From positions 70,644-134,643 of the IMG/VR virus record IMGVR_UViG_3300013102_000003: DNA of 64,000 nucleotides. The stretch is one strand, 5' to 3'. Both the position numbers and the translations under genes were made by a program. This document shows, one piece after another, positions 1 through 64,000 of this stretch. Under the pieces are notes generated by a model. It had not been told where the DNA came from. It worked only from the letters and a program-made list of their open reading frames with translations, and did no database searches. Numbering within the stretch: the first letter of the stretch is position 1; each line of letters opens with the position of its first letter. Source of the DNA: a virus (taxonomy: Duplodnaviria > Heunggongvirae > Uroviricota > Caudoviricetes).

Positions 1-1
1 C

Positions 2-328
2 GCCGTCAGTCTGCGCGTCCCGCTGCTGAAGAACCGGGCCGGTGTTGACATCTACGACGCACGGATACACACCGGGATCAAGCTGCTCAAGGCAGTAGGA
101 AACGACGAGGTGCTGACCGCCCTGAAGGGGTTCCCTGTCGGGGCCATCCTCTCGTACTACGAAAGCGGCGAGCCGAGTCCATACCGGCTCCGCGTGGCCG
201 TGAAGCGCTCCGACTCCCATTGGGGTCAGCTTGTCGGGACAGCGGGGCAGATGATCCGTACGGCGACACTCCGGGAGTCCCTGAAGGAAGCTGGAGACAG
301 CTACACCATTCTGGACGGCGGTGAGTAG
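2..328 (+). CDS. hypothetical protein, 5'-partial
   Basis: frame open from the window edge to TAG 326-328. Confidence 0.75.
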   Translation, partial: AVSLRVPLLKNRAGVDIYDARIHTGIKLLKAVGNDEVLTALKGFPVGAILSYYESGEPSPYRLRVAVKRSDSHWGQLVGTAGQMIRTATLRESLKEAGDSYTILDGGE

Positions 329-546
329 TGTCAGCACTCTCTGACGCTCTGCGCGAGAAGTTCAGCCCCACGGATCACACGTACCAGCATTACCGCGTCG
401 TGTTGATCCACAGCGGTGTTGAGTACCGGTCGCGGGTGCGGAACTTTCAGGAGCTTCTTGCCGCGCTTGAGGAAGAACCTCCCGGCATCCACTCCATCGA
501 GCACAAGCACATCTTGGACAACAACGACAAGTGGGCAGTACTCTAA
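328..546 (+). CDS. hypothetical protein
   Basis: GTG overlaps upstream TAG. Confidence 0.75.
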   Translation: MSALSDALREKFSPTDHTYQHYRVVLIHSGVEYRSRVRNFQELLAALEEEPPGIHSIEHKHILDNNDKWAVL

Positions 547-552
547 ATAGCT

Positions 553-592
553 AAGGGAGTCACTTGACAGTGGCTCCCTTTTGCTATAGTCT
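553..592 (+). promoter_or_regulatory. SigA-like promoter with -35 in hairpin loop
   Basis: AAGGGAGTCAC-TTGACA-GTGGCTCCCTT, 17 nt spacer, TAGTCT. Confidence 0.75.
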
Positions 593-621
593 AGATATAT
601 CAACCAACAAAGGAGGAAGTC

Positions 622-828
622 ATGGCAATGGAAGCAACCAAGCGGCTCCTGAAGTCGTACCAGAACGCGGCCATCAATCTGCGCAAAGTCGCGGACGAGA
701 TGGAACTACGGGAGATGCCCAAAGAGGGTGTCGTCATGTCCCGAACCAAGGCACTCATCTATGAGACGATTGCCAACGAACTAGCACTTGCACTGGTCGA
801 AGACCACGTGATCCCGGAAGGAACCTGA
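622..828 (+). CDS. hypothetical protein
   Basis: AAGGAGG SD. Confidence 0.8.
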   Translation: MAMEATKRLLKSYQNAAINLRKVADEMELREMPKEGVVMSRTKALIYETIANELALALVEDHVIPEGT

Positions 829-829
829 T

Positions 830-1288
830 TTGGAAATTGTCGCACTACTAACCATCGTCGGACTCCCGACTGCTGTCTGGTTCTTTATGGCCCCTGACCA
901 CTTCAAGAGAAGCTTCGGACTGAAGCCCCGCGAATCGCCCGTGGAGGCTGAAACCATCTCAGCCGAAGTGGTCAGGGTCCACGAGCATGCCCGCTCCGTA
1001 CCCGAGCCTGAGGACATCGGGCAGATCAATGAACCACTGGTACCGCCTCCACCTCCGGCACCGCCCAAGCACGCCATCATCCGGCACCAATACCACACGG
1101 CGTACGACGGGAGCCTGTGGCCTGAATGGGTTTGCAAGTGTGGAGGGTCAGGCTATACACCGACAGGTGTCTACACTTCCCTTGATTCGGCCCAGACTAA
1201 GTCCCGAAAAGAAGGACAGGCACATGTCTACAACGGCAACAAGGCCGAAGAGATGAAGGCCAAGACCAACGGGGCATTTGCATGGTAA
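830..1288 (+). CDS. membrane-anchored Pro-rich protein
   Basis: N-terminal hydrophobic helix, PPPPPAPP, CxC. Confidence 0.7.
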   Translation: MEIVALLTIVGLPTAVWFFMAPDHFKRSFGLKPRESPVEAETISAEVVRVHEHARSVPEPEDIGQINEPLVPPPPPAPPKHAIIRHQYHTAYDGSLWPEWVCKCGGSGYTPTGVYTSLDSAQTKSRKEGQAHVYNGNKAEEMKAKTNGAFAW

Positions 1289-1337
1289 CCCTGCATCTGC
1301 TACACTGAATTCAAACATCAACCAACTGAAAGAAGAC

Positions 1338-1769
1338 ATGAACCCCACACGCACCAGCTACACTATCAGTGACAACCGCTGCACCAAGGAACCGGACTTC
1401 GGCTTCGAGGACATCCAGAAGGGCGACACGGTCAAGATCACCAAGACCCACAAGGATGGCACTGCCGTCACAGTGACCGGAGTCGCAGACAACAAGATGA
1501 GTTCCGGGGTTCGGATGGTCGTCTGGAAATCCGCATTGGGGAACACCCTCGCGGCCAACACGACGATTGCCGGATGGACCTACACCTACGAGCTTGTGGA
1601 GCGCCCCGAACCCAAGGACCACGTAGTGGTGCGTTTCAATGACGGTGAGATCGGCACCGTCCAGACGGCACCGCGCCCCAAGCAGCGGGCCATTGAAATC
1701 AAGGACCGCTGGAACACCGAGTACGGCCACGAATACCGCGTCATGAAACTGGTTGATGTCCATGAGTAA
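1338..1769 (+). CDS. hypothetical beta-barrel family protein
   Basis: GAAAGAAG SD; IQKGDTVKI...YELVERP motif. Confidence 0.75.
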   Translation: MNPTRTSYTISDNRCTKEPDFGFEDIQKGDTVKITKTHKDGTAVTVTGVADNKMSSGVRMVVWKSALGNTLAANTTIAGWTYTYELVERPEPKDHVVVRFNDGEIGTVQTAPRPKQRAIEIKDRWNTEYGHEYRVMKLVDVHE

Positions 1770-2040
1770 GCTCCAGAAGGGCGGATTCGTCGTCGGGTAC
1801 CTGCTGGGTGCACTGGCCGTGCTGGCGCTCGCAGCAGGTACCCTGACCTTCCTCATGTTCGTGCTGGCGTTCCCGCTGCCGCATGCACTGCTGACTGTAG
1901 CCCTGATCTTCGGCCTGATCCTGTGGCTGCTGACCCGCCCCGAGGACGCCCCCGACCTCGAAATGAACACTTCCGTATGGAACGACGAGGACGTTGACGA
2001 CGACCTCTCCACCACTGAACCTGCTAAGGAAAAACTATGA
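1762..2040 (+). CDS. membrane protein
   Basis: two hydrophobic segments, acidic tail. Confidence 0.75.
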   Translation: MSKLQKGGFVVGYLLGALAVLALAAGTLTFLMFVLAFPLPHALLTVALIFGLILWLLTRPEDAPDLEMNTSVWNDEDVDDDLSTTEPAKEKL

Positions 2041-2315
2041 ACCGCACGCATACCCGAACCGCCTTCCCGACCCGAACCACCGCTCCGGACTCCGCAGGTC
2101 GGCACTTCAAAGCCGCCAAGAACAGCATGACAGCCATTGCCTTGGCGTATCTTGTGGTGATGCTGACCCTCACCGGCCTGTCCATCTGGCTGGCGCTTAC
2201 CTTCTCTCCGTGGTTCTTCATTGGTACCGCATTTGCAGGCGGGTACATCCTTGTGCTGACTGTCGCCGTGATCGGACAGCGTGTCATCATGAACTCTGTC
2301 GGCAAGGACTGGTAG
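2037..2315 (+). CDS. membrane protein
   Basis: ATGA overlap; two TM segments. Confidence 0.75.
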   Translation: MNRTHTRTAFPTRTTAPDSAGRHFKAAKNSMTAIALAYLVVMLTLTGLSIWLALTFSPWFFIGTAFAGGYILVLTVAVIGQRVIMNSVGKDW

Positions 2316-2527
2316 TGCGGGACTGGGGCGAGACCATCCTGTTTCTCGGTGCGCTTCTGGTTGTCGGGACCGTAGTGGTGTGTATTTCGCTTGCGTCAGT
2401 GGCTTTCCTGATCGCCACCTTCACGGGGTACCCTGCTTCCGTACTGGGGTTCCTACCCCTGCTGGGCCTCTCACTCATGGGATGGAATGGTGTCATAGCG
2501 CTCTACCAGAACATGATGAACGCGTAG
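2315..2527 (+). CDS. membrane protein
   Basis: GTG overlapping TAG; two TM segments. Confidence 0.7.
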   Translation: MRDWGETILFLGALLVVGTVVVCISLASVAFLIATFTGYPASVLGFLPLLGLSLMGWNGVIALYQNMMNA

Positions 2528-2621
2528 GCTTGAGGTCGGGGAAACCCGGCCTCTTTGCTTTTACCCGGAGAGTGTGTTAGGCTCTTCTCATACCGACCAA
2601 AGACTATCTAAGGAGCAAGAA

Positions 2622-3164
2622 ATGGCAGAGACCCAAGCATACAAGGCCGCACAGATCATCGAGGAACGGCGTCTCGGGAAGAACGCGACCGGCATACCCA
2701 CCATCTCGGACCGGATCTGCGCGGACGAGATCGATGACATGTACGAGGCAGAGTTCCGCCGCCGTCTGGCTGTTGTCGTGGATGACGCACGGCGCGAGGC
2801 TGAGGCCCGTGTGCAGGAGGCCAAGGTGGAGGTTCTGGAGTCAGCGTCGAAAGCCTTTAGCCGGGAGTGCCTTGGGTTTCAGGCTGGTTGGGGGTCCAAC
2901 GAGATCGACCTAGCCAAGCTTGACGTGCTGGGCAAGACCCAGACGTGGCTGGAGGAACGTGCCTTCAAGTATCGTGACCCTCTTCCGCGTTACATCAATC
3001 TGAAGGACACCTACCGGACCCTCAGTGACGGGGCTGAGATCAAGTACCGTGGAGAAGTCTTCACACACCGCATCGGATTCGGGGACTTCGTCAGCATCAA
3101 GGGGGACAACATCACGGCACGTCTCCACGATGAAGATGTCACCTTGATCAACCACAACCTCTGA
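2622..3164 (+). CDS. hypothetical protein
   Basis: AAGGAG SD. Confidence 0.8.
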   Translation: MAETQAYKAAQIIEERRLGKNATGIPTISDRICADEIDDMYEAEFRRRLAVVVDDARREAEARVQEAKVEVLESASKAFSRECLGFQAGWGSNEIDLAKLDVLGKTQTWLEERAFKYRDPLPRYINLKDTYRTLSDGAEIKYRGEVFTHRIGFGDFVSIKGDNITARLHDEDVTLINHNL

Positions 3165-3200
3165 TTTGACTTCTCACTAGAAAGGCTGTACCTTAGAAGC

Positions 3201-3500
3201 ATGGAAGAAAACGTAAACCACCGCAACAAACTTGAAGAGATCGCTGACCGGAGCGCGGCTGACTACCAGACCAGCAAGGACACCGGAGTTCCGCTGGACC
3301 AGACCCAACGTGACCGTCAGGATCTGTGGGTAGTTGTCTCCGCTGCCTACGCCATGGTTGATGAGTTCAGGACATTCGCCCGGAACATCCGGCACAACAA
3401 CTACGACCACCGGCCAGACTGGGAAGAGCGGGCCAAGACGTACGAACGGTCCGCAGCAGAACTGGTCGGCAAGCTGGAAGACGCGGTGGCCAAGCTTTGA
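3201..3500 (+). CDS. hypothetical protein (leaderless)
   Basis: TTGACT-17-TACCTT, ATG 6 nt after -10. Confidence 0.8.
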   Translation: MEENVNHRNKLEEIADRSAADYQTSKDTGVPLDQTQRDRQDLWVVVSAAYAMVDEFRTFARNIRHNNYDHRPDWEERAKTYERSAAELVGKLEDAVAKL

Positions 3501-3793
3501 GCACAGCAGTTGACATTGATTTTGACATCGACCTCTCCCTTCTGGTGGGGCCATTGGAGGATCAGGGGTGTGAGCACTCCGAGCACGGAAACCACCGAGC
3601 ACATGGGGAAGGCCCTGCCACCCACTACATCAGGACAATCCATCCCTGCAAGAGTACGAGAGTCTACGCTGCCTGTAAACTATTCGTCTGGTATGTCAAG
3701 GCCGATCTCATAAAGATCCGGTGTGTCGAATGCCGCACCCTAGGACTCGCTTCCGAGTTCCTTGAAGTTGTAGGGGAGATAGGATCGCTTTGA
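3497..3793 (+). CDS. Cys/His-rich putative zinc-binding protein
   Basis: CEHxxH, CxxC; paralog of next gene. Confidence 0.75.
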   Translation: MSTAVDIDFDIDLSLLVGPLEDQGCEHSEHGNHRAHGEGPATHYIRTIHPCKSTRVYAACKLFVWYVKADLIKIRCVECRTLGLASEFLEVVGEIGSL

Positions 3794-4083
3794 CAGTTAC
3801 AGAAATTGACTTCGACATCGACCTGAGTGTACTGGTCGGGCCGATGGATGAGATTGGCTGTGAACACTCACGGCACCACACCGGCAAGCGCCACGACAGC
3901 GGACCGGCCACCCACTACATCCACGTGTGGCACGAGGACTGTGGGCACGACATGGTGTATGCTGCCTGTGCAACTTGGGTCCGGACCGTCCAGACCTATC
4001 ACGGAAATCTTCGATGTGTTACATGCAGGGAGCCGGTCGATTGTCAGGAAAATCTTCGGGTGCTGGGGCCGGTGAACGGATGA
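3790..4083 (+). CDS. Cys/His-rich putative zinc-binding protein
   Basis: CEHxxH, CxxC; paralog of previous gene. Confidence 0.75.
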   Translation: MTVTEIDFDIDLSVLVGPMDEIGCEHSRHHTGKRHDSGPATHYIHVWHEDCGHDMVYAACATWVRTVQTYHGNLRCVTCREPVDCQENLRVLGPVNG

Positions 4084-4373
4084 CTGACAAGTACATTCTC
4101 GTGAAGGTACGTGACGCGGAGACGCCGGTGACTCCGGGGTCCTACACCACCAAGCTTGGGAAGATGCGCAAAGCCATCCACCTGACATCCGACATCCACG
4201 ACATCTCCGTGGCGGATATGGTGACACATTCGCTGTCCATGACAGCCGAAGAAACCGAACAGGTTGCAAACATCTTTGACACCGCCATGGAGCGGGCCAA
4301 GAGAGACCACAAAAAACGACTAGAAGCAGAATGGGAAGAGTACTATGCAAATCATCCAGATGGCCGGAGGTAA
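4080..4373 (+). CDS. hypothetical protein
   Basis: ATGA overlap. Confidence 0.7.
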   Translation: MTDKYILVKVRDAETPVTPGSYTTKLGKMRKAIHLTSDIHDISVADMVTHSLSMTAEETEQVANIFDTAMERAKRDHKKRLEAEWEEYYANHPDGRR

Positions 4374-4376
4374 CTG

Positions 4377-4532
4377 ATGTCTAGAAGTCTGACGATCCTT
4401 CTGCTGCTGTTCCTTGCCATTGCCAACGTGGCGTGCGCCGTTCTGCTGATCTTCGGTGGAGCGTGGCCTATCGCCTTGCTGAACACCGCTGGGGCCTTGT
4501 TCGCCCTCCACACCCTGAGTAACCTAGAGTGA
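4377..4532 (+). CDS. small membrane protein
   Basis: GGAGG SD, 51 aa hydrophobic; below ORF-track cutoff. Confidence 0.65.
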   Translation: MSRSLTILLLLFLAIANVACAVLLIFGGAWPIALLNTAGALFALHTLSNLE

Positions 4533-4720
4533 CAGGGAAGACCGTAAGTAAAGAGCACGAGCTAGACGCCCTGCCCAAGGGAACGCGTTTGCGTTTCACC
4601 ACGTCAGGTGTTACACTTGAAAAAACGCTGGCCGATTTGTGGCTGGTGGAGAACGTGAAAGGCTGTTGGGGTTCGGACGAGATCTGCGCCAACGGCAATC
4701 CCATGGAAATCATAGAGTAA
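4529..4720 (+). CDS. hypothetical protein
   Basis: GTGA overlap. Confidence 0.65.
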   Translation: MTGKTVSKEHELDALPKGTRLRFTTSGVTLEKTLADLWLVENVKGCWGSDEICANGNPMEIIE

Positions 4721-4728
4721 AGGAACAA

Positions 4729-4926
4729 ATGGACTACGAACCAACACTGGCTGAGGCGGCAGAAGCCGTACGACAGGCCAACGCTGACGTGCTTGAGGCA
4801 CAGTCGGCCACGACCAAGGCCCAGAAGGAAAAGCGGGAACGCGAGACTGAACTCGTGATCGCCAAGTCTTCGCTGGAACGCGCCGAGCGCGTACTCATCA
4901 ACACGGCCCTGAAGTCGGAGGCCTGA
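4729..4926 (+). CDS. coiled-coil hypothetical protein
   Basis: AAGGAA SD. Confidence 0.7.
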   Translation: MDYEPTLAEAAEAVRQANADVLEAQSATTKAQKEKRERETELVIAKSSLERAERVLINTALKSEA

Positions 4927-4927
4927 G

Positions 4928-5374
4928 ATGAACGTTGACAAGAACAAGTGGGAACGGATCGCTTTTGAGACCATCGAGAGTCAGGACACGCTTCTCGTGG
5001 TCCGGCACTCCAGCATCGATTACATCACTCCGGGAACGCTGGAAGGTGTCGTCGGCACGGCACGGAGTGGTTCATGGATCATTGCCGGATGGCCTGTCGA
5101 ACCGACCACCATCCACGACCTGATCATCTACCGGAAGCGGCCCGATTTCGTGATGCCCACCACACTAGGGTCAGTCATCACGGCTGAAGACCGCAGCGGC
5201 ACCGAGTACACGTTCGTGTTCGCTGACCCGAACCCTAAGACGGATCTCCCGTGGTACGGGTCGGACGAAGAGTGGTACGGCGCTGGAGAACTCCTTGACG
5301 CCTACGTTGGCCACATGGTAGTGTCGGAGGGCGTGAAGCTGCCCGAAATCGAGATCCAGACGGGGAAGCAGTAA
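4928..5374 (+). CDS. hypothetical protein
   Basis: tightly packed ORF. Confidence 0.8.
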   Translation: MNVDKNKWERIAFETIESQDTLLVVRHSSIDYITPGTLEGVVGTARSGSWIIAGWPVEPTTIHDLIIYRKRPDFVMPTTLGSVITAEDRSGTEYTFVFADPNPKTDLPWYGSDEEWYGAGELLDAYVGHMVVSEGVKLPEIEIQTGKQ

Positions 5375-5766
5375 TGATCGAACTTGAGAGGGATGAGTTC
5401 TACATCCTGCCGATGTTCGCCCACGAAGGTCCGGTGTCGCTGGACGCCATTGCCACGGAGTTCTACGGCCAGAAGTACAAGGGACAGCAGACCGGAGAAA
5501 TGATCAGCAATGACACGTATCAGGTCTACGACTTCTCCGGAGAACAGCTTGACTGGTACGCCGATGAGTACTTTGACGAGCAACTGGAGCGCTGGCAGGG
5601 CCTCAAGATCGGTGACCCCAACCCGTCCTACCACTACCCTGACGGTGTGATCAAGTACGATTTTGAGATCGAGCGCGAGGCACCCACGCCGCCCAACGTC
5701 TTGGCTGACCTGATCAACAAGGGGCACCTCCCGAGGGGCAAGTATCTGGTGGAGGTCTCATGGTAG
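5374..5766 (+). CDS. hypothetical protein
   Basis: TAATG overlap. Confidence 0.8.
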   Translation: MIELERDEFYILPMFAHEGPVSLDAIATEFYGQKYKGQQTGEMISNDTYQVYDFSGEQLDWYADEYFDEQLERWQGLKIGDPNPSYHYPDGVIKYDFEIEREAPTPPNVLADLINKGHLPRGKYLVEVSW

Positions 5767-5972
5767 AGCAGGACCCCGGAGTGGGCGGTGACAAGCTGTC
5801 CAAGTCCGACAGCGGGGCAGCACTGGAGGCCCGCAACAAGTCCTACAACAAGGTACTGGACGCGGAGATCAACTACATCACCGCTATTCTGACCGGTGAA
5901 GGTGATCAGGACGAGCTATACGAGCGCTGGTTGAAGAAATCAGAATGGCACGACAAGGAATTTGGCTGGTAG
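5760..5972 (+). CDS. hypothetical protein
   Basis: GGAGG SD. Confidence 0.7.
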   Translation: MVEQDPGVGGDKLSKSDSGAALEARNKSYNKVLDAEINYITAILTGEGDQDELYERWLKKSEWHDKEFGW

Positions 5973-5990
5973 CCAAACGAAAGGAAACTA

Positions 5991-6143
5991 ATGGGTTGGA
6001 AATATGAGACAGAGGTCTTCATGTACGAGGAAGACGGCTGGAGGACAGAGTATCAAGGGCAGTCACTGATAGCGGCAGTCCGAAGCATCCTGAGTCTCCG
6101 GAAGGAGCATCCGGGCAGAGCGTACCGGATCGTCATCCGATAG
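5991..6143 (+). CDS. hypothetical protein
   Basis: GAAAGGA SD, 50 aa. Confidence 0.65.
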   Translation: MGWKYETEVFMYEEDGWRTEYQGQSLIAAVRSILSLRKEHPGRAYRIVIR

Positions 6144-6155
6144 CAGAACGATTAA

Positions 6156-6196
6156 GAGAGGCCCTACTTGTGTGGGGCCTTTCTTCGTGTTAGTCT
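6156..6196 (+). terminator. hairpin terminator overlapping a promoter
   Basis: GAGAGGCCCTAC-TTGT-GTGGGGCCTTTC+TT; TTGTGT-17-TAGTCT. Confidence 0.65.
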
Positions 6197-6202
6197 ATAG
6201 TC

Positions 6203-6421
6203 ATGAGCACACGAGAGAAGTACGAAGGAATCGAGATGGCCGACATCATGTGGAACATGGCGGAAAACTCACTCGACCCAACCAAGCCGGATGTGATCTT
6301 CGGCAAGGTCTACTGGGAGGACTGCCTTGAGTTCGCGGACAAGCTGCACCGGATGGGCTACCGCCGTGTGGCCGAGCCGGAAACCACCGTCGTCATCAAA
6401 GGCGAGGTACTAGACAGCTAG
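6203..6421 (+). CDS. hypothetical protein (leaderless)
   Basis: ATG 6 nt after -10. Confidence 0.75.
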   Translation: MSTREKYEGIEMADIMWNMAENSLDPTKPDVIFGKVYWEDCLEFADKLHRMGYRRVAEPETTVVIKGEVLDS

Positions 6422-6482
6422 CGTAGGCTATGCTAGTCTATCTTCATCAGGTACTACCAACACCACACAGAAGGAGAAGATC

Positions 6483-6752
6483 ATGGCACAGAACGACAGC
6501 ACAGAAAACTGGGCAGAAGAACTCGGACGGAAAGTCTGGCTCTCGCTCGCGGCAGGACGGGTGTTCCGCACCCACACCTCGGGGACCATCAAGCGCATCA
6601 CCAAGACGATGATCATCGTGGAGGGCGCGAACGGGCAGACCTACCGGTTCTCCCGCAACAGGGTCGCTGCTGACCCGATCCGTGACTCGACCGGCAGGGG
6701 CGGCTACGGCAAGCACTACATGCACAAGAACGACTACATGGGGCGGGGCTGA
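6483..6752 (+). CDS. hypothetical protein
   Basis: AAGGAG SD. Confidence 0.75.
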   Translation: MAQNDSTENWAEELGRKVWLSLAAGRVFRTHTSGTIKRITKTMIIVEGANGQTYRFSRNRVAADPIRDSTGRGGYGKHYMHKNDYMGRG

Positions 6753-6754
6753 CC

Positions 6755-7027
6755 GTGGAGTTCTTCAAAGGCAGCAGGAGCGTCACCCAGACCTACACCG
6801 TCGTGGACGGGCCGGTGGTGGACATGGACCCCAACCGGCTCTCCAAGGGCCGGTTCAGGGTGGAGATGGTGACCGTCTCGTGGATCGACGGGAACGTCAC
6901 CCGCGTGTTCGTACGCGGACAAGCTGTCCTCAAGGACGGAAGCGACGGCAAGTACAAGCACGACCGGAGCTACTACGGGTCTGACATCCCCGACTGGCTG
7001 GACGGGATATTGGACATCAGCCTCTGA
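6755..7027 (+). CDS. hypothetical protein
   Basis: packed ORF. Confidence 0.75.
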   Translation: MEFFKGSRSVTQTYTVVDGPVVDMDPNRLSKGRFRVEMVTVSWIDGNVTRVFVRGQAVLKDGSDGKYKHDRSYYGSDIPDWLDGILDISL

Positions 7028-7076
7028 CCATGGTAGTGTATAGCTATCAAGTCAACGACACGAGAAGGAGTAAGAA

Positions 7077-7523
7077 ATGGATATCGCAGTTGGAGATACG
7101 GTCACCCTCACCTCAAAGGTGCCGGAGAGCGAGGTCTACCCGTGGGTGAAGGCGGGAACCACGGGTGTCATTGAAACCGTCCACACTCCACACCACTACC
7201 CGTACCGGGTGAGGTTCGACGGTGAGTTCGTCGTGGACCCTACCGGATGCCCGACCATCGTGAAGGACCCGGTACTGCTCTTCGAGCGGGACGAGATCGA
7301 ACTGGAGGCAGTAGAGCCGGAGGCGAGCTACTTCTACTCCACCAGCACGCCGCACCAGTGGTCCTCCGGCCCGAGATTCCACCAGTACGACCCGGAGGCG
7401 GGCGGGAAGATCGCCAGCCTTGAGCGGGCCAAGGAGCTTGCCGAGAAGGCACGGGTCGGTACGTGGGGCGAAGAGCGCTTGGTCCGGACCACTTACGGCG
7501 TCACCTACGACACGGAGGTCTAG
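7077..7523 (+). CDS. KOW/SH3-like protein
   Basis: AAGGAG SD; VGDTVTL...GTTGVI. Confidence 0.75.
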   Translation: MDIAVGDTVTLTSKVPESEVYPWVKAGTTGVIETVHTPHHYPYRVRFDGEFVVDPTGCPTIVKDPVLLFERDEIELEAVEPEASYFYSTSTPHQWSSGPRFHQYDPEAGGKIASLERAKELAEKARVGTWGEERLVRTTYGVTYDTEV

Positions 7524-7527
7524 GGCC

Positions 7528-7734
7528 ATGGCAAAGAGCAGGCAGGAACAGAGGAACACACCGGGACCGGAGAAGATCAAGGTCCGCGTGGCGCTCACCG
7601 TCGAGGTGGACGTGCACGACTGGACGATGACATACGGGGTCCACCGTGACGACGTACGCGAGGATGTCAAGACCTACATCGAGCACGCCGTGCGCGAGAT
7701 GAACGAGGCGTTCACGGTGGTCAAGGTAGGCTGA
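7528..7734 (+). CDS. hypothetical protein
   Basis: packed ORF. Confidence 0.7.
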   Translation: MAKSRQEQRNTPGPEKIKVRVALTVEVDVHDWTMTYGVHRDDVREDVKTYIEHAVREMNEAFTVVKVG

Positions 7735-7735
7735 C

Positions 7736-7948
7736 ATGCCGACATCAAGCAAGCGCCTCAGGGCACGGGCCAACGCCTACGCCCACGCCTCCGAAGGGCT
7801 GCAACTGGACTGGACCGATGACCCGATGGAGTTTGAAGAAGGTCTCCGGCTTGCGGAAAAGCTGGAAGACGACTATGCTAGACTCATTGGTCTGGCCGAA
7901 CGAATAGAGAAAAGGAAACATGAACAAGAACGTACGCAAGGCAGTTGA
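7736..7948 (+). CDS. hypothetical protein
   Basis: packed ORF. Confidence 0.7.
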   Translation: MPTSSKRLRARANAYAHASEGLQLDWTDDPMEFEEGLRLAEKLEDDYARLIGLAERIEKRKHEQERTQGS

Positions 7949-8273
7949 GTCACTTCGAGAAGAGTTCGGGGGAGACAGCTACATTCCGGACATCATCACC
8001 GTGGACGCGGATACCCTACTGACCCTGCTGGAGTGGGCCGAGATGCAGGTAGCCGACGACTACGCAGACACGTGTGCTCTTGGTGTCGGGGACCGGGTTG
8101 AACTGAAGATCGACTACTTGGGCAAGTCCCACACCCGCGAAGGAGCGCAGGGCAGAGTCTCCCGTCTGCTGCTCAACGGAAGCACCTTCCCGTTCGAGGT
8201 TAGGTTCGACGGACACGAAAGCGAATACCCCGTTAAATTCAAACGGGATGAACTGCGGAAGTTGACAGCCTAA
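7920..8273 (+). CDS. protein with C-terminal KOW/SH3-like domain
   Basis: AAAGGA SD; VGDRVEL...FEVRFDG. Confidence 0.75.
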   Translation: MNKNVRKAVESLREEFGGDSYIPDIITVDADTLLTLLEWAEMQVADDYADTCALGVGDRVELKIDYLGKSHTREGAQGRVSRLLLNGSTFPFEVRFDGHESEYPVKFKRDELRKLTA

Positions 8274-8324
8274 GGGCAGTCCTGTAGAGTATCTAACAAG
8301 CAACCAAACACTTAAGGAGAACAC

Positions 8325-8978
8325 ATGAGCACCACATTCAAGGTCGGAGACATCGTCACACCCAAGGGGATTCATCTTCAGGATGTCCTCGCACAGGTGG
8401 GGCCGTCCGCTGACGGCACCTACACCATCACATCAGTCAGGGAGTCCAATGGGGACACTACCCTCATTGACGTGGAGGCATACGACAAGAAAGCGTGGCG
8501 GACCAGCGGGAGCGTCTACGCTCACCGATTCGAGTTGGCACCCTTCCGGGTTGAGGGCAAGGAGATTGCGCCCAAGGCCATCCAGACCGGAGACGAGATC
8601 CGGGTCACCCGCGTCGGTACCGAAGGTATCACCCACAGCCGACAAGGTGTCGTGAACCGCATCATCGAGACCGAAGACAAGTATGGACACGGTCTGCTGC
8701 TCAAGGTCGGGTACGGTGCCCGCCTCAACTGGGGTCAGGGCCTCGCGGAGACGTTCACGCTGGTCAAGGCAGCGCCCGAGCGTGATCTGGTGCTGGAACG
8801 CCTGAACGAGTCGGGGACCGGACAGATCATCACCTTCGGGGCGTATCTGGCCTGCCGTAACGCCAACACGACGTGGACCCTTCTGAACGGGGTGAAGGCC
8901 ACTGTCGAGTCGGCTTTCCGTCTTCGCGGACTGATCGGTGAGGCTGAGGTCAAGTGGATGAAGCCGGAGGCCAAGTAA
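8325..8978 (+). CDS. tandem beta-barrel domain protein
   Basis: FKVGDIV and IQTGDEIRV motifs. Confidence 0.8.
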   Translation: MSTTFKVGDIVTPKGIHLQDVLAQVGPSADGTYTITSVRESNGDTTLIDVEAYDKKAWRTSGSVYAHRFELAPFRVEGKEIAPKAIQTGDEIRVTRVGTEGITHSRQGVVNRIIETEDKYGHGLLLKVGYGARLNWGQGLAETFTLVKAAPERDLVLERLNESGTGQIITFGAYLACRNANTTWTLLNGVKATVESAFRLRGLIGEAEVKWMKPEAK

Positions 8979-9154
8979 TGGAGCCGGAACTTGAAGCCGA
9001 GGTACGGAAGATCCGTCAAGACCTGAAGCAGCTTGAGCCGCACGAGCCGGATGATCTGGTGGCCGTCAACGCGGGCACTCTGTCCGAGATCCTGAAGCGT
9101 CTGGCACTGCTGGAGGCACGGGAACACATCCGGAAGCTGGGCGACAATGTCTGA
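8978..9154 (+). CDS. hypothetical protein
   Basis: TAATG overlap. Confidence 0.7.
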   Translation: MEPELEAEVRKIRQDLKQLEPHEPDDLVAVNAGTLSEILKRLALLEAREHIRKLGDNV

Positions 9155-9461
9155 CGTGACAGCAGAGTTCCGGCTTGGGTTGATCAAAGATCTACACAAC
9201 GCACGGAGTGAGGCGGACATTGAAGCCGTACCTTCGTGGCGAGACATTGCGTTCCTGCTGAACCTGATCGGGGAGCTTGAGTACGAGTACGCCATCCAGC
9301 GAAAGGTTCTCGGAGGGTCGGAACCGCCGAGCATCGTGGGGGACTGGTGGAGTACCCGTGACGAGGTCAATGAGGGGCTGCTGGACATCACCACGGAATG
9401 GGCAGAGTACACGCTGGTGCGTCGGCGCAAGGCCGGTCCTGTGGAGGTAGTTGACAGCTAA
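9147..9461 (+). CDS. hypothetical protein
   Basis: overlapping ORF. Confidence 0.75.
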   Translation: MSDVTAEFRLGLIKDLHNARSEADIEAVPSWRDIAFLLNLIGELEYEYAIQRKVLGGSEPPSIVGDWWSTRDEVNEGLLDITTEWAEYTLVRRRKAGPVEVVDS

Positions 9462-9493
9462 CCCTGACGGGTGTACTGTAGTCTATGTAAGCA
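9451..9493 (+). promoter_or_regulatory. promoter, TACTGTAGTCTATGTAAGCAA class
   Basis: TTGACA-17-TACTGT; same block at about 9787, 11157, 11847. Confidence 0.7.
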
Positions 9494-9514
9494 ATCAACG
9501 ACGGAAGGAACGCC

Positions 9515-9790
9515 ATGAAGACGACAATGAGCCGCGACGGAGAACGACGCACCAACCTCCGGGTCGAGTACCGGCTGGACAAGACACAGGTGGCGAACCT
9601 GCTGGCGATCTACGCCCTGACCTACGGCGAGATCGGTGAGGAACTGTCGGAGAAGAAGCTGCTGGAGATGGTCAAGAACCAGTTGACCTATCAGGGGCTT
9701 GATGTGCTGGAGTTCGGTGCCAACGTGGATGTCGATGACGAGACGCTGGACTGGGCCAAGGAGCAGGTCGGGAAGTACTGGAAGGCTTGA
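9515..9790 (+). CDS. hypothetical protein
   Basis: GAAGGA SD. Confidence 0.8.
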   Translation: MKTTMSRDGERRTNLRVEYRLDKTQVANLLAIYALTYGEIGEELSEKKLLEMVKNQLTYQGLDVLEFGANVDVDDETLDWAKEQVGKYWKA

Positions 9791-9830
9791 CAACGTAACC
9801 TGAGTCAGGTACTGTAGTCTATGTAAGCAA
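9787..9830 (+). promoter_or_regulatory. promoter, TACTGTAGTCTATGTAAGCAA class
   Basis: TTGACA 9787-92, TACTGT 9810-15. Confidence 0.7.
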
Positions 9831-9854
9831 CCGCAACGAACGAAGGAGCAGACC

Positions 9855-10304
9855 ATGAAACTCAAGCGCAAGAAGATCGGTGACCGGAGCTACCAGCTTG
9901 TCGATACCGCGACGGGCAAGGAGATCGGCACCGCAGCACAGACCGGGGAGCACGGGCGGGACAACTACCCGTGGGAGTGGAGCCTGTCTGATGACATGAT
10001 CTTCGGACGGCTGGACATGCGGACGGGGCACAGCGTGGAATCCCTCAGGGACGCCGTGGACATCATCGAGTCCGGTGCCAACACCTTCGGGCTGCTGAAG
10101 CCTGTCGGCCCTGTCAGCCCGTACGACATCAAGGAAGGTCAGGTCTTCCGCTACATGCACGGTGGACGCTACTACTTCTACCGGGCCACACAGGACGCCT
10201 ACGGCGAGTTCAACGCCTACATCCCATGCAACGACAGCCGGGGAGACCTGTCGGAGGTTCTGATCCCCCACGGTGCCACTGTCACCCTGTACGTGACCGC
10301 TTGA
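9855..10304 (+). CDS. hypothetical protein
   Basis: AAGGAG SD. Confidence 0.8.
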   Translation: MKLKRKKIGDRSYQLVDTATGKEIGTAAQTGEHGRDNYPWEWSLSDDMIFGRLDMRTGHSVESLRDAVDIIESGANTFGLLKPVGPVSPYDIKEGQVFRYMHGGRYYFYRATQDAYGEFNAYIPCNDSRGDLSEVLIPHGATVTLYVTA

Positions 10305-10336
10305 CACGGAGAGCGCTACACACCTAGGATGGTGCC

Positions 10337-10681
10337 ATGCCGTACAAGAATGAGAAGCCGGGGAACTACATCAAGCCCAAGGACGACCGGCGACGGAAGC
10401 TGAGCGAGGCGGACAAGGACCGGATACGGGAACTGTACAAGCTCCCCGACTGGTCACAGCGCCGCCTCGCAGGGGAGTTCAAGGTGAGCCGCAGGCTGAT
10501 CCAATTCGTCATCGACCCGGACAAGGAAGCCAGAAACAAGGAAGCCTTTGCCGAACGTCAAAAGGACGGACGCTACTACGACCGCAAGACGCACACCGAG
10601 GCCGTCAAGAAGACACGCCGACACCGGCAGGAACTCTACCTCAAAGGTGAATTGGAGATTCCACTTGACACGGAGGACTAG
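10337..10681 (+). CDS. helix-turn-helix DNA-binding protein (leaderless)
   Basis: KLSEADKDRIRELY...SQRRLAGEFKVSRRLIQFVI. Confidence 0.7.
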   Translation: MPYKNEKPGNYIKPKDDRRRKLSEADKDRIRELYKLPDWSQRRLAGEFKVSRRLIQFVIDPDKEARNKEAFAERQKDGRYYDRKTHTEAVKKTRRHRQELYLKGELEIPLDTED

Positions 10682-10733
10682 GTATCATAGACTATCTACG
10701 TAAGCAACCGGAAGATAAGAAAAGGAGCAGACA

Positions 10734-11156
10734 ATGACTCAGTTCAACGCAGGAGACAAGGTACGCATCAACGAGGGCCTGCTGGAAGGGCAGACCGGAA
10801 CCGTCGTGAAGTGGGGTCCACATGTGACACTCGTGAGCCTTGAGGACGAGGCCTTTGGCGGCGGGTCGCTGACCTTCTACACCGAGACACTGGTGAGCGC
10901 TGACGAGGACCACGCTGCACTGGCGCACCTGAAGGGCCTGTACCCTGACTTCCTGAAGGCCCCGAAGTCGGACAAGTACCGGTTCCGGCTCACCACGTAC
11001 GTGCACGGGGTCTTCTACGTGTCAGTTCCGATGGACGCCCGGATGCTGGTCCGTGCACTGCAAACGCCTCCTGCCGGTCTGGAGAGGGTAGAGTTCATGC
11101 TGAGGCAGGATGACCCCTCGCGGGGGCTGGCATGGAAGATGCTTTGGACTGAGTAG
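10734..11156 (+). CDS. KOW-motif protein
   Basis: FNAGDKVRINEGLLEGQTGTVV. Confidence 0.75.
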   Translation: MTQFNAGDKVRINEGLLEGQTGTVVKWGPHVTLVSLEDEAFGGGSLTFYTETLVSADEDHAALAHLKGLYPDFLKAPKSDKYRFRLTTYVHGVFYVSVPMDARMLVRALQTPPAGLERVEFMLRQDDPSRGLAWKMLWTE

Positions 11157-11200
11157 TTGACATGGCGGGCGTAAGCCTGTACTGTAGTGTATGTAAGCAG
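11157..11200 (+). promoter_or_regulatory. promoter, TACTGTAGTGTATGTAAGCA class
   Basis: TTGACA-17-TACTGT. Confidence 0.7.
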
Positions 11201-11226
11201 GACACCGACAAGCAAAGGAGAAGGAC

Positions 11227-11646
11227 ATGAGCTTCAAGGAAAATGATCGAGTCAGGATTATCGCCAAGACCCACAGCAAGTTCGGGGAACTGGGGACCGT
11301 GAACCGCATCTACACGGATGGCGGGTGTCTTGTGCAACTGGACACTGGAAACCGGTCCGCGTTCTTCAAGGATGAATTGGAAATCGCGGACGAGAAGCGC
11401 GAGGCGCTGATCGAACTGGCCGAGACGCTGGACAAGGCACGGCTTCAGGCCAACGCCATCGATGAACTCGTCATCCAGTCCCAGCGCGGAGTCTACGGCA
11501 CAATCGCCCTCTCCCTGCACGACACTCTGGAGCAGATCATCGGGGCCGGTTATGACGCCACCCGATACGCCCACGCTGACAGGGTGTACGATTCGATCCT
11601 TGACGGCAACACCGTCCGTGAAGCACTCAAGGCGGTGGGGAAGTGA
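11227..11646 (+). CDS. KOW-motif protein
   Basis: FKENDRVRII...FGELGTV. Confidence 0.75.
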   Translation: MSFKENDRVRIIAKTHSKFGELGTVNRIYTDGGCLVQLDTGNRSAFFKDELEIADEKREALIELAETLDKARLQANAIDELVIQSQRGVYGTIALSLHDTLEQIIGAGYDATRYAHADRVYDSILDGNTVREALKAVGK

Positions 11647-11846
11647 AACGCACCAAGGCTCAACGACGGTGGAGGCGCAAAGGCTACACCCATGAAGCGG
11701 CTTACTGGTCCGGTCGGGGAAAGCCATGGAACTTCATCCTAGTGCTTCGACCGACCTCAGCGAAGTACTTCCGGAAACACCAGATGGACGATGACTGGAT
11801 TCGTCCCATTGCGCCGCAGTTCATCCACAAGGGGCGCAAGCCCTAG
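11643..11846 (+). CDS. basic hypothetical protein
   Basis: GTGA overlap. Confidence 0.65.
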   Translation: MKRTKAQRRWRRKGYTHEAAYWSGRGKPWNFILVLRPTSAKYFRKHQMDDDWIRPIAPQFIHKGRKP

Positions 11847-11890
11847 TTGACACCTAGCCTTGGCTGGTGTACTGTAGAGTATGTAAGCAA
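11847..11890 (+). promoter_or_regulatory. promoter, TACTGTAGAGTATGTAAGCAA class
   Basis: TTGACA-17-TACTGT. Confidence 0.7.
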
Positions 11891-11916
11891 GACACCGACG
11901 AGGTAAGGAGAAGATC

Positions 11917-12270
11917 ATGAGAGCATTTGAAGACGGAGAGCGCGTCCGGTTCGTGGGGGTCGAAGGGCTGCATACGAAATGGACGGGACGAGAAGGTGTG
12001 GTGACTGACAGCTACCGGGACTTCGACGGCAACCGTGCTGAGGTTCGGTTCGACGGGGAGACCAAGTCTGTCTCATTCGATGAGGACGACTTGGAGGCGG
12101 TAAAGTCCACGTACGAGATCGAGATGGCGGCAGAGGACTCGACGTACGCCACCATGGAACTGACCGACACCGAGGCCGCTGTCCTGCTCCGGCTGGTCTC
12201 GGAGTTCGCTGTAGCCCATGACCCGAACCGGTACCAGCCGACCATGACGATGAAGAAGGTGGAGAAGTGA
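11917..12270 (+). CDS. KOW/SH3-like protein
   Basis: FEDGERVRF...GREGVV. Confidence 0.75.
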   Translation: MRAFEDGERVRFVGVEGLHTKWTGREGVVTDSYRDFDGNRAEVRFDGETKSVSFDEDDLEAVKSTYEIEMAAEDSTYATMELTDTEAAVLLRLVSEFAVAHDPNRYQPTMTMKKVEK

Positions 12271-12656
12271 TCGACGCAGAGAAGCTGAAGGACATCCGGG
12301 AGGAATCCGTGAAGGTGGTCGGAGGCTACGGAAACAACTGGTCCTCAGGGTACGTGCGGAACAGGGCCGCGATTACGCTGGAACTGCTGGACGAGATCGA
12401 CGGGCTGAAGAGTGAGCTTGACCGCTGGAAGGGTCTGCTCAAGGATCTCCCCTTCAAGGAAGGGGACGTGGTCCGCGAGGTCGGGGAGGAAGAGCCGACC
12501 GGGGAAGTCATCGAGGTCAAGGTGGTCAACGACGAACAGGCCCTCAAGGTGAGGCTCTTTGAGCCGGTACCGCGCTGGGACGGAACCGTCCGGAAGACCA
12601 TCACGTACTACGAGGATGAGATCGAACTGATCGAAAGGCCGCATCATGGCAACTAA
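12267..12656 (+). CDS. protein with C-terminal KOW/SH3-like domain
   Basis: FKEGDVVRE. Confidence 0.75.
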   Translation: MIDAEKLKDIREESVKVVGGYGNNWSSGYVRNRAAITLELLDEIDGLKSELDRWKGLLKDLPFKEGDVVREVGEEEPTGEVIEVKVVNDEQALKVRLFEPVPRWDGTVRKTITYYEDEIELIERPHHGN

Positions 12657-12954
12657 CCTGACACTGGTGGAGTACACCTGTGACTGGAAGAACGAACTCG
12701 GAGAGGTGTGCGGGGAGGTGCAGAACGTCTCCGGAGCCGACCACGAGAAAGCCGCCCGAGATCTGGGCTGGGGCTGGTACGCCAACGCAGCCATCCGCTG
12801 GGAGCGGTGGGGGACCGGAGCCAAGTTGTGGTTCTGCCCCGTCCATGCTACAGTGTTCAGGAACAACCACGGCTGGGGAGGCCTTGAGGATTACGGCCCT
12901 CCGAACCGACCGGCAACCGGCTGGTGGAAGAGCTTCTTCAAGAAGCTAACATAG
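12646..12954 (+). CDS. hypothetical protein
   Basis: GAAAGG SD. Confidence 0.7.
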   Translation: MATNLTLVEYTCDWKNELGEVCGEVQNVSGADHEKAARDLGWGWYANAAIRWERWGTGAKLWFCPVHATVFRNNHGWGGLEDYGPPNRPATGWWKSFFKKLT

Positions 12955-12970
12955 ACTATAAGGAGATAAC

Positions 12971-13318
12971 ATGAGCTTCAAAGATGATGCAACGGCGTTC
13001 CTGTTGCAGAAGGGTCAGTTGACCGAGCAAGGCGAATGGGTGTGGGGCTGGCGTGCCGGTAGCGGGGATGTCCGGTACAAGTACGACGGGCTGCACGTGG
13101 ACGGCTGTACGTGGGTTCCTACATCCGCAAGCACAATGGTCGAGCATGTCTACACGGAGTTCGAAGGGACGGACGTAGACAGCCAGCAGAAGACGCTCCT
13201 GTCGCTGACGCACGTGGACTGCATGTGCGGATTCATCAAGGACCGGATCATCGGAGTCGAGGGCGGGACCATGGAGCTTCTTCGGGAACTGCTGGGCATT
13301 GAGCGGGAGTGGCACTGA
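12971..13318 (+). CDS. hypothetical protein
   Basis: AAGGAG SD. Confidence 0.8.
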   Translation: MSFKDDATAFLLQKGQLTEQGEWVWGWRAGSGDVRYKYDGLHVDGCTWVPTSASTMVEHVYTEFEGTDVDSQQKTLLSLTHVDCMCGFIKDRIIGVEGGTMELLRELLGIEREWH

Positions 13319-13632
13319 TGCCTGAGGGAGTGAAGTGGCGCGGCAAGAGCGTCTATCAGGTGCTGTCCCGTCTCAAGGACGCGAGCAGGACGGAGGCGGC
13401 GCTGTTCCAGATGGCGCAGGCCGCTAAGGAACGCAGTGCCCGGTTGAAGCGGGAAGCCGCAGAGATTCTTGTGGGGCTGGCCGATGAGCTACAGGGGCTT
13501 GCACCGGACATCCTGCACTTCGGAGGCTGGGCGTGCGAAGGATCACCGACCGACTACTGCATCTACAATGATGCCTTGGACTCGTGGCACGACCGCTGCC
13601 TGTTCTGCGGCGAACCCTCCGACAGGGGCTGA
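13318..13632 (+). CDS. hypothetical protein with C-terminal Cys cluster
   Basis: TGATG overlap; C..C..CxxC. Confidence 0.75.
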   Translation: MPEGVKWRGKSVYQVLSRLKDASRTEAALFQMAQAAKERSARLKREAAEILVGLADELQGLAPDILHFGGWACEGSPTDYCIYNDALDSWHDRCLFCGEPSDRG

Positions 13633-13673
13633 CCGAAATTGACACGGAGACGAAAGAAGGATAAGCTACAAGC

Positions 13674-14270
13674 ATGACTGAACCTACAGGATTTACACCG
13701 CACCAGATCGAGGCGCTGAATGCGCTGGAGGGCGAGTTCGGGCCGGTTGACCCGTACCTGCACAATGTCACCAGCGACGAACACGTGCACGGCCCGTACG
13801 GCTACCAGCACTGGATCACCCGGAGCCTGACGGATGCGCTGCGGACATGGGGGCAGTACAAGTACGCCATGACCGTGGACTGGGAAGAGAAGGCACGGCT
13901 GGACCGTGAAGCGCGGGAAGCTGCATGGGCCGAACGGTCCGTGGACAAGCGCGAGGCAATGATCCTGTCCTTCATGTCCGGACTGCTGCCGAAGATCAAC
14001 CGGTCGCTGGCAGATGCTCAGGTTGATCTTGAGACAAGCGAGGCGGTATTCGACCTCAGGGTGTCCGGCTGGAAGTACAGCATCAAAATGGGCTACACAC
14101 GGGAGACGTTCAAGCTGGAGACCTACATCTTCTCGGAAGGCATTGACGTGTTCAACGAGACGGAAGACCTGACACTGGTGCACGGCAACGCACGGCCACG
14201 GGACCAGATCAAGGGCTACGCGGCTGTCGTGGACTTCTTGGACGGCCACGGTATTGACACTCTGACCTGA
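13674..14270 (+). CDS. hypothetical protein (leaderless)
   Basis: TTGACA-17-TAAGCT, ATG 6 nt later. Confidence 0.8.
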   Translation: MTEPTGFTPHQIEALNALEGEFGPVDPYLHNVTSDEHVHGPYGYQHWITRSLTDALRTWGQYKYAMTVDWEEKARLDREAREAAWAERSVDKREAMILSFMSGLLPKINRSLADAQVDLETSEAVFDLRVSGWKYSIKMGYTRETFKLETYIFSEGIDVFNETEDLTLVHGNARPRDQIKGYAAVVDFLDGHGIDTLT

Positions 14271-14317
14271 GTGGTGTAGAGTATTAGCAAGTAAACAACT
14301 TCAACAGAAAGAGAAGC

Positions 14318-15010
14318 ATGACGACGTTCAACAAGGGTGACAAGGTACGCTACAGGCAGGTTCGGGGGTACGAGAATTGGGCCGGACTGGAAGGTGTGGT
14401 TGTGTCGCACGATCCCGTATCGCTTTTTGCTGACATCACCGTGACCAAGGACACGGGCCGGACAATGGGGACCTACACCGGACAGGCGGCAAGACTGCTT
14501 GCGGGAAACCTTGAACTGATCCCTGCCACTGCCCCGCTGGCTATGGGCGACAAGGTCCGGGTCAACGAACTTCCGCGTGAGGTGAAGCTGGAAGAGATCC
14601 GGGTCGGGGACCGGATTCGGGTGACCTACGATGAGGAGTCAGCGACCTACGGGGATGTCACCGAGACTGCTGCCGGAGTTGTGCGCGAGGGTACGGTGCA
14701 CTCCATCACGGGCGGGAACAAGTTCGACTCCAAGCTGGGCTACCGCATCAACCCCTACCGGAACGGCCATGAGATCACGTACGAGCTTCTGGAGCGCCCT
14801 GCCCCGGAGCCGGTACTCACGACAGCTACCGCCGAGGTCGGGACGCAGTTCAGGACCAGCCACGGCCCCGTGGGGAAGCGCCTGCTGACGAAGGTCGCGG
14901 AAGACACGTGGTCCGACTTCTTCCTCACCACAGAAGCGGTATTCAAGGCGAATGACCGGACCGCACAGAACGCCTTTGACGACCGTGGCGGGGAATGGCT
15001 GGAGGTCTGA
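14318..15010 (+). CDS. multi beta-barrel domain protein
   Basis: FNKGDKVRY; IRVGDRIRV...YELLERP. Confidence 0.8.
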   Translation: MTTFNKGDKVRYRQVRGYENWAGLEGVVVSHDPVSLFADITVTKDTGRTMGTYTGQAARLLAGNLELIPATAPLAMGDKVRVNELPREVKLEEIRVGDRIRVTYDEESATYGDVTETAAGVVREGTVHSITGGNKFDSKLGYRINPYRNGHEITYELLERPAPEPVLTTATAEVGTQFRTSHGPVGKRLLTKVAEDTWSDFFLTTEAVFKANDRTAQNAFDDRGGEWLEV

Positions 15011-15315
15011 TGGATGGCGCGAAGCTGGATGAACTGGACAAGCTGTTGGAAGGCCAGCGGGGTTCCCGAACCTACTTCGAAAAGATGGGCTGGGGAGAGT
15101 CCGTAGAGGGTATGACTCCGGGAGTCGAGGCGCTGGAATGGGCCATTGCCGAGCTTGACCGGCTCCAGAAGATGGAGGCGAGGGTCCGCAGGCTTGCCCT
15201 GCAACTGCACGACCCGTCCGTGATCCAGCACTCATTCCACATCGGGAGTGACCCGGAACTGGATACACAGAAGGTATGGATCGCCGCCCGGATTCGGCAG
15301 GCACTGGATGGCTGA
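15010..15315 (+). CDS. hypothetical protein
   Basis: TGATG overlap, GGAGG SD. Confidence 0.75.
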   Translation: MDGAKLDELDKLLEGQRGSRTYFEKMGWGESVEGMTPGVEALEWAIAELDRLQKMEARVRRLALQLHDPSVIQHSFHIGSDPELDTQKVWIAARIRQALDG

Positions 15316-15526
15316 GTACAGCGAGGCACCGGACGGACAGCCAACCGAGAACATTAGGATTCAGCTAATGACGGCTGAGCAGGAGTTGAACGGGGCACGG
15401 CTCTGGCGGGACAGGTGCGAGAAACAACTAGCGTCGGCGGACTGGATGCTGGACAGCCGTGGTGAATCTGTGGACCGGCTGAAATGGCAACTGGAACAAC
15501 GCCGTAAGCGGGACGGAGAAGGATAG
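15308..15526 (+). CDS. coiled-coil hypothetical protein
   Basis: overlapping ORF. Confidence 0.65.
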   Translation: MAEYSEAPDGQPTENIRIQLMTAEQELNGARLWRDRCEKQLASADWMLDSRGESVDRLKWQLEQRRKRDGEG

Positions 15527-15529
15527 GGA

Positions 15530-15563
15530 GAGAGCGCATGGCTTCGGCTGTGTGCTCTTTTTC
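15530..15563 (+). terminator. intrinsic terminator
   Basis: GAGAGCGCATGGC-TTCG-GCTGTGTGCTCTT+TTT (UUCG loop). Confidence 0.75.
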
Positions 15564-15608
15564 TGTATCCGGCTTGATTTGGTGGCGGGGCTAGTGTAGG
15601 GTGAAGCC

Positions 15609-15914
15609 ATGAGCAAACAACGATGCAGCACCACCTACAACATTGGTTCCGGACTGATCTACCAGTGCCGCCTGACGGAGAACCACAAGGGCGAACACTC
15701 AAACACGGGGATGAGGTGGGAGAACGTGTTGGAACCCTACAAGCCCTACGGGGTCTACGAGGACGCCACAGGGACTCTGTGGACTGTGGAGCCGCCCACC
15801 AAGAAGAACGCCCGGAGAGAGGCAGCACTGGTCGGGGAGGGGCACCGGGCCGTGCCCGTGAAGTGGGGCAGACAGTTGGCCGCTGCCTTCGTAGAAGGGC
15901 GCAACTATGACTGA
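15609..15914 (+). CDS. hypothetical protein (leaderless)
   Basis: TTGATT-17-TAGGGT, ATG 6 nt later. Confidence 0.7.
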   Translation: MSKQRCSTTYNIGSGLIYQCRLTENHKGEHSNTGMRWENVLEPYKPYGVYEDATGTLWTVEPPTKKNARREAALVGEGHRAVPVKWGRQLAAAFVEGRNYD

Positions 15915-16410
15915 GTGGACCGTGACGCCGGAACTGGGCATGAAGCGGCCATGCACACCGCAACGGATGCTTTGGGTTGCGCGCTTCAATGGTGTAGTGT
16001 ATGGTAAGAGGTACCGGTCACAGGGCAAGGCAGAGCGCTTTGTCACAAGAATGAAGGAGGCGGCAATGGCACAGTTTGAGAGCGAGAAGTTCAACGTGGT
16101 ATGGTTTGAGAACCTGACGGATCACGTCGAGACGATGGCACGGGAGGCCTATGAGGGCGGCGTGCGGGATGCAGCCGTGGAGGCCGCAGATGCCATGGTG
16201 CTGGCGGCGGCAGAGATCAGACGGCTACAGGGCATCGAGACCCGGCTGCTGGATCTCATGGCCCACAAGCGGGCGCAGATTACCAAGGACCGCGCAACGG
16301 CTGCTGAACAGGGCGAAAGTTGGCTGGGAGTCAACACGCATACGATTGCAGCAAACCTGCTGGATGGGGAACTACAGAATCTGGAAAGGGTACACAATGG
16401 CACTCAGTAA
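15907..16410 (+). CDS. hypothetical protein
   Basis: overlapping ORF; true start may be internal. Confidence 0.65.
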   Translation: MTEWTVTPELGMKRPCTPQRMLWVARFNGVVYGKRYRSQGKAERFVTRMKEAAMAQFESEKFNVVWFENLTDHVETMAREAYEGGVRDAAVEAADAMVLAAAEIRRLQGIETRLLDLMAHKRAQITKDRATAAEQGESWLGVNTHTIAANLLDGELQNLERVHNGTQ

Positions 16411-16582
16411 GAACAAGGCAGTACGGGCAGCGTATGAGGCGGGCACGTACACGAGCGCTGACGGGAACGTGTGGCGTCGGGGCATGGACGGATGGTTCCT
16501 CGAAGGCGTGGACTACACCTTCCTCGTGCGCCACCACGAGATGGTCGAGATGATGGAGAAGGCGCACCCGGAAGATGACTGA
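16397..16582 (+). CDS. hypothetical protein
   Basis: GAAAGGG SD. Confidence 0.7.
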   Translation: MALSKNKAVRAAYEAGTYTSADGNVWRRGMDGWFLEGVDYTFLVRHHEMVEMMEKAHPEDD

Positions 16583-16736
16583 TCTGGACGACATCCGGTG
16601 GGGCGTATGGTACCACGGAGTCTACGAGTATGAGTCGGAGGCTGAAGCCAGACACCAACTCAACCTAGCTCAGATGGATGTACCGGCATACCTCGTCAAG
16701 AAGGTTGATGACGGGGAATGGGTGCACACAGATTGA
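16575..16736 (+). CDS. hypothetical protein
   Basis: 53 aa overlapping ORF. Confidence 0.65.
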   Translation: MTDLDDIRWGVWYHGVYEYESEAEARHQLNLAQMDVPAYLVKKVDDGEWVHTD

Positions 16737-16798
16737 CACGGAGGCTGGCCTAGGCTAGTCTTGCAGCAAGCAAACAACATAGACTATAAGGAGAAGAC

Positions 16799-17092
16799 AT
16801 GACACCGGAAGAACATGCAAAGGACTTGGAAGCGCGGGGCTACGCGTTCTGCGGCTCACACAAGGATTCGACAAAGGACCCGAACTACCGGCTTGCCATC
16901 GGGGACCGTGTCCGCAAGCGCAACCAGCACTTCGGCTACGAGACCGGAACCGGAACCATCGAGGCTATCTATTACAAGGAACGTAGCGCGTGGGCACAGA
17001 AGTACAAGTCGGATGACGTGGAGTTGATCGTGAAGAACGATGACGGCACGTACTCTTTCGTTGCCAACTACCACGTTTCGAAGGTGGGCTAA
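16799..17092 (+). CDS. KOW/SH3-like protein
   Basis: AAGGAG SD; LAIGDRVRK. Confidence 0.75.
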   Translation: MTPEEHAKDLEARGYAFCGSHKDSTKDPNYRLAIGDRVRKRNQHFGYETGTGTIEAIYYKERSAWAQKYKSDDVELIVKNDDGTYSFVANYHVSKVG

Positions 17093-17094
17093 CC

Positions 17095-17370
17095 GTGGAC
17101 GAGGACAGGCAACAGGCACTGCATGACAAGTTCCTCGCGGCACTGAACGTACCCCGGAAGTCGGGCCAGAGCATCGAGGACTACTATGACCAAGCCAACC
17201 GTGCATTGGACGGGATCGAACTGGTGCTTGAGGTGCGCCGTCTCAATGAGCGTCTGGAGGCCGTGTGTGGCGTTGTGTCGGACGCGGACGCCTTCGACGG
17301 AGTGGTGGAAGCAAACAAGATTATGGAGGCCGTACGCGGCCCTGAGAGCAAGGTGGACTGGAATGATTGA
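17095..17370 (+). CDS. hypothetical protein
   Basis: packed ORF. Confidence 0.7.
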   Translation: MDEDRQQALHDKFLAALNVPRKSGQSIEDYYDQANRALDGIELVLEVRRLNERLEAVCGVVSDADAFDGVVEANKIMEAVRGPESKVDWND

Positions 17371-17560
17371 GGTAGGGGCTAAGGCCAAATTCGGTTACGG
17401 GGATCTGGTGCAGGGAGTCTTGGAAGGCGAAGTGATGCGCCGGGGCTACATCGTGGACATCGATGTGGACAGCCCGTGGCCGTACATGGTGCGGGACACT
17501 GCGGCTGAGTCGTGGGACGTGTTTGCTGAGGATGAACTGGAGGTCTGGGATGGGGCGTAA
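17363..17560 (+). CDS. SH3-like (HspQ/YorP-like) small protein
   Basis: KFGYGDLV...G.IVDI.....WPYMV..EDELE. Confidence 0.65.
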   Translation: MIEVGAKAKFGYGDLVQGVLEGEVMRRGYIVDIDVDSPWPYMVRDTAAESWDVFAEDELEVWDGA

Positions 17561-17732
17561 GAAGGCGGCTGTCGTGGCCGTGGAAGGACCTGTGGAGGCA
17601 CGTGAGCGGCTGGTGGCAGAGCTTCGGCTGTTCAACCACCGGGAAGCGGCTGACCTGCTGGAGGCGGACGGGTGGGTCCGGAAAGGACTGGGCATTCTGG
17701 CGGATTTTGCAGACAACAAGGAAGAAGGATAG
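17550..17732 (+). CDS. hypothetical protein
   Basis: GGAGG SD. Confidence 0.65.
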   Translation: MGRKKAAVVAVEGPVEARERLVAELRLFNHREAADLLEADGWVRKGLGILADFADNKEEG

Positions 17733-17735
17733 ACT

Positions 17736-17927
17736 ATGGCTGCATTCAATGTAGGGGACCGGGTTGAGACGCTGGTCGAGGTGTACCGGATCGCTGCTGG
17801 CGAGGTCGGGACGATTACGAACTACGACTCGTGGTCCGGAGAAGAGTACCCGTTTGTGGTGACACTGGACGACGGGCGGTCGGCTGCGTATACCGGTCGG
17901 AGTGAGCTTCGGAAGGTGGACGGCTGA
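17736..17927 (+). CDS. KOW/SH3-like small protein
   Basis: FNVGDRVET...GEVGTI. Confidence 0.75.
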   Translation: MAAFNVGDRVETLVEVYRIAAGEVGTITNYDSWSGEEYPFVVTLDDGRSAAYTGRSELRKVDG

Positions 17928-18208
17928 TGGCGTCTGCGGCGACTGAGGCGCTTGCGGAGATCAGGAGCCTGCTGCTGGAGTGTGGCCGTCCGGTCAAGGA
18001 CGAAGACTGGGACGGGGACTGGCGCGACTACGACTGGGATCACGTCGGGGCTGGCTGTCCGGGCTGGCAGATGACAGGGCAGTCGGAGTTGGTTGAAGCA
18101 CCTTTTGAGGGTGGTGTGCTGTTCATGCTCACGCACTGTCGGTGTGCCTGCCGGGTCCATCCGCACGTTACTGTCGGCTTGGAGGGAACACGCGGAGGGG
18201 ATTTCTGA
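17927..18208 (+). CDS. hypothetical protein
   Basis: TGATG overlap. Confidence 0.7.
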   Translation: MASAATEALAEIRSLLLECGRPVKDEDWDGDWRDYDWDHVGAGCPGWQMTGQSELVEAPFEGGVLFMLTHCRCACRVHPHVTVGLEGTRGGDF

Positions 18209-18744
18209 CCTCATTTTAGGTGTGATGAGGTACTTGGGTCATACTGTATAGGGTATGTGTGGAGGGTTGTGGCCGGAGAGGGCCAATCCTAATATAAATC
18301 TGAAACCGGGTGTTTTCGGTGCGTTTCGGAGTGCCGGAGGGGCGTGTGGGAAGCCGTCAGGTTGACACAGATTGACAGCAAAACGGTATGGTGGATTTCG
18401 GAGGGTGTCGGGGCGAGGGCAAAAAGTTCCCATTGGCGGGTTTTTTATTTCGCAGGTAGGACTGACTGGTTTCGGGCTTGGATGCCAGTGCTGGGGCGGA
18501 TCTTCTTCTTCTTCTTGGTTCTGAAATCCTAATATACTTCTCTATATGAGAGTCTATAGAGTTAAAAATAGGGGGTATATACCCCTACCTACCCTGTATT
18601 ACTCTTAAAAAATAGCCTCCCCGGCTCTCTTCTGGGGAACTTTATTCGAGAAGGGGTTTGCTGCGGAGGGTGTTCTTGGCTGGTGGTTTTGAGGGTGTTA
18701 TAGTCTAGTGTAGTACGGATTTGGCATGGGGGCATGGTCTGTGG
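18209..18744. other. long non-coding, partly AT-rich region with palindromes
   Basis: no convincing ORF; GGGGTATATACCCC 18572-18585; (TTC)n run. Confidence 0.6.
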
Positions 18745-18756
18745 TATAATAGAGGT

Positions 18757-19155
18757 ATGAACACGATGGAAACACTCACAACCCGCATCGGCAAGAAGTC
18801 CGTTGCCATTGACAAAGACAAGACTAAGGTCTCCAACCTCAAGGACCAGATCAACGTGTACTCCAAGGCCGTGATCCGGACCGAGGCCGACATCGAACAG
18901 AAGCAGCAGGAGCTTGATCTTCTTCTGGACCTGAAGGTCGAGGCTGACGGACTGCTCAAGGAACGTGACGCGCTTCAGGCTTACACGGATGCACTCGTGG
19001 AGAAGTTCGGATCGATCCCGTGGCGTCCCGGACAGCCGGAAGACGAGAAGATCGAATCGACGGACTACGCCGAGAAGGTTGCGGAACGGTTCGAGATCAA
19101 TGCGAGGCTTGCGGAGATTGAGACAGCAGCTAACAAGATCTACTACCGGAGGTAG
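18757..19155 (+). CDS. coiled-coil hypothetical protein (leaderless)
   Basis: GTGG-TATAAT 18745-50, ATG 6 nt later. Confidence 0.8.
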   Translation: MNTMETLTTRIGKKSVAIDKDKTKVSNLKDQINVYSKAVIRTEADIEQKQQELDLLLDLKVEADGLLKERDALQAYTDALVEKFGSIPWRPGQPEDEKIESTDYAEKVAERFEINARLAEIETAANKIYYRR

Positions 19156-19157
19156 TC

Positions 19158-19664
19158 ATGCCCAAGGTACCGACACTGGAAGGATACTTCGAAGAGTTCA
19201 AAAGCTTCGATGTGGTCAGGGTGCAGACGGCCATCAAGGATGAGGCAACCCGACAGGTCCAGTCCATGCTCCGGTGGAAGCAGCTTCAGGAAGACCTTGA
19301 CGCGGATGACATGCTCTGGCTGTACGAGACGGATGTGTTCCCAATCGTAGACAAGGCAGTCAAGCTGCGCCGACAGATCTACGACAAGAACAAGGAAGTC
19401 AAGAAAGCTTACGGGACGATGGGTGTCTCAGTGAAGCAGGCTTCGACACTCCCGGAAGGCGAAGAGAAGGATGCACTCCGGAAGCAGTGGGCTGAGGCGC
19501 ACGAGCAATGGCTTGAGCTACAGGATGAGCAGGTGGCAATTGCATGGAAGATCATGAGGTGCTACTGTTCGGCCTTGGCGGCTGTCAAGGTGGCTTCCGG
19601 AGCGGATCAGACAGATACAGAGAACGTACAGAAGAACCCCTTCGATGTGAAGAGGTGGGAGTAG
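19158..19664 (+). CDS. hypothetical protein
   Basis: GGAGG SD. Confidence 0.8.
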   Translation: MPKVPTLEGYFEEFKSFDVVRVQTAIKDEATRQVQSMLRWKQLQEDLDADDMLWLYETDVFPIVDKAVKLRRQIYDKNKEVKKAYGTMGVSVKQASTLPEGEEKDALRKQWAEAHEQWLELQDEQVAIAWKIMRCYCSALAAVKVASGADQTDTENVQKNPFDVKRWE

Positions 19665-19667
19665 ACA

Positions 19668-20042
19668 ATGAGCAGTAAAGAAGATATAATCATCAAGGCG
19701 TCCAAGTACGCAAGGAGCGAGGCACGTAGTCTTAACGGGCGACTCAAGAGCATCCTGCCGCCTTTGCTGGAAGATGCTCAGGCAAGCCTTGCACGGAAGG
19801 AGAAGTCCTACCTGTCGGCAAAGGCCCGACTCGATAAGCTTCAGGATGAGCAGAGGGAGCACGAAGAGGTCATGCAGCGTCTTGAAGTGCTGGCCGACCA
19901 GCTTGAAGACTTTGAAGGCATGGTTGCGAAGCACGGGGAAACCGGGGCACAGGATCTGGCCTTTGACTATGCCGACGAAATTTCAGGGTATACTAGAGCC
20001 AAGAGTATTTCTAGGCGATACATAGAGCTAAGCGGCTTTTAG
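19668..20042 (+). CDS. coiled-coil hypothetical protein
   Basis: GGGAG SD. Confidence 0.75.
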   Translation: MSSKEDIIIKASKYARSEARSLNGRLKSILPPLLEDAQASLARKEKSYLSAKARLDKLQDEQREHEEVMQRLEVLADQLEDFEGMVAKHGETGAQDLAFDYADEISGYTRAKSISRRYIELSGF

Positions 20043-20051
20043 ATTTGAGGC

Positions 20052-20576
20052 ATGATGGAATCGTTTGACATTGGGAACCATGTCGTGATTGAGTTGGATG
20101 ATGACCGCAAGATTGCGGGGTACATCGTCGGCGTGACTGACGACGGTTCCGGAATCATGCTCAAGGCCACGCACAAAGAGATGGCCATGATCCGGTACAT
20201 GAACCCCTTGGTCTCGGAGGACATCCACCGGCAGTTGATGGCGAAGCCGATGCGGACGCTGCGTCTGGCTGCTGTGCTGAACGGAAAGCCCTTGGCAGTG
20301 TTGCAGGGGCGTGCGGAACTGGTGGCGCTGATTCAGGGGCTGTACGAGGCGAGGATCATAGCAGCAAAGGATGACGGGGTCAAGCTGCGCGAGTTGGCTG
20401 TGCCGGTACTAACTTTTGTAAATACGGGATTCGTCAAGCTGATGGAGGACACGGACGACAAGCTCACGGAGAGTGAGGTGTCCTCCTTCAACCAGACGTT
20501 TGAAAGTGAATTGAAGGACCTGCTGGACAAGGCAGGCGAAGAAACGACGAAAGAGGAACTGAATGACGAGCATTAA
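20052..20576 (+). CDS. hypothetical protein
   Basis: GAGG SD. Confidence 0.8.
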   Translation: MMESFDIGNHVVIELDDDRKIAGYIVGVTDDGSGIMLKATHKEMAMIRYMNPLVSEDIHRQLMAKPMRTLRLAAVLNGKPLAVLQGRAELVALIQGLYEARIIAAKDDGVKLRELAVPVLTFVNTGFVKLMEDTDDKLTESEVSSFNQTFESELKDLLDKAGEETTKEELNDEH

Positions 20577-20886
20577 AGAAGCCGTGGCCGAAGGCTGGAG
20601 AGACGGTAAGGCAGAGGCTGCTGATCGGAAGGCCAAGCTGCCCGCCGACCGCAGGGTGAAGGCCGCTAAGCGTGGAGGCATCCTTGGAGTGCTGCTTACG
20701 GTGTTCCTGATTGGGGCATGGTGCGTTGCTGCTGGCATTATGCTGGTGCAGTTCGGTGCATGGGGCTGGGTTGTCTGGCCGCTCATGGTCTGGATCTGGA
20801 TGCACCGGATTGGGTTCTCTGTGAAGCAGGCCGTTGAAGGCGTCAAGAAGGAGAAGGACAAGGCCGAGTTGCCAAAGCCCTTCTAA
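20563..20886 (+). CDS. membrane protein
   Basis: two TM segments. Confidence 0.75.
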   Translation: MTSIKEAVAEGWRDGKAEAADRKAKLPADRRVKAAKRGGILGVLLTVFLIGAWCVAAGIMLVQFGAWGWVVWPLMVWIWMHRIGFSVKQAVEGVKKEKDKAELPKPF

Positions 20887-20950
20887 AGTGGTATAATGGA
20901 TGTATGATCCCGATGGTCATACTTTCATTAGTAAGATGAATTTCACTAGC

Positions 20951-20986
20951 AAGCGCCCTGACCTCACGGTCGGGGCGTTTTGCTTT
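20951..20986 (+). terminator. intrinsic terminator
   Basis: AAGCGCCCTGACC-TCAC-GGTCGGGGCGTTT+TGCTTT. Confidence 0.7.
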
Positions 20987-21013
20987 GGAGTGAAGGTGTG
21001 ATAGTCTAAGGAC

Positions 21014-21244
21014 ATGGAAATGACAAAGAAAACTCAGGTGGCTGTATTCGTGTCGGTGCTCGCGGTGCTGTTTGCTCTGGCAGTGGTGGGGCTGGTGGCT
21101 GTGTACGGGGCACTGCTTCCGGTTCTCGGGTCTGTAGGCACTGTCGCGTTGACCGTGATTGCCGGTTGGGCCTTGGGTGCCCTGCTGGGGTACACGTTCC
21201 TGCGGATGGGCGTGTGGCTTGCGGAACGCGGATGGTTCGTGTAG
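21014..21244 (+). CDS. membrane protein (leaderless)
   Basis: TAGTCT 21002-07; two TM segments. Confidence 0.75.
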   Translation: MEMTKKTQVAVFVSVLAVLFALAVVGLVAVYGALLPVLGSVGTVALTVIAGWALGALLGYTFLRMGVWLAERGWFV

Positions 21245-21274
21245 ACTGTAACTACCAACAACTTAGGGGAGACA

Positions 21275-21718
21275 ATGAAAAAGACAAAGATCAAGTTCGA
21301 AGACATCAAGGCAGGAGATCTGCTGGAGGTCGTGGTCAAGGAGTTCGGCGTCAAGTCGGTCATGACCGGGATTGCGTTTCATCTTGAGGTCATGGAGACA
21401 GGCGTGTCGAGGGAGACCGTCTGGTGGTCCACCTCTGAGGGTGGAATGATCGTCAACACGGATGAGGACTCCGAGATCTGGCGCGTCGATGTGACGCCGG
21501 TCAAGTTCGAGGACGTGAAGCAGGGAGATAAGATCTCCGCTACCAGTGTCCGGGCTGATGGGACCGAAGAGACTGTGGTTGGGGTTGCCGACTTCTTTGA
21601 CGATGAAGAGGTGTGGCACACAAGCTGGAACTCCAAGATTGGAGTCATCATCTGTACCAAGCAGTTGGTGGATAACGGACGACAGACCATCGAGATTTTG
21701 GAACGAGAAGGAGAATAA
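21275..21718 (+). CDS. duplicated beta-barrel domain protein
   Basis: internal repeat FEDIKAGD / FEDVKQGD. Confidence 0.8.
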   Translation: MKKTKIKFEDIKAGDLLEVVVKEFGVKSVMTGIAFHLEVMETGVSRETVWWSTSEGGMIVNTDEDSEIWRVDVTPVKFEDVKQGDKISATSVRADGTEETVVGVADFFDDEEVWHTSWNSKIGVIICTKQLVDNGRQTIEILEREGE

Positions 21719-21939
21719 TGAAGACAATTCGTAAGGCTTTTGAGAACAGTCCGGGACGCATGGTGCTGATTACGGTGATCATGCTGATCGTGCTGGCCAT
21801 GCTGGTGACCATGTGGGTGATCCCGTTCCAGATGGTGTCCACGACTCTGGCAGTGATCCTGACAGTGGCCAACGTGCTGATCACCTTGGCTGTGCTGGGG
21901 TTCAACCTGTGGGTGTTCCGCACGATGGCGTCCGACTGA
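21718..21939 (+). CDS. membrane protein
   Basis: TAATG overlap; hydrophobic. Confidence 0.75.
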   Translation: MKTIRKAFENSPGRMVLITVIMLIVLAMLVTMWVIPFQMVSTTLAVILTVANVLITLAVLGFNLWVFRTMASD

Positions 21940-22040
21940 TGTGGGACTGGCTGCGGTGTACGTTCGGTACACACGACGGTGAGTGGGTAGGCCGGTTCTG
22001 GATGTGCAAGAGGAAAGGGTGCGGCTACATTGACACGTGA
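21939..22040 (+). CDS. small Cys/His protein
   Basis: TGATG overlap; 33 aa, C..H..CxxxxC. Confidence 0.55.
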   Translation: MWDWLRCTFGTHDGEWVGRFWMCKRKGCGYIDT

Positions 22041-22488
22041 GTTGACTCTGGACCAGATGATCATGGAGAACCGCATGGAGAACCCTAAGCTCTGGATGCA
22101 GGCTCTGACGTACTGGGAGATGATGTACGGGATTTCATCCGGTGCCAGCAGGTACTACGCAAAGGAGCGGGTGCGGCGCGACTGGTACTACAAGAACAAC
22201 CTGTGGGGCGGCTACAAGCCCAAGCCTGATCCGTACTTTGGGTCGGTGGCGTTGAAGTTCAGCCTGTGGGAGCAGGCAGAGGCAAGACACAAGGGTGACG
22301 TGGCCAAGGTCATGACACAGCAGGAGCGCGAGGACCACGAGATGGGACGTAGGGTTGCGTACCTCAAGGCCGCTCCGGACAACTTCATTGTTACAAAGAC
22401 GATGGATGGCAGTACCGAGGGCTGGAAGCCACAAGGCACGCTGTTCATGACAAGTGGCAAGAAGCTAGAATTTGACAACAACAAGTAA
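22030..22488 (+). CDS. hypothetical protein
   Basis: TTG start, overlapping. Confidence 0.7.
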   Translation: MTRELTLDQMIMENRMENPKLWMQALTYWEMMYGISSGASRYYAKERVRRDWYYKNNLWGGYKPKPDPYFGSVALKFSLWEQAEARHKGDVAKVMTQQEREDHEMGRRVAYLKAAPDNFIVTKTMDGSTEGWKPQGTLFMTSGKKLEFDNNK

Positions 22489-22498
22489 AGGGACTAGA

Positions 22499-22714
22499 AT
22501 GACTGAAGAACAGATCGACAAAAGAGTATTTAACGTGAACCTCCTGATTGCCATCGTGATTGGTGCGCTGTCCGGGTTTGTGTTCGGTGGGCTGATGGGT
22601 ATTGCGATCGTCCCGAACCTGCTGATTACCGTGGCACTGGTCGTGCTGTACAACATCACGGTCAGTGGGCCTCTGAGTGCCCAGATTCGTGAGAACCTGA
22701 GGTCCGGTCGTTGA
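22499..22714 (+). CDS. membrane protein
   Basis: AAGGGA SD; two TM segments. Confidence 0.7.
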   Translation: MTEEQIDKRVFNVNLLIAIVIGALSGFVFGGLMGIAIVPNLLITVALVVLYNITVSGPLSAQIRENLRSGR

Positions 22715-22896
22715 GTCAAAGGATTGTGATCCGGCTCAAAGGCTACGGTGATGCTGCGGACTTGTGCGACGTTGCCGAGATCATCCTGCCGGATGGGTTC
22801 AGCACGGTCAAGAGTATGAAGATCGTGACCGTTCCGGGCAAGCCGCACAAGCTGGAGTCCGCGTTCGTGGAGTTTGAGAAGGGTGCGGTAGGTTGA
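22711..22896 (+). CDS. hypothetical protein
   Basis: TTGA overlap. Confidence 0.65.
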   Translation: MSQRIVIRLKGYGDAADLCDVAEIILPDGFSTVKSMKIVTVPGKPHKLESAFVEFEKGAVG

Positions 22897-22935
22897 CACA
22901 GCGGTATGCTGGTGCCCTATCCTAGAGTGATATAC

Positions 22936-22964
22936 TTATACACAGGTTATCCACAGTCTGTGGA
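22936..22964 (+). promoter_or_regulatory. DnaA-box-like cluster
   Basis: TTATACACA 22936-44, TTATCCACA 22947-55, inverted TCCACAG-T-CTGTGGA. Confidence 0.45.
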
Positions 22965-22986
22965 AGTATAGTGCTAGGAAGTATCA

Positions 22987-23601
22987 ATGATCAATAACCC
23001 ATTCGACCAGTTTTCAATGCCCGAGCCGCCAAGGATCGAGGGCGAGGACGATACTGTATCCCGCTCCCCTAGTGCCGGTAAGACCTCACCCGCCGAGCAG
23101 GGGCTTGAAGTCCCGATGGGTTGGAAGCCAACACACAATGAGCCTGTCCCGGTAGTGCGCTGCATTGGCACTGCCAGTACGACAGGTGAGCGTTGCAAGC
23201 GCTGGTCCCTGAGAGGCACCAACGTCTGCCGTAAGCACGGCGCTCAGCTACCGAACGTCAGAGACCACGCTGAGGCTGTGGTGGAGAGCGCTAGGCTCCA
23301 GTTGATGGGCATGGCTGATGATGCCGTAGAGGTTCTGTCAGACCTGATGAAGGCCGGTGTGGCTGATGCTGTGAGGCTCAAGGCCGCTGAGACGGTCCTG
23401 ACGCGAAGCGGAATCAAGGACGGTATCACGTTCGAAGTCGAGGTTACACACAACGTGTCCATGGCTGAGGACATTGGGAAGAAGCTTGAGGTCATGCGCC
23501 AGCGAGAGATTGCCAAGCGTAAAGAAGAAGCTGAGGCAGAAGCTGCCGAGCAGGAACTGATCGATGAAGGGGAGATCCTAGATGAACCCGAATCTTTGTA
23601 A
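22987..23601 (+). CDS. possible terminase small subunit (HGGxSTG-like zinc motif)
   Basis: RC..TASTTGERCKR....TNVCRKHGA then helical A.RL.AA..VL.R.G. Confidence 0.45.
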   Translation: MINNPFDQFSMPEPPRIEGEDDTVSRSPSAGKTSPAEQGLEVPMGWKPTHNEPVPVVRCIGTASTTGERCKRWSLRGTNVCRKHGAQLPNVRDHAEAVVESARLQLMGMADDAVEVLSDLMKAGVADAVRLKAAETVLTRSGIKDGITFEVEVTHNVSMAEDIGKKLEVMRQREIAKRKEEAEAEAAEQELIDEGEILDEPESL

Positions 23602-23676
23602 ATGCGGCTACTTCTCCCTGCTAGGGAAGCCCTGCCCACGTCACCAGAAGTAAGCACAGCCGCCTCTCCACGTCAA

Positions 23677-23730
23677 GTTACAAAAATAGTTATCCACAGG
23701 TTGACAAACAACCGTCCAATACAGTATGAT
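23677..23730 (+). promoter_or_regulatory. GTTACAAAA box + DnaA box + promoter
   Basis: GTTACAAAAAT, TTATCCACA 23690-98, TTGACA 23701, TATGAT 23725. Confidence 0.6.
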
Positions 23731-23739
23731 AGGAATAGC

Positions 23740-23907
23740 GTGCCAAATCTCAACCCAGACAGAGTAGAGTCTGCCCTCCGTGATCTCATCAGCTATGTAG
23801 ACTATGATCTCCACAAGCAGCTTGAGTCCGATGAAGAGACAGGCGAGGATATCTACCCCGAGCTAGTCCAGCAGTTCATCGACAGCTATGAAGACGCTGA
23901 AGGCTAA
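23740..23907 (+). CDS. acidic hypothetical protein
   Basis: GTG after AGGAA, 55 aa. Confidence 0.7.
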   Translation: MPNLNPDRVESALRDLISYVDYDLHKQLESDEETGEDIYPELVQQFIDSYEDAEG

Positions 23908-23920
23908 CCCTCCAGTCTAA

Positions 23921-23969
23921 CACGAAAGGACCCTCCCAGTCAATAGCGACTTCGGGAGGGTCCTTCGTT
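23921..23969. terminator. bidirectional terminator between convergent genes
   Basis: GGACCCTCCC...GGGAGGGTCC stem. Confidence 0.7.
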
Positions 23970-23980
23970 GATGCCGGGTA

Positions 23981-24196
23981 CTACCCGGCCCGGCCTGCCG
24001 CCTCGATTACAAGGCCCTTGCAGTCCTCGCACAGATCCATCTCGAAGACGGTCGTGCTGCGGGTGTTTCCGCTGATGTGAAGCCAGCCGGGAGGTAGCTG
24101 GAACTTCTCGTTACGTGCCGGTGTCTTCTGGAGGTCCGTCTGTTCCTCCTTGTAGCAGCGGTCACAGGTGGTGAATACGACTTCCTTGCTGGCCAT
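23981..24196 (-). CDS. zinc-finger-like hypothetical protein
   Basis: TAGGAGG SD; CDRC and CEDC. Confidence 0.75.
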   Translation of the reverse strand: MASKEVVFTTCDRCYKEEQTDLQKTPARNEKFQLPPGWLHISGNTRSTTVFEMDLCEDCKGLVIEAAGRAG

Positions 24197-24210
24197 GATT
24201 CCTCCTAATG

Positions 24211-24222
24211 AATTTTTGTAAC
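24211..24222 (-). repeat. GTTACAAAAATT box directly upstream of SD
   Basis: reverse complement AATTTTTGTAAC. Confidence 0.6.
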
Positions 24223-24259
24223 TGACCCTTGTGCGGTGGCTCACACGATTGCTATGATC

Positions 24260-24430
24260 TTACTACCAACACAGGAGCGAACGGCTTTGTTGCGGTAGGA
24301 GGGTGTCGGAACCCTCCGTCAGATGAGGTCACCCGATTTGACTAGTCCCCCAACGTGCGGGTCGGGTGGCCTCTTCTCTGCCCAGAGAAAAGCCCCGGCT
24401 CCCCCAACGGGGCCGGGGCCTCTCCCTTCC
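24260..24430 (+). ncRNA. candidate structured ncRNA
   Basis: TTGTGC-18-TATGAT promoter, ACTACCAAC leader, three hairpins, no ORF. Confidence 0.4.
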
Positions 24431-24433
24431 GGA

Positions 24434-25828
24434 CTATGCCGGTTCTACGGCCTCACCGGGTGCCTCGTTGAGGTACACCAGCTTGTAGAGCGTGCCGTAG
24501 AGGCCTGTCTGACCGGCGAAGCCAGCACCGAAGCTCGTCCACGGGTTTCCGGGCTTCTTCTCCCAGTCCACCTGACCAAGCTTGCTGACCTGTGAGGCCA
24601 CAGAGGAATTGAATTCCTCTACTGTATGGGACTGATCCAGCGCCGTCCCGATGATGTCCGCTCCGAGCCGTGACACGGATGCCACGCCTGCCAGATCCTT
24701 GAGGCGGTACTTGACTGCCTCTTCCACGGACTCGCCGTCGTCACCGACCACGACTCGCGGACGGTCCTGCCATGCCGGGGCGCATGTCCGGGCAACGAGT
24801 TCCCAGTAGCGCTTGACCACCTTGTCGAGAACAAGGCCGCGATTCTCCAGCCGAGCAACCAGCTTCTCGTGGAGCATGTTGCCGGTGGCCCGTCGCAGGC
24901 CCTCGTAGGTGATGGGCTTCTCCGGATCACGTGCGCCCGTCATGTTGATCATGCCGTGCCACGGGGAGTCCCCGTCCTGTGCCAGATCGAACGCAACCTC
25001 ACGGATGAGTTGCTGGTGCGTCTTCTCACCGGCCTCCATGTGGACCTTCGTGGCCTCGATCAGAGCCTTGGGCAGCTTTCGTGCCGTCGAGTTGATCGTG
25101 TCGAACAGCGTGGCCTCGTCGGCGTAGCGCAGTCCGTAGTAGAGCATGACCGGAATGTCCGGGTTGAAGGAAGCCTTGCGCTCCCATGCCCAGAACAACC
25201 CGCCTCCACGGTGCTGCCCGTCCACGATGGAGACACAGGACGGCCCGAACTCCTTGTGGATGGTGGCGATCTCGCCCTTGTTGAACAGGTGGTTGAACCG
25301 TGCCTGATCCTTGGGGTTGTACACCCGGACGGATGCAATGATCGGGGTGATGAGGTGGGCGTGAGTGTGCTTCTGCTCTTCGCCGTCTCCCTCTTCCTGA
25401 GAGAAGTAGCGGCCAATGGCCGGGAACCGAGCTTCCAGCGGGTCGCGCTGGTAGCCGTGCTGGCGGGGGCTGGAGGACTGCTCGTCCACGGAGTTGTACG
25501 TGGAGATGAAGGCGAGATCGTGCAGCGCATCCGCCGTCATCGTGGCGAGTGCCGCCTTGCCGGGAACGAATTCCGCCTGAATCGACAGGCGGGTCTCCTT
25601 GACGAACGTGGCCTCTTCCGGCTCTTCCGGTGCGGGCAGGCCCTCCGTGTCCACGGTCTCGTCGGCGTTGTCCGAGAACATCGGATCGACTGCCGGTGCG
25701 GGCTTGTTGACCTTCGGAAGAAGTTCCGAGACCGACTCGGTGCGGACCTCTGCGGCTTCTGCCTTTTCGAGGTTGGCTTTGCGGGTGGCTGCTGCCTTCT
25801 GGCCTCGGGTGAGAGTCTGAGCGTTCAT
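24434..25828 (-). CDS. DGQHR-domain (DndB/ParB-like) protein
   Basis: VSIVDGQHR motif; LITPII..VR; F.TINS; AAAGGA SD before ATG 25828. Confidence 0.75.
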   Translation of the reverse strand: MNAQTLTRGQKAAATRKANLEKAEAAEVRTESVSELLPKVNKPAPAVDPMFSDNADETVDTEGLPAPEEPEEATFVKETRLSIQAEFVPGKAALATMTADALHDLAFISTYNSVDEQSSSPRQHGYQRDPLEARFPAIGRYFSQEEGDGEEQKHTHAHLITPIIASVRVYNPKDQARFNHLFNKGEIATIHKEFGPSCVSIVDGQHRGGGLFWAWERKASFNPDIPVMLYYGLRYADEATLFDTINSTARKLPKALIEATKVHMEAGEKTHQQLIREVAFDLAQDGDSPWHGMINMTGARDPEKPITYEGLRRATGNMLHEKLVARLENRGLVLDKVVKRYWELVARTCAPAWQDRPRVVVGDDGESVEEAVKYRLKDLAGVASVSRLGADIIGTALDQSHTVEEFNSSVASQVSKLGQVDWEKKPGNPWTSFGAGFAGQTGLYGTLYKLVYLNEAPGEAVEPA

Positions 25829-26078
25829 GATGGTTTGTCCTTTCGGTTTGTGAAGCGTTGATGGTTGTCTGTGGTAGGCCTCCTTGTTTGGCTGCTTTCC
25901 ATGTCTCAAACATTACGCCGGTAGTACACATGCCGCAAGAGTTTTTACCGAGAAGTTTTGCGGTGGTACATCAAAAACCGCTAGATCTAGCGGATCTTGT
26001 CCGAAACACAAGTAGTGCGAAAAGTCAAACCGAGTAGTCGATTTGCACCGGGCAGGTAGTCCGGGTAGGATAGTGAGT

Positions 26079-26285
26079 ATGAAATCAGCCTTATTCATTG
26101 AGGGAGATCCCGTGCGGATCACCTCAGGTGTGTATGAAGGTGCGGAGGGGATCGTAGAAGACCTCCAGCCTGAATGCAGTGCCGTTCGTGTCCATACAAA
26201 GAATGGGAACGTGTACGCGTACCTAGAGCATGCGGCTAAGATTGTCAAGCCCATGCCGACGAGGAAGCCTGTCTTAAAGAAGTAA
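26079..26285 (+). CDS. KOW-motif protein (leaderless)
   Basis: IEGDPVRITSGVYEGAEGIV; TTGCAC-17-TAGGAT. Confidence 0.75.
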   Translation: MKSALFIEGDPVRITSGVYEGAEGIVEDLQPECSAVRVHTKNGNVYAYLEHAAKIVKPMPTRKPVLKK

Positions 26286-26455
26286 TACCGTTCGCTCCTT
26301 GACAACTGAACTCATGCGGTACTAGGCCCCACCACACGGTGCGGGCCTACGTCTGCGTTAACTTGCGGTGCCGTTACCAAACCGTTGTTATTAAATATGA
26401 CGACACGCCGAATCCCAGCTTTGTAATTCACTCAGGCAACGGTAAGCTTATTCCC

Positions 26456-26803
26456 ATGCGAGTCTCAGTATTTCGAATTGAAAAACCCAATGGGGATGGT
26501 CCGTACAGTGATGCGGACAGCAGGATCACAGAGCATATGAATGCCGTTCACGGGGATGCCGATCATCCGGACCCCTCAGAGGACCCTATGCTCGACTACA
26601 TCAACGAGGACGAGTCATGCGGGTTCGCTAACCTGTGTGACCTGAAAGCGTGGTTCGAAGGGTACGGTGACGTGCTTGCGGGTGCGGGCTACATCATCTC
26701 CATCTACACCATGCCGCTTCAGTACGTGCGGTACGGTAACAACCAATGCCTCTTCCTGAAAGACTATGCGGCACTGCCCGAGTCGATGCCGATCTACTTC
26801 TGA
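26456..26803 (+). CDS. hypothetical protein
   Basis: ATG 7 nt after TAAGCT. Confidence 0.75.
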   Translation: MRVSVFRIEKPNGDGPYSDADSRITEHMNAVHGDADHPDPSEDPMLDYINEDESCGFANLCDLKAWFEGYGDVLAGAGYIISIYTMPLQYVRYGNNQCLFLKDYAALPESMPIYF

Positions 26804-26860
26804 GTTACAAAAATTGATACGGACACCGGACTTGACACGGATGCGGATGCCGGGTAGTAT
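26804..26860 (+). promoter_or_regulatory. box + promoter unit
   Basis: TGA-GTTACAAAAATTGATAC; TTGACA-17-TAGTAT. Confidence 0.7.
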
Positions 26861-26955
26861 GGGTTATGCGGGTGCCCCAAGCCCGCCCCTCAGGAGATCC
26901 AGCCTCACACTTACCCGAGGCTGGATCTCTTCTGAATCTACCGGAAGGAGATGCC

Positions 26956-27204
26956 GTGAAGAAGACCAAGGAGAAGATCCTGCTCGCCCTCGAACAGGAC
27001 GTAGTCAATGCCGAGATGGATATGGCGCGCTGGCAGGATGCGGTGAAGCGCTACAATGCCGACCTTCTGTTCCAAGAGGAACAGGGATTCACACCGAACG
27101 CACTCACCATAGAGTCCCGTGCCGCTGCCAAGGAAGCACTGGACCGAGCAAAGGAAACCCGCCGCCTCTACACTGTTGCCGTAGATGCCGTGCGGAAGGC
27201 CTAG
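26956..27204 (+). CDS. coiled-coil hypothetical protein
   Basis: GAAGGAG SD, GTG. Confidence 0.7.
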   Translation: MKKTKEKILLALEQDVVNAEMDMARWQDAVKRYNADLLFQEEQGFTPNALTIESRAAAKEALDRAKETRRLYTVAVDAVRKA

Positions 27205-27272
27205 TTGACAATGCCGTAACCATAGGGTAGTGTTCCTCTCATCAACCATCCGTACCGATGAAAGGAACTCAA

Positions 27273-27716
27273 ATGTCAACTCAATTCCAGCCCGCCCCGC
27301 CAATGCCGTCCTACCAGCCACAGGCCCCGAAGCCGAAACCCAAACGGGCTTGGCTGCTGCCGCTGCTTCTCGTTGCCGCCATCCTCGTGGGCTTCGGAGT
27401 CGGTGCCGCCAAACCGGCTCCCGATCCGGTGACCATCACCAAGGAAGTCCCGGTCGAGAAGATCGTGGAGAAACGGGTCGAAGTCCCGGTGACTCCTGCC
27501 GCTTGCGGTGACTACATCGAGGCCTCCAGCACGGTCAATGACATTTCCTCCACGGTCGTCGGCCTCTTGTCGGACACGCTCTCTGCCGCCGTCGATCTGG
27601 ATGCGGCTAAGATCCGGGCCAACAACGCCAAGGTCGATGCGGAGACGGCCAAGCTCAAGGACATCACGCCGGAATTCCAGTCCACCCGTGACGAATGCAA
27701 AGCCAGCCTCAAGTAG
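27273..27716 (+). CDS. membrane-anchored exported protein
   Basis: GAAAGGA SD; Pro-rich N-terminus, one TM, C...C pair. Confidence 0.8.
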   Translation: MSTQFQPAPPMPSYQPQAPKPKPKRAWLLPLLLVAAILVGFGVGAAKPAPDPVTITKEVPVEKIVEKRVEVPVTPAACGDYIEASSTVNDISSTVVGLLSDTLSAAVDLDAAKIRANNAKVDAETAKLKDITPEFQSTRDECKASLK

Positions 27717-27778
27717 TTGCGGTGCGGCTGATGCCGTGATAGTCTATGAGCATCAGCCCACCACAACAGGAGGAAATC

Positions 27779-27958
27779 ATGGCAACAACCATTTTCCCGG
27801 TAACGCTTTCCGGCAAGGTCCATGCCGCGTTCGTCTTGGACTACCAGACGGACAAGTGGGCTACCATGTGCGGAAGGCAGGTACCTGACCCCACTGCCGT
27901 AGAGCACAGGGTTGCCGAAGTAACCTGCCGCAAGTGTTCCGAGAATTTGACACGGTAG
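27779..27958 (+). CDS. small zinc-binding-like protein
   Basis: AGGAGG SD; H..C..CxxC. Confidence 0.75.
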   Translation: MATTIFPVTLSGKVHAAFVLDYQTDKWATMCGRQVPDPTAVEHRVAEVTCRKCSENLTR

Positions 27959-27981
27959 TTGAAGGGGCATAGACTATAACC

Positions 27982-28317
27982 ATGTTCGAAAGAATCCAGC
28001 CCGAGACTACTCCGGCCCAGCCCACCGCTCCCGAAGAAGAAGGACCCACCTTGAAGCACATTGCCGCCGTACTCATCATGATCTCGTTGTTCCTGATCGT
28101 CACGTTCAACGCCATCCACGTCGGCTTCGTCTGGACGGATACCCACTTCAAGGGCGTCGAGCAGACCGACAGCATCCAACGCGCCAAGGACAGGTACCAG
28201 TCGCAGGTCGAGGATGCACGGACACGGTGCATCGACAAGGTTGCTGCCAAGGCCAAGGGCTTCGAGAACGTCACGCTTGACATGTGCCAGAAGGTCACAT
28301 ACACTAGGGATTACTAA
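27982..28317 (+). CDS. membrane protein (leaderless)
   Basis: TTGACA-17-TAGACT; one TM. Confidence 0.75.
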   Translation: MFERIQPETTPAQPTAPEEEGPTLKHIAAVLIMISLFLIVTFNAIHVGFVWTDTHFKGVEQTDSIQRAKDRYQSQVEDARTRCIDKVAAKAKGFENVTLDMCQKVTYTRDY

Positions 28318-28340
28318 CCACCAACGTCCTAGGAGGACCA

Positions 28341-28580
28341 GTGTTCAAGGATTACAAGAAGGGCCAGCGGGTCCGGATCTATCTCGAAGAGATTGGCAGT
28401 ATCTTCGGCACCATCGTGCAGGATCACCAGATCGCAAACCATCTCGAACTGGTCCACATCGACGGAACCCGTACGGTTGACCACCGCTGGCTTCCCAACG
28501 ACATCATCTGGGCTGAGCACTGGGAAGGTCAGTACGCTTTGGAGCGCGTCTCGGATAGCCGTTTGACACAGCCGCTGTAG
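28341..28580 (+). CDS. SH3-like small protein
   Basis: GTCCTAGGAGGAC SD; YKKGQRVRI. Confidence 0.75.
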   Translation: MFKDYKKGQRVRIYLEEIGSIFGTIVQDHQIANHLELVHIDGTRTVDHRWLPNDIIWAEHWEGQYALERVSDSRLTQPL

Positions 28581-28622
28581 TGCCGTAGGCTATAACTACC
28601 AACTAGTCCTGAGGAGGACACC

Positions 28623-28958
28623 ATGACCACCCTGAATGATTGCCTTGACTTGTACGCCGACTACCAGACCGAGATCGAGAACGACAAGATCGAGGGCTAC
28701 CGGCTCAAAGAAGCTCCGTGCCTCTCGGAAGAGATCACCTCCAAGCGGGCCACCGAGTACATGCTCAAGTACGACGGACGGCTGCGGCGCGTCTACAACT
28801 TCGAACAGGCGTCCGGGACTTCGCGCATGTACATCAACACGGACGGCGGCTACTGGAAGCGCTTCCTCACGGAAGAGGCCGTGGCCATGCTCATTGCTGG
28901 CAACCCGAGCTACGAGCGCTTGACTCTCGTCGCCCAGTTGGTTAGGGTTGCAGCATGA
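28623..28958 (+). CDS. hypothetical protein
   Basis: GAGGAGGAC SD. Confidence 0.8.
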   Translation: MTTLNDCLDLYADYQTEIENDKIEGYRLKEAPCLSEEITSKRATEYMLKYDGRLRRVYNFEQASGTSRMYINTDGGYWKRFLTEEAVAMLIAGNPSYERLTLVAQLVRVAA

Positions 28959-29299
28959 ACAGCAACCAGAAGCCCATCGAAGTAACCTTCCGTAACGGCT
29001 CTACCGTCCGGACCCTCGTTGACCCGGACAGGCTTACCGTCTACCTCGGAAACCTTGTCATGGACGACATCACCGGCATCAAGTACGGCGGCGACGTTCC
29101 AGAACCTGCCGTCGAGGTACGGCTGAGTAACGTGGACATTCACGCCTCACGTGACCGGACCACCATGGACCTGACCTTCTTCAACAAGGACGACAAGCAG
29201 GCCGCGTACATCAAATCCACTCCGGCCAGCATTCAGGAATTCGCTATCCGGCTTCTCAACCAGACGACCTACGCCTTTCAGGACTTGGCAAACCGGTAG
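28955..29299 (+). CDS. hypothetical protein
   Basis: ATGA overlap; TAG fused to box. Confidence 0.8.
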   Translation: MNSNQKPIEVTFRNGSTVRTLVDPDRLTVYLGNLVMDDITGIKYGGDVPEPAVEVRLSNVDIHASRDRTTMDLTFFNKDDKQAAYIKSTPASIQEFAIRLLNQTTYAFQDLANR

Positions 29300-29358
29300 T
29301 TACAAAACTTCATAACGGTAGAGCGGGGCTTGACGGCTCCGCTCTACTGCTGTAGTGT
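29299..29358 (+). promoter_or_regulatory. box + hairpin-loop promoter unit
   Basis: CGGTAGAGCGGGGC-TTGACG-GCTCCGCTCTACTG; -10 TAGTGT. Confidence 0.85.
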
Positions 29359-29398
29359 ATGAGTATCAGCTAGTCACCGACCAACACAGGAGGAAACA

Positions 29399-29668
29399 AT
29401 GTCAGACCTCACCATCGAAGCCACGGTTATCACCCAGTCCGGTACGGACCTCACTCCGGTCGCCGTCAAGATCAACGGAACCGGCTCCATCCCGAACGGC
29501 GCACTCCGGGCCATTGCTATGGAAGCGCTCGCCACCTTCACCGGGAGCCACGAGTCCCACCATGGCTTCAAGGTTGAGGCCGAACCGTCCTTCAAGGAAG
29601 AGATGGACGACACCATCTCCATCTTCCCGGTGTTCCGGTCGCTGGTCCGGTCCGAAGTTCCCTGCTAG
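29399..29668 (+). CDS. hypothetical protein
   Basis: AGGAGG SD. Confidence 0.8.
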   Translation: MSDLTIEATVITQSGTDLTPVAVKINGTGSIPNGALRAIAMEALATFTGSHESHHGFKVEAEPSFKEEMDDTISIFPVFRSLVRSEVPC

Positions 29669-29729
29669 TTACAAAAATTGATACGGCACCGGAGTTGACA
29701 CATAGACTACGGTGCCGTATCGTTGTAAC
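29668..29729 (+). promoter_or_regulatory. box + hairpin-loop promoter unit
   Basis: GATACGGCACCG/CGGTGCCGTATC stem; TTGACA-17-TATCGT. Confidence 0.85.
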
Positions 29730-29754
29730 TACCAACCCAACAACGGAGGACACC

Positions 29755-29988
29755 ATGGCAGCAATGACAGCAATGACCGACACCGAGGCCGCAAAGGTCA
29801 TCGAAGAGATGTTCGAGACTGCTGTAGAGGATGTACGGGAACTCTACCGCCGCATCGAAGAACTGCGGAAGGACTTCCAGACCGACCCGTGGGAGGATAC
29901 GGCGGCGCAGATCAAGCGCCTTGAGGCCCGCCACGCAAAGCGGGCAAAGGAAGCTGCGGCACTGGCCATAGCGTCCATGAAGTTCTAG
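29755..29988 (+). CDS. coiled-coil hypothetical protein
   Basis: GGGAGGAC SD. Confidence 0.8.
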   Translation: MAAMTAMTDTEAAKVIEEMFETAVEDVRELYRRIEELRKDFQTDPWEDTAAQIKRLEARHAKRAKEAAALAIASMKF

Positions 29989-30043
29989 TTACAAAACTTC
30001 ATAGTCTAGGGCGGTTGACACCACAGCCGTCCTAGACTAGAGT
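29988..30043 (+). promoter_or_regulatory. box + hairpin-loop promoter unit
   Basis: TAGTCTAGGGCGG/CCGTCCTAGACTA; TTGACA-17-TAGAGT. Confidence 0.85.
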
Positions 30044-30081
30044 TAGTACTACCAACACAGCAACAGTCCTAGGAGGACAAA

Positions 30082-30495
30082 ATGAGCATCGAAACCGATT
30101 CCCGCGTTAACATCTCCGACCTCTCCACCCGCGCCGAAGAGTGCGCGGACATTCTGGAAGATCCGGAGCAGTACGAACCGGAGGACATTGACGAGGCCAA
30201 CGCGGACCTCAAGATCCTTGGGGACTTCGTCGGCAACTGCAACCACTCGTACGATCCGGAGGACCCTCACAGCATCGTGTCGGCTCTGGACAGCATCGGA
30301 CAGGATGAGGACACTCTCATCTCCGAAGACACGTTCGAGGACTACGCACAGGAATACGTCGAAGACTTCGGACTCATCCCGGACACCCTCTCCGACCTCA
30401 TCAAGACCAACATCGATTGGGCCGGAGTCGCCAACGACCTGCGGTCCGACTTCTCTTCGGTGACGCTGGACGGCGTGGACTACCTCCACCGCTGA
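30082..30495 (+). CDS. ArdA-like antirestriction (DNA mimic) protein
   Basis: very acidic; FEDYAQEYVEDFG..P..L..NIDW..VANDL..D resembles ArdA C-terminus. Confidence 0.6.
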   Translation: MSIETDSRVNISDLSTRAEECADILEDPEQYEPEDIDEANADLKILGDFVGNCNHSYDPEDPHSIVSALDSIGQDEDTLISEDTFEDYAQEYVEDFGLIPDTLSDLIKTNIDWAGVANDLRSDFSSVTLDGVDYLHR

Positions 30496-30552
30496 GTTAC
30501 AAAACTTCATTACGGGGCCGGACTTGACACCACGAGTCCGGTCCCGTAGTGT
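30496..30552 (+). promoter_or_regulatory. box + hairpin-loop promoter unit
   Basis: TACGGGGCCGGACT/AGTCCGGTCCCGTA; TTGACA-17-TAGTGT. Confidence 0.85.
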
Positions 30553-30588
30553 TAGTACTACCAACCCACCAGTCCATAGGAGGACACA

Positions 30589-31131
30589 ATGACTCTCTCA
30601 AATCTTCTCATGACCGCATACGTGAACACTGCTTCGGAAGCCGGTAAAAGCGTCTGGGACATTCTGGAAGAGGTGGCACGCGAACACCTGACCGCCGAAC
30701 TCTACAAGCAGGCATCCGGCTTGTTCGACCCGGACACCGTGATCGACACACGGAAAAACGAGTACCAGCGCGGAGTGACCGAGTTGATCCTGCGATTCAC
30801 CGGCACGGAGGTTGATGATATTGGCGACGTTGCGACCACCATCAGCGAGGGTACCAGCACCGCCCACCTCCTGACGGCTGCGGACTTCGTTGAAGATGCC
30901 AACGGCTCCCTTCTCTACATCGGCCCGCTATACCCGGCTATGCAGTTCATCAAGAACAACAACGAGGTGGACGGTCCCAACCGCCACATCCTCACCGGCA
31001 AGTGGACCGTCAAGCTTGACGGCGGCAACGTCTGGGGGACCGCTGACACTGCGGAAATGGCATGGCGCTATGCAATCGGCGCGGAGTTCGGGCCGATTGA
31101 CGAGGGCTTCAGCCCGTTCCGGCTCAAGTAG
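30589..31131 (+). CDS. hypothetical protein
   Basis: TAGGAGGAC SD. Confidence 0.85.
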   Translation: MTLSNLLMTAYVNTASEAGKSVWDILEEVAREHLTAELYKQASGLFDPDTVIDTRKNEYQRGVTELILRFTGTEVDDIGDVATTISEGTSTAHLLTAADFVEDANGSLLYIGPLYPAMQFIKNNNEVDGPNRHILTGKWTVKLDGGNVWGTADTAEMAWRYAIGAEFGPIDEGFSPFRLK

Positions 31132-31187
31132 TTACAAAACTTCATACGGGTCCGGTAGTTGCATAGACTACCGGACTCGTGTAGCGT
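31131..31187 (+). promoter_or_regulatory. box + hairpin-loop promoter unit
   Basis: CGGGTCCGGTAGT/ACTACCGGACTCG; TTGCAT-17-TAGCGT. Confidence 0.85.
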
Positions 31188-31224
31188 AGGTACTACCAAC
31201 CGAACAACAGCCTAGGAGGCTACC

Positions 31225-31566
31225 GTGAACAGCGTAACCATCACCGCCATTCTTGACGAAGACGACAACAATCCGGTGTTTGAGGTCAAAGACAACAGCG
31301 GCAACGCAACGAACGCCGTCACCATCGATGACGCGTTTAGTATTGCACGCCGGTGGATCAAACCGGCCAAGTCGCTGGAAGAGATGGCCGAAGAGTGGAT
31401 CAAGGCCCACGGTACCAATGTCCTCGACGACATGCGCGAGGACGTTGAAACCGAGTTCGAACTGACCTTCACCGAAGATCAATGGGACTCATTCGCCAAC
31501 ATGATCGAGTACGCCAAGGTCACGATCATCTTCCCCTACGGCTGGGGAGTACCGCCCACCGAGTAG
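31225..31566 (+). CDS. acidic hypothetical protein
   Basis: TAGGAGG SD, GTG. Confidence 0.8.
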   Translation: MNSVTITAILDEDDNNPVFEVKDNSGNATNAVTIDDAFSIARRWIKPAKSLEEMAEEWIKAHGTNVLDDMREDVETEFELTFTEDQWDSFANMIEYAKVTIIFPYGWGVPPTE

Positions 31567-31621
31567 TTACAAAACTTCATAGTCTACGGGAGTTGACTCT
31601 ACGGCTCCCGTAGACTATTGT
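31566..31621 (+). promoter_or_regulatory. box + hairpin-loop promoter unit
   Basis: ATAGTCTACGGGAGT/GCTCCCGTAGACTAT; TTGACT-17-TATTGT. Confidence 0.85.
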
Positions 31622-31657
31622 TAGTAGTACCAACCCAGCTAGTCCTAGGAGGACACA

Positions 31658-31969
31658 ATGCCCGTAGCAACGGATACCACAATCAGCATCGACACCATCG
31701 AAGCAAAGATGGAAGAGCTTGGATACGAGACGGAGTACTTCGGTGACGACGACGCCACCATGTTCTTCATCCGGATCGGTGACAAGGAAATCACCATCTA
31801 CAACGGCGTGTCCGGTGACTACTTCCGTCCGGAGGACGTGACCGTGGCCGAATACTTCTTCGGCATCATGGGCAAGGACCTGACGGAGAAGTTCGCGGAA
31901 TGCGAATCCATCCACGACTTCGTCGCCGTGGTGCAGGACGCAATGGCCGTCAGCTTCATGGCACGGTAG
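31658..31969 (+). CDS. acidic hypothetical protein
   Basis: TAGGAGGAC SD. Confidence 0.85.
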   Translation: MPVATDTTISIDTIEAKMEELGYETEYFGDDDATMFFIRIGDKEITIYNGVSGDYFRPEDVTVAEYFFGIMGKDLTEKFAECESIHDFVAVVQDAMAVSFMAR

Positions 31970-32024
31970 TTACAAAACTTCACTACGGTAGCGGGTTGAC
32001 ACCATCGGCCCGCTACCGTAGACT
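31969..32024 (+). promoter_or_regulatory. box + hairpin-loop promoter unit
   Basis: CTACGGTAGCGGGT/GCCCGCTACCGTAG; TTGACA-17-TAGACT. Confidence 0.85.
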
Positions 32025-32030
32025 ATAACT

Positions 32031-32062
32031 ACCAACCAACCAACCAACCAACCAACCAACCA
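32031..32062 (+). repeat. (ACCA)8 tandem repeat in 5' leader
   Basis: eight perfect ACCA units. Confidence 0.9.
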
Positions 32063-32087
32063 AGAACAACCGTCCTAGGAGGACACC

Positions 32088-32444
32088 ATGGATCGTGAAG
32101 CCCGCGCCGAAATCATCTGCAACCTTGCAGGCAAGGACCCCAACAACGAAGCCGACTGGGCGGAAGCTCTGGCCGAAGCTGACCAGCAGATCGCTGACGG
32201 CTTCGAGTACGCCGCCGAGACGTATCCCGCCGCCTACCACTGGCTTGGGTGGGAGTCCGAAGCTGACTTTGAACCCGGACGCCCGGACACGTACTTCCTG
32301 ACCATCTGCCACCCGGACGGCGAAGAGTACGCGGTAATCATCCACCGGACGGTTGACGGACAGTTCCCGCTCGACGGCGAGGTTGCCAAAGGCAAGGAAG
32401 CAGACGCGCAACGGATCGTTGACGCGCTGAACGCCACGCTCTAG
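32088..32444 (+). CDS. acidic hypothetical protein
   Basis: TAGGAGGAC SD. Confidence 0.85.
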   Translation: MDREARAEIICNLAGKDPNNEADWAEALAEADQQIADGFEYAAETYPAAYHWLGWESEADFEPGRPDTYFLTICHPDGEEYAVIIHRTVDGQFPLDGEVAKGKEADAQRIVDALNATL

Positions 32445-32499
32445 TTACAAAACTTGATACGGCTCCGGACTAGACACCTAGTCCGGAGTCGTATAGACT
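32444..32499 (+). promoter_or_regulatory. box + hairpin-loop promoter unit
   Basis: ATACGGCTCCGGACTAG-ACAC-CTAGTCCGGAGTCGTAT; TAGACA-17-TAGACT. Confidence 0.8.
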
Positions 32500-32543
32500 A
32501 TTACCAACGGATCAACCAGATCCCAAAGTCCTAGGAGGACACC

Positions 32544-32951
32544 ATGGCAGACCACGGATACCACCCACTTGGCAAGTACTCTTCCGCCCGCGACGACGCG
32601 TTGCACTTCCTGTGCACCTCCGGATGGGAGATGGGCGAGTTCGGCAACGTGTCGGACTACGGAGTCTACTTCTGGCAGATCAGCAACGATCCGGCAGACG
32701 TGCAGCAGTCCAACGGCGAGTTCACTTCGATCTTTGAGGACTGGCTCAAGGACAACCCGGAGGTCACAGACAGCCCGGAACTGCGGACGGAGCTTGTAGG
32801 CCACTTCATCGTCTCCGAGACGGACAGCGGCGCTGTGAGCGTGCAGGCATTCGATAGCGTGGAAGCGCTGAACAAGTTCTGGCTTGACCAACTGGGACGG
32901 TACGCCGAGTGGGACGACTGCGGTCCGGACTACTTGGAGGACACGGAGTAG
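32544..32951 (+). CDS. acidic hypothetical protein
   Basis: TAGGAGGAC SD. Confidence 0.85.
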   Translation: MADHGYHPLGKYSSARDDALHFLCTSGWEMGEFGNVSDYGVYFWQISNDPADVQQSNGEFTSIFEDWLKDNPEVTDSPELRTELVGHFIVSETDSGAVSVQAFDSVEALNKFWLDQLGRYAEWDDCGPDYLEDTE

Positions 32952-33008
32952 TTACAAAACTTTAGAGTGGCCCTAGGCCTTGCACCTAGGGCCGCTCTAG
33001 TGTATTGT
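32951..33008 (+). promoter_or_regulatory. box + hairpin-loop promoter unit
   Basis: TAGAGTGGCCCTAGG/CCTAGGGCCGCTCTA; TTGCAC-17-TATTGT. Confidence 0.85.
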
Positions 33009-33041
33009 TGGTACTACCAACCCAGAACAACGGAGGACAGA

Positions 33042-33335
33042 ATGAAAGCTCTACTCGCCACCAAGCTTCGCAACCAGATCACTGCCATTGATCCGGTCCT
33101 GATTGTGACGCTCAGGAACGTGTCCGTGAACGGCGTCAAGTTCGGATGCTCCGGATTCATCACGGACCCGCGAACGGGTAAGCACGTGTACGTGAACACG
33201 GACCACAACCACCAGACCAACACAAAGGCCTACTACCGGACCGCCGAGAGCACCAAGGATTACACGGGAGGCATGAACCACTTCGCCTATTACGAGGACG
33301 TGGCAGCGGCAGCGGTGCACCTGCTTACCAAGTAG
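33042..33335 (+). CDS. hypothetical protein
   Basis: GGAGGAC SD. Confidence 0.85.
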   Translation: MKALLATKLRNQITAIDPVLIVTLRNVSVNGVKFGCSGFITDPRTGKHVYVNTDHNHQTNTKAYYRTAESTKDYTGGMNHFAYYEDVAAAAVHLLTK

Positions 33336-33378
33336 TTACAAAAATTGAGAGCGGTCCTACGGGGCCGCTCTTAATTTT
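33335..33378 (+). terminator. box + promoterless terminator hairpin
   Basis: AAAATTGAGAGCGGTCC-TACG-GGGCCGCTCTTAATTTT (UACG loop). Confidence 0.8.
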
Positions 33379-33506
33379 GCCTACGCTAAGAGCGAAGCTC
33401 AGAACCGGTCTTTCTCGCCACCCGTCTCAGGGCGGCTATCATGTGGGCCTTTCGGCTTACTTCAAGCTTAGCCTACCTGCGGTGCGAAGTCAACACGGAA
33501 TCCGTC

Positions 33507-33535
33507 TTGACTCTGCGGTCTACATACACTAGAGT
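33507..33535 (+). promoter_or_regulatory. promoter (divergent pair with leftward TTGACT-17-TAAGCT)
   Basis: TTGACT-17-TAGAGT then ACTACCAG. Confidence 0.7.
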
Positions 33536-33573
33536 AGGTACTACCAGATCAACCGAAGTCCTAGGAGGACAAG

Positions 33574-34167
33574 ATGGAAACGCTCAAAGAAAACGAGAAC
33601 TTCCGTGTTCGGCTCGTTGCAGACGAGTCCTACGACAAGCCGTACGACGAGGGAGCCGTACCCGTTCTCTCCCGCGACTTCAACTACTACCGTGGCGAAT
33701 TCGAAGCCGTCAACGATCAGGCAAAGCCGTACGAGGACGCTGTAACGGAAGCGTGGAACAGGCTCAACCGGGACAGCGACGTTCTGGCGCGGTACCTCCG
33801 CATCTTCCACGGCGCGTACTCCATCATGGAGGACTCTTCAAGCAACTGCGCATACCTCGCATTCGACACGGCAGCGTGGCGTGAGAGCCACGGATTGACG
33901 GACGAGTACTTGGATGCTCACCCGGACGTTCTGGACCGTCAGAAGCTCGCAGAAGGCTCGTTGAGCGAGGTCATGGCGTGGGCGAACGGCGAGGTCTACG
34001 GTTACGAACTTGAGAAGAAGGCTACCGGATGGGTTGTCTTCGCTGACGAGAACCGCGAAGACGAGGCATTCACCCGGTGGGAAGTCATTGATTCCTGCTA
34101 CGGATTCTACGGCTATGACGTGGCGAAGGAAGCAGCGGAAGAGGCTTTCGACAACGCTACGGAGTAG
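33574..34167 (+). CDS. acidic hypothetical protein
   Basis: TAGGAGGAC SD. Confidence 0.85.
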   Translation: METLKENENFRVRLVADESYDKPYDEGAVPVLSRDFNYYRGEFEAVNDQAKPYEDAVTEAWNRLNRDSDVLARYLRIFHGAYSIMEDSSSNCAYLAFDTAAWRESHGLTDEYLDAHPDVLDRQKLAEGSLSEVMAWANGEVYGYELEKKATGWVVFADENREDEAFTRWEVIDSCYGFYGYDVAKEAAEEAFDNATE

Positions 34168-34223
34168 TTACAAAACTTCACTAGGGCCGTAGGCTTGACT
34201 GGTCTACGGTCCTAGTGTATTGT
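34167..34223 (+). promoter_or_regulatory. box + hairpin-loop promoter unit
   Basis: CACTAGGGCCGTAGGC/GTCTACGGTCCTAGTG; TTGACT-17-TATTGT. Confidence 0.85.
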
Positions 34224-34261
34224 TTGTAGTACCAGATCAACCGAAGTCCTAGGAGGACATC

Positions 34262-34600
34262 ATGAAACTGCATTCCGACAAGCTCACTGAGGCGGATATC
34301 CGCAAAGCACTGGACACGGCACGCGGCAAGGGCCACGTCACCGGAGGCCTTGAATGCTACATGCTGGAAGAGCAGGTCTCTAGGAGCCGTGCTAACGGCT
34401 TCGAAATCCGCCTTGGCTCCACATACGCGGACGGCATCCACAAGCGCAAGACGATGGACAACAGCGGCAACTACGCCGCGACGTGGCACGAGTGGGGATG
34501 GTTCATTGTGGAACTGTTCGCACTTGACAGCGGGATGACGTTCGGGCGGTACATGTCCGAAAGCGACTTCCACGGCCAGACGCGGTACGCGTTCTGCTAG
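34262..34600 (+). CDS. hypothetical protein
   Basis: TAGGAGGAC SD. Confidence 0.85.
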   Translation: MKLHSDKLTEADIRKALDTARGKGHVTGGLECYMLEEQVSRSRANGFEIRLGSTYADGIHKRKTMDNSGNYAATWHEWGWFIVELFALDSGMTFGRYMSESDFHGQTRYAFC

Positions 34601-34655
34601 TTACAAAACTTCACTAGGGCAGGGACTGGACACGGTCCCTGTCCTAGTGTATTGT
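34600..34655 (+). promoter_or_regulatory. box + hairpin-loop promoter unit
   Basis: CACTAGGGCAGGGAC/GTCCCTGTCCTAGTG; TGGACA-17-TATTGT. Confidence 0.85.
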
Positions 34656-34689
34656 TGGTACTACCAACCAAGAGTCCTAGGAGGACAAA

Positions 34690-35190
34690 ATGCTTGAACA
34701 GGATGATTACTTCGGAGCCGATGAACTGGGTCTTGACGATTTGAACCAGTACATTCAGATCAACATCTCCGAGAAAACGGATGATGACGGCAACCGTATC
34801 GACGGTACCGTGACAGCCGTGATCGACGTACAGGAGAACCTTCGGTTCCACCGTGACCTCGACCGCGAAAAGGGGAACCCCTTCAACCAGTTGTTCGACG
34901 CTGACGGCATGTTCGCGCCGAACGTCTACAAGGCGTTGGAGACCATCATCCGGGAGCGCTACAAGGGCGAGGATTTCAGCGCTGACGGCGACGTGGACGC
35001 TGACGATGATTTCATTCAGTTCACGCTGGTGCTTGACGTGCCAGCGGAAACGACACCGGCTGAATTGGGCGGGAAGATTTGGGAAGAGACGGAGATTGTC
35101 GCTTTCCACAACGAATCCGACCCCGGAACGTTCGGCAGCCCGTACCTGTTCGGTTCGCTGATCTACGATGAACTGCGGAAGCTCGACTAG
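34690..35190 (+). CDS. very acidic hypothetical protein
   Basis: TAGGAGGAC SD. Confidence 0.85.
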   Translation: MLEQDDYFGADELGLDDLNQYIQINISEKTDDDGNRIDGTVTAVIDVQENLRFHRDLDREKGNPFNQLFDADGMFAPNVYKALETIIRERYKGEDFSADGDVDADDDFIQFTLVLDVPAETTPAELGGKIWEETEIVAFHNESDPGTFGSPYLFGSLIYDELRKLD

Positions 35191-35246
35191 TTACAAAACT
35201 TCGTACGGTCCGGAGGGTTGACAGACTCTCCGGACCGTGAGAAGCT
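35190..35246 (+). promoter_or_regulatory. box + hairpin-loop promoter unit (weak -10)
   Basis: ACGGTCCGGAGGGT/ACTCTCCGGACCGT; TTGACA-17-GAAGCT. Confidence 0.7.
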
Positions 35247-35292
35247 TTACTTACAAGGAAGCACAAACAACTACCGTCTCTAGGGGGACAAA

Positions 35293-35481
35293 GTGGATTA
35301 CTGGACCAAACGAGGATTCAAGCTCAACGGCACACGTCAGGTTGGCACGTACATTGCCAGCAAGCCGGGAAAGCATGCCGTGTTGACCACCAATATCTTC
35401 GATGAACTGGTGCACGACGGCGAATGGTTCTACACGGAGGCGCAAGCAGCCGAGGCCGTCCGCGAACTTGTCAACGTCTAG
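35293..35481 (+). CDS. hypothetical protein
   Basis: TAGGGGGAC SD, GTG. Confidence 0.75.
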   Translation: MDYWTKRGFKLNGTRQVGTYIASKPGKHAVLTTNIFDELVHDGEWFYTEAQAAEAVRELVNV

Positions 35482-35531
35482 CAAACCTGCTAGAGTCTAA
35501 GTATCAACCAAAACCGTCCTAGGGGGACAAA

Positions 35532-35828
35532 ATGACTGCATCCGTTATCACCAAACTCTCACCCGTCAACGAGGACGCTACGTGGACCAAGACCCCGTAC
35601 GCGTTGGAAATCAAAGGCCAGCCGGAACGGCGCGTGACCGTCTCCCGTATCCTCAACCCGGACACCGGAGCAAAGACCGTCCACATCGTCGCTCTCGCAG
35701 CCAACGGCGTGCCCGTGGTGCCGCTCTCGACGCTGGACCAGATCGCCCGGAACATTCTCCCCGGTGCACGCATCCGGACGCCTCACAAGGCCGACAACCG
35801 GCTGACGCGGGTTTACGCGGCCAGCTAG
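35532..35828 (+). CDS. hypothetical protein
   Basis: TTGTCA-17-TAGAGT promoter; TAGGGGGAC SD. Confidence 0.8.
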   Translation: MTASVITKLSPVNEDATWTKTPYALEIKGQPERRVTVSRILNPDTGAKTVHIVALAANGVPVVPLSTLDQIARNILPGARIRTPHKADNRLTRVYAAS

Positions 35829-35886
35829 TTACAAAAGTTGCTAAGGACTCTACCGCTTGACGGTAGGGTCCTTAGTGCTGTAGTCT
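35828..35886 (+). promoter_or_regulatory. box + hairpin-loop promoter unit
   Basis: CTAAGGACTCTACCG/CGGTAGGGTCCTTAG; TTGACG-18-TAGTCT. Confidence 0.85.
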
Positions 35887-35933
35887 ATAGATAGATGGTT
35901 CAACCGGGACCACCAAGGCTTAGGAGGCCCACC

Positions 35934-36146
35934 GTGCACGAGACCCAAACCTCACAGCGTAGTCCGCTCAACTTCATGGCTGGCGACACCGTCACCATTG
36001 AAGGCATGTTGGTGGCCGTTACCCGCGTCAAGGCCGAGACGGCGTTCCTCGTACGCGTAGACGGCAACTGCCGTAGCTTCCCCGTTTCCATGGTGCTGGA
36101 AGCTCACGGGAAGTACACCGTAAGCCGTACGGTCTACGTACCGTAG
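35934..36146 (+). CDS. small beta-barrel protein
   Basis: TAGGAGG SD, GTG; FMAGDTVTI. Confidence 0.75.
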   Translation: MHETQTSQRSPLNFMAGDTVTIEGMLVAVTRVKAETAFLVRVDGNCRSFPVSMVLEAHGKYTVSRTVYVP

Positions 36147-36201
36147 TTACAAAACTTCACAGCGGTCCGGGTTGGACAACCGGCCCGGACTGCTGTAGTC
36201 T
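36146..36201 (+). promoter_or_regulatory. box + hairpin-loop promoter unit
   Basis: ACAGCGGTCCGGGTTGG/CCGGCCCGGACTGCTGT; TGGACA-17-TAGTCT. Confidence 0.85.
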
Positions 36202-36249
36202 ATGTATAGAAGGTTCAACCGGAACCGGAACAGTCCGTAGGAGGACAAA

Positions 36250-36771
36250 ATGTCTGAATGGTCAGCCGCTCGTAAGCTCGCAGCCCTCTACCAGTCTCCC
36301 GGATGGGCCGGTATCGGGTTTGCCCGGTTCGCGTCCACCGGAACCAACACGCCGGAACTGTGGAAGAATATCGAATACACAGAGCGGGAAGCAGCGGCAG
36401 GGAAGCCCGGAACGGAGGAATGGGCGGCGGATATGGTCCGCCTACGGGAACTGCTCGCAGCGGACGGCGTGACGCCTCCTAAGTTCGAAGAGGACGATGT
36501 AGTCCGGTTCGCAGACGGCAACGGCAAGATGCACCTGTGGGGCGACAACGTCGAAATTGACTACATGTTCGTCAAGAGCTACGCGGAGGATGGGCGCGTG
36601 GAAGTCACCAGCCACCCGTACACGTTCACCTTCGAAGAGTCCGCGCTAGTCAAGGTTGGCGAGGCGTACGACACGGAATACGACACGGACCCGGCCAGCG
36701 ACACGTACGGCGACGAAATCTACAAGTGGCTCCCGGAACTGAATGAGCGGGAAGACGAGGACGAGGACTAG
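36250..36771 (+). CDS. acidic hypothetical protein
   Basis: TAGGAGGAC SD. Confidence 0.85.
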   Translation: MSEWSAARKLAALYQSPGWAGIGFARFASTGTNTPELWKNIEYTEREAAAGKPGTEEWAADMVRLRELLAADGVTPPKFEEDDVVRFADGNGKMHLWGDNVEIDYMFVKSYAEDGRVEVTSHPYTFTFEESALVKVGEAYDTEYDTDPASDTYGDEIYKWLPELNEREDEDED

Positions 36772-36827
36772 TTACAAAACTTCACTAGCAGCGGGGACTT
36801 GCGAGAGTCCCCGCTCTAGTGTAAAGT
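36771..36827 (+). promoter_or_regulatory. box + hairpin-loop promoter unit
   Basis: AGCGGGGACTT-GCGA-GAGTCCCCGCT; TTGCGA-17-TAAAGT. Confidence 0.85.
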
Positions 36828-36859
36828 GGTACTTACCAACGAAGTCCTAGGAGGACAAA

Positions 36860-37228
36860 ATGCTTGAAGGTTTCCGGTTCACTGCAAAGCGGATCAACAA
36901 CACCAACCGCGAATTCCCCAACGCGGACGCGTGGTCTTGCAAGGTCACGAACCCGAGCGGTAAGACCCTCTCCCGCCAGTACTTCAAAGGATACGGCCAC
37001 CATGGCGCGAAGCCGACCATCGAAGAGTTCATGGGATCGCTGATCTCGGATGCTGAATGCGTTGAATACCGTAGCGAACGGGAGTTTGCCGATGATCTCG
37101 GATACGACTACAGCAGCCGCGAAGAGATCGCCCGCGTTCACAAGATCTACAACGCATGCGTCAAGATTGCCGACCGGCTCACGGAGTTCCTGACGGCGGA
37201 CGAACGCGAAGCATTCCGGGAGGACTAG
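36860..37228 (+). CDS. hypothetical protein
   Basis: TAGGAGGAC SD. Confidence 0.85.
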   Translation: MLEGFRFTAKRINNTNREFPNADAWSCKVTNPSGKTLSRQYFKGYGHHGAKPTIEEFMGSLISDAECVEYRSEREFADDLGYDYSSREEIARVHKIYNACVKIADRLTEFLTADEREAFRED

Positions 37229-37285
37229 TTACAAAACTTCACTAGGGCCGGTAGCTTGACGCTATCGGCTCTAGTGCTGTAGAGT
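37228..37285 (+). promoter_or_regulatory. box + hairpin-loop promoter unit
   Basis: CACTAGGGCCGGTAGC/GCTATCGGCTCTAGTG; TTGACG-18-TAGAGT. Confidence 0.85.
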
Positions 37286-37332
37286 CTTACTTAGAGGGAA
37301 CAACCGGTTCCCGTGAGTCCCTAGGAGGGGCA

Positions 37333-37581
37333 ATGTTCATTGCAGTTCGCGGCAAGGCCGACCGGATGCAGGAAGTACCGGCGTACCTCTACAGCGGCCA
37401 GAGCGTCGCTACAGAGCCTGTAACGGGCCTGTACGGCACGTTCGTAGTCGTAGACACCGGCAGCGCCGACGCCTACCGCGCTAGCTACGTGGCAGGCCGG
37501 TTGCAGTCCGGTATGTTCGGCGCAACGGTGTTCGACACCATCGAAGAGGCTAAGGCCTACATCGAAGCCGAAAAGGACTAG
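37333..37581 (+). CDS. hypothetical protein
   Basis: TAGGAGGG SD. Confidence 0.8.
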   Translation: MFIAVRGKADRMQEVPAYLYSGQSVATEPVTGLYGTFVVVDTGSADAYRASYVAGRLQSGMFGATVFDTIEEAKAYIEAEKD

Positions 37582-37637
37582 TTACAAAACTTCATAGGAG
37601 CGGCGGACTAGACAATGGTCCGCCGTTCCTGTAGATT
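37581..37637 (+). promoter_or_regulatory. box + hairpin-loop promoter unit
   Basis: AGGAGCGGCGGACTA/TGGTCCGCCGTTCCT; TAGACA-17-TAGATT. Confidence 0.8.
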
Positions 37638-37672
37638 TGTTCTATCAGCCGATGAAGTCCTAGGAGGACAAA

Positions 37673-37900
37673 GTGAACAAGCGAGCCGCCGAAAAGGTAC
37701 TGGAAGAAGTCAAGGAACAGTTCGGAACGGATGAACCGGCCCTGTACGACGCCGACCACGAAGAGCTTTCGGAAGGCTCTTGGTCTATCGCGTGGGAGGG
37801 CAGCGGTATGGACTGCTGGCCTGCACACTTCAAGACGGAAGTTCCGGGAGTGTTCACGGAGCCTATCGCGTCGTGGTGCCTCGGAGTCTACGACGCGTAA
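37673..37900 (+). CDS. acidic hypothetical protein
   Basis: TAGGAGGAC SD, GTG. Confidence 0.8.
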   Translation: MNKRAAEKVLEEVKEQFGTDEPALYDADHEELSEGSWSIAWEGSGMDCWPAHFKTEVPGVFTEPIASWCLGVYDA

Positions 37901-37953
37901 CAAAACTTCATAGGGCCGGTGGATTGGACAACAGTCCACCGGTCCTGTAGTCT
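37897..37953 (+). promoter_or_regulatory. variant box (GTAACAAAACTTCA) + hairpin-loop promoter
   Basis: AGGGCCGGTGGATTG/CAGTCCACCGGTCCT; TGGACA-17-TAGTCT. Confidence 0.8.
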
Positions 37954-38000
37954 TTACTTATCGGATCAACCGAATCCGCTGAATGTCCTAGGAGGACAAA

Positions 38001-38345
38001 ATGTCTGATCGTATCTCCCGCGCCGACGTTGTTGCAGCTACCGCGTGGCTCCAGAAGGAAGCGCACCGGCTCGAAATCCTCCCGCGTGATGCCTACCTCG
38101 TTTTCTCACCCGGCAACACGAGTCAGGGCCACTCGCCGGAAGTGTCCGTGTTCCTGACCGAACCGGCCAGCAACGGACGCCAGACAATGCGCGTCAACTT
38201 CCTGCCCGCGTTCACCTACAAGACCACACGTAAGCAGGCGTGGCAGCTTATCAACGCGGCAGCGCGTGCACTGGCAGCGGTGCCCACGCGGGAAGACCCG
38301 ATCATGTGCAACGAGTGCATCGAATACAACGACCGTCAGGTCTAG
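38001..38345 (+). CDS. hypothetical protein
   Basis: TAGGAGGAC SD. Confidence 0.85.
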   Translation: MSDRISRADVVAATAWLQKEAHRLEILPRDAYLVFSPGNTSQGHSPEVSVFLTEPASNGRQTMRVNFLPAFTYKTTRKQAWQLINAAARALAAVPTREDPIMCNECIEYNDRQV

Positions 38346-38402
38346 TTACAAAACTTCACTACGGTCCTAGGTGTTGCGCCTAGGGCCGTAGTGCTGTAGT
38401 CT
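38345..38402 (+). promoter_or_regulatory. box + hairpin-loop promoter unit
   Basis: CACTACGGTCCTAGG/CCTAGGGCCGTAGTG; TTGCGC-17-TAGTCT. Confidence 0.85.
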
Positions 38403-38445
38403 ATCTATATCGGTTCAACCGGAACCGCCAAGCTTAGGAGTCACC

Positions 38446-38733
38446 TTGAAGACTGAAGTCAAGTTCACTGCATCCGTCAACAACGCGGACACGGAGGAAG
38501 AGTTCCACGGTTGGGTAGATCCCCAGTACAGCATGTGGACGCTGTTCGAGGATGAACCGGAGCGCCGCTACGTGTTCGACACGCGGGAAGAGGCGGAAGA
38601 GTTCGTTGACTCCACAATCGGAAGTGCGGACCACTTCGACGGCGAAGACTGGTACGCGGCGGATGCCAAGATGAACTTGGAGTCCGGCGAAGACTGGTCC
38701 TACCATGCACGGTTCTACGAAGTCTCAGAGTAA
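38446..38733 (+). CDS. very acidic hypothetical protein
   Basis: TAGGAG SD, TTG. Confidence 0.8.
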   Translation: MKTEVKFTASVNNADTEEEFHGWVDPQYSMWTLFEDEPERRYVFDTREEAEEFVDSTIGSADHFDGEDWYAADAKMNLESGEDWSYHARFYEVSE

Positions 38734-38740
38734 CACCAAC

Positions 38741-38770
38741 GAAAGGCCCTGCTACGGCAGGGCCTTTCTT
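38741..38770 (+). terminator. intrinsic terminator
   Basis: GAAAGGCCCTGC-TACG-GCAGGGCCTTTC+TT. Confidence 0.8.
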
Positions 38771-38942
38771 GTGTCTGCGGGAGGCTACGCGGGCTGCTGT
38801 AGGGCCTTGGACGTGCTGGCAGGCACCGGAGGGCAGGGAGCGCGTGGAAGGCTCTTAGAACGGCTGCTAGCCGTGTTTGACACGCGGCAGGGTCATAGAC
38901 TAAGCTGGTGGTAAGCGAAAGAACAATACACTAAAGGGGAAG

Positions 38943-39179
38943 ATGATGGACGGCAAGAAATTCCAGATCACGACGTTCGAGGACTGGACGGACAAGCGCC
39001 AGCCGGGGCAGACAGTGCGGGCCGGACTCTCGTGGGAAGAGGCTCTAAAGCACCTTGAGTCGGCGCGTGACGCTGATATCGACTTCGCGTTGGAGTCGAT
39101 GAAGGTTCACAAGTTCTACGAGTTCCACGACGCCAGCGGACGTATCGTGAAGCTGCAACCTCACACGGTAGTTGCGTAA
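38943..39179 (+). CDS. hypothetical protein
   Basis: TTGACA/TAAGCT promoter; AAGGGGA SD. Confidence 0.75.
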   Translation: MMDGKKFQITTFEDWTDKRQPGQTVRAGLSWEEALKHLESARDADIDFALESMKVHKFYEFHDASGRIVKLQPHTVVA

Positions 39180-39231
39180 GCGGCGAACATAGGCTAAGCT
39201 GGTATTACCAACAAAGCCTAGGAGGCACAAA

Positions 39232-39489
39232 ATGATCGCACTGGACGCTATTCACCGGGACCGTCACACTGAGGACATCACGGGAGTGACTTTCAAGATC
39301 ACCGGGGAGGACGTGAACCGCGACAACGACAAGCTACACGCCGAACTGCGGCAGCGCATCCAAGACATGCGCGTGACGATGGACATCCCCGAGCTTCCCG
39401 AATACTCCGGATGGATTCAGCCCAACTACCGCGAAGGGCAGGGGAGCATCGACTACCTGCTCATGAGCTACACAGTCGAAGGCTTCTAG
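39232..39489 (+). CDS. hypothetical protein
   Basis: TAGGAGG SD. Confidence 0.8.
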   Translation: MIALDAIHRDRHTEDITGVTFKITGEDVNRDNDKLHAELRQRIQDMRVTMDIPELPEYSGWIQPNYREGQGSIDYLLMSYTVEGF

Positions 39490-39544
39490 TTACAAAACTT
39501 GGAAGGGCCGTCAGCTTGCGCTGGCGGTCCTTTTCGCGTACGCT
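39489..39544 (+). promoter_or_regulatory. box + hairpin-loop promoter unit
   Basis: AAGGGCCGTCAGC-TTGC-GCTGGCGGTCCTT; TTGCGC-17-TACGCT. Confidence 0.8.
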
Positions 39545-39550
39545 GGTACT

Positions 39551-39694
39551 ATGAAGCTCCGGAGGCAGGGGAACCAGAGGACCCCTTTTGTAAATGGGCG
39601 GTTACAAAAATTGATAGCGCGGGCTGGCTTGACTCTGGTCATAGACTATGAGAAGATTGATTTATCAAGCAGGGAGCTTGAGGAACTGACTTAG
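39551..39694 (+). CDS. possible leaderless 47-aa peptide
   Basis: ATG 6 nt after TACGCT; overlaps next box and promoter. Confidence 0.35.
   Translation: MKLRRQGNQRTPFVNGRLQKLIARAGLTLVIDYEKIDLSSRELEELT
39586..39634 (+). promoter_or_regulatory. head-to-head box pair + -35
   Basis: TTTTGTAA-8 nt-TTACAAAA; TTGACT 28 nt after box. Confidence 0.55.
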
Positions 39695-39702
39695 GAGTCA
39701 CA

Positions 39703-40008
39703 ATGGGATTCACGATCACCCACTCTTCCCTCGAAGGCGACAACATGGGCGAGAAGCTGGAGAAGCTGGAAGTGCCCCGCGTTTACGGCACCAGCCCTGC
39801 TGAGCGTGAGAGCATCCGCGACGGCAAGGCGGGCAAGGGAACCCACTTCAAGCTCTACGACGACGACGACAACTGCTACTTCACCGGCTACTTCTACGGC
39901 GATGCAGACTCGGAGGATGCATTCCAGCCGCTCGACTGGGCAACCCACGACGCCGGATGCACTTACATCAAATACCGTCAGGCAGACGGCAAGTACGAAA
40001 CCCTCTAA
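39703..40008 (+). CDS. hypothetical protein
   Basis: GACTTAGGAGTC SD. Confidence 0.8.
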   Translation: MGFTITHSSLEGDNMGEKLEKLEVPRVYGTSPAERESIRDGKAGKGTHFKLYDDDDNCYFTGYFYGDADSEDAFQPLDWATHDAGCTYIKYRQADGKYETL

Positions 40009-40040
40009 GGAATGGGCCGGGAAACCGGCCTTTCCTTTTG
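40009..40040 (+). terminator. intrinsic terminator
   Basis: GGCCGG-GAAA-CCGGCC+TTTCCTTTT. Confidence 0.75.
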
Positions 40041-40208
40041 TCCACGGCCCAATTATTTTGTGGCTCCCCTCGTTTCCCTGCTGGTGGGCTTCATGTATTC
40101 AGTCTAAGCGCGGAACGCGTGAAAGTCAATACCGCGTTGGAGTTGCGTTGTGCTCTAGAGTATGAGAGTATTGATTCATCAGCAAGACGAAGTCCTTAGG
40201 AGGATACC

Positions 40209-40466
40209 ATGAAGTCAGTCAAGAGCAACGAACTCGAAGCCGGTACGTGGGCCGCACACGCGCACGATCTCCCCAACTGCGGAGGAATTCAGATCGGTTT
40301 GCAGGGTGAGGTTGTGGAAGTCAAGCACACCGATATGTGGGGAGTTGCTTCCGAGACCCACACAACGGTCTACCTCCGGGAACGTGGCGCGGACAAGTAC
40401 GACGTGAAGGTTCGCACGTTCCACAACTCGCACACGTGGCTGGTGCGTACGCTCCCGACGCACTAG
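40209..40466 (+). CDS. hypothetical protein
   Basis: TAGGAGG SD. Confidence 0.8.
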   Translation: MKSVKSNELEAGTWAAHAHDLPNCGGIQIGLQGEVVEVKHTDMWGVASETHTTVYLRERGADKYDVKVRTFHNSHTWLVRTLPTH

Positions 40467-40467
40467 A

Positions 40468-40523
40468 GTTACAAAACTTTCTTACACTCCGGAGTAGACA
40501 ACTGCTCCGGAGTGTGAGAGTAT
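40468..40523 (+). promoter_or_regulatory. box + hairpin-loop promoter unit
   Basis: CTTACACTCCGGAGTAG-ACAA-CTGCTCCGGAGTGTGAG. Confidence 0.75.
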
Positions 40524-40560
40524 TACTTATCGGAACAATCCGAATGACTTAGGAGTCACA

Positions 40561-40761
40561 ATGGAAACTGATTACTCGTACGGACGCTGGTGCACGGTAG
40601 CAGAGCAGCGTTGGATGATCGTGGACTCTGGCCGGTGGACGGTAGCAGTCTACGACGACAACGAAAAGCGCGTACGGCTCTTCGACAAGTCCGTTGTCTC
40701 GGAAGTCTCGGACTTCCTGCTGACAGACTCGCAGCGGGCAGCCCTCGGGTACGCGTTCTAG
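40561..40761 (+). CDS. hypothetical protein
   Basis: TGACTTAGGAGTCA SD. Confidence 0.8.
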   Translation: METDYSYGRWCTVAEQRWMIVDSGRWTVAVYDDNEKRVRLFDKSVVSEVSDFLLTDSQRAALGYAF

Positions 40762-40817
40762 TTACAAAACTTCACACGGTACGGGGACTTGCAAGAGTCC
40801 CCGTACTCGTGTAATGT
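40761..40817 (+). promoter_or_regulatory. box + hairpin-loop promoter unit
   Basis: GTACGGGGACTT-GCAA-GAGTCCCCGTAC; TTGCAA-17-TAATGT. Confidence 0.85.
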
Positions 40818-40862
40818 CTTTCTTAACGGAGCAACCGGCTCCCAAAGATTCTTGGAGGAATC

Positions 40863-41105
40863 ATGAAGCGCAACATGTACACACTGGTCCTGAACGTTCC
40901 GGCCTCGGTCCGTGAGTCGGAAGAGCGCTTCGACTTCGAACCGCTGTCTTGGTGGATTCGGCAGGAAGATGGAACCTCCAACGTCCACCAGCGTGTGTAC
41001 TTGGACGGTGGCCGGTTGTTCGGAGAGTCTGACAAGTATCAGGAAGGCCTGAGCGACGTTGTGAGGGACTTTGACCGGTTCGTGAGCCTCACACCCATCC
41101 GCTAG
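40863..41105 (+). CDS. hypothetical protein
   Basis: GGAGGA SD. Confidence 0.8.
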   Translation: MKRNMYTLVLNVPASVRESEERFDFEPLSWWIRQEDGTSNVHQRVYLDGGRLFGESDKYQEGLSDVVRDFDRFVSLTPIR

Positions 41106-41168
41106 ATTCTAGACCTCGGGAGAGGCCTTAGGGCCTCTCCCATCACCCTCTCAAACTTAGGAGCAGTA

Positions 41169-41339
41169 ATGGCACGTAAATGGTCCGTCGAAAAGATCGC
41201 ACGCGTTGAGGCACAAGCCGAACGGCTTGGAGAGTTGCAAAAATTCATAGTGGCCTCGCCGTTGTTCCCGCTGGCTCTGGTGCTGGCGTTCGTCGCAGTC
41301 GCGGGGCTGCTGATCGGAGCGCTTGAGCACACGTTCTAG
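41169..41339 (+). CDS. small membrane protein
   Basis: TAGGAG SD; 56 aa with C-terminal TM. Confidence 0.65.
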   Translation: MARKWSVEKIARVEAQAERLGELQKFIVASPLFPLALVLAFVAVAGLLIGALEHTF

Positions 41340-41353
41340 ACTCACCCAAAGGG

Positions 41354-41398
41354 AGGACCAGCAGGCGGCGCGATAAGGTCCCCGCCGCTGGTCTTCTC
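41354..41398 (+). terminator. terminator of rightward block
   Basis: GAGGACCAGC.GGCGG/CCGCCGCTGGTCTTC stem. Confidence 0.55.
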
Positions 41399-41530
41399 GG
41401 GTTGGTCTGTAATGGCTCTGGGAAGGGCTGCACGGGGTCTGTGAGGCTTTAGAATGGCTGGCGCGAGTGGTTGGAGGGTACGGACGCGTTAGGGCCTTAG
41501 AACGGCTCTGGTGGCTTGTGAGGGACAAAC

Positions 41531-41564
41531 GAAAAGACCCTCACCGGTTTGGTGAGGGCCTTTC
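41531..41564 (-). terminator. terminator of leftward block
   Basis: GAAAAGACCCTCACC/GGTGAGGGCCTTTC stem. Confidence 0.65.
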
Positions 41565-41566
41565 GA

Positions 41567-41788
41567 TTAGAACGGGAGGTTGTATTCGGATTGAAGATCC
41601 GGAATGTAAACGTCTTCCGGTTCGGTGTGACCGTGAGGGCATTCATTTTCGTAGTCTTCGTAGTCGTGCTCTTCGCAGTAGTAAGCCCGTTCGTCCGCGT
41701 AGGGATCGAATGCTTCGGCTCGCATGACGTCCAACCATTCGGTCTGGTTGTCGTACTGCTCTTCTTCAAGCTGCTGAATCCAAGACAT
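41567..41788 (-). CDS. very acidic small protein with Cys/His motifs
   Basis: AGAGAAGAG leader; YCEEH, CPHGH. Confidence 0.75.
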   Translation of the reverse strand: MSWIQQLEEEQYDNQTEWLDVMRAEAFDPYADERAYYCEEHDYEDYENECPHGHTEPEDVYIPDLQSEYNLPF

Positions 41789-41829
41789 TTGGTTCTCTTC
41801 TCTGTGGAGTTGTTGGCCTTACAAGAGAT

Positions 41830-41908
41830 ACACTACGGCAGCGGGAGAGTGTTGTCAACACAAAGCAATAGCCCCACCCTTTCGGGTGAGGCTATCAACT
41901 TTTGTAAC
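41830..41908 (-). promoter_or_regulatory. box + GAAA-loop terminator + separate promoter
   Basis: TA-GTTACAAAAGTT; hairpin 41867-95; TTGACA-17-TAGTGT. Confidence 0.8.
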
Positions 41909-42117
41909 TAGAGGCTGTCCTGTTGGTAGGTGAACATCCCGCCGGAACCTTGGATGAAGATGTAACCGCGTCCGTCGAGGCATTCAGACACGTAGTCCGG
42001 ATCATTCGGATACATCCGCGCTGCCAGTTCGTAGACCTCGTTGTCCGGCTTGTCTTCGAGTCGCATCGACTCGCCGTACTCGCCGTCAGACTTGAGCGGC
42101 TTGAAGAATACCTTCAT
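41908..42117 (-). CDS. hypothetical protein
   Basis: AGAAGAGAGAAC leader. Confidence 0.75.
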   Translation of the reverse strand: MKVFFKPLKSDGEYGESMRLEDKPDNEVYELAARMYPNDPDYVSECLDGRGYIFIQGSGGMFTYQQDSL

Positions 42118-42156
42118 GGTGTTCTCTCTTCTCTGTGGAGTTGTGCTTACCCTCAT

Positions 42157-42226
42157 AGACTATGCCCTTTGGTTCGGGCTGTCAAGCCGATAGGCCCTCC
42201 GGAGAGGGCCTATCAACTTTTGTAAC
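42157..42226 (-). promoter_or_regulatory. box + terminator hairpin + separate promoter
   Basis: GATAGGCCCTC-4 nt-GAGGGCCTATC; TTGACA-17-TAGTCT. Confidence 0.8.
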
Positions 42227-42432
42227 TACTCGCCGTCCCACCAGTCCTGCTCGCCGCAGTAGTCATCCTGTTCGTCGGAGTTGCAGGCGGGGCATTCGTC
42301 CGTGCATCCCGCCGTGCTGTAGATGTAGAACCACTCTCCGGAGAACCGGGATTGGGTCGGGGAGACAATGCGCTGGTGGCCTGCCGCGTCCATGTAGACC
42401 TTGTCGCCGGGGTATTCGGTGAACGTGTTCAT
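42226..42432 (-). CDS. small acidic Cys-rich protein
   Basis: GCTDECPACN. Confidence 0.75.
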   Translation of the reverse strand: MNTFTEYPGDKVYMDAAGHQRIVSPTQSRFSGEWFYIYSTAGCTDECPACNSDEQDDYCGEQDWWDGE

Positions 42433-42479
42433 GTTCGTCTCTTCTCTGCTCTGTGGAGTTGTGAACTGCTTATGTAGAT

Positions 42480-42536
42480 ACTCTAAGGCAGGAACAGGGA
42501 GCGTGTCAACTCCCCGTCCCTGTGAACTTTTGTAAG
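42480..42536 (-). promoter_or_regulatory. variant box + hairpin-loop promoter
   Basis: CTTACAAAAGTTCA; TTGACA-18-TAGAGT. Confidence 0.75.
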
Positions 42537-42539
42537 TCC

Positions 42540-42716
42540 TTAGAGCTTCGTGGAGCGGTTGCGTATGAAGTCCTGCACGGACTCGTTGCGCGACTCCTGA
42601 ATGCTGGTTAGGCGGCGCTCTGTGAGGCGTTCACGCTCGCCAGCGTCGAGGTATGAGACAAACTCAACGAACGCGGGAGAGAGCAAGGGAGCAGTCTTTA
42701 CAGTCTTGGCAGGCAT
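42540..42716 (-). CDS. hypothetical protein
   Basis: 58 aa ORF in leftward block, weak SD. Confidence 0.5.
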   Translation of the reverse strand: MPAKTVKTAPLLSPAFVEFVSYLDAGERERLTERRLTSIQESRNESVQDFIRNRSTKL

Positions 42717-42826
42717 GGGAGGCGTCCTAACGCGTTGGGATGGGTTGGATGGGTGAGAGTGGCCGGTGAGTGGTTTGAAGCCGTTAGGCGGGCAGACAGA
42801 CCCCGTAGGGCCTGCCTGCCGGTTGC

Positions 42827-43105
42827 CTAGTCGCAGCAGTCGCGGGAGGTGCAGTTGTGGTTGTGCAGGTTGCAGGATGATTCGGTGAGGATTCCCTCAG
42901 TGGATTCGTCGCGGTCCAACTCTTCGAAGAAGATCTCTTCGTCGCTGCCTTCGGTGCACTCGGCGCACGTTCCGGCTTCGTTGGCGTACGTCTCGCAGTT
43001 CTCGCAGCGGAACAGTGGCGGGCAGTCGCATTCGTCGCCGTACGGGCTGGCGTTCTCCCACGCGGACTGAGCGGAGCGGAAGCCGTAAGAGGAAGTGATC
43101 GACAT
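42827..43105 (-). CDS. Cys-rich acidic protein
   Basis: GAAAGGA SD; CDC, CENC, CAEC, CC. Confidence 0.75.
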   Translation of the reverse strand: MSITSSYGFRSAQSAWENASPYGDECDCPPLFRCENCETYANEAGTCAECTEGSDEEIFFEELDRDESTEGILTESSCNLHNHNCTSRDCCD

Positions 43106-43144
43106 GGTGTCCTTTCGTGGCCGGTGCATCCGGCTCATGAGTAA

Positions 43145-43191
43145 AGACTATGCCCTATCGGGCCGAGTGTCAAACTGTGAAGATTTGTAAC
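43145..43191 (-). promoter_or_regulatory. variant box + promoter
   Basis: GTTACAAATCTTCA; TTGACA-17-TAGTCT. Confidence 0.7.
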
Positions 43192-43244
43192 GGGCAGACC
43201 CTCCGGAGTGGAGAGCCTGCCCGTCGAATCAAGAGAGTGTGGGC

Positions 43245-43343
43245 CTAGCGGCCTGCCTGTAAGGTTGCCTTCCACTTGGAGAGCAGAGCGGCAGCGACTC
43301 CATAGAACGGGAGAGTGTGGGCGATACGTGAGAAAAGCTTCAT
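43245..43343 (-). CDS. 32-aa peptide
   Basis: GGAGGACAC SD, own promoter. Confidence 0.6.
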   Translation of the reverse strand: MKLFSRIAHTLPFYGVAAALLSKWKATLQAGR

Positions 43344-43386
43344 GTGTCCTCCGTTGGGTTGGCTGGCTTGGTAGGCCAGTAACTAC

Positions 43387-43445
43387 AGCCTAAGGCACCG
43401 GCTCGCGGGATGCAAGCCGGTGCCGCTGCTATTACTTTTTGTAAG
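43387..43445 (-). promoter_or_regulatory. variant box inside upstream CDS + hairpin-loop promoter
   Basis: CTTACAAAAAGT; GGCACCGGC/GCCGGTGCC; TTGCAT-17-TAGGCT. Confidence 0.7.
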
Positions 43446-43770
43446 TCAGCACGTGCCACGTGCGCGGGAGGTTCACGGACGGAACGATAACCTCATGTGC
43501 GCGGTGCGCCGGTCGCGTGTGCACGGTGCGTACGTAGGTCAGCACGTGCTTCCGGTCATAGCGCGGTACGTGCTTCATGTACTCCATCGATTCCCACGCG
43601 TCCCCAATTGTCTTGACGCTGCCCTTGCACTGCTTGACTCCCAGAGTGTCACAGTCCCACGTGTGGGCTGCGGTGGGCGTGTTGGTGGCTGCGGTGGCCG
43701 GGAGAGTGGTACCGGCTGCGATAAGCAGGGCTGCGGTGGCTGCGGTGGCGAGCTTTGCAAGGATGTTCAT
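43432..43770 (-). CDS. secreted protein
   Basis: AGGAGA SD; Sec-type signal peptide ending ATA/ATAA. Confidence 0.75.
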   Translation of the reverse strand: MNILAKLATAATAALLIAAGTTLPATAATNTPTAAHTWDCDTLGVKQCKGSVKTIGDAWESMEYMKHVPRYDRKHVLTYVRTVHTRPAHRAHEVIVPSVNLPRTWHVLTYKK

Positions 43771-43811
43771 GATTCTCCTGTTGGTTGGTACTGCTTGGTT
43801 GGTACTCTTAT

Positions 43812-43868
43812 AGACTAAGGCATGCCGACCCGAGATGCAAATCGGCATGCCCTAGCAAGTTTTGTAAC
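43812..43868 (-). promoter_or_regulatory. box + hairpin-loop promoter unit
   Basis: CTAGGGCATGCCGAT/GTCGGCATGCCTTAG; TTGCAT-17-TAGTCT. Confidence 0.85.
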
Positions 43869-44230
43869 TACGCGTCTTGCAAGGTATCCCACTTGAAGAC
43901 GTGGAACGCGTTAGGGAGAGTGTTGGACTCTACAGCGAAGTAGCCTGCACCTGCTGGCAGGTTCTCGGGCTGGCCGGTGACTGTCTCGACGTAGGAGAGC
44001 ATGAGGTTCTTGGAGTCCTCGGGAGCGTGGATGTTGGCTGTCTCAATGGCGTTCCATGCGTCCGTCTTGAGCGTGTCAGCCTGTCCGTTACCCATAGTCG
44101 CCGCATCCCAACATGCGTCCTCTTCGTGGCAGACAGTCTGTGTAGTCGCTGTAGGCGCGGCATCCGGTGCTGGTGAGGGTGAGCCAAGGATCACTGAGAG
44201 GGAGATGATGAGGGCTGTGATGAGGGACAT
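43868..44230 (-). CDS. secreted/membrane-anchored protein, paralog of 43432-43770
   Basis: AGGAG SD; hydrophobic N-terminus. Confidence 0.75.
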   Translation of the reverse strand: MSLITALIISLSVILGSPSPAPDAAPTATTQTVCHEEDACWDAATMGNGQADTLKTDAWNAIETANIHAPEDSKNLMLSYVETVTGQPENLPAGAGYFAVESNTLPNAFHVFKWDTLQDA

Positions 44231-44272
44231 GATGACTCCTGACCTGTGATGCACCCTGTGTGCATATGTATG

Positions 44273-44329
44273 ACTCTAGTGTATGTATGCCTTATGTGCA
44301 AGATGTGAATCACTATGAATTTTTGTAAA
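44273..44329 (-). promoter_or_regulatory. variant box + promoter heading the leftward block
   Basis: TTTACAAAAATTCA; TTGCAC-17-TAGAGT. Confidence 0.7.
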
Positions 44330-44601
44330 TGTTTTCCACAATGAATGAAGTCTCGAAGAGGTTGTGTAGGTTGGGCGCTGAGCACAATGATCTAAAGACA
44401 CATGACGTAATGAAACATTGTAAGACTTGACAGGTGGTGTGCGGATGCGGTACGGTTGAAGGGTGCGGAGCCTTTCTCGAAACTTTTGGGGCACTTTTCT
44501 GGAGGGCAGCACTAGCCAACTTTTCAAAATAGCAAAATTTAAAACTCAATATACCGCCTTGTCAACTTGTCAACCCGCCACCACCATGCTAAGCTGTTCC
44601 C

Positions 44602-44808
44602 ATGAAACAGCCCAACTGGAACGCAACGTTCACCCACGCCCTCGAAATCCGCCAATTCCGTGCTACCCCCGAGGCGCAGCAGGACTACCGCGACATGATC
44701 AGCAAGCTCATCAATGAGGGCGGCTCCTTCGCCGTCTCTGACGGAGCGCTCTGGCTCTCTGCCTACTCCCTGACCGTCGTCCGCGACTACCTCAACCTGC
44801 CCAAGTAG
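44602..44808 (+). CDS. hypothetical protein (leaderless)
   Basis: TAAGCT 44590-95, ATG 6 nt later. Confidence 0.7.
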   Translation: MKQPNWNATFTHALEIRQFRATPEAQQDYRDMISKLINEGGSFAVSDGALWLSAYSLTVVRDYLNLPK

Positions 44809-44843
44809 TTGCATCCGGCCAGAAAGCCTGATACAATCGACCA

Positions 44844-45230
44844 ATGAAAACAATCGAAGAGCGTCTTGACCGCATCGAGCAGATCCTGAAGGACAACAAA
44901 CAGCACGAACGCATCTGTCCGGCCCATCTTACGGCCTCCGACATGTCCACGCCGTTCGGCGGAATGTTCACGTCACAGCGCGAAGCCTCCTGTGACTGCT
45001 GGATCTCCCAAGCCAACCCGTCTCTCGACCCCACAACAGGCTACGGGATCTACGAGAAGGACATCCAAACCCTGTGGCAGTCCATTTTCCCGTCCCGTTA
45101 CGACGCCGTCGAGTATCTTGTGGCCGTTGACACCGTCACCCGAGACCCCAAGGCCGACAACTACTGGGGAAAACAGTACCTCATCATTGAGGTCGCCGCC
45201 AAAAAGAAAGAAGACACCCTTAATGATTGA
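44844..45230 (+). CDS. hypothetical protein
   Basis: ORF with phage-like codon usage. Confidence 0.75.
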   Translation: MKTIEERLDRIEQILKDNKQHERICPAHLTASDMSTPFGGMFTSQREASCDCWISQANPSLDPTTGYGIYEKDIQTLWQSIFPSRYDAVEYLVAVDTVTRDPKADNYWGKQYLIIEVAAKKKEDTLND

Positions 45231-45552
45231 AATTTACGACCGCGCCGAGTTCAAGGACAAGTTCGCGCACCTCATGGCGGCTGACATTAGCCTCATGCAG
45301 TCCGGAATCGACCCCAAATCCGACATCATGTCCCGTGTCATCGACGCTTTCCTCGACCAGTTCAAGGCAGCGACTCCGGCCCGTGCCGAAACGGCTCCTT
45401 ACGGCTGGATTATTCGTGACCGGTGGGACAACCGGGAGATCCCAGCCTTCGCGGGTGTCCTGTACGAGTCCGAAGAGGTCGCAATCGCCACCATTGAGCA
45501 GGCGTACACCCGCCCGGACTTCAACGAGTTCAATCTTATCGCCGTGTACTGA
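45223..45552 (+). CDS. hypothetical protein
   Basis: overlapping ORF. Confidence 0.75.
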   Translation: MIEIYDRAEFKDKFAHLMAADISLMQSGIDPKSDIMSRVIDAFLDQFKAATPARAETAPYGWIIRDRWDNREIPAFAGVLYESEEVAIATIEQAYTRPDFNEFNLIAVY

Positions 45553-45695
45553 TGACAGAGCCGATCCCAGCCGCCGAGACCCCGATTTACACCCAACTGC
45601 TCAAGGAATACCGCGCCCACGAGGCTCTGCTAAACCTTTCCGAGTACTGGGACCTTTCCCGCCCAGCAGAAAGTGAAGTTCATGACCCAAAATGA
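45552..45695 (+). CDS. hypothetical protein
   Basis: TGATG overlap, 47 aa. Confidence 0.55.
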   Translation: MTEPIPAAETPIYTQLLKEYRAHEALLNLSEYWDLSRPAESEVHDPK

Positions 45696-45963
45696 CGAAA
45701 ATCGCATCACACCGTCCTCGATATTCCTCGATGTGCAGCACAAGGTCGAAAACCGGCACCAGTACAGCGCCGCAGAAGCCAAAATTGACTTCCAGCGGCT
45801 CTTTACCGCGCTCCGGGCCTCCCTTTCGGAGACGGAACAGCTAAAAGCCCAAGTGAAGTCCGCCGATGACCTGCTGATGGAGCAGGAAATCGAGATTTTC
45901 AACAAAGACCTCGAAATCTTCAACGCCTTGACCCAATTCGACACCCTGAAAGAGAAAAAATGA
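45682..45963 (+). CDS. coiled-coil hypothetical protein
   Basis: packed ORF. Confidence 0.7.
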   Translation: MTQNDENRITPSSIFLDVQHKVENRHQYSAAEAKIDFQRLFTALRASLSETEQLKAQVKSADDLLMEQEIEIFNKDLEIFNALTQFDTLKEKK

Positions 45964-46283
45964 GAGAACCCATCACCGTACCCGCCGATTTCTCCGAGAA
46001 CATCCAGAAAACCCTCGAAGTCATCGATATTCTGCACAAAATGTCCGGTCACGTCTCCGAAACCCACCTTGAGTGGCTTTTCACCAACGTCCGGAACCTC
46101 GAATCGCTCACCCACGCCACGGCAACCTTCACAAACATTGCCGACACGTTCGTGGAAGAGCTTCAGGACAAGATCGCGGCCAAGTGCGACGAAATTGATG
46201 ACCTGAACGAAATCATTTCCGACCGCGAAGACGAAATCCGCACCCTGTCCCATGAACTTGACGAGGCCCGTGCCAATGACTGA
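45960..46283 (+). CDS. coiled-coil hypothetical protein
   Basis: ATGA overlap. Confidence 0.75.
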   Translation: MREPITVPADFSENIQKTLEVIDILHKMSGHVSETHLEWLFTNVRNLESLTHATATFTNIADTFVEELQDKIAAKCDEIDDLNEIISDREDEIRTLSHELDEARAND

Positions 46284-46776
46284 CGCCTTCCCGACTCCGT
46301 CAGGCCAAACCATCCTCCTGACCCCCATGGAAGAGAACAGCCTCAAAGCCGCCACCATCGGGCAGTTTCTGGGCTGTCTGACCGGCAAAATCTTCTCCCG
46401 TGACGGCCTGTACGGCGGCACGGAGACTTTTGCCCAGAACCAGTGGGAGGAAGACCTCGCGTACGCCCTTGTACTGCACGGGCACATCGAAGGGACCATC
46501 TCCGAGGCCGCAGAACTGGTGCATTTCAATGCCAACCAGTTCGATGATGCCTTGAAAGCTGCCACCGCCCTCCTACGTGACGCGGACTACTCCACACTCG
46601 CCCTTCCGCCCGAGCCGAAGGAGTATTACCTGATCGAATTCTCCAAAGAAGGCGATATCTTGGATCAGGAGGGCAACCCTTACCACAAGGAAAGCGCAAA
46701 AGCCCTGCTGAAACTCAACTATTCCGGGCGTTACGACACGGGCTGGCGCATCGTCCACATCCCTTCCGTAACCTAG
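46276..46776 (+). CDS. hypothetical protein
   Basis: GAGG SD. Confidence 0.75.
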   Translation: MTDAFPTPSGQTILLTPMEENSLKAATIGQFLGCLTGKIFSRDGLYGGTETFAQNQWEEDLAYALVLHGHIEGTISEAAELVHFNANQFDDALKAATALLRDADYSTLALPPEPKEYYLIEFSKEGDILDQEGNPYHKESAKALLKLNYSGRYDTGWRIVHIPSVT

Positions 46777-46811
46777 GTCACACCAAAAATCTGTTATACT
46801 AAAGGAACACG

Positions 46812-46851
46812 AATAGACGCTCCCACACCAAGGGGCGTCTATTTCTTTTTG
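46812..46851 (+). terminator. intrinsic terminator
   Basis: ATAGACGCTCC/GGGGCGTCTAT+TTCTTTTT. Confidence 0.75.
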
Positions 46852-46874
46852 TAGACAGATAGGAGGGTATCTAG

Positions 46875-47210
46875 GTGGAGAAGTTTTTTGACATACTAGG
46901 CACCGCTGGATACCCGAGTGGCATTGTGGGAATCGTTCTGATGCTCCTGTTTTACCTACGTAAGCAGGAGTCGGGGGTCCGAACTGACATCAATGGATCA
47001 CTCCAGAGACTCACAGCCGAAAATCTCGACCTTAGGGAAGAGCTAGACGCTGAAAAAGACGCACGTAAGGACGAAAAACGCGAACTAGAAGCGGAAATTG
47101 ATTCGCTACGTGCACAACGCAGAGAAGCGGAAGACCGCGAAGTCCAGCAGAGGCGTCGAGCCGACGCTGCTGAGGCCAGACTAGGAGATATTGATGCAGG
47201 ACACGTATAA
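46875..47210 (+). CDS. TM + coiled-coil protein (lysis-cassette type)
   Basis: AGGAGGG SD; N-terminal TM. Confidence 0.75.
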   Translation: MEKFFDILGTAGYPSGIVGIVLMLLFYLRKQESGVRTDINGSLQRLTAENLDLREELDAEKDARKDEKRELEAEIDSLRAQRREAEDREVQQRRRADAAEARLGDIDAGHV

Positions 47211-48063
47211 CGAGTCTGCTCTCGAAATGAGACTAAAGCAGCTTAGGAAGTACATTACACTAGGGCTGGTGGGCGTTCTTGCCATCTGTGCTCTGATGAC
47301 GGCGTATATGGGCAATCTGAAGCAGTCGGAGAACGTTGCGCAGTCCAACCAGCAGGCACAGGCCCAGATCGCCATCGATTCGGATGTGTGCCGGGTCTAC
47401 CCGGATCAGGAACTGTGTGTGCTGGCCCGTAAGATCGCCGCCAACCCGACTGAGGCAGTTACCCCCAAGGACGGCGCACAGGGCGAGCAGGGGCCGTCAG
47501 GGCGCGGCGTATCAACGTTCTCCACCACACTGACCGGAGACCTTGAGGTCATCTACACGGACGGCCAGAAGGAAAACGTCGGCCACGTGGTGGGCAAGAA
47601 CGGCATTGACGGCACCAACGGCAAGGACGGGCGCGGAATTCTCGCAGCATCCATCGAGAACGGCTCACTCATCGTCCGCTTTTCGGACGGCGTGACCCAG
47701 AATCTCGGAATTGTCACGGGACCGGCAGGCTCCAACGGAACCAACGGAACCAACGGAATTGACGGCGCTACAGGGCCAGCGGGTCCAGCCGGTGCAGCAG
47801 GCAAGGACGGAACCAACGGAACCAACGGTGCTGACGGTATTTCCGTCATTGACCTGAAGGTAGACGATTCCGGTACAGTAACAGTGTACTACAGTAACGA
47901 CACGTCCGCAACTGCCGGTCAGGTCATCGTTTCGGCCATCAAATCCATGACGTGCGACACCTCATCCAACGTCCTCACGATTACCTCCATGGACGGTTCC
48001 ACCGTTTCAGCCACCGTTGACTGTTCCCCGGACAGCATCCCCAACCCGACAAAAACTAACTAG
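47191..48063 (+). CDS. membrane-anchored collagen-like repeat protein
   Basis: one TM; G-X-Y runs (GxDGxNG, GPAGPAG). Confidence 0.8.
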   Translation: MMQDTYNESALEMRLKQLRKYITLGLVGVLAICALMTAYMGNLKQSENVAQSNQQAQAQIAIDSDVCRVYPDQELCVLARKIAANPTEAVTPKDGAQGEQGPSGRGVSTFSTTLTGDLEVIYTDGQKENVGHVVGKNGIDGTNGKDGRGILAASIENGSLIVRFSDGVTQNLGIVTGPAGSNGTNGTNGIDGATGPAGPAGAAGKDGTNGTNGADGISVIDLKVDDSGTVTVYYSNDTSATAGQVIVSAIKSMTCDTSSNVLTITSMDGSTVSATVDCSPDSIPNPTKTN

Positions 48064-48070
48064 GAGCGAC

Positions 48071-48481
48071 ATGTCTCTCATCATTGCGGCAACGGCCATC
48101 TTCGTCATTGCCTCCCCGTTCATCAACGCCTACATCAACAAGGTCAACTGGTCCCCCAAGACCAAGTCCCTCGTGGCATGGGCCGTCGCCATCGTCATTG
48201 CCACTGCCTATGTCCTGCTTACGGGCGGTATCGCCAACATCCAGCAGCTTTTCATTGCTGCACCGGTCATCTACGGTTACTCACAGGCTGTCTACCAGTT
48301 CTTTGTCAAGAACATTGCCACCAAGTTTGAGGCTCTGACCACTCCGGGTTCCGCAGTAGTCACACCTTCTGAAGAGGCCGGTAAGATTGACATTACCTCT
48401 GACCTTACGGTAGAGTCTACTGGAGACAACATCACTGTTGACGCTCCTGTAGAGATCGACGCACCGAAACACCGCGCATAA
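48071..48481 (+). CDS. putative holin
   Basis: TAGGAG SD; 2-3 TM, 'P.I.A.INK..WS...K.LVA' pattern. Confidence 0.6.
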   Translation: MSLIIAATAIFVIASPFINAYINKVNWSPKTKSLVAWAVAIVIATAYVLLTGGIANIQQLFIAAPVIYGYSQAVYQFFVKNIATKFEALTTPGSAVVTPSEEAGKIDITSDLTVESTGDNITVDAPVEIDAPKHRA

Positions 48482-48558
48482 CACCCACACACGAAGGGCG
48501 TTCTCCACAACGGAGAGCGCCCTTTGCCTTTTCCCCGACAAACTGTTAGAATAGAGCC

Positions 48559-48858
48559 ATGACAAACAACACCTACAAGTTCTCAACCCCTGACCACGAC
48601 TTCGTTCTGGTTCCCGACCTCACCGTCCCCAATCTGGTGGCCGTGCAGTCCGAACACCGAGAGGCGGTTGAAGAGTTCCTTGAAACCCTTGAACTGGCCG
48701 GTGTGGCAGAGGGCGAGAGCTTCGAAAACCTGACCATTGAGGAAGACCTGACCGGACAGGTCCCATTCTTCTTCACCGAAGTCACCACGTCCACCCTTGC
48801 CCTGTACACTTCCTTCGAATTCCTCAACTACATGGGAGCAGCTACGCATGTCCTCTAA
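48559..48858 (+). CDS. acidic hypothetical protein (leaderless)
   Basis: TAGAAT 48547-52, ATG 6 nt later. Confidence 0.75.
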   Translation: MTNNTYKFSTPDHDFVLVPDLTVPNLVAVQSEHREAVEEFLETLELAGVAEGESFENLTIEEDLTGQVPFFFTEVTTSTLALYTSFEFLNYMGAATHVL

Positions 48859-49030
48859 CACCCCTGAACCATCCGAAAAGTCCCAGCTAGCCCTGTTCTC
48901 TCTCGTATTCATCGTGGTGGCCCTTCTTCTCTCCGTCGTCGCCATTGCCCTCCCGTCCATTGCCACCCTCGCCGTCGTTTCCGGTCTCGCTGCCGTCCTT
49001 GCGGGCGTCCTGTCCCTCCGAGAACTCTAG
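48848..49030 (+). CDS. membrane protein
   Basis: GGGAG SD; two TM. Confidence 0.7.
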   Translation: MSSNTPEPSEKSQLALFSLVFIVVALLLSVVAIALPSIATLAVVSGLAAVLAGVLSLREL

Positions 49031-49032
49031 CC

Positions 49033-49128
49033 TTGACTCCGGACATCGAAGAGGTACCGGATCTGTATTGCAACTGCACCAACCTACGTTCCGTGCTTGA
49101 GCACGGGGAAGAATATGAGGCCGACTGA
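49033..49128 (+). CDS. possible 31-aa peptide
   Basis: TTG start; TGATG coupling to next gene. Confidence 0.35.
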   Translation: MTPDIEEVPDLYCNCTNLRSVLEHGEEYEAD

Positions 49129-49349
49129 TGGCTGAGAAACAGAAAATCACCGTTGAGTTTGAGCTTGAGATCTTCGAATCTGGCGGTGAACACGAGGTGG
49201 TGCACTTTACCCCTGTATCCATCGACTCCGGAGAGGTCTCGCACCAGCACATGACGTATCTCTTGGAGTACATGAGGGAGGACGATGATGCAACCTTCGA
49301 TCTTGGGTGGGATATGAGGCACGTCCTGAGGGACAAGCTGGAGGGTTGA
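49128..49349 (+). CDS. acidic hypothetical protein
   Basis: GAGG SD. Confidence 0.7.
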   Translation: MAEKQKITVEFELEIFESGGEHEVVHFTPVSIDSGEVSHQHMTYLLEYMREDDDATFDLGWDMRHVLRDKLEG

Positions 49350-49412
49350 CATAGATTGCCGGGTACGGTATGCTTAGGTTACCCGCAGGAACCAACGACA
49401 AAGGAGAAAACA

Positions 49413-49586
49413 ATGCCAAAGTACCGAATCACCGCAATCGTGGACACTGACCACCTCGATCTCCAACCCAACGAGATCGACACGGAAGACCCGTCGTCCG
49501 TTGAGGTCTGGCTCCAGTACGACTCGGGAGACACCCCGTTGAACGAGGTTCTGAACGAGATCAAGGTTGAAAGGATTCCGGACTGA
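49413..49586 (+). CDS. acidic hypothetical protein
   Basis: AAGGAG SD. Confidence 0.75.
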   Translation: MPKYRITAIVDTDHLDLQPNEIDTEDPSSVEVWLQYDSGDTPLNEVLNEIKVERIPD

Positions 49587-49795
49587 TGTACCGCAACGAC
49601 GCCATCACCCTGATCCAGTCCCTGACGGGCCGGAGCATCAGTGATTCCCGGAAGTACCTTGACCGGATCATCGACCTGCACCAGCCCGAGTTCGACAAGC
49701 TGAAGACGAACCTCATGCCGCTTTCCGGCACCAAGTCGTCCCACTTCGAGGGCATTGTCCGGACCTACACCGCCAACAACCAAGGAATTCTGTAA
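49586..49795 (+). CDS. hypothetical protein
   Basis: TGATG overlap. Confidence 0.75.
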   Translation: MYRNDAITLIQSLTGRSISDSRKYLDRIIDLHQPEFDKLKTNLMPLSGTKSSHFEGIVRTYTANNQGIL

Positions 49796-49987
49796 ATGGA
49801 CCGCGATTACGCCATCAAGTACCTCATGTCCCGGCTGAAACTGGCTCAGGATGCTGCCGAGCGCAAGCTGGACAGCCTGATCAACGTCTACGCCCCTGAA
49901 CTGGACGCGATCAGCGTCTCCCACGACACCTCCCTCACCCGTGAGGATGAGGCATACTTCATCCGCATCGTCAACAACGAAAAGTAA
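49796..49987 (+). CDS. hypothetical protein
   Basis: adjacent ORF; weakly similar to previous. Confidence 0.75.
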   Translation: MDRDYAIKYLMSRLKLAQDAAERKLDSLINVYAPELDAISVSHDTSLTREDEAYFIRIVNNEK

Positions 49988-49997
49988 GGATCACAAC

Positions 49998-50267
49998 ATG
50001 TCCAACCTAGTACCGGAATGCACCGGCTTTGTGTCCAAACTCATGAAGAACACCGCATGGGTGCGTCTCAACTTCACCACCGGCTACTCCGAGGACCACC
50101 TGACCCGGAAGGCCAAGCTCTTCCTGATGCAAGAGCTTGCCGTACGGGGCCGTTCAGCCGAGATCAGGGACTTCGACAAGGACTGGGAGGTGGACCGGTT
50201 CAAGTACGCCGTCCCGCTGTTCGGCAAGAACACGGCTCTCGTCTACATGAAGAAGGCCACGAAGTGA
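49998..50267 (+). CDS. hypothetical protein
   Basis: TAAGGA SD. Confidence 0.75.
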   Translation: MSNLVPECTGFVSKLMKNTAWVRLNFTTGYSEDHLTRKAKLFLMQELAVRGRSAEIRDFDKDWEVDRFKYAVPLFGKNTALVYMKKATK

Positions 50268-50464
50268 ACGTCGAACTCAAGGTGTACCGCGACGACAAGG
50301 CCCAGCCGGTCGCTGTGGAAGCCGTCCCGGAACCCTACGGCACACGTGCTGACGCACTCTCCAAGGAGCACCACCTAGGGGCGTTCTTCAGGGAGAACTC
50401 GGGCGGCGAGATCCTGTACGAGAACGGGATGATCTACGTCACCGCACTCCCGGACCCCGAATGA
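50264..50464 (+). CDS. hypothetical protein
   Basis: GTGA overlap. Confidence 0.7.
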   Translation: MNVELKVYRDDKAQPVAVEAVPEPYGTRADALSKEHHLGAFFRENSGGEILYENGMIYVTALPDPE

Positions 50465-50694
50465 TCCTCTACTTCTTCTTGGCATTCGGCCCTCACGCAG
50501 ACGGCAGACAAAAGATTGTCGGAGCAGACAGCGTTGTTCCGGGTGAAGCGGATTTGTTCGCCTTCATCCGGGACTTCGGTGCCAAGGCGGGCATCGGGCG
50601 CTACCGCAGGCTCGACCCCGACCCTGACAGCCCGACGCATGGACAACACCTCTTTGAACGTGGTACTGTTAGCCTGCAAGGTCAATTCGTATGA
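50461..50694 (+). CDS. hypothetical protein
   Basis: ATGA overlap. Confidence 0.6.
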   Translation: MILYFFLAFGPHADGRQKIVGADSVVPGEADLFAFIRDFGAKAGIGRYRRLDPDPDSPTHGQHLFERGTVSLQGQFV

Positions 50695-50909
50695 TCCAAC
50701 TCATCCGCGTCTACAACAAGGACGAACGGGTCATCCGCGCGGAAGCCTACGACCACGACGAGTATCCACCACCGCTCCCTCCACATCTGCGCTGCCGATG
50801 CTTTCCGACGCCTATATGGCGTACGAGACAGGTGGAGCTAAAGCACGAATTTAACCACCACAAGATTACGGTAGAGACGATCTACCTGACACCCCGTAAG
50901 GACACATGA
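50691..50909 (+). CDS. hypothetical protein
   Basis: ATGA overlap. Confidence 0.6.
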   Translation: MIQLIRVYNKDERVIRAEAYDHDEYPPPLPPHLRCRCFPTPIWRTRQVELKHEFNHHKITVETIYLTPRKDT

Positions 50910-51133
50910 AGACCGAAAGATTCATCTACAAGTACAAGACTCCAGACGATGTACAGGGGCCAATCTCTGACTGGGCGGTATCCCTCGTTGCCCTCAACGC
51001 CTTTGTCACCAGACTGAAGCTGTCTGGCCGTACCCGCGAAGCAGACAAGAGCTTGTGGTCCGGTAAGACCCTCAAGCAGGAGAAAACCGGGAAAAATTCG
51101 TACACCGCCACCATCATCTTCACCAAAAAGTAA
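50906..51133 (+). CDS. basic hypothetical protein
   Basis: TAAGGA SD. Confidence 0.7.
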   Translation: MKTERFIYKYKTPDDVQGPISDWAVSLVALNAFVTRLKLSGRTREADKSLWSGKTLKQEKTGKNSYTATIIFTKK

Positions 51134-51139
51134 GGACAC

Positions 51140-51661
51140 ATGACTTTCTCAATCCAGCAGGGCGATCTCTTCGACCCTGATTTCGAATTCGACGCCCTCG
51201 CACAGGGCGTCAACACGTACGGCGTTATGGGCGCTGGCATTGCCGTCCCCTTCCGTGAGAAGTGGCCCGAAATGTACGAGGACTACAAGAAACTCTGCCA
51301 GAAGCACGGAATGGCCCTAGGCGGTCTGGTCCACATCTGGATTCCGGAGCCTAGTGCAGAAGTCGGGAAGGGAGAGGACGGTAGTCCAGTCATGTATGTT
51401 GATCTGGGCACGGTCATCTACAACATGTTCTCCCAGCTTGCGCCCGGACGCAACGGGAACTACGAACTGCTCCGCAAGGCCGCGATCATGGTCCGTCAGG
51501 ACGCCGAGTCTCAGGGCTTTGAGCGTGTCGGCCTGCCGTGGATCGGCTGCGGCCTCGCCGGTCTGGAGAAGCACAACGTGGAGCACATTTTTGAGACCGT
51601 CTGGGGCGATTCCGAGGTAGACTTCATCCTCATCCAGCAGGCCGAAATCATGCAGCCATGA
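51140..51661 (+). CDS. macrodomain protein (Poa1p/TARG1-like ADP-ribose processing)
   Basis: GDLF, AQGVN..GVMGAGIA..F, LPWIGCGLAGL. Confidence 0.85.
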   Translation: MTFSIQQGDLFDPDFEFDALAQGVNTYGVMGAGIAVPFREKWPEMYEDYKKLCQKHGMALGGLVHIWIPEPSAEVGKGEDGSPVMYVDLGTVIYNMFSQLAPGRNGNYELLRKAAIMVRQDAESQGFERVGLPWIGCGLAGLEKHNVEHIFETVWGDSEVDFILIQQAEIMQP

Positions 51662-51846
51662 TAGAGTTCCTTACATACCCGCTTATACTCCTTCTCACCG
51701 TCTACCTGCTCTTCAGGTACCTCTCCAGCCCTCCGCTGGTCAGGGCCAAGCAGGAAGCTGATTTCAACCGCGCCCACGCCATACTCCCTGAGGGTGAGTG
51801 CTGCTGTGGTAGGATGTCGCCCAGCCGGAAGGATCTACAGCCGTGA
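51658..51846 (+). CDS. small membrane protein
   Basis: ATGA overlap; N-terminal TM. Confidence 0.6.
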   Translation: MIEFLTYPLILLLTVYLLFRYLSSPPLVRAKQEADFNRAHAILPEGECCCGRMSPSRKDLQP

Positions 51847-52049
51847 TCGAAACAACCGAAGCACCGAAAATCAAGTACAAGATCAACCGCAAAGACTACG
51901 AGGACCGCGAGGTGTCCGCCCACACGGTGCTCTTCGAGCGCACCCACGTGGTGTTCATCGAAGTGACCGGACAGGTCATTTGCGCCTTCCGCGCCCAAGA
52001 CGTAATCTCCGTAATCCGCATACCCAGCGAAGTGCGCGGCCCCAATTGA
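51843..52049 (+). CDS. hypothetical protein
   Basis: GTGA overlap. Confidence 0.7.
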   Translation: MIETTEAPKIKYKINRKDYEDREVSAHTVLFERTHVVFIEVTGQVICAFRAQDVISVIRIPSEVRGPN

Positions 52050-52080
52050 CACCCGTACGGAAAGGCTATAGACTAAACCC

Positions 52081-53610
52081 ATGAACACCAGCACTAAGCC
52101 TTTCCGTCGAGCGGGGGCACTTGTCATTACTTACTTCTACCTCCTTTTCATGACGGCCTACATTGCCGGTTGCACGGGCGTGGCCCGACTCACCGGAACC
52201 GTGTTCGTCATCGATCCCATCGAATCCCCTCTCCTTGACCGGACTCGCCGCATCCTGCATGCCCGTAATACCAAGAAGCGGGAGAAGGAACTCAAGCTCG
52301 CCACCAAAATCCGGGAAGAGCGCCAGCACGCGGCCATCACCGCCATGTCCAAGGAACACACTGAGCGCAAGCGCGAAGACCAGAAACACCACCAGAAACT
52401 GATCGACTTCTGGGACGACATGTACGAAGTGGCCCGGACCAAGGAGATTGCCGAGCTTGCAGAAGCCAAGCGCCTGAAGGCCATTGCCGAGAAGGACGAA
52501 GCCCGGAAGCGCCGCGAGCGTGAGCAGGAAATGTGGCGTAAGGCCGAGGTCGAGCGCATCCGGAAGTTCAAGCTGGAGCAGGCGGAACGGGAGAAGGCCG
52601 CAGCAGCGGAACGTCTCCGGATTGATGCCGAGATCCAGAAGGAAAAGAAGGCGCTGGAACTCTACTACGCCCGAGCACAGAGTTACGGCACGTCCGCACT
52701 GACTGCTGCCGGTGGACTGGCGGCACCGGTCAACACCCGGTACGATATTGAGGAACCCAGCTACACTGAGCGCACCGTGAGGGTACACAGCCTTCACCAG
52801 CGCGAACAGGCCACCAAGGCGTCCCAGATTACCGCGACGTACTCTGAAAACGAGAAGATCACCGTTGATGGCTGGACCGTGGGTGAGGAACTGTACGGCA
52901 ACCGGATCTGGCTGCACGTGAAGCCCAACTCCACCACACTCGGTGGCTGGGTTTGGGGCGGCGGTCTGAATAGCTGGTCCACGTCCGGACTGGGGAAAAT
53001 GTCCGACAAACTGCGCATGCACTACGACAACACGGAGAATGTAGTTCTCCGTGACATGGCAGGCCGTGAAGTGCGCCGGTTCAGCCGGTTCACAAGCAAC
53101 TCGCTGAGCGCTTTTGACAAGCTGGAAGAGATGCACGCCAACCCGGAAATCCACCACGCCCAAGCCCGCCTTGCCGAACTCCGGAGCCAGCGGGACGCAC
53201 TTGAGGCTCCGAAGCCGACTGACGTATCCGAGTTTGGTACGCTTACGGCAGGCCTCATCAAGTCAGACAAGATCGCAGTAGGCACTTACGAGCCGTTCCC
53301 CACCATGGACTCTATCCGTGAGGCCATGGACACGCTGGGAGAACTCTCCTACACTGATCTGGGATTGCTTCAGAAGAAGGTCAAGGACAAGTACAAGGCC
53401 ATCTCTGATTACGCCGGGAGCAAGGTTACCATCGACCTTGTAGACGTGGATTTGATGAACGACCTTGTGAACTATAACGATGAAATCGTGAAGGAGGGAG
53501 ATCGCCGTAACGCTATCGCCAAGGACCTTTCGGCAGCACGCTTCTACACAGACCGCGCCGGTCACACCGGTAAGGAAATCCTTCAGTACTACGCCAACCG
53601 ACCTTACTAG
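52081..53610 (+). CDS. TM + long coiled coil + SH3b-like domain protein (leaderless)
   Basis: TTGACA-17-TAGACT; 'VDGWTVGEELYGNRIW...GWVWGGGL'. Confidence 0.75.
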   Translation: MNTSTKPFRRAGALVITYFYLLFMTAYIAGCTGVARLTGTVFVIDPIESPLLDRTRRILHARNTKKREKELKLATKIREERQHAAITAMSKEHTERKREDQKHHQKLIDFWDDMYEVARTKEIAELAEAKRLKAIAEKDEARKRREREQEMWRKAEVERIRKFKLEQAEREKAAAAERLRIDAEIQKEKKALELYYARAQSYGTSALTAAGGLAAPVNTRYDIEEPSYTERTVRVHSLHQREQATKASQITATYSENEKITVDGWTVGEELYGNRIWLHVKPNSTTLGGWVWGGGLNSWSTSGLGKMSDKLRMHYDNTENVVLRDMAGREVRRFSRFTSNSLSAFDKLEEMHANPEIHHAQARLAELRSQRDALEAPKPTDVSEFGTLTAGLIKSDKIAVGTYEPFPTMDSIREAMDTLGELSYTDLGLLQKKVKDKYKAISDYAGSKVTIDLVDVDLMNDLVNYNDEIVKEGDRRNAIAKDLSAARFYTDRAGHTGKEILQYYANRPY

Positions 53611-53660
53611 CCATTCAGCGGATGCTGTGGTACACTTAGAGAAACCCAATTAGGAGACAC

Positions 53661-54242
53661 ATGAAGGACAAGCTTATCAAGGCCTACCGGACAGCATGGC
53701 GCTGGCCCGAGGTCTACAGTGATGCGCCATCGGTCATCTGGTCCAGCCGCGCTATCGCCTTCCTTGTGCCGCTTGCCCTGATCGTGCTGACGCTCGTGAC
53801 CGGTATTCCGGTGTATGGGTTGGCCGCAACAGGCGTTATCGCCGCTTTTGTCGGGCTGGTCCTGATTCTCACGACCGTGAAGATGTTCTACGCCGAATTC
53901 GACACCGTGGAGAACTTCGAATCCAAGGAAACCCGGATCAAGGAGTACTTCCACGGCTTCCCTTCCCTCACCGACGTTCCTGTCATCGAGAAGGAACCCA
54001 ACGAGTGGATCGCCTACGGGCACGTGGAGCCACAGGCGTTCATCTGCGCCATTCAAACGGTGCTCCGTGGTGTGACAGAGGATGAGGCCCTGATAGAGGC
54101 TTACGCAGGCCTTGAGGGGTCTGTGGGGCACCTTTACGCCGCATTCGTCAACCCGGAAGAGGGCCACTGGTCCGAAGGCATCGAATTGTGCAAGCTGACC
54201 ACGGAGAACTGCTTCCCGATCACGCGCATCACCAAAGAGTAG
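53661..54242 (+). CDS. membrane protein
   Basis: TAGGAG SD; two TM. Confidence 0.8.
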   Translation: MKDKLIKAYRTAWRWPEVYSDAPSVIWSSRAIAFLVPLALIVLTLVTGIPVYGLAATGVIAAFVGLVLILTTVKMFYAEFDTVENFESKETRIKEYFHGFPSLTDVPVIEKEPNEWIAYGHVEPQAFICAIQTVLRGVTEDEALIEAYAGLEGSVGHLYAAFVNPEEGHWSEGIELCKLTTENCFPITRITKE

Positions 54243-54302
54243 TTGACAAATCTTCCTGACTGGATTAAGCTGTAGACACCAGCAACCAATCAGGAGGATA
54301 CA

Positions 54303-54575
54303 GTGAACTACGGACCCAAGGTCAAGAAATACTGCAAGGACAACAACATCACCCTCGATGACAACACCCGCCCGGATGCGGTTGACATTTGTATCACCTC
54401 TCCGGCAGGCAAGGTGTTGTGTTCGATGGGTGATCACTCTGCTGTGACCTACTTCTACAGGGGTCCGGGACACACCAAGGCAGACGGCTGGGAAGGGGTC
54501 TGGGAAGACCTGTCCATGGGTCTTGCCGACTGCACACTACCAAACTGCGAGTTTTGTAACCCGCCCAAAGAATAG
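54303..54575 (+). CDS. hypothetical protein
   Basis: AGGAGGA SD, GTG; C-terminal CxxxxCxxC. Confidence 0.8.
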   Translation: MNYGPKVKKYCKDNNITLDDNTRPDAVDICITSPAGKVLCSMGDHSAVTYFYRGPGHTKADGWEGVWEDLSMGLADCTLPNCEFCNPPKE

Positions 54576-54585
54576 GATAAGAACA

Positions 54586-54912
54586 ATCAACCCAAACCCG
54601 ATCCACCCTCAGAAAACCATCATCAACCCCATTGGACAGCCGGTGGAGGTTGACGAGCAGCTTGCCGACTTCCTGACCCATCTCTGGGCAGAGGGTTACG
54701 TCACGGTATACTCCTGCCAGTCCGGTCACCCGGAAGGCGGAATTGCTCCGGTGAGCCGTCTCCGGTACATCATGTTTCATGACATTGACATGGCCGTAAA
54801 GTTTCAGACAAGGTACGGAGGACACGTCGATGAGATGATCTACCGCGAGGACCGCCGCTGTGTCCGTGGCTTTGAAATCCCAACAAAGGAACAGCTATCA
54901 CACTTGAACTAG
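54586..54912 (+). CDS. hypothetical protein (start uncertain: ATC 54586 or TTG 54523)
   Basis: VDEQLA....LW..G..T..SCQ. Confidence 0.65.
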   Translation: MNPNPIHPQKTIINPIGQPVEVDEQLADFLTHLWAEGYVTVYSCQSGHPEGGIAPVSRLRYIMFHDIDMAVKFQTRYGGHVDEMIYREDRRCVRGFEIPTKEQLSHLN

Positions 54913-55358
54913 CCCTCATCCTCGCGCTTCTGGCGCACTTCGTCGGGGATTACATCATCCAAAACCAGTACATGGCCGACAACAAGACCTCCCGCTGGCT
55001 TCCGGCACTCGTGCACGGATTCACCTACACCATCCCGTTCCTCTTCGCAACCCACTCCATTGCGGCGCTGCTGGTCATTGCCCTGACACACGCTGTCATT
55101 GACCGCTACCGGCTTGCAAAGTACCTGATCTGGTTCAAGAACCAGATTGTCCCGAAGAGCGCACGCTATAAGTGGAACCCGTCTTTTGAGTCAAATGGTG
55201 TCCAGATGCCCAACAAGCTCAACAACACTGCCACGGGATTCCCTCAGTCCGTTCCACCGTGGATGTCCGTCTGGCTGCTTATTATCGTGGACAACACCGT
55301 CCATATTGTGATCAACACGCTCGCCATCATCTTCCTTGGGACCGTCTGGGTCTTCTGA
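54897..55358 (+). CDS. DUF3307-like membrane protein (probable ATC start)
   Basis: AHFVGDYIIQ, ALVH..TY, THAVIDRY, VDNTVH; conserved motif lies upstream of first ATG (54972). Confidence 0.7.
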   Translation: MTLELALILALLAHFVGDYIIQNQYMADNKTSRWLPALVHGFTYTIPFLFATHSIAALLVIALTHAVIDRYRLAKYLIWFKNQIVPKSARYKWNPSFESNGVQMPNKLNNTATGFPQSVPPWMSVWLLIIVDNTVHIVINTLAIIFLGTVWVF

Positions 55359-55397
55359 GTTGACAACCGACAAGTAAAGGACTAGACTACAAGCTAT

Positions 55398-56306
55398 ATG
55401 ATTACCTTCAAAGCAAAAACCTCAACCGGCGAGATCATCAATTCCGCCCTTTCCCCATTCAACTTCCCCGCTGGCGAAGCCCACACGAAGCGTGAGGAAC
55501 AGCGCGACCTCGAACCCACCGAGATCGCCATCATCCAGCCGTCCGCTGACTCGATCCACGACGACCTGTTCCAGCTTGCCATGTGGAACGACTACCTCCG
55601 ACTAGAAAACCAAGACCTACACTCTACCCCGGAGAAGCAGTCGCGGCGGGTGCTTATTTTGCCCTATATGCCCGGAGCGCGAGCAGATCGAGGTCAGCCT
55701 TTCGGACTCTTGGTATACGCTGACTTCATCCGAGGGCTGGAACTTGACCAGATCATCCTCTTCGACCCCCACTCCGGGATGACCGGTGATCAACTCCATG
55801 CAGCCGCAGATGAGTTGACCATCGTCCACTCTGACGAACTCTTTGACCAGAAGCACATGCGGGCCGTCCTGAACGGCTACGACGGCATCATTGCCCCTGA
55901 CAAGGGCGCAGTGAAGCGTGCAACGGCCATGGCTGACCTCGCCAAGCTTTCGGTCTTCACGGCCACCAAGAACCGCGACGAGGCAACTGGTAAACTCTCC
56001 AACTTCTCCATCGAGGGCCTTGACCCGAACGGCACGTACCTCATCGTGGACGACATCTGTGACGGTGGCGGCACGTTCCTCGGCTTGGCTGAGGCCACTG
56101 GACTTGCGTACGGGCGGCTCGATCTGTACGTATCCCATGGTGTATTCTCCAAAGACGCGCTGAACACTTTGTCCAACCACTTCACCAACGTGTTCACCAC
56201 CAACTCATACAACCCTTCTCGGGTGCTCGAACCTAGCAATGACCTGCATCCTCAGGTATTCCGCCGTTTCGACGTGATCCGGCTCCTTCTCTCCAAGATC
56301 AAGTAA
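55398..56306 (+). CDS. prs: PRPP synthetase-like protein (NARP1 Adps-type)
   Basis: FPAGE, LPYMPGARADR, DPHS, APDKGA, IVDDICDGGGTF. Confidence 0.85.
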   Translation: MITFKAKTSTGEIINSALSPFNFPAGEAHTKREEQRDLEPTEIAIIQPSADSIHDDLFQLAMWNDYLRLENQDLHSTPEKQSRRVLILPYMPGARADRGQPFGLLVYADFIRGLELDQIILFDPHSGMTGDQLHAAADELTIVHSDELFDQKHMRAVLNGYDGIIAPDKGAVKRATAMADLAKLSVFTATKNRDEATGKLSNFSIEGLDPNGTYLIVDDICDGGGTFLGLAEATGLAYGRLDLYVSHGVFSKDALNTLSNHFTNVFTTNSYNPSRVLEPSNDLHPQVFRRFDVIRLLLSKIK

Positions 56307-56313
56307 GGAAATC

Positions 56314-56493
56314 ATGACAGACGACATTAACCAGCCTCTGGAAGAGGACGACGACTACCCGGACTACTACGACTACGACGACACCATGTCGTGTGGTTGT
56401 TGTTCCTGCTGCGGCTGTGACTGCTGGATGTACGACGACTACTTGGACGACTGGTCCGACGAGTACGACGCCGAAATGGAGGACGACAAGTAG
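56314..56493 (+). CDS. very acidic Cys-cluster mini-protein
   Basis: TAAGGA SD; SCGCCSCCGCDC in D/Y-rich context. Confidence 0.7.
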   Translation: MTDDINQPLEEDDDYPDYYDYDDTMSCGCCSCCGCDCWMYDDYLDDWSDEYDAEMEDDK

Positions 56494-56681
56494 TGGGCTG
56501 GCTTATCGCCCTTGATGTGGTACTCTGGATTGCTGCGACAGTCTTCCTGTTCGGCTTCGGGCAGTGGATTATTGCCCTGATTTTGGGAATCCTCGCTCTT
56601 GTGCTACTGTTTATCTTGACAGCAGGGTCTATCGACTTTGATCCTTCGGATGCTACAGACATATTTGACATTTTCGACTAA
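56493..56681 (+). CDS. membrane protein
   Basis: TAGTG overlap; two TM. Confidence 0.7.
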   Translation: MGWLIALDVVLWIAATVFLFGFGQWIIALILGILALVLLFILTAGSIDFDPSDATDIFDIFD

Positions 56682-56695
56682 CGAAAGGTATTACA

Positions 56696-58189
56696 ATTAC
56701 TTCGCTTAACCCGCTTCTGGACACCGACTCCTACAAGCTTTCCCACTTCCTGATGTACCCGGATGGACTCCAGTACGTCGAGTCCAACTACACCAACCGC
56801 AAGTCCCGCGTCGATGGCGTCAACCACGTCGTCAACTTCGGCCTTCAGGCGTGGCTCACCGAGCGCACCAAGGCGTGGGACGACTTCTTCGCCGCCAACA
56901 AGGAAGATGTCATTCAGGAGTACAAGGACAACATCTCCACGTTCGTCTCTCCCGGCTTCACCCTTGATCACGTCAAGTCCCTGCACGATCTCGGTTACCT
57001 GCCGCTCCAGTTCGCTCAGGTTCCGGAAGGTACACTTGTTCCGATTGGCGTCCCGTCCATCCTGATCCGCTCCACCCACGAGGACTTCGCTTGGCTCGTC
57101 AACTACGTCGAGTCGGACCTCTCCGCTGGCATCTGGCACCCGTCCACGGTTGCAACGACTGCTTGGAACCTTCGCCGCGTGTTCGAAAAGGCCGCTCGTG
57201 AGACCGGTGGTGCTGTTGAGGCCGTCGATTTCCAGCTTCATGACTTCTCCTACCGTGGACAGGTCAACCGCGAGGCAGCAGCATCCTCCGGTGCCGCCCA
57301 CCTGACCAGCTTCTTCGGCTCTGACGCTGTCCCGTCCGTGCCGTGGGTCAACCGCAACTACCCCGGAGACAACGGCGGCATTGCGTACTCTGTGCCCGCC
57401 ACAGAGCACTCCGTGATGTGCGCCTACGGTCAGGCCAACGAGATCGACGCGTTTGAGCACCAGATCGATCTCTTCCCGTCCGGTATCCTGTCCATTGTCT
57501 CCGACACGTACAGCCTCCGTCAGGTAGTCGAGGACTTCCTGCCCAAGCTGAAGAAGAAGATCGAGGCCCGTGACGGCAAGCTTGTCATTCGCCCGGACTC
57601 CGGCGATCCGGCAGACATCATCTGCGGTACCGACCGGGAACTGCACGGCAAGTCCTTCTACGAGAAGGGTGCCATCGAGGCATTGTGGGACGAATTCGGC
57701 GGTCACGTCAACGCTGAGGGCTACAAGGTTCTCTCCGATAAGATCGGCCTGATCTACGGCGACGGCATGTACAAGGAGCGCATCGAGGACATCAACGCCC
57801 GTCTGAAGGTCAAGGGCTTCGCGTCCACCAACTGGGTCGCTGGCATCGGTTCCTACAGCTACCAGATGGTCACCCGAGACACCTTCGGCTCCGCTGTCAA
57901 GGCAACCTTCGTCATCGTCAACGACGAAGAGCGCAACATTCAGAAGAACCCGGAGACTGACGACGGCACCAAGAAGTCCGCCACGGGCCGTCTGGCGATC
58001 CAGATGTGGGCCAACGGCAACCTGACCCTGATTCAGGAAGCCACCGACGAAGAGATCGAGCGCAGCCTCATCCAGCCTGTCTGGGAGAACGGTGACTTCA
58101 TTGAGGGCAAGAAGGTCAGCTTCGCTGAGGTCCGTGCCAACGTCAAGCGCTGGACCGGCATCCTTGAGCGGAACGGAAGCCTGTCTTAG
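56696..58189 (+). CDS. nadV: nicotinamide phosphoribosyltransferase-like protein (NARP1 Namat-type), probable ATT start
   Basis: LLDTDSYKLSH, DFSYRG, ATEHSVM, SDTY, IRPDSGDP, IYGDG; GAAAGG SD. Confidence 0.9.
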   Translation: MTSLNPLLDTDSYKLSHFLMYPDGLQYVESNYTNRKSRVDGVNHVVNFGLQAWLTERTKAWDDFFAANKEDVIQEYKDNISTFVSPGFTLDHVKSLHDLGYLPLQFAQVPEGTLVPIGVPSILIRSTHEDFAWLVNYVESDLSAGIWHPSTVATTAWNLRRVFEKAARETGGAVEAVDFQLHDFSYRGQVNREAAASSGAAHLTSFFGSDAVPSVPWVNRNYPGDNGGIAYSVPATEHSVMCAYGQANEIDAFEHQIDLFPSGILSIVSDTYSLRQVVEDFLPKLKKKIEARDGKLVIRPDSGDPADIICGTDRELHGKSFYEKGAIEALWDEFGGHVNAEGYKVLSDKIGLIYGDGMYKERIEDINARLKVKGFASTNWVAGIGSYSYQMVTRDTFGSAVKATFVIVNDEERNIQKNPETDDGTKKSATGRLAIQMWANGNLTLIQEATDEEIERSLIQPVWENGDFIEGKKVSFAEVRANVKRWTGILERNGSLS

Positions 58190-58335
58190 TGGGAATTGTC
58201 TACCTACTTCTCGGTCTTGGCCTTATCCTAGGCGGGATCTTTCTCAGTCCGATCATTGGAGGCGCATGCTGGGCCTTCTACATCTCCGGTGGTTTCGTCG
58301 GCTGGGAAGGCTTGACTAGGATCTGCGATTGGTGA
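58189..58335 (+). CDS. small membrane protein
   Basis: TAGTG overlap; 48 aa hydrophobic. Confidence 0.6.
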   Translation: MGIVYLLLGLGLILGGIFLSPIIGGACWAFYISGGFVGWEGLTRICDW

Positions 58336-58387
58336 GTAACTTTACAGCAGCATAATTAAATGGTATAATAGGGTAAAAGGAGTTTAC

Positions 58388-58888
58388 ATGTCTACTACAG
58401 ATACGAAGCTTCCGGAACTGCCCAGTGATACCGCAACCCAGCTTGTGGCCCTCAAGGGAACCTGTCCGGAAGAGTTTTTCGCCCTCGTCAAGGCGCTCAG
58501 ACTTGAAGGTTGGCCCTTGAGGGCCATAGCTAAACCGTTTTCGGTCTCCCGCACCGCCGCACAAGGGTGGGAGAATAAATATAAGCAGGAATGGCCTCTC
58601 CCAGAGGTACCGGAGCTACCCGTGCAGGCCCCGGAAGATCGAAAAATCAATGTCAAGAAGCAAACCCTGTCTGAGGATGAAGCAAAAATCCTCAGAGAAC
58701 TGGCCGAACTGGCGTCATCGGTGCGTCGATATACCGACCCGAACGCCCCTTCCCGGCGAGCAGCCTACGAATTAGAGGCAAAACTCATAGAATACAGCGC
58801 CAGAGGACTCTCCCGAGTGCAGCTAGCCGAGTATTGCGGCGTTTCGGACTCGTCCATCAAGCAGCGACTGAGAAAGTATGGCAAGTAG
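58388..58888 (+). CDS. double helix-turn-helix DNA-binding protein
   Basis: TGGTATAAT promoter, AAGGAG SD; GWPLRAIAKPFSVSRTAA and GLSRVQLAEYCGVSDSSI. Confidence 0.75.
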   Translation: MSTTDTKLPELPSDTATQLVALKGTCPEEFFALVKALRLEGWPLRAIAKPFSVSRTAAQGWENKYKQEWPLPEVPELPVQAPEDRKINVKKQTLSEDEAKILRELAELASSVRRYTDPNAPSRRAAYELEAKLIEYSARGLSRVQLAEYCGVSDSSIKQRLRKYGK

Positions 58889-59226
58889 TGGCATACACTA
58901 TAGACGTATTTCCCGCGAATGAGGTCTGGCTTGACCTCTTCCCAGCCAAAATCGACCCCCAGACGGACGCATTTGAGCCAAAACATGAAGAATACCGTGT
59001 CATTGTCACAGATAACCATCTGTACATCATTGATGACACGATAGACGGGCCAAAGGCCATCTTCACTGACCCGCTGCTCCACTTTGAAGGGACCAACAAA
59101 GTAGGGTATACTGTCACCACCGAACTTGGAACATTTCATGTTTCACGCGCCCCCAACTGCGGTTGCGGTTCGCGCATCCGAGGGATCTACCCATTTCCGG
59201 GTGTACCTCAAGTCCGACCAAAATAA
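58888..59226 (+). CDS. hypothetical protein
   Basis: TAGTG overlap; CGCGS motif. Confidence 0.75.
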   Translation: MAYTIDVFPANEVWLDLFPAKIDPQTDAFEPKHEEYRVIVTDNHLYIIDDTIDGPKAIFTDPLLHFEGTNKVGYTVTTELGTFHVSRAPNCGCGSRIRGIYPFPGVPQVRPK

Positions 59227-59242
59227 ACAAAAAGGAAACATC

Positions 59243-59446
59243 ATGCCTCCAAAAGCCCCAAATTTCAGCAGTGCGCTGACGGGAACCATCCAGACAGGTG
59301 ATGCCGTCCAGACCGGATGCATCTGGTGCCTCTCTGAAGGCCTCACCGCCCCAGCAGAGAACCACGTGGCGTACCTGTATCAGGGAACGTCCTACTGCGG
59401 GAAGCACCTCAAGTCCGTTCTCGCACCTCAGGGCACAAATGAGTAA
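59243..59446 (+). CDS. small Cys/His protein
   Basis: AAAGGA SD; CIWC...CGKH. Confidence 0.7.
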   Translation: MPPKAPNFSSALTGTIQTGDAVQTGCIWCLSEGLTAPAENHVAYLYQGTSYCGKHLKSVLAPQGTNE

Positions 59447-59735
59447 GGCCGTGAGCGCGGTGCTGGATATCGTGGCCACCTACCGGCTCACGAAGCTTAT
59501 CATGGATGACAAGATCACGGAAGACTTCCGGAATCTGATCTATGAGAAGTTCCCCAAGGACTCCAAACTGGCCTACCTCATCGGTTGCCCGTGGTGTGTC
59601 TCCATCTGGGCCGGTGCAACGATCTTCACGCTCCGGAAGATCAGCCCCGAGACGGCTGACATCGTCTCCGGACTTCTCGCCGCTTCCGCAGTTACCGGAG
59701 TGGTTTACACCAAAGGACTTGACCAGTCATACTAG
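59439..59735 (+). CDS. DUF1360-like membrane protein
   Basis: ATYRLT.L...DKIT..FR...LIGCPWCVSIW. Confidence 0.75.
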   Translation: MSKAVSAVLDIVATYRLTKLIMDDKITEDFRNLIYEKFPKDSKLAYLIGCPWCVSIWAGATIFTLRKISPETADIVSGLLAASAVTGVVYTKGLDQSY

Positions 59736-59797
59736 TCTAGTGTAGACTCGTGGTAGAATTGACATTACACTAGTATTCAATTCTGCCCGGAGATGAC

Positions 59798-61447
59798 ATG
59801 GCAAAATCCATTCTCGATAGACGCAACTCTTCACAGCCGCCCGCTCAGACTCTGGCCCCCGCTGTTCTTGCCTATAACACACCACGCCCCATCACGGCGT
59901 CGGCTGCTAGAATAGACATGAAGAATAAGAAGGAAGTTGACGCTATCAACAAGCGTCGTCTGGCGGACGTCTGGCAGGAGCACGCGTGGGAGTACTATGA
60001 CCTCATTGGCGAAATCAAGTACAGCGCCAACCTTGTGGCATCGATCACTTCCCGTGTCAACCTCTACGTAGGCTATGTAGAGGACACTGCCGACGTTCCG
60101 TCAGACATCGAAGACGTAGACAAGCTTGACGAGGCCTTCAAGCAGCAGGCAGAAGACATCCTCTACATGCTGGAATCCGGCAACGGCGGAACGGCTGGCC
60201 TGCTCCGCAATGCTGCCCTGAACCTCTTTATCGCTGGCGAGTGCTGGCTGGTCAACGAACCGGCACGCTTCTCCACCGGAGAGCCGTCCAAGTTCCAGAT
60301 CCGCAGTGTTCAGGAAATCGTCACCATGGGCCGCAACTCACAGGTTGCCATCAAGCCGCGCCGTGACTCCAAGCCCGCAGAATACATCCCACTCCCAGCC
60401 AACGGATTCGCGTCCCGCATCTGGCGCAACCACGGACGCTTCTCCGATGAGGCAGATTCCTCGATCCGTGGTATCCTAGACATCTGTGACCAGCTACTCA
60501 TTCTGGACCGCGCCGCATCTGCTGCCGCCAAGTCCCGCATGAACGCTGGTATCCTCTTCGTCCCTGACGGCCTCTCCAATGTGGCTCAGGCGGACGGAGA
60601 TCTTGGCGTACCCGGAGAGATGGCAGATTTGTCAGACGACATTCAGGAATCCTTTGAGGAAGAACTGATCGCCGGTCTGATCTCGCCCGTCGAAGACATC
60701 ACCTCAGCAGCATCCCTTGTCCCTACCGTCATCCGTGGTCCGGAAGACCTAGGCGAGAAGATCCGCCACATCCCGCTAGAGCGCTCCGTGGACCCACAGC
60801 TAAACGGACGCGGCGAGCGCCTGCTTGACCGCATCCTGTCCGGTCTGGACATCCCCAAGGACGTTGCAGCCGGTATGTCCAACGTGAAGTACTCCAACGC
60901 TATCATCATCGAAGAGCAGCTTTACAAGGCCCACATTGAGCCTCTGATCCTCCTGATTGCCGACTCCCTCACCATTGGCTTCCTACGCCCAGCGCTCCGT
61001 GCACAGGGCTGGCCGGAGAATTTGGTAAACCGTGCCGTTGTATGGTACGATCCTTCTGCGATTAGTGCGAAGCCGTCAAAGGCTGAAGCAGCTACCACGC
61101 TCTACAACATGAAGATCATTAGCTCCGAAGCAGTGCTTCGCGCTCATGGTTTCACACCGGCTGACGCTCCGTCCGATATGGAACGTGCTCAGCGCATGGC
61201 TGAAGAGCGAGCAATGATTTCTGACGCAATGTCCGAAACACTTCTGTCCTCCATCATCCCGGAGGAACTGAAGAATCAGGCAAGGGAGCAAGCCCTTGCA
61301 AATTCAGATCCAGCCAGTGCCAACGCGCTCCAGACTGCCATCGGTGGTGAGCCTGCTGCGCCGGAAGCAGTGGCCCCATCTGATACAATGGAACAACCCG
61401 CAATAACAAGTAATGAGCAAGCCCCTCCGACACTGATGGAGCCTTAA
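59798..61447 (+). CDS. portal protein
   Basis: 549 aa; AWEYYDLIGEIKY...NLFIAGECW; follows DUF1360 as in large actinophages. Confidence 0.65.
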   Translation: MAKSILDRRNSSQPPAQTLAPAVLAYNTPRPITASAARIDMKNKKEVDAINKRRLADVWQEHAWEYYDLIGEIKYSANLVASITSRVNLYVGYVEDTADVPSDIEDVDKLDEAFKQQAEDILYMLESGNGGTAGLLRNAALNLFIAGECWLVNEPARFSTGEPSKFQIRSVQEIVTMGRNSQVAIKPRRDSKPAEYIPLPANGFASRIWRNHGRFSDEADSSIRGILDICDQLLILDRAASAAAKSRMNAGILFVPDGLSNVAQADGDLGVPGEMADLSDDIQESFEEELIAGLISPVEDITSAASLVPTVIRGPEDLGEKIRHIPLERSVDPQLNGRGERLLDRILSGLDIPKDVAAGMSNVKYSNAIIIEEQLYKAHIEPLILLIADSLTIGFLRPALRAQGWPENLVNRAVVWYDPSAISAKPSKAEAATTLYNMKIISSEAVLRAHGFTPADAPSDMERAQRMAEERAMISDAMSETLLSSIIPEELKNQAREQALANSDPASANALQTAIGGEPAAPEAVAPSDTMEQPAITSNEQAPPTLMEP

Positions 61448-61451
61448 ATAC

Positions 61452-64000
61452 ATGGCATGGAATATTAGCAAGGCCAAGCGCCAAGCGCTCGTAAAGCTAC
61501 AGCTACGAGATAAAAACGGTAAGTTTATCGAGATGGGCGGCGGGGTCAAGTGGTACTCCAGCCGTCTCAAGAAGGTAATCTCCGGTACCGTCGTTGGTAC
61601 CAAGGGCGAGAACGCTCTGGTTCGTCTGCACAAGGAGAACCCAACACACGAACCAGCGCTGGTTTCTGTGCCTGCCCGCAGCATCGAGCCTATCGATGCC
61701 AAGGCCACTCTTCCCGGAAAGGGAGAGAAGTCCAACCTTGACACGCCCGAGTTCGAGAAGCCCGAAGCTGTTGGCAAGATCAAGGGCGACGACGCAGAAG
61801 TTGACCCGAACACCGAGTCCGACCACGAGAAGTCGGTCTCCGAGGTCTCCCCTGAGGAAATGCGGGCCATGCCCAAGGGTACAGTTCTGCGCTCCTTCAA
61901 GGGCCAGATGGCTGGATTCATCAAGCAGGACGGCGACAACTGGGAGCACATTCTCTCCAACGGTACCCCGTCAGGCAACGTCTCCACATCTGCATCCATC
62001 AAGAACACTGACACTTTCCAGAACCACGTCTTCAGCCCGGAAGGCACACCCATTGCAGCGCCCCACGACGGCGGCAATGGTAACTCCGGCGACTCCGGAA
62101 ACGGTGGCTCTGGAGACGGCCCTGACAAGCCAACCGGCGACGATGACTCAGCCGAGAACTACTCGATCTCTGAGACCTCAGACGGCAACACCTACATCTC
62201 CAAGAAGGACGGTTCGGAGCTTTACAGCCCTGCCCGCGAACTTCAGGTAGGCGACGAAGTCTTCGCCCCTGCCGGTGCGGATGAGACCAAGCCGTTCTCC
62301 ATTGGCCGCAACTGGGCCACCAAGGGTGCCGAGCGACTGAACAATGACGGCCCGAAGCTGGGTAAGGTCATTGCCGTTGAAGGCGACCGCTACGCCGTTG
62401 TCCAGATGGCCGGTGGACACACCATCCCTGACCGCCGCAACCCGGATGAGCAGACCGATACCGTAACCATCGGCCTCTCCAACCGTGTCATCAAGGCGAC
62501 TCCCGGACTCAAGGAAGCTCTAGGCGACAAGCTGGGCGACACCAACTACGGTGACCGCCCGTCTGACGAGGATCAGGAAATCACCCCGAACGACCCAGCG
62601 GCACAGTCTGATCACGAGGGCCGCGAGGCAACTCCGGAACAGATCGCTGAAGAGGACGCACAGGGTGCTGCCCCGGAACAGGAACAGGCTCCTGAAGCCG
62701 TTGACCCGAAAACTGCCAAGGCTGTTCTGACCCACCGCATTACCGGTGCTGCCAAGGATGAGCTTGAGTTCGGTATCGAGAACATGGAATCGGACGGTGT
62801 CGATCCCGGTATCCGCATGTCCGGAAGCAAGGCGGAAGTCTATGACGTAGACAAGGCCATCTTCACTGTGGACGGACCTCTCGGTGTCCTCGATGACAAC
62901 CTTATGGACAATGTTTATCAGGGTTCGCACAAGGCCATTGCCAAGGCACAGCAGCGTGGTCTTCAGCGTTTCCGTGATGTCCTGACCAAGCACAAGGGCG
63001 AGAAGCCTGCCAAAACCGAAGCAGCGCCCGAAAAGCCTGCCGATGAGGGCAACGCACCACAGCCCGAGGCACCTAACGCCCCTGAAGCCCCGCAGAGCGC
63101 CCCGGAAGCTGCCCCAGCACCGGAAACCCCTGAGAACGCTGACAAGCCCTCAGAGGACGCTCCAAAGGCTCCGGAGCAGGCACCAGCGCCCGAAGCACAG
63201 GCTCCGGAAGCTGACGCGCCCGCAGAAGCACCAAAAGAGGCCCCGACCACGGCTGCAACTCCTTCCAAGGCCATCGTTGAGGGTGTCGGACGTGTCGAAC
63301 AGGACATGGAAGACATCGACAGCAGCAACCTTCAGGGCGAAGAACTCGCTGCTGCCCTTGAAGAGGCTAAGTACTCCTTCAACGACGCCAACGGTGAGCA
63401 GTGGACTGTCTCTGCCGACCGTGCTGGTGAGGGCGACTGGAGCTACAACCTGACCGATCAGGAGGGCAGCGACAAGGGTAACTGGATCGCCGCCAACTAC
63501 GACGGTTCGGCTGAGATCGCCAAGGACATCGAGAAGACTGTCAATGGTGGCGCAGCCTCACGCGCAGAACCAGCCGCAGAGGCAAAGCCTGAAGCTGACG
63601 CCCCGACCCCTGATGCACCGGAATCCTACAACGAGAACGGTCTGACGGCTGAGGAACAGGCTCAGGTCACGGCGTACGGACGCATGATTGGCCGCGCTGA
63701 GTCAGCCGGTCAGTTCGAACGTGCCGACGCATTGTCCGGACAGCTTGCCGATCTGGTTGCCAAGGGCGAATCCCGCAAGAACGGATCTGACTCTAAGGAC
63801 TCAGCACCCGCTGAGAAGCCCGCAGAGGCCCCTCAGAGCGCCCCGGAGGCCCCCAAGGCCAACGTGTCACTGGACGACCTTGAGAAGCAGGCCAAGGCTG
63901 ACGGGGACACTGTCCTCTACCATGGCGGTCTACCTGAGGGCACGACCCTCGACGGCATCGACCTCAACCGCAATGGAACTCAGCAGAACAGGCGTGGACA
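61452..64000 (+). CDS. giant virion-associated protein, 3'-partial
   Basis: open to window end (849 codons, missed by ORF track); QLRDKNGKFIEMGG; P/A/E-rich linkers; ends at VLYHGG. Confidence 0.8.
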   Translation, partial: MAWNISKAKRQALVKLQLRDKNGKFIEMGGGVKWYSSRLKKVISGTVVGTKGENALVRLHKENPTHEPALVSVPARSIEPIDAKATLPGKGEKSNLDTPEFEKPEAVGKIKGDDAEVDPNTESDHEKSVSEVSPEEMRAMPKGTVLRSFKGQMAGFIKQDGDNWEHILSNGTPSGNVSTSASIKNTDTFQNHVFSPEGTPIAAPHDGGNGNSGDSGNGGSGDGPDKPTGDDDSAENYSISETSDGNTYISKKDGSELYSPARELQVGDEVFAPAGADETKPFSIGRNWATKGAERLNNDGPKLGKVIAVEGDRYAVVQMAGGHTIPDRRNPDEQTDTVTIGLSNRVIKATPGLKEALGDKLGDTNYGDRPSDEDQEITPNDPAAQSDHEGREATPEQIAEEDAQGAAPEQEQAPEAVDPKTAKAVLTHRITGAAKDELEFGIENMESDGVDPGIRMSGSKAEVYDVDKAIFTVDGPLGVLDDNLMDNVYQGSHKAIAKAQQRGLQRFRDVLTKHKGEKPAKTEAAPEKPADEGNAPQPEAPNAPEAPQSAPEAAPAPETPENADKPSEDAPKAPEQAPAPEAQAPEADAPAEAPKEAPTTAATPSKAIVEGVGRVEQDMEDIDSSNLQGEELAAALEEAKYSFNDANGEQWTVSADRAGEGDWSYNLTDQEGSDKGNWIAANYDGSAEIAKDIEKTVNGGAASRAEPAAEAKPEADAPTPDAPESYNENGLTAEEQAQVTAYGRMIGRAESAGQFERADALSGQLADLVAKGESRKNGSDSKDSAPAEKPAEAPQSAPEAPKANVSLDDLEKQAKADGDTVLYHGGLPEGTTLDGIDLNRNGTQQNRRG

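Follow-up and report, generated by a model that had tools for sequence, protein, structure and literature searches.

The genome carrying the features described here is that of a large Arthrobacter-type phage (168.6 kb), and the window is the whole stretch of 64,000 nucleotides that was analysed. It was found that an A-rich ten-base box, TTACAAAA, occurs 35 times in the window against 0.62 copies expected, and none of 100 shuffles reaches 35; the recurring box of the original prediction is real. GTTACAAAAWT with at most one mismatch occurs 33 times in the window against 0.53 expected. The whole genome has 38 box copies, almost all of which lie inside 20.4-44.3 kb of the window. The box core reads (T/A)ACAAAA(A)-n-TT, where the C in ACAAAA is invariant and the TTAC part tolerates TAAC. 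Downstream of each copy, the best TTGACA / 16-19 nt / TAnnnT arrangement was scored as the promoter, and spacing was measured from the box G to the -35 (offset) or from n, the base after the A-run, to the -35 (n distance). The features are as follows; in the text, some copies are named by a coordinate at or beside the box.

20411..20421 (-): box without stop or hairpin, possibly in coding sequence; -35 TTGACC 20383, -10 TATGAT 20360; n distance 30 (far class)
23678..23688 (+): box TTACAAAAATA without stop or hairpin; -35 TTGACA 23701, -10 TATGAT 23725; offset 24, out of class
24211..24221 (-): box inverted relative to a + promoter in a divergent intergenic region, 16 nt before -35 TTGTGC 24229; 18-nt spacer, -10 TATGAT 24253
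26804..41110 (+): rightward single-gene cassette array, gene content patchy and reordered among relatives
Array unit order (+): stop codon, box, hairpin around the -35, -10, CA-rich leader, AGGAGG, small ORF
26805..26815 (+): box, TGA ending 1 nt upstream, weak hairpin; -35 26832, -10 26855; n distance 19
29300..29310 (+): box, fused TAG; -35 29330, -10 29353; n distance 22, widest of the main class
29669..29679 (+): box, fused TAG; -35 29695, -10 29718; n distance 18
29989..29999 (+): box, fused TAG; -35 30015, -10 30038; n distance 18
30497..30507 (+): box, TGA ending 1 nt upstream; -35 30524, -10 30547; n distance 19
31132..31142 (+): box, fused TAG; -35 TTGCAT 31159, -10 31182; n distance 19
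31567..31577 (+): box, fused TAG; -35 31593, -10 31616; n distance 18
31970..31980 (+): box, fused TAG; -35 31996, -10 32019; n distance 18
32445..32455 (+): box, fused TAG; -35 TAGACA 32471, -10 32494; n distance 18
32952..32962 (+): box, fused TAG; -35 TTGCAC 32980, -10 33003; n distance 20
33336..33346 (+): box (copy 33335), fused TAG, then a terminator only, AAAAATT pairing with AATTTT across hairpin 33347-33379; no promoter within 60 nt after the box
34168..34178 (+): box, fused TAG; -35 34195, -10 34218; n distance 19
34601..34611 (+): box, fused TAG; -35 TGGACA 34627, -10 34650; n distance 18
35191..35201 (+): box, fused TAG; -35 35218, weak -10 GAAGCT 35241; n distance 19
35829..35839 (+): box, fused TAG; -35 35857, -10 35881; n distance 20
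36147..36157 (+): box, fused TAG; -35 TGGACA 36173, -10 36196; n distance 18
36772..36782 (+): box, fused TAG; -35 TTGCGA 36799, -10 36822; n distance 19
37229..37239 (+): box, fused TAG; -35 37256, -10 37280; n distance 19
37582..37592 (+): box, fused TAG; -35 TAGACA 37609, -10 37632; n distance 19
37898..37908 (+): variant box TAACAAAACTT, TAA stop within the box; -35 TGGACA 37925, -10 37948; n distance 19
38346..38356 (+): box, fused TAG; -35 TTGCGC 38374, -10 38397; n distance 20
39490..39500 (+): box, fused TAG; -35 TTGCGC 39516, -10 TACGCT 39539; n distance 18
39602..39612 (+): box without stop or hairpin, directly after a terminator-like T-tract; -35 TTGACT 39629; n distance 19
40469..40479 (+): box, TGA ending 1 nt upstream; -35 TAGACA 40495, -10 40518; n distance 18
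40762..40772 (+): box, fused TAG; -35 TTGCAA 40789, -10 40812; n distance 19
41835..44329 (-): leftward cassette block, convergent with the rightward array
41897..41907 (-): box (copy 41908), fused TAG, GAAA-loop terminator hairpin, separate perfect promoter; -35 41858, -10 TAGTGT 41835; n distance 41
42215..42225 (-): box (copy 42226), fused TAG, terminator hairpin, promoter; -35 42185, -10 TAGTCT 42162; n distance 32
42525..42535 (-): box, TAA 4 nt upstream; -35 42509, -10 42485; n distance 18
43180..43190 (-): variant box TTACAAATCTT without hairpin; -35 TTGACA 43173, -10 TAGTCT 43150; offset 18, near class (about -43)
43434..43444 (-): box in the last CDS codons (Y-K-K-stop); -35 TTGCAT 43415, -10 43392; offset 30
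43857..43867 (-): box, fused TAG; -35 TTGCAT 43840, -10 43817; n distance 19
44318..44328 (-): box of the first leftward promoter, without stop or hairpin; -35 TTGCAC 44301, -10 TAGAGT 44278; n distance 19

The box was also found in six relatives, namely the Arthrobacter phages Racecar and Atuin and four IMG/VR metagenomic contigs, and was absent from Pumpernickel, a Microbacterium phage relative. The six relatives keep the box core, although their array proteins share 33-80% identity and occur patchily and in altered order. When 23 array ORFs were compared with five related loci, 8 had no relative and the rest were 33-80% identical and reordered, with conserved flanking modules. This hyperplastic array, as well as the PeSL-mediated shuffling documented in T4-like phages (PMC2839356, PMC4122927), would suit a box kept mainly as a signal for recombination or cassette exchange, whose place before the -35 was inherited from an ancestral cassette and not selected. 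I consider this very unlikely. Homologous exchange requires more than 10-12 nt of identity, no recombinase could be tied to the box, and descent alone leaves the three phased distance classes and the inverted copies described below unexplained. Moreover, copies share a mean pairwise identity of 0.95 in the box, 0.71 in the -35, 0.64 in the -10 and 0.39 in the hairpin arm; the arms between box and -35 have diverged, yet the distance is unchanged.

In most copies, terminator and promoter are packed as tightly as possible into one cassette, whose 5′ edge is marked by the box; the first box base is also part of the upstream gene's stop codon. The stop codon and a strong hairpin are set apart by the 12-nt box, and the hairpin sequence differs from copy to copy. 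The loop holds the -35, the 3′ arm is the 17-nt spacer, and the T-rich -10 region follows the stem. Of the stop codons scored as overlapping the first box base, all 23 are TAG, whereas TAG makes up 36% of stop codons in the rest of the genome, and one cassette absent from the earlier list of copies (37898-37908, variant GTAACAAAACTT) has a fused TAA. Stop codons abut the first base of the module. Elsewhere, 11 promoter-like sites without a box have the stop codon of an ORF of at least 60 codons ending 0-1 nt upstream of the -35.

Is the distance between the box and the promoter constant? The offset is 27 in nine copies, 28 in 11 and 29 in three, with 30 at 43445 and 31 at 29299, and rescoring gave the same values as before. 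As claimed earlier, copies 39601 and 44329 keep the spacing without a stop codon or hairpin (both at 28), copy 43445 in the last codons of a CDS does so at 30, and copies 43191 and 23677 are nearer to the -35 (18 and 24). The other exceptions are 39 (20421), 41 (42226), 50 (41908) and none (33335). The last three had been described as promoterless; this holds for 33335, but 41908 (TTGACA-17-TAGTGT) and 42226 (TTGACA-17-TAGTCT) have perfect promoters past their terminator hairpins. The n distance is 17-20 nt in 26 of the 33 promoter-bearing window copies (binomial P 7e-24 against a uniform 55-nt range) and in 69 of the 75 hairpin cassettes pooled from the seven phages. In the window, this n distance corresponds to the 27-31 nt first measured from the start of the box. 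The 15 hairpin-less copies of the seven phages fall into three classes of n distance (8-12, 17-19 and 25-30), about 9-9.5 bp apart rather than 10.5; nine of 11 off-class values lie within two side windows (P about 6e-6), although these windows were picked post hoc and some copies are possibly orthologous. The counterparts of the 39602 promoter in Racecar (16623) and G002 look alike and are probably orthologous, with the spacing kept. A rigid spacing of 27-31 nt without a hairpin, as originally predicted, is not supported: it was seen in three of the six hairpin-less window copies, and hairpin-less distances fall instead into the three classes, which are about one helical turn apart.

The relatives provide further arrangements. 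The Atuin TTAC-type copies 10407, 11576, 12639 and 15667 all follow a T-tract or a separate terminator, and their distance to the -35 is 26-29 nt in three of the four and 17 at 15667. Two promoters (Atuin 15170/15149 and G005 1186) have doubled boxes 19-21 bp apart. In inverted boxes upstream of promoters, n is 18-23 or 10-14 nt from the -35, with the AAAA-n-TT centre near -54 or -46. The box keeps its place when a terminator lies upstream, when it is duplicated and when it is inverted, which supports the predicted link to promoter position.

These arrangements also bear on whether the box acts mainly in the RNA or in termination, as an A-tract extending the hairpin, an antisense U-tract, or a 12-nt spacer between ribosome and hairpin. 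In the pooled hairpin cassettes of the seven phages, the stop codon is fused to the box in 58 of 72 and the stem begins 12-14 nt later, and six cassette hairpins pass a terminator scan. The boxes at 33335 and 41908 pair with a downstream U-tract, and the inverted box at 42226 coincides, on the + strand at 42215..42225, with the T-tract of a predicted terminator. All of these would fit such a role. On the other hand, hairpin-less copies without an upstream gene hold promoter-phased positions, RNA from inverted copies would differ, and 95% sequence identity is more than an A-tract or a spacer requires. Several Atuin boxes lie past a complete terminator and would therefore rarely be transcribed. 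A mainly RNA-level function is improbable, and the box may, as was allowed for at first, have an added RNA or termination role besides its putative role as a promoter element.

When the -35 hexamer is presumed to start at -35, the predicted position of the AAAA-n-TT centre is near -54, or alternatively near -43 or -62. The box thus lies nearer to -54 than to the -60 first proposed. The alpha-CTD sites are centred near -43, -53 and -63 (proximal, distal and far-distal), and good distal subsites typically consist of an A-tract and then a T-tract (PMC3326320). The predicted centres of the box appear close to these docking positions. Since the centre lies near -54, and one turn nearer or farther in hairpin-less copies, the box is most likely of the UP type; I give about even chances that it is an UP-like upstream element of PeSL-like terminator-promoter cassettes flanking variable, presumed early small genes. 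It would be recognised in double-stranded DNA and serve one class of SigA-type promoters as their upstream element; its A-tract-then-T centre lies some 54 bp before the predicted start or, in hairpin-less copies, may lie one helical turn nearer or farther. Through a putative contact with alpha-CTD, it would recruit the host polymerase and stimulate transcription of about 35 small variable genes, presumably early, and the hairpins would terminate transcription. As for the two candidates named at first, a class I activator site or a distal UP element, the terminator-downstream, phased, doubled and inverted copies favour the distal UP element over an orientation-specific class I site.

Like the box, the distal subsite of the UP element of E. 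coli rrnB P1 has an A-tract and then Ts near -54 (PMC3326320). The UP element also resembles the box in its alternative positions about one turn away (-43, -62), in tolerating inversion, and in lying upstream of a TTGACA / 17 nt / TAnnnT core. However, the UP element is merely A/T-rich, while the box hardly varies, its C and its flanks being fixed; the region of the proximal subsite is occupied by a GC-rich hairpin arm in the phage cassettes; and the phage host is an actinobacterium. To my knowledge, UP elements are poorly documented and little studied in Actinobacteria. Counter to the UP-like reading, the boxes at 41908 and 42226 remain beside their stop codon and terminator at 41-50 nt from the -35, the box at 33335 is present without any promoter, and the distance classes are spaced by about 9-9.5 bp instead of 10.5. 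About 30 strong box-less promoter candidates of the same genome show no upstream A/T enrichment, so the box is dispensable for promoter function in general.

Could the box instead be the site of a dedicated sequence-specific protein, host-encoded, virion-delivered or made early? This is a possibility that I hold less likely, and equally so the suggestion that such a protein would switch the cassette set on, or shut it off later, as at class I or stoperator sites. As alpha-CTD contacts no specific bases, UP elements usually have a degenerate sequence (PMC3326320), so the 95% identity of the box, above that of the -35 or -10, and the invariant C in ACAAAA fit a sequence-specific protein better. 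The core is common to seven diverged phages, the box is confined to one promoter class of the genome and missing from Pumpernickel, and the face-of-helix classes would also suit an activator touching the polymerase. Yet the site is asymmetric and is found in both orientations and at three distances, helical phasing is needless for a pure repressor site, and the tolerance of TAAC argues against a strictly base-specific reading of the TTAC half. No candidate protein was identified, and if the promoters are immediate-early, an activator would be needed before any phage protein is made. Cluster A mycobacteriophages, which are temperate, have repressor sites called stoperators (L5 gp71 sites), which block elongation and are not known to be phased to a -35. 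Like the box, they are short, asymmetric, conserved actinophage sites in many short intergenic regions beside stop codons, mostly oriented with transcription; unlike them, the box is promoter-phased, sometimes inverted and without a known repressor. Class I activator sites, such as those of CRP at -61.5 and -71.5, also lie upstream on one helix face at discrete allowed distances, but the box is non-palindromic, centred nearer -54 than -61.5, and without a known activator.

With the UP-like reading, the box cassettes most likely vary a design already known from phages rather than constitute a new type of system. The T4 early 'UP/-35/TGn/-10' promoters (Hinton 2010, PMC2988021) are likewise many strong host-type promoters with a conserved upstream A-rich element. 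Both phages are large and of lytic type, and in both the element would capture the host polymerase, presumably early in the box phage; the phage lineage and host differ, and the box is more sharply defined. No Alt-like modification of alpha was seen in the box phage: the gene that carries an ADP-ribosyltransferase annotation in relatives scores there as a Macro domain. The PeSL cassettes of T4-like phages (Arbiol 2010, PMC2839356; Comeau 2014, PMC4122927) also repeat a terminator together with an early promoter; an AT-rich stretch precedes the -35, and the modules flank small variable ORFs in a hyperplastic region. In PeSL, the stem-loop, AT-rich region and promoter lie side by side, whereas in the box cassettes, which are found in actinophages, the box comes first and overlaps the stop codon, and the hairpin after it is wrapped around the -35.

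The box is a repeated A-rich motif with the core (T/A)ACAAAA(A)-n-TT, in which n is the base right after the A-run, and its copies are named here by start position. The copies were aligned on the box, and the best downstream promoter was scored as TTGACA / 16-19 nt / TAnnnT.

Distance from the box G to the -35 hexamer for the box copies in the window
27 nt: 9 copies
28 nt: 11 copies
29 nt: 3 copies
30 nt: copy 43445
31 nt: copy 29299
18 nt: copy 43191
24 nt: copy 23677
39 nt: copy 20421
41 nt: copy 42226
50 nt: copy 41908
Promoter absent: copy 33335

The offsets of 27-31 nt that had been measured by hand for most copies were reproduced by this scoring, including 30 nt at 43445 and 31 nt at 29299, and copies 23677 and 43191 do lie closer to the -35, as had been stated. 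The original prediction regarded 33335, 41908, and 42226 as promoterless exceptions. This is true for 33335, but 41908 and 42226 are followed by TTGACA-17-TAGTGT and TTGACA-17-TAGTCT, respectively, after terminator hairpins. The offset was also said to be fixed where the hairpin is absent; the window has six hairpin-less copies, of which only three lie at 28 nt. Anchoring on n gives a narrower spacing than anchoring on the box start, with n lying 17-20 nt before the -35 in 26 of 33 copies (P = 7e-24 against a uniform range). Furthermore, I found an additional cassette at 37898-37908 (GTAACAAAACTT, with a TAA stop within the box) that was missing from the earlier list, and an inverted box at 24211-24221 that lies 16 nt upstream of a plus-strand promoter. 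About 30 strong promoter candidates in the genome have no box, and these show no upstream A/T enrichment.

The window covers bases 70644-134643 of a virus contig of 168,556 bp, which has direct terminal repeats and a G+C content of 55.5%. The portal protein of this virus shares 64-67% identity with the portal proteins of Racecar, Mimi, Talia1610, and Atuin, which infect Arthrobacter globiformis and have genomes of about 194 kb, and 43-47% with those of large Microbacterium phages. The whole genome has 38 box copies, nearly all at window positions 20.4-44.3 kb, and the box word is the most frequent 9-mer of the genome. In the window, TTACAAAA occurs 35 times against 0.62 expected, and GTTACAAAAWT with up to one mismatch occurs 33 times against 0.53 expected. 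The top repeated word of Racecar is the same box. It was also found in Atuin and in four IMG/VR contigs (G001, G002, G003, and G005) that were obtained by a portal protein search, while it was not found in the first 32 kb of Microbacterium phage Pumpernickel. The named hosts of the box phages are all A. globiformis, and the host of the box-less relative examined is Microbacterium.

The box region is an array of small genes starting next to a minus-strand DndB/ParB-like gene, and the left ends of Racecar and Atuin have the same layout. For eight of the 23 array ORFs in window 28955-40761 (66-197 aa), no relative was found in five related phage loci, while the others are 33-80% identical to relatives there, with changed order and patchy presence. 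The region is hyperplastic, and its genes are ORFan-like. A megablast search of a phage collection with 8 kb of the array gave no match, and a cassette query in the blastn 'distant' mode matched the Racecar group only. The exact pattern TAGTTACAAAAYTTSA gave only single chance hits among the matches listed from IMG/VR, where no relatives of the DndB/ParB-like neighbour gene were found. A tblastn search with the Atuin endolysin for unrelated Arthrobacter phages matched Atuin alone, and one search of genome contigs with the phage PRPP-synthetase-like protein matched Bacteroidota only. Literature searches gave no description of the box motif or of promoters in these phages.

The array-head gene (24434-25909, minus strand) is 61% identical to Racecar gp5, annotated as 'ParB-like nuclease domain'; its product has a Pfam DndB match (PF14072, E = 8e-11) and a weak ParB-like PHROG match. 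The 173-aa product of 51140-51661 (plus strand) is an ortholog (34-35% identity) of Racecar and Atuin proteins annotated as 'ADP-ribosyltransferase'. Since the window ortholog scores as a Macro domain in Pfam (E = 4.6e-8), the label in Racecar and Atuin may be wrong, and no link to Alt-like ADP-ribosylation is claimed.

A typical cassette consists of a stop codon over the first box base, the 12-nt box, a hairpin, the -10, a leader, AGGAGG, and the start codon of a small ORF. The hairpin (13-19 bp, -25 to -40 kcal/mol) has most of the -35 in its loop and the 17-nt spacer as its 3' arm, while the -10 is TAGTCT, TAGTGT, TAGACT, or TATTGT. The predicted terminator and promoter occupy the same DNA, with the hairpin around the -35 and the -10 doubling as the U-tract. 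In the window, 25 copies have a hairpin (-25 to -35 kcal/mol) and a promoter-like -35/-10; the hairpin encloses the -35 in 23 of them and is a separate terminator ahead of the -35 in two. The 26th hairpin copy (33336) has no promoter. Six cassette hairpins satisfy a terminator rule, because the T-rich -10 region acts as a tail. In a simple scan, the array has 20 promoter-like sites against 6.5 expected. The stop codon overlapping the first box base is TAG in 23 of 23 cases, because the box begins with G; elsewhere in the genome, TAG accounts for 36% of stop codons. In three further copies, a TGA ends one base before the box, and one variant box uses an internal TAA.

The leader before AGGAGG is CA-rich (TACTACCAAC...). 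In most cassettes, such a leader lies ahead of AGTCCTAGGAGGAC, and that of the 31970 cassette (32022-32065) has at least seven ACCA/CCAA repeats. It may be a translation-enhancing or unstructured leader. In Racecar 6402-15394, several annotated genes begin at a TTG or GTG inside the cassette (box, hairpin, or -10 region), and their start codons have probably been annotated too far upstream.

A second class of promoters, without box and hairpin, exists genome-wide (for example, at window 9451, 11157, 11847, 27205, 54243, and 55360), and several of them have the extended form TGTACTGTAGTCTATGTAAGCA. Eleven box-less promoter-like sites follow an ORF of at least 60 codons whose stop codon ends 0-1 nt before the -35. 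Genes in this phage therefore run right up to the first base that matters in the promoter module behind them. In the array, this base is the start of the box, which suggests that the DNA between the box and the -35 is functional there.

Does the constant spacing come from hairpin geometry or common descent alone? From the seven phages (the window phage, Racecar, Atuin, and the four contigs), 141 forward box copies were pooled, 99 of which have a good promoter. The offset is 26-29 nt in 74 of these 99, with minor groups at 16-19 and 35-39 nt. A second pooling, anchored on n and made with a broader box pattern and a more stringent promoter score threshold, gave 75 hairpin cassettes and 15 hairpin-less copies. 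It was found that n lies 17-20 nt before the -35 in 69 of the 75 cassettes, while the hairpin-less copies fall into three classes (8, 8, 8, 10, 12; 17, 17, 19, 19; and 25, 26, 27, 27, 27, 30 nt), which are about one helical turn apart with a period of about 9-9.5 bp. Nine of the 11 off-class hairpin-less values lie in two side windows (P ~6e-6, although these windows were picked post hoc and some of the promoters may be orthologous). When copies were pooled separately by the TTACAAA pattern, the fused stop was found in 58 of 72 hairpin cassettes but in none of 24 hairpin-less copies. Thus, the splits in fused stop and in spacing tie the hairpin to the end of an upstream gene and the box to the promoter.

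Other arrangements of the box were found in these phages. Four TTAC-type copies of Atuin lie after a T-tract, three of them at 26-29 nt from the -35, and folding revealed a complete terminator hairpin before Atuin 12639 and 15667. Two promoters have double boxes 19-21 bp apart. The inverted box, AA-n-TTTTGTAA, is present in G003 and, as isolated copies, in other places such as window 24211-24221. In the inverted copies, n lies 18-23 or 10-14 nt from the -35, the centre of AAAA-n-TT is nearly unchanged, and several likewise carry a fused stop codon.

Work on upstream promoter elements is extensive for E. coli and Bacillus but very sparse for Actinobacteria. In 69 of 75 hairpin cassettes, the centre of AAAA-n-TT precedes the start of the -35 by 18-19 nt. 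If the -35 hexamer begins at -35, this places it at about -54 in the main class and at about -43 and -62 in the others. It is known that one alpha-CTD binds at a proximal subsite near -43 and the other at a distal subsite near -53, that the distal one can also use same-face sites at about -63 and beyond, that alpha-CTD reads the narrow minor groove of A- and T-tracts rather than specific bases, and that good distal subsites are marked by an A-tract followed by a T-tract (Rhodius et al., PMC3326320). The box resembles an UP element in its positions and its A-then-T form: an A/T tract lies between about -40 and -65, and the positions fall on one helical face (about -43, -53, and -63; windows chosen post hoc, period about 9-9.5 bp). 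A promoter-linked, distal-UP-like role is the best-supported reading of the box from the sequences at hand, and I would give it about an even chance. The original prediction of such a role is favoured to that extent, with the centre at about -54 instead of near -60. Together with the UP element and the PeSL cassettes described below, the T4 early 'UP/-35/TGn/-10' promoters (PMC2988021) are the closest known systems.

In contrast to UP elements, which are usually much less uniform, the box is not degenerate. The mean pairwise identity between copies is 0.95 for the box, 0.71 for the -35, 0.64 for the -10, and 0.39 for the hairpin arms, whose sequence varies freely. ACAAAA-n-TT is constant in all seven phages, while the preceding two bases vary (TT, TA, AT) and the A-run has four or five A, the extra A being absorbed on the upstream side. 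Since the box has been kept while the array proteins of the same phages have diverged and been reshuffled, its uniformity suggests that specific bases are read, and the reader would be a dedicated factor or an alpha-CTD stricter than that of E. coli. That the box is the binding site of a dedicated factor ranks second, as a tentative possibility: the uniformity speaks for it, but the inverted copies, with their indifference to orientation, are more in keeping with reading of groove shape than with an asymmetric activator site. It is rather doubtful, though conceivable, that the box labels about 35 insulated single-gene cassettes for a virion or host regulator that fires and later silences all of them at once; if so, the cassette architecture and its regulon would be new to actinobacterial phages. 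Stoperators are tied to a repressor and to orientation and not to promoter geometry, whereas the boxes are phased to the -35 in either orientation. Resemblances to a second -35 or -10 or to an IHF, GlnR, or RamB-like site are weak.

Some copies point to an RNA or termination role. At 33335, AAAAATT pairs with AATTTT across a hairpin to make a two-way terminator, which faces a minus-strand promoter at 33493. In the zone where two gene blocks converge, the 41908 box pairs with the U-tract and the inverted 42226 box is the T-tail of a predicted plus-strand terminator. The 12-nt gap between stop and stem would also hold a terminating ribosome off the hairpin. However, these roles are missing in the hairpin-less, post-terminator, and inverted copies and thus are not the common function. 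An RNA or termination role as the main function is unlikely, and such uses are plausible as extra ones beside the distal-UP-like role. The box proper is mostly unpaired in the folds; pairing of the box with the -10 region as the 5' foot of a long hairpin was rejected as the main explanation, since the stem regularly takes in just its 3' flank (TTCAyTA). A main function as a recombination signal is very improbable.

PeSL cassettes are terminator-promoter units with an AT-rich stretch ahead of the -35, beside variable ORFs in hyperplastic regions of T4-like phages (PMC2839356, PMC4122927). The present array is likewise made of repeated composite modules, each with a sigma-70-like promoter and a stable stem-loop terminator, around small, variable, and shuffled genes, and the box fills the place of the AT-rich stretch. 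In contrast, stem-loop, AT region, and promoter stand side by side in the PeSLs of T4-like myoviruses, whereas in these actinophages the hairpin encloses the -35, the box is 5' of the hairpin, and the stop codon overlaps the box. The cassette illustrates how far terminator and promoter can be compacted and could be an insulated expression part in Arthrobacter and related hosts. The phage group supplies over 140 natural copies of a single well-defined element, which differ in helical position (three), orientation (both), and the presence of an overlapping terminator, and these form a ready series to test how actinobacterial polymerase uses the DNA upstream of the -35. The cassettes also flag small candidate genes for host takeover and would improve start-codon annotation in Racecar-type genomes.

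Further sites lie near the boxes. At 39539-39600, a short conserved sequence, GGTA(C)TATGAAGC..., comes after the promoter of the 39490 cassette; it ends in a terminator-like hairpin, GGGG...CCCC-TTTTG, and the next box follows at once. Look-alikes are present in Racecar, G002, and G003, and this sequence of about 45 nt is a candidate for a small RNA or a leader peptide. At 33336-33535, the two-way terminator lies opposite back-to-back promoters, TTGACT at 33493 (minus strand) and TTGACT at 33507 (plus strand). The predicted transcript of about 110-130 nt from 33493 to the 33336 terminator is possibly an antisense or small RNA. A perfect palindrome, GTTTCACGTGAAAC, was found just upstream of the boxes of leftward promoters in four of the relatives, while the window has only chance hits with two mismatches.

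Copies of the palindrome GTTTCACGTGAAAC
Atuin: 15672-15683 and 16196-16207
G005: 186-318, three copies
G002: 1398-1409
Racecar: 20316-20327

This palindrome is a candidate operator for a dimeric regulator.

Follow-up and report, generated by a model that had tools for sequence, protein, structure and literature searches.

Organization of the array

The window analysed here is a stretch of 64,000 nucleotides from a 168.6 kb metagenomic genome of a large soil phage that is kin to the Arthrobacter phages Racecar, Mimi and Atuin. Its central part is occupied by an array of small genes and their junctions.

22870..44500, no strand assigned: predicted long direct terminal repeat with approximate ends, present as a single collapsed copy in a circular-type assembly
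24434..25909, minus strand: DndB/ParB-like-nuclease-domain gene close to the left boundary of the repeat, outside the cassettes
26804..41339, plus strand: array of about 35 small genes with 26 junction boxes (26804-41234)
30082..30495, plus strand: ArdA-like anti-restriction (DNA-mimic) cargo gene, 137 aa, net charge -31, pI 4.1
41538..41558, no strand assigned: box-less hairpin terminator in the plus/minus convergence zone
41567..44340, minus strand: convergent block of 7 small genes with 6 boxes
41897-41908, 42215-42226, 42525-42536, 43180-43191, 43857-43868 and 44318-44329, minus strand: boxes of this block

The plus-then-minus layout is also found in Racecar (18.1-20.3 kb) and Atuin. As the original prediction stated, the cargo proteins are mutually unrelated, the exception being one paralogous pair on the minus strand. 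The ArdA-like gene scores 27.3 bits against Pfam ArdA (cut-off 27) and matches PHROG 2059 (anti-restriction protein; E 8.8e-7), and 21 of 40 cargo proteins have a pI below 5. The product of the gene at 24434..25909 matches Pfam DndB (E 8.3e-11) and is 61% identical to Racecar gp5 ('ParB-like nuclease domain'). We infer that the array is an early host-takeover or anti-defence module and that it is expressed early; the anti-defence role proposed from the first reading is backed by a single ArdA-like gene together with the overall surplus of acidic proteins.

Anatomy of the junctions

One junction may serve as the type.

29988..30084, plus strand: type junction with box, hairpin, promoter, leader, SD and start
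29986-29999, plus strand: TAG/box
30002-30039, plus strand: hairpin with 16-bp arms and a 6-nt loop
30015-30020, plus strand: -35, TTGACA
30038-30043, plus strand: -10, TAGAGT
30048-30056, plus strand: leader ACTACCAAC
30066-30078, plus strand: SD mini-hairpin GTCCTAGGAGGAC
30082, plus strand: ATG
32032..32063, plus strand: (CCAA)8 expansion in the CA-rich leader of the cassette starting at 32088

Typically, the box is followed directly by a hairpin of 15-19 bp and then by the -10. The TTGACA-like -35 occupies the hairpin apex, extending from the upper end of the 5' arm into the loop, while the 3' arm forms the 17-nt spacer and the base of the hairpin adjoins a TAnnnT -10. Folding and this spacing confirm the predicted order of a hairpin with the -35 in its loop and then a -10: 27 junction segments have a mean folding energy of -29.6 kcal/mol compared with -11.8 +/- 3.3 kcal/mol for shuffles and -11.6 kcal/mol for coding controls. 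The leader and the SD hairpin that had been assigned to most units both exist, but ACTACCAAC is present in about 9-12 units only and the exact GTCCTAGGAGGAC in only 11; in seven other units, a small CAACCG-loop hairpin in the 5' leader takes the place of ACTACCAAC. Contigs of relatives break at the (CCAA)8 expansion (32032..32063). Overall, the analysis supports the description of the units as self-contained single-gene expression cassettes.

A box fused to stop codons and fixed relative to the promoter

With at most one mismatch, the GTTACAAAANTT box occurs 37 times compared with 0.39 copies expected from shuffles (largest shuffle value 3). Within 26804-44329 there are 26 copies on the plus and 6 on the minus strand, reproducing the earlier count of 32, and across all 168,556 bp of the genome, exact copies are restricted to 94.8-114.5 kb in genome coordinates, i.e. 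the array region. As had also been noted, the G of the box is the last base of an in-frame TAG in 23 copies, and all 23 are true in-frame stops that end SD-anchored ORFs, giving the AT-rich 12-nt box with its fused stop the form TAG-TTACAAAAnTT. Two further copies are fused to TGA and one, inside the GTAACAAAA variant, to TAA. Outside the array, 34 of 94 long ORFs use TAG as their stop.

The distance from box to -35 is 25-28 nt, mostly 26-27 nt, in the query, Racecar, Talia1610 and Atuin. It is kept at promoters that have no hairpin, at the first promoter of the minus-strand block (44329, minus strand), which has no gene upstream, and in the Atuin units that lie behind a classical T-tract terminator and lack the wrapped hairpin. 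The rule is broken in the minus-strand units at 41908 and 42226, in which a short hairpin adjoins the box and the -35 is 40-49 nt away. Because the fixed spacing extends to hairpin-less and first-in-unit promoters, the box would be an UP-like upstream promoter element. Box specificity within a genome exceeds what an UP element needs. Each genome has its own box "dialect" with very uniform copies, and only the A-tract followed by T's is conserved across dialects; the dialects indicate concerted evolution. The exact composite of box and -35 is not enriched across bacterial genomes, giving no sign that host promoters use it.

Alternatively, with hairpin and recombination as in the model proposed below, the box could be the operator of a regulator, encoded by the phage or delivered with the virion, that turns the entire early array on or off. 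We consider this a minority possibility that deserves to be taken seriously. A 12-nt asymmetric motif in about 35 copies, all co-oriented with transcription and restricted to one temporal module, is reminiscent of a class-I activator site or of the stoperators found in cluster A mycobacteriophages, and the location of the boxes, in short gaps between genes and overlapping stop codons, fits the description of L5-type stoperators (PMC9283540). Uniformity within and divergence between genomes is what co-evolution with a cognate protein predicts, and the composite box is not found in bacterial genomes. Against this stands that concerted evolution through the observed recombination explains the uniformity equally well, and that the conserved A-tract and T's look like a generic UP element. 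Moreover, a fixed site at -62 to -51, upstream of the -35, is the wrong place for an elongation roadblock, an immunity repressor is unlikely because the phage has no integrase, and no candidate regulator was identified.

The hairpin as a probable RNA element of the upstream gene

Two of the hairpin-containing segments illustrate the range of structures.

34600..34692, plus strand: junction with a terminator-like hairpin (34612-34649, 17 pairs), then TATTGTTGGT
33335..33381, plus strand: box and short classical terminator (hairpin 33347-33372, UACG loop), then TTAATTTTG

Across all arrays compared, 77 of 83 stop-fused boxes are followed by a strong hairpin as opposed to 8 of 40 non-fused boxes (26 of 27 and 2 of 8, respectively, in the query alone). 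In eight arrays, the non-Watson-Crick pairs of the stems read on the sense strand comprise 74 G.U (G.T in DNA) and 8 A.C pairs, and when only the stem body outside the -35 is considered, the ratio is 35 to 5. A small share of the G.T excess could stem from strand-biased deamination. Based on the sense-strand G.U bias and on the confinement of most hairpins to stop-fused boxes, we read the hairpin as an RNA terminator or 3' stabiliser of the upstream gene. The same selection for RNA of the sense strand, together with the link to stop-fused boxes, lends indirect support to the earlier suggestion that the junction insulates expression.

Six wrapped hairpins (32962, 34179, 34612, 37594, 37910 and 40479) are picked up by a terminator scan, since their -10 regions provide a T-rich tail; at 34612-34649, the tail TATTGTTGGT includes the -10 and the scan score is terminator-like. 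Where no promoter is wrapped, the hairpin loops are GAAA, UCCG or UACG tetraloops, and the terminator in 33335..33381 has no good promoter downstream. Most wrapped hairpins have no true U-tract and may stabilise or process RNA instead of terminating; the efficiency of termination at the hairpins is something that we infer. The sequence was not found in any RNA run.

It is improbable, in our estimate, that the inverted repeats act as DNA, i.e. as cruciforms or single-stranded hairpins that gate the promoter, in the manner of the N4 hairpin promoters or of supercoil sensing, or provide the actual substrate for recombination. The near-perfect palindromes of 15-19 bp have short loops, span the whole core promoter and keep their pairing while stem sequences change, a strand-specific single-stranded DNA hairpin predicts the same excess of G.T over A.C, and a giant ORF follows the portal gene in the virion module. 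However, the promoters have canonical sigma-A -35 and -10 hexamers with 17-nt spacing, which an extruded cruciform would destroy, and the G.T wobbles in most stems weaken a DNA hairpin and not an RNA hairpin. The hairpin is mostly missing where a separate terminator precedes the box, as expected if it serves the 3' end of a message and not a promoter, and recombination breakpoints lie in the box, -10 and SD with none in the stems. Finally, no T7/N4-type RNA polymerase domain was detected in a search in which the control set also gave no matches.

Relatives differ by whole cassettes exchanged at junctions

Two cassettes of the query are missing from related strains.

31131..31566, plus strand: cassette with a 113-aa ORF (31225-31566); box-to-box joint, 20 letters common
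34167..34641, plus strand: cassette with ORF 34262-34600; joint in the -10 region, 16 letters common

In contigs from runs X2 and X4 (root metagenomes), the joint 31126->31562 skips 435 nucleotides, and the joint 34208->34641 was found in runs X2, X4 and X6 (root metagenomes). In related root-metagenome strains, 32559->32946 and 40558->40762 are replacements of the ORF only. Racecar has one cassette more than Mimi and Talia1610, with the left breakpoint right after the box and the right breakpoint at the next SD. In total, the comparison of near-identical relatives, which had been proposed as a check for indels at the box, yielded five natural events, namely one-cassette indels, one replacement of a whole cassette and ORF-only replacements, which break within the box, near the -10 or at the SD/start. 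The whole-cassette replacement separates L144 from L145, which match at 99.94% over 8.4 kb apart from one cassette swapped box to box for an unrelated one. Cassette families common to several arrays occur in shuffled order. Thus, relatives differ by whole cassettes exchanged at junctions, and the breakpoints and shuffled order uphold the idea that the junction is the crossover for gain, loss and reordering.

A recombinase dedicated to the array, for which a whole-genome search had been proposed, did not emerge: the genome contains no tyrosine or serine recombinase, RecA, RecT and ERF were not found in it, and the single recombination-type gene is AAA_24/Sak4-like. Together with breakpoints at differing positions, this fits ordinary short-homology recombination. 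An array of single-gene units in which the junction is conserved and the hairpin varies, along with clean one-cassette indels among relatives, also resembles an integron-like system in which a dedicated site-specific recombinase captures and excises cassettes at the box or hairpin. We regard such a system as very improbable. It is disfavoured by the missing recombinase, by the promoter on every cassette, unlike in integron cassettes, and by breakpoints at varied places in the junction with 16-20 nt in common, as in homologous exchange.

The array probably lies in a terminal repeat

The genomes of Racecar and Atuin carry a copy of the box array at either end, within terminal repeats of 20,468 and 17,312 bp, respectively. 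Window positions 22987-23601 are the ortholog of Racecar/Atuin gene 1, 22925-23010 align with the first 40-75 bases of these genomes, and ~44463-44717 align with Racecar 20425-20493, the right end of the Racecar repeat. Because the same array fills a terminal repeat of 17-20 kb in Racecar, Mimi and Atuin, the array of the query is most likely a collapsed terminal-repeat early region, and the full phage would be a roughly 190-kb phage of the Arthrobacter type. IMG/VR classes the record as end-repeat/complete. In the source metagenome, contig depth is 21x inside and 13.8x outside the predicted repeat, a ratio of 1.5x and not 2x, and a contig across the predicted right boundary has a depth below what the boundary would give. 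The sequence-only first reading missed the terminal-repeat early location, for which SPO1 and T5 offer parallels; the pre-early genes of T5 also lie in a terminal-repeat early region.

A model for the array

We suggest, with reasonable though not full confidence, that the array is an early module of about 40 monocistronic cassettes with composite terminator-promoters that is reshuffled by homologous recombination. This model builds on the observed junction anatomy and spacing, RNA-strand signature, terminal-repeat location in relatives and breakpoints within junctions. In this model, the upstream stop codon is fused into a box that covers roughly positions -62 to -51 relative to the following promoter, for which the box would act as an UP-like element. 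The 5' arm of the hairpin would fill -50 to -36, the apex would be the -35 hexamer, and the 3' arm would be the 17-nt spacer, the sequence of which is otherwise unconstrained; a TAnnnT -10 with a moderately T-rich tail would then be followed by the leader, either CA-rich or with a 5' hairpin, and by a strong SD. Every junction would be a site of initiation by the sigma-A RNA polymerase of the host, so that a cassette's own transcripts begin downstream of the hairpin. The hairpin would form only in RNA coming from the upstream cassette, and there it would terminate the message or at least 3'-stabilise and insulate it. As a junction of ~90 nt is present in about 35 direct-orientation repeats, general homologous recombination between junctions would delete, duplicate, replace and reorder cassettes and homogenise junctions within a genome.

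Comparison with known systems

Morons and integron cassettes are also single genes with or beside their own expression signals that are gained and lost as units. However, morons have no common flanking repeat, and integron cassettes lack promoters and depend on an integrase and attC sites; neither condition holds for the array. The stoperators of cluster A phages (L5 gp71 sites; PMC9283540, PMC6550527) share with the box an asymmetric motif of 12-13 nt in more than 20 copies in actinobacteriophages, co-oriented with transcription in short intergenic spaces and often at gene ends. Stoperators occur genome-wide in temperate phages and are bound by the immunity repressor to block elongation (PMC9283540, PMC6550527), while the box is restricted to one module of an apparently lytic phage and has a fixed position upstream of promoters.

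The terminal-region early genes of SPO1 have strong promoters and ribosome-binding sites (PMC6873191). The SPO1 host-takeover module resembles the array in that each consists of some 25-40 small early genes, most of them orphans, whose sigma-A-type promoters and ribosome-binding sites are strong. Both include host-inhibiting or DNA-mimic proteins, and both lie, the array apparently, in a direct terminal repeat of 12-20 kb. By contrast, the SPO1 genes are grouped in operons with heterogeneous junctions and no uniform box-hairpin, and SPO1 is not known for junction-mediated shuffling.

The PeSL cassettes of the T4-like phages RB49/phi1, PST and nt-1 (Arbiol et al. 2010, PMC2839356; Comeau et al. 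2014, PMC4122927) combine the stop codon of the preceding gene, set in an AT-rich stretch, with a sigma70 promoter, an SD and a stem-loop that lies between the -35 and -10 or over them (PMC2839356). Thus, the layout, at first considered to lack an exact precedent, has one in its parts. In both systems, a repeated intergenic composite of about 70-100 nt with stop/AT-rich tract, -35/-10, stem-loop, SD and start flanks small orphan early genes in hyperplastic regions, and close relatives show one-cassette indels or replacements with crossovers inside the motif. The differences are that T4-like myoviruses and the large actinobacteriophage described here have unrelated hosts and lineages; that the AT-rich tract is here a sharply bounded 12-nt box at a fixed distance to the -35, with the stop fused base for base to it; that the stem is far longer (15-19 bp) and encloses the -35, while the PeSL stem lies between -35 and -10; and that about 40 cassettes form one continuous array, apparently within a terminal repeat. 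Promoter and terminator activities of PeSLs and PeSL-mediated indels have been shown experimentally (PMC2839356, PMC4122927). We suggest that, in function, the array is a close counterpart of the T4-type PeSL cassettes and of the SPO1-type host-takeover module.

A box fused to stop codons at a fixed distance from the promoter

In the array of about 40 small cassette genes, the units follow one order throughout the printed flanks, i.e. stop codon/box, hairpin with the -35 hexamer, -10 hexamer, leader, SD and one small ORF. The box, an AT-rich motif of 12 nt, was found in 37 copies in the window when one mismatch to GTTACAAAANTT was allowed, as compared to 0.39 expected, with 26 plus-strand and 6 minus-strand copies within 26804-44329. 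Across all 168,556 bp of the genome, exact copies of the box occur only in the ~20-kb module that holds the array. In 23 cases, the last base of the TAG closing an SD-anchored ORF is also the first base of the box, and the remaining fusions involve TGA (two) and TAA (one, within the variant GTAACAAAA); elsewhere in the genome, 34/94 long ORFs use TAG. Thus, the repeated box and its 23 fusions to TAG, which the original prediction had read from the sequence, are real and represent in-frame ORF stops.

Nearly all units have a TTGACA-like -35 and a TAnnnT -10 hexamer separated by 16-18 nt (mostly 17), and a scan called 20 promoter-like sites versus 7.6 expected in shuffled sequences. The distance from the box core to the -35 hexamer is 25-28 nt, mostly 26-27, in the query phage and in the related Arthrobacter phages Racecar, Talia1610 and Atuin, placing the box at ~-62 to -51. 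This spacing is kept at the promoters at 26804 and 39601, which lack a hairpin, at 44329, which is the first promoter of the minus-strand block and has no gene upstream, and at Atuin promoters located behind a classical T-tract terminator. The exceptions are the minus-strand units at 41908 and 42226, in which a short tetraloop hairpin sits between box and promoter. Pure terminators without a promoter, e.g. 41538-41558, have no box. Across genomes, the conserved part is just "stop codon, A-tract, N, TT", as in TAG-TTACAAAAcTT, c-TAACAAAAAyTT and TAAAAAcTTTT. Based on the fixed spacing with or without a hairpin, the absence from pure terminators and this pattern of conservation, the box appears to behave as an UP-like promoter element that absorbed AT-rich stop codons.

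Two other functions of the box were evaluated. That it is an A-tract pairing with a downstream U-tract to lengthen a terminator stem was rejected because the complementarity is present in only a few units. That its complement, AAGTTTTGTAAC, provides the U-tract of an antisense terminator was considered and is retained for the convergence zone only, where the terminator scan calls such a terminator at 42189-42214. Among the matches listed from 185,579 bacterial and archaeal genomes, the box plus -35 occurred as scattered single copies in unrelated, mostly AT-rich taxa with no enrichment in Micrococcaceae; this weak test gave no evidence that host promoters would use the box.

A hairpin wrapped around the -35 hexamer

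The hairpin starts 0-3 nt after the box, has a stem of 15-19 bp and carries the TTGACA-like hexamer at its apex. The 27 junction hairpins have a mean folding energy of -29.6 kcal/mol, as compared to -11.8 +/- 3.3 kcal/mol for shuffles and -11.6 kcal/mol for coding controls. Every stem has a different sequence with the pairing preserved and, therefore, the hairpin would matter as a structure and not as a binding site. Read on the gene-sense strand, the non-Watson-Crick pairs in the query stems are 23 G.T, 0 A.C and 1 G.A; over eight arrays, G.T pairs outnumber A.C pairs 74 to 8, and still 35 to 5 in the stem body excluding the constrained -35 hexamer. This bias looks like the signature of selection for an RNA hairpin on the sense strand. 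Because the transcripts of a junction start downstream of its own hairpin, the hairpin would be present only in RNA from the upstream cassette. In line with this, a strong hairpin accompanies 77/83 stop-fused boxes versus 8/40 non-fused boxes (26/27 versus 2/8 in the query alone), and non-fused boxes often have an ordinary terminator upstream in place of the wrapped hairpin. The proposal that the junctions insulate expression is largely, although indirectly, supported by this association of a predicted sense-strand RNA hairpin with stop-fused boxes.

Six wrapped hairpins pass the terminator scan because the -10 hexamer and the discriminator provide a T-rich tail. The others have no real U-tract and, consequently, the hairpin may be a terminator or may merely stabilize and insulate the upstream 3' end. 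A search of the whole window against Rfam returned no family. Two non-coding gaps within the array (33347-33573 and 39500-39700) are unusually long, each lies behind a box and a classical terminator, and neither matched Rfam. Either could represent a decayed cassette or a small RNA.

Two leader classes and an SD hairpin

A strong SD is located 8-11 nt upstream of every start codon. The ACTACCAAC leader, initially taken as part of most units, is present in about 9-12 of them and is one of two leader classes. In the second class, which comprises seven units, it is replaced by a covarying 5' mini-hairpin of 5-6 bp with the loop CAACCG (or CAATCCG) near the predicted mRNA 5' end. Junctions of Racecar, Atuin and the related loci L133 and L154 also contain this hairpin, which may act as a 5' stabilizer. 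Similarly, the hairpin around the SD is found in its exact palindromic form, GTCCTAGGAGGAC, with a 5-bp stem and an AGG loop, in 11 units, and there are covarying variants at other places, e.g. GCCTAGGAGGC and GACTTAGGAGTC; this mini-hairpin may modulate translation. None of the RNA runs searched for the phage sequence gave a match.

Leader and SD elements in the window
35901, 36216, 37301, 37967, 38416, 40536, 40832: CAACCG-loop leader in place of ACTACCAAC
28326, 30066, 31642, 32072, 32528, 33558, 34246, 34674, 36844, 37657, 37985: exact GTCCTAGGAGGAC
32032-32063: (CCAA)8 microsatellite, an expansion of the CA-rich leader at which contigs of related strains break

The array probably lies in a terminal repeat

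The record is a virus contig in IMG/VR from a rhizosphere metagenome, classed as end-repeat/complete, i.e. a circular-type assembly. No GenBank phage matched the array by Megablast, and relatives were reached via the portal protein (59798-61447), which shares 64-67% identity with those of the Arthrobacter globiformis phages Racecar, Mimi, Talia1610 and Atuin (genomes of ~194 kb) and 43-46% with those of large Microbacterium phages; the closest portal relatives are from Arthrobacter, Microbacterium and Gordonia phages. When IMG/VR was scanned with the 14-nt box or with the box plus -35, nearly all matches were single chance matches, and the true relatives L133 and L063 were recovered solely by counting boxes per locus. 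A search of IMG/VR with the DndB-like protein gave no matches.

Racecar has 55 plus-strand and 14 minus-strand box copies. All boxes at 899-20273 are repeated at 174608-193982 and, therefore, the array fills the 20,468-bp direct terminal repeat of this phage. In Atuin, a variant box lies inside a 17,312-bp terminal repeat. Thus, the array is firmly placed inside the terminal repeat in both phages, and the query shares with them an arrangement in which the plus-strand array gives way to a short minus-strand block in convergent orientation. In the query, the ortholog of gene 1 of the Racecar-type relatives lies at 22987-23601, 22925-23010 aligns with the first bases of these phages, and the right edge of the Racecar repeat aligns with ~44463-44717. 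In Logan contigs from the source metagenome, depth is 21x at 35.0-42.2 kb and 13.8x at 45.1-54.9 kb (1.5x), with 15.1x for the boundary contig; this difference is a suggestive, not decisive, sign of a terminal repeat. From the synteny of both boundaries together with the 1.5x depth, we infer that a terminal repeat of ~21 kb has been collapsed into one copy at ~22.9-44.5 kb of the window.

Other genes in and around the predicted terminal repeat
24434-25909, minus strand: DndB/ParB-like-nuclease-domain protein near the left end of the predicted repeat, in a position conserved in Racecar, Mimi, Talia1610 and Atuin
47191-48063: collagen-triple-helix-repeat protein, immediately beyond the predicted repeat
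55398-56306 and 56753-58189: NAD salvage pair, composed of a phosphoribosyltransferase-domain protein and an NAPRTase-family protein, located directly upstream of the portal gene and in synteny with Racecar and Atuin
61452-63998: giant ORF beginning right behind the portal gene and extending past the end of the window; the corresponding Racecar protein, annotated "DNA helicase", has 2,710 aa and that of Atuin 3,114 aa; no Pfam hit for its first 849 aa

Cassettes are gained, lost and exchanged at the junctions

The idea that the junction serves as the crossover for gene gain, loss and reordering is largely confirmed by five natural indels or replacements between close relatives with crossovers inside the junction, and by the reordering of cassette families. 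Racecar is 94-96% identical to Mimi and Talia1610 at the nucleotide level, and the sole large difference is one additional Racecar cassette, with the left breakpoint right after the box plus GAATA and the right breakpoint at the SD of the next gene. Among query-like strains from root and soil metagenomes (90-99% similar), two sites each lack exactly one cassette: at 31126->31562 the joint runs from box to box and 20 letters are shared, and at 34208->34641 it falls in the -10 region and 16 letters are shared; at 32559->32946 and 40558->40762, ORF bodies are swapped between start codon and box. Additional joints in these strains imply a different cassette order. The metagenome contigs L144 and L145 are 99.94% identical across 8.4 kb, save for one complete cassette (L144 10377-10771, 395 bp; L145 8386-8746, 361 bp), in which promoter, leader and ORF are exchanged between a breakpoint inside the left box and one at the next box, and the encoded proteins are unrelated. 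This pair would be useful for an experimental or population study of cassette exchange. On a larger scale, the order of shared cassette families differs among the query, Racecar, Atuin, L133, L144 and the related loci L147/149 and L154, and the same cargo family is also present in box-less operons of other phages. Each genome carries its own uniform box "dialect", which suggests homogenization by recombination.

A recombinase was searched for in the whole genome, and no tyrosine or serine recombinase, RecA, RecT or ERF was found, nor any Phage_integrase or Resolvase domain; the lone recombination-type gene detected is AAA_24 (Sak4-like; genome coordinates C1:8188-8814). As the breakpoints vary in position and 16-20 nt are shared, general short-homology recombination, and not site-specific recombination, is the probable route of exchange. 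We also considered a "cassette socket", in which the box would be read by a dedicated phage factor and/or the sense-strand hairpin would also form in single-stranded DNA during replication, such that capture, excision and reordering of cassettes in the terminal repeat are actively promoted. We regard this as very improbable; if true, a family of large actinobacteriophages would possess an integron-like platform that acquires genes without an integrase.

The cargo is largely orphan

Nearly all cassette proteins are orphans, and the only paralogs among them are encoded by two minus-strand genes. The protein encoded at 30082-30495 is ArdA-like (Pfam 27.3 bits versus a cut-off of 27; PHROG "anti-restriction protein"). 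The pI is below 5 for 21/40 cassette proteins, many of which have a net charge of -11 to -31. This acidity would fit DNA-mimic or host-inhibitor roles. The suggestion of an anti-defense platform is only partly sustained, its basis being one ArdA-like gene and the many acidic proteins.

Implications

The array is a real, striking and well-conserved feature. It represents a very regular natural case of a phage accommodating in 20 kb some 40 predicted early genes that would each be expressed independently, with one sequence expected to double as stop-codon context, upstream promoter element, terminator or 3' stabilizer, and core promoter. The box would flag the predicted early, host-takeover and anti-defense gene set of Racecar/Atuin-like phages and many uncultured soil relatives and, thus, this set can easily be mined. 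The junctions could also provide compact, insulated expression parts for Actinobacteria.

Comparison with known systems

The searchable literature yielded neither an earlier description of the array nor a paper on phages of the Racecar, Atuin or Pumpernickel type or the terminal repeats of such phages. In genomic setting, the nearest match is the SPO1 host-takeover module, whose small early genes, equipped with strong promoters and ribosome-binding sites, occupy a terminal region (PMC6873191). The array likewise has small orphan genes, host-type promoters and SDs. A long direct terminal repeat, as in the SPO1/T5 type, houses the array in Racecar and Atuin and probably, from synteny and contig depth, also in the query.

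The main rival reading of the box is motivated by its formal resemblance to L5-type stoperators (PMC9283540). However, stoperators are distributed genome-wide and bound by the immunity repressor of a temperate phage, while the box is limited to one 20-kb module, and neither an integrase nor an immunity repressor was found in the query genome. Integron gene cassettes lack promoters, end in attC and depend on an integrase of the tyrosine-recombinase type; this reading was rejected because the genome has no Phage_integrase/Resolvase domain and every cassette has its own promoter. N4-type hairpin promoters are short (5-7 bp), conserved and used by a virion single-subunit RNA polymerase, whereas the array hairpins are long, variable in sequence and enclose sigma-A hexamers; on these features, an N4-type reading is improbable. 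A search for PF00940 (T7-type RNA polymerase) gave no match in the genome, as was also the case for the control genomes, and no phage sigma factor was found in the genome.

In the Microbacterium phage Pumpernickel, hairpins of 10-12 bp at ~7190-7320 and ~9230-9350 carry the -35 hexamer TTGACA in their loops, in one case with ACAAAAAG upstream; other early promoters there follow classical terminators and have the extended -10 form TGTGATAGACT. The hairpin loop with TTGACA after an A-tract suggests that the design principle is wider than the exact box.

The closest parallel in architecture is the PeSL element of T4-like phages. It opens with the stop codon of the preceding gene within AT-rich sequence, continues with a sigma70 promoter that has a stem-loop placed over its hexamers or between them, and closes with an SD and a start codon; the activity of PeSL elements as promoters and as terminators has been measured, and recombination between them gave indels and mini-circles (PMC2839356, PMC4122927). 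The array junctions share these parts: AT-rich sequence ahead of the -35 hexamer that includes the stop codon, a repeated intergenic sigma70-type -35/-10 promoter overlapped by a stable stem-loop, and a 3' end with SD and start codon. The five indels or replacements cross over inside the motif. The claim that the layout is unprecedented is only partly sustained, as the junctions have all the sequence-level features by which PeSL elements are defined. Common descent with the T4-like elements is not seen, the nearest portal relatives being Arthrobacter, Microbacterium and Gordonia phages, and the array is therefore an analogue and not a homologous member. The array is probably best read as the actinobacteriophage counterpart of PeSL cassettes, sited in a terminal-repeat early module, and would show that the PeSL principle, in which repeated regulatory junctions also act as recombination points that shuffle orphan genes, originated independently in actinobacteriophages.
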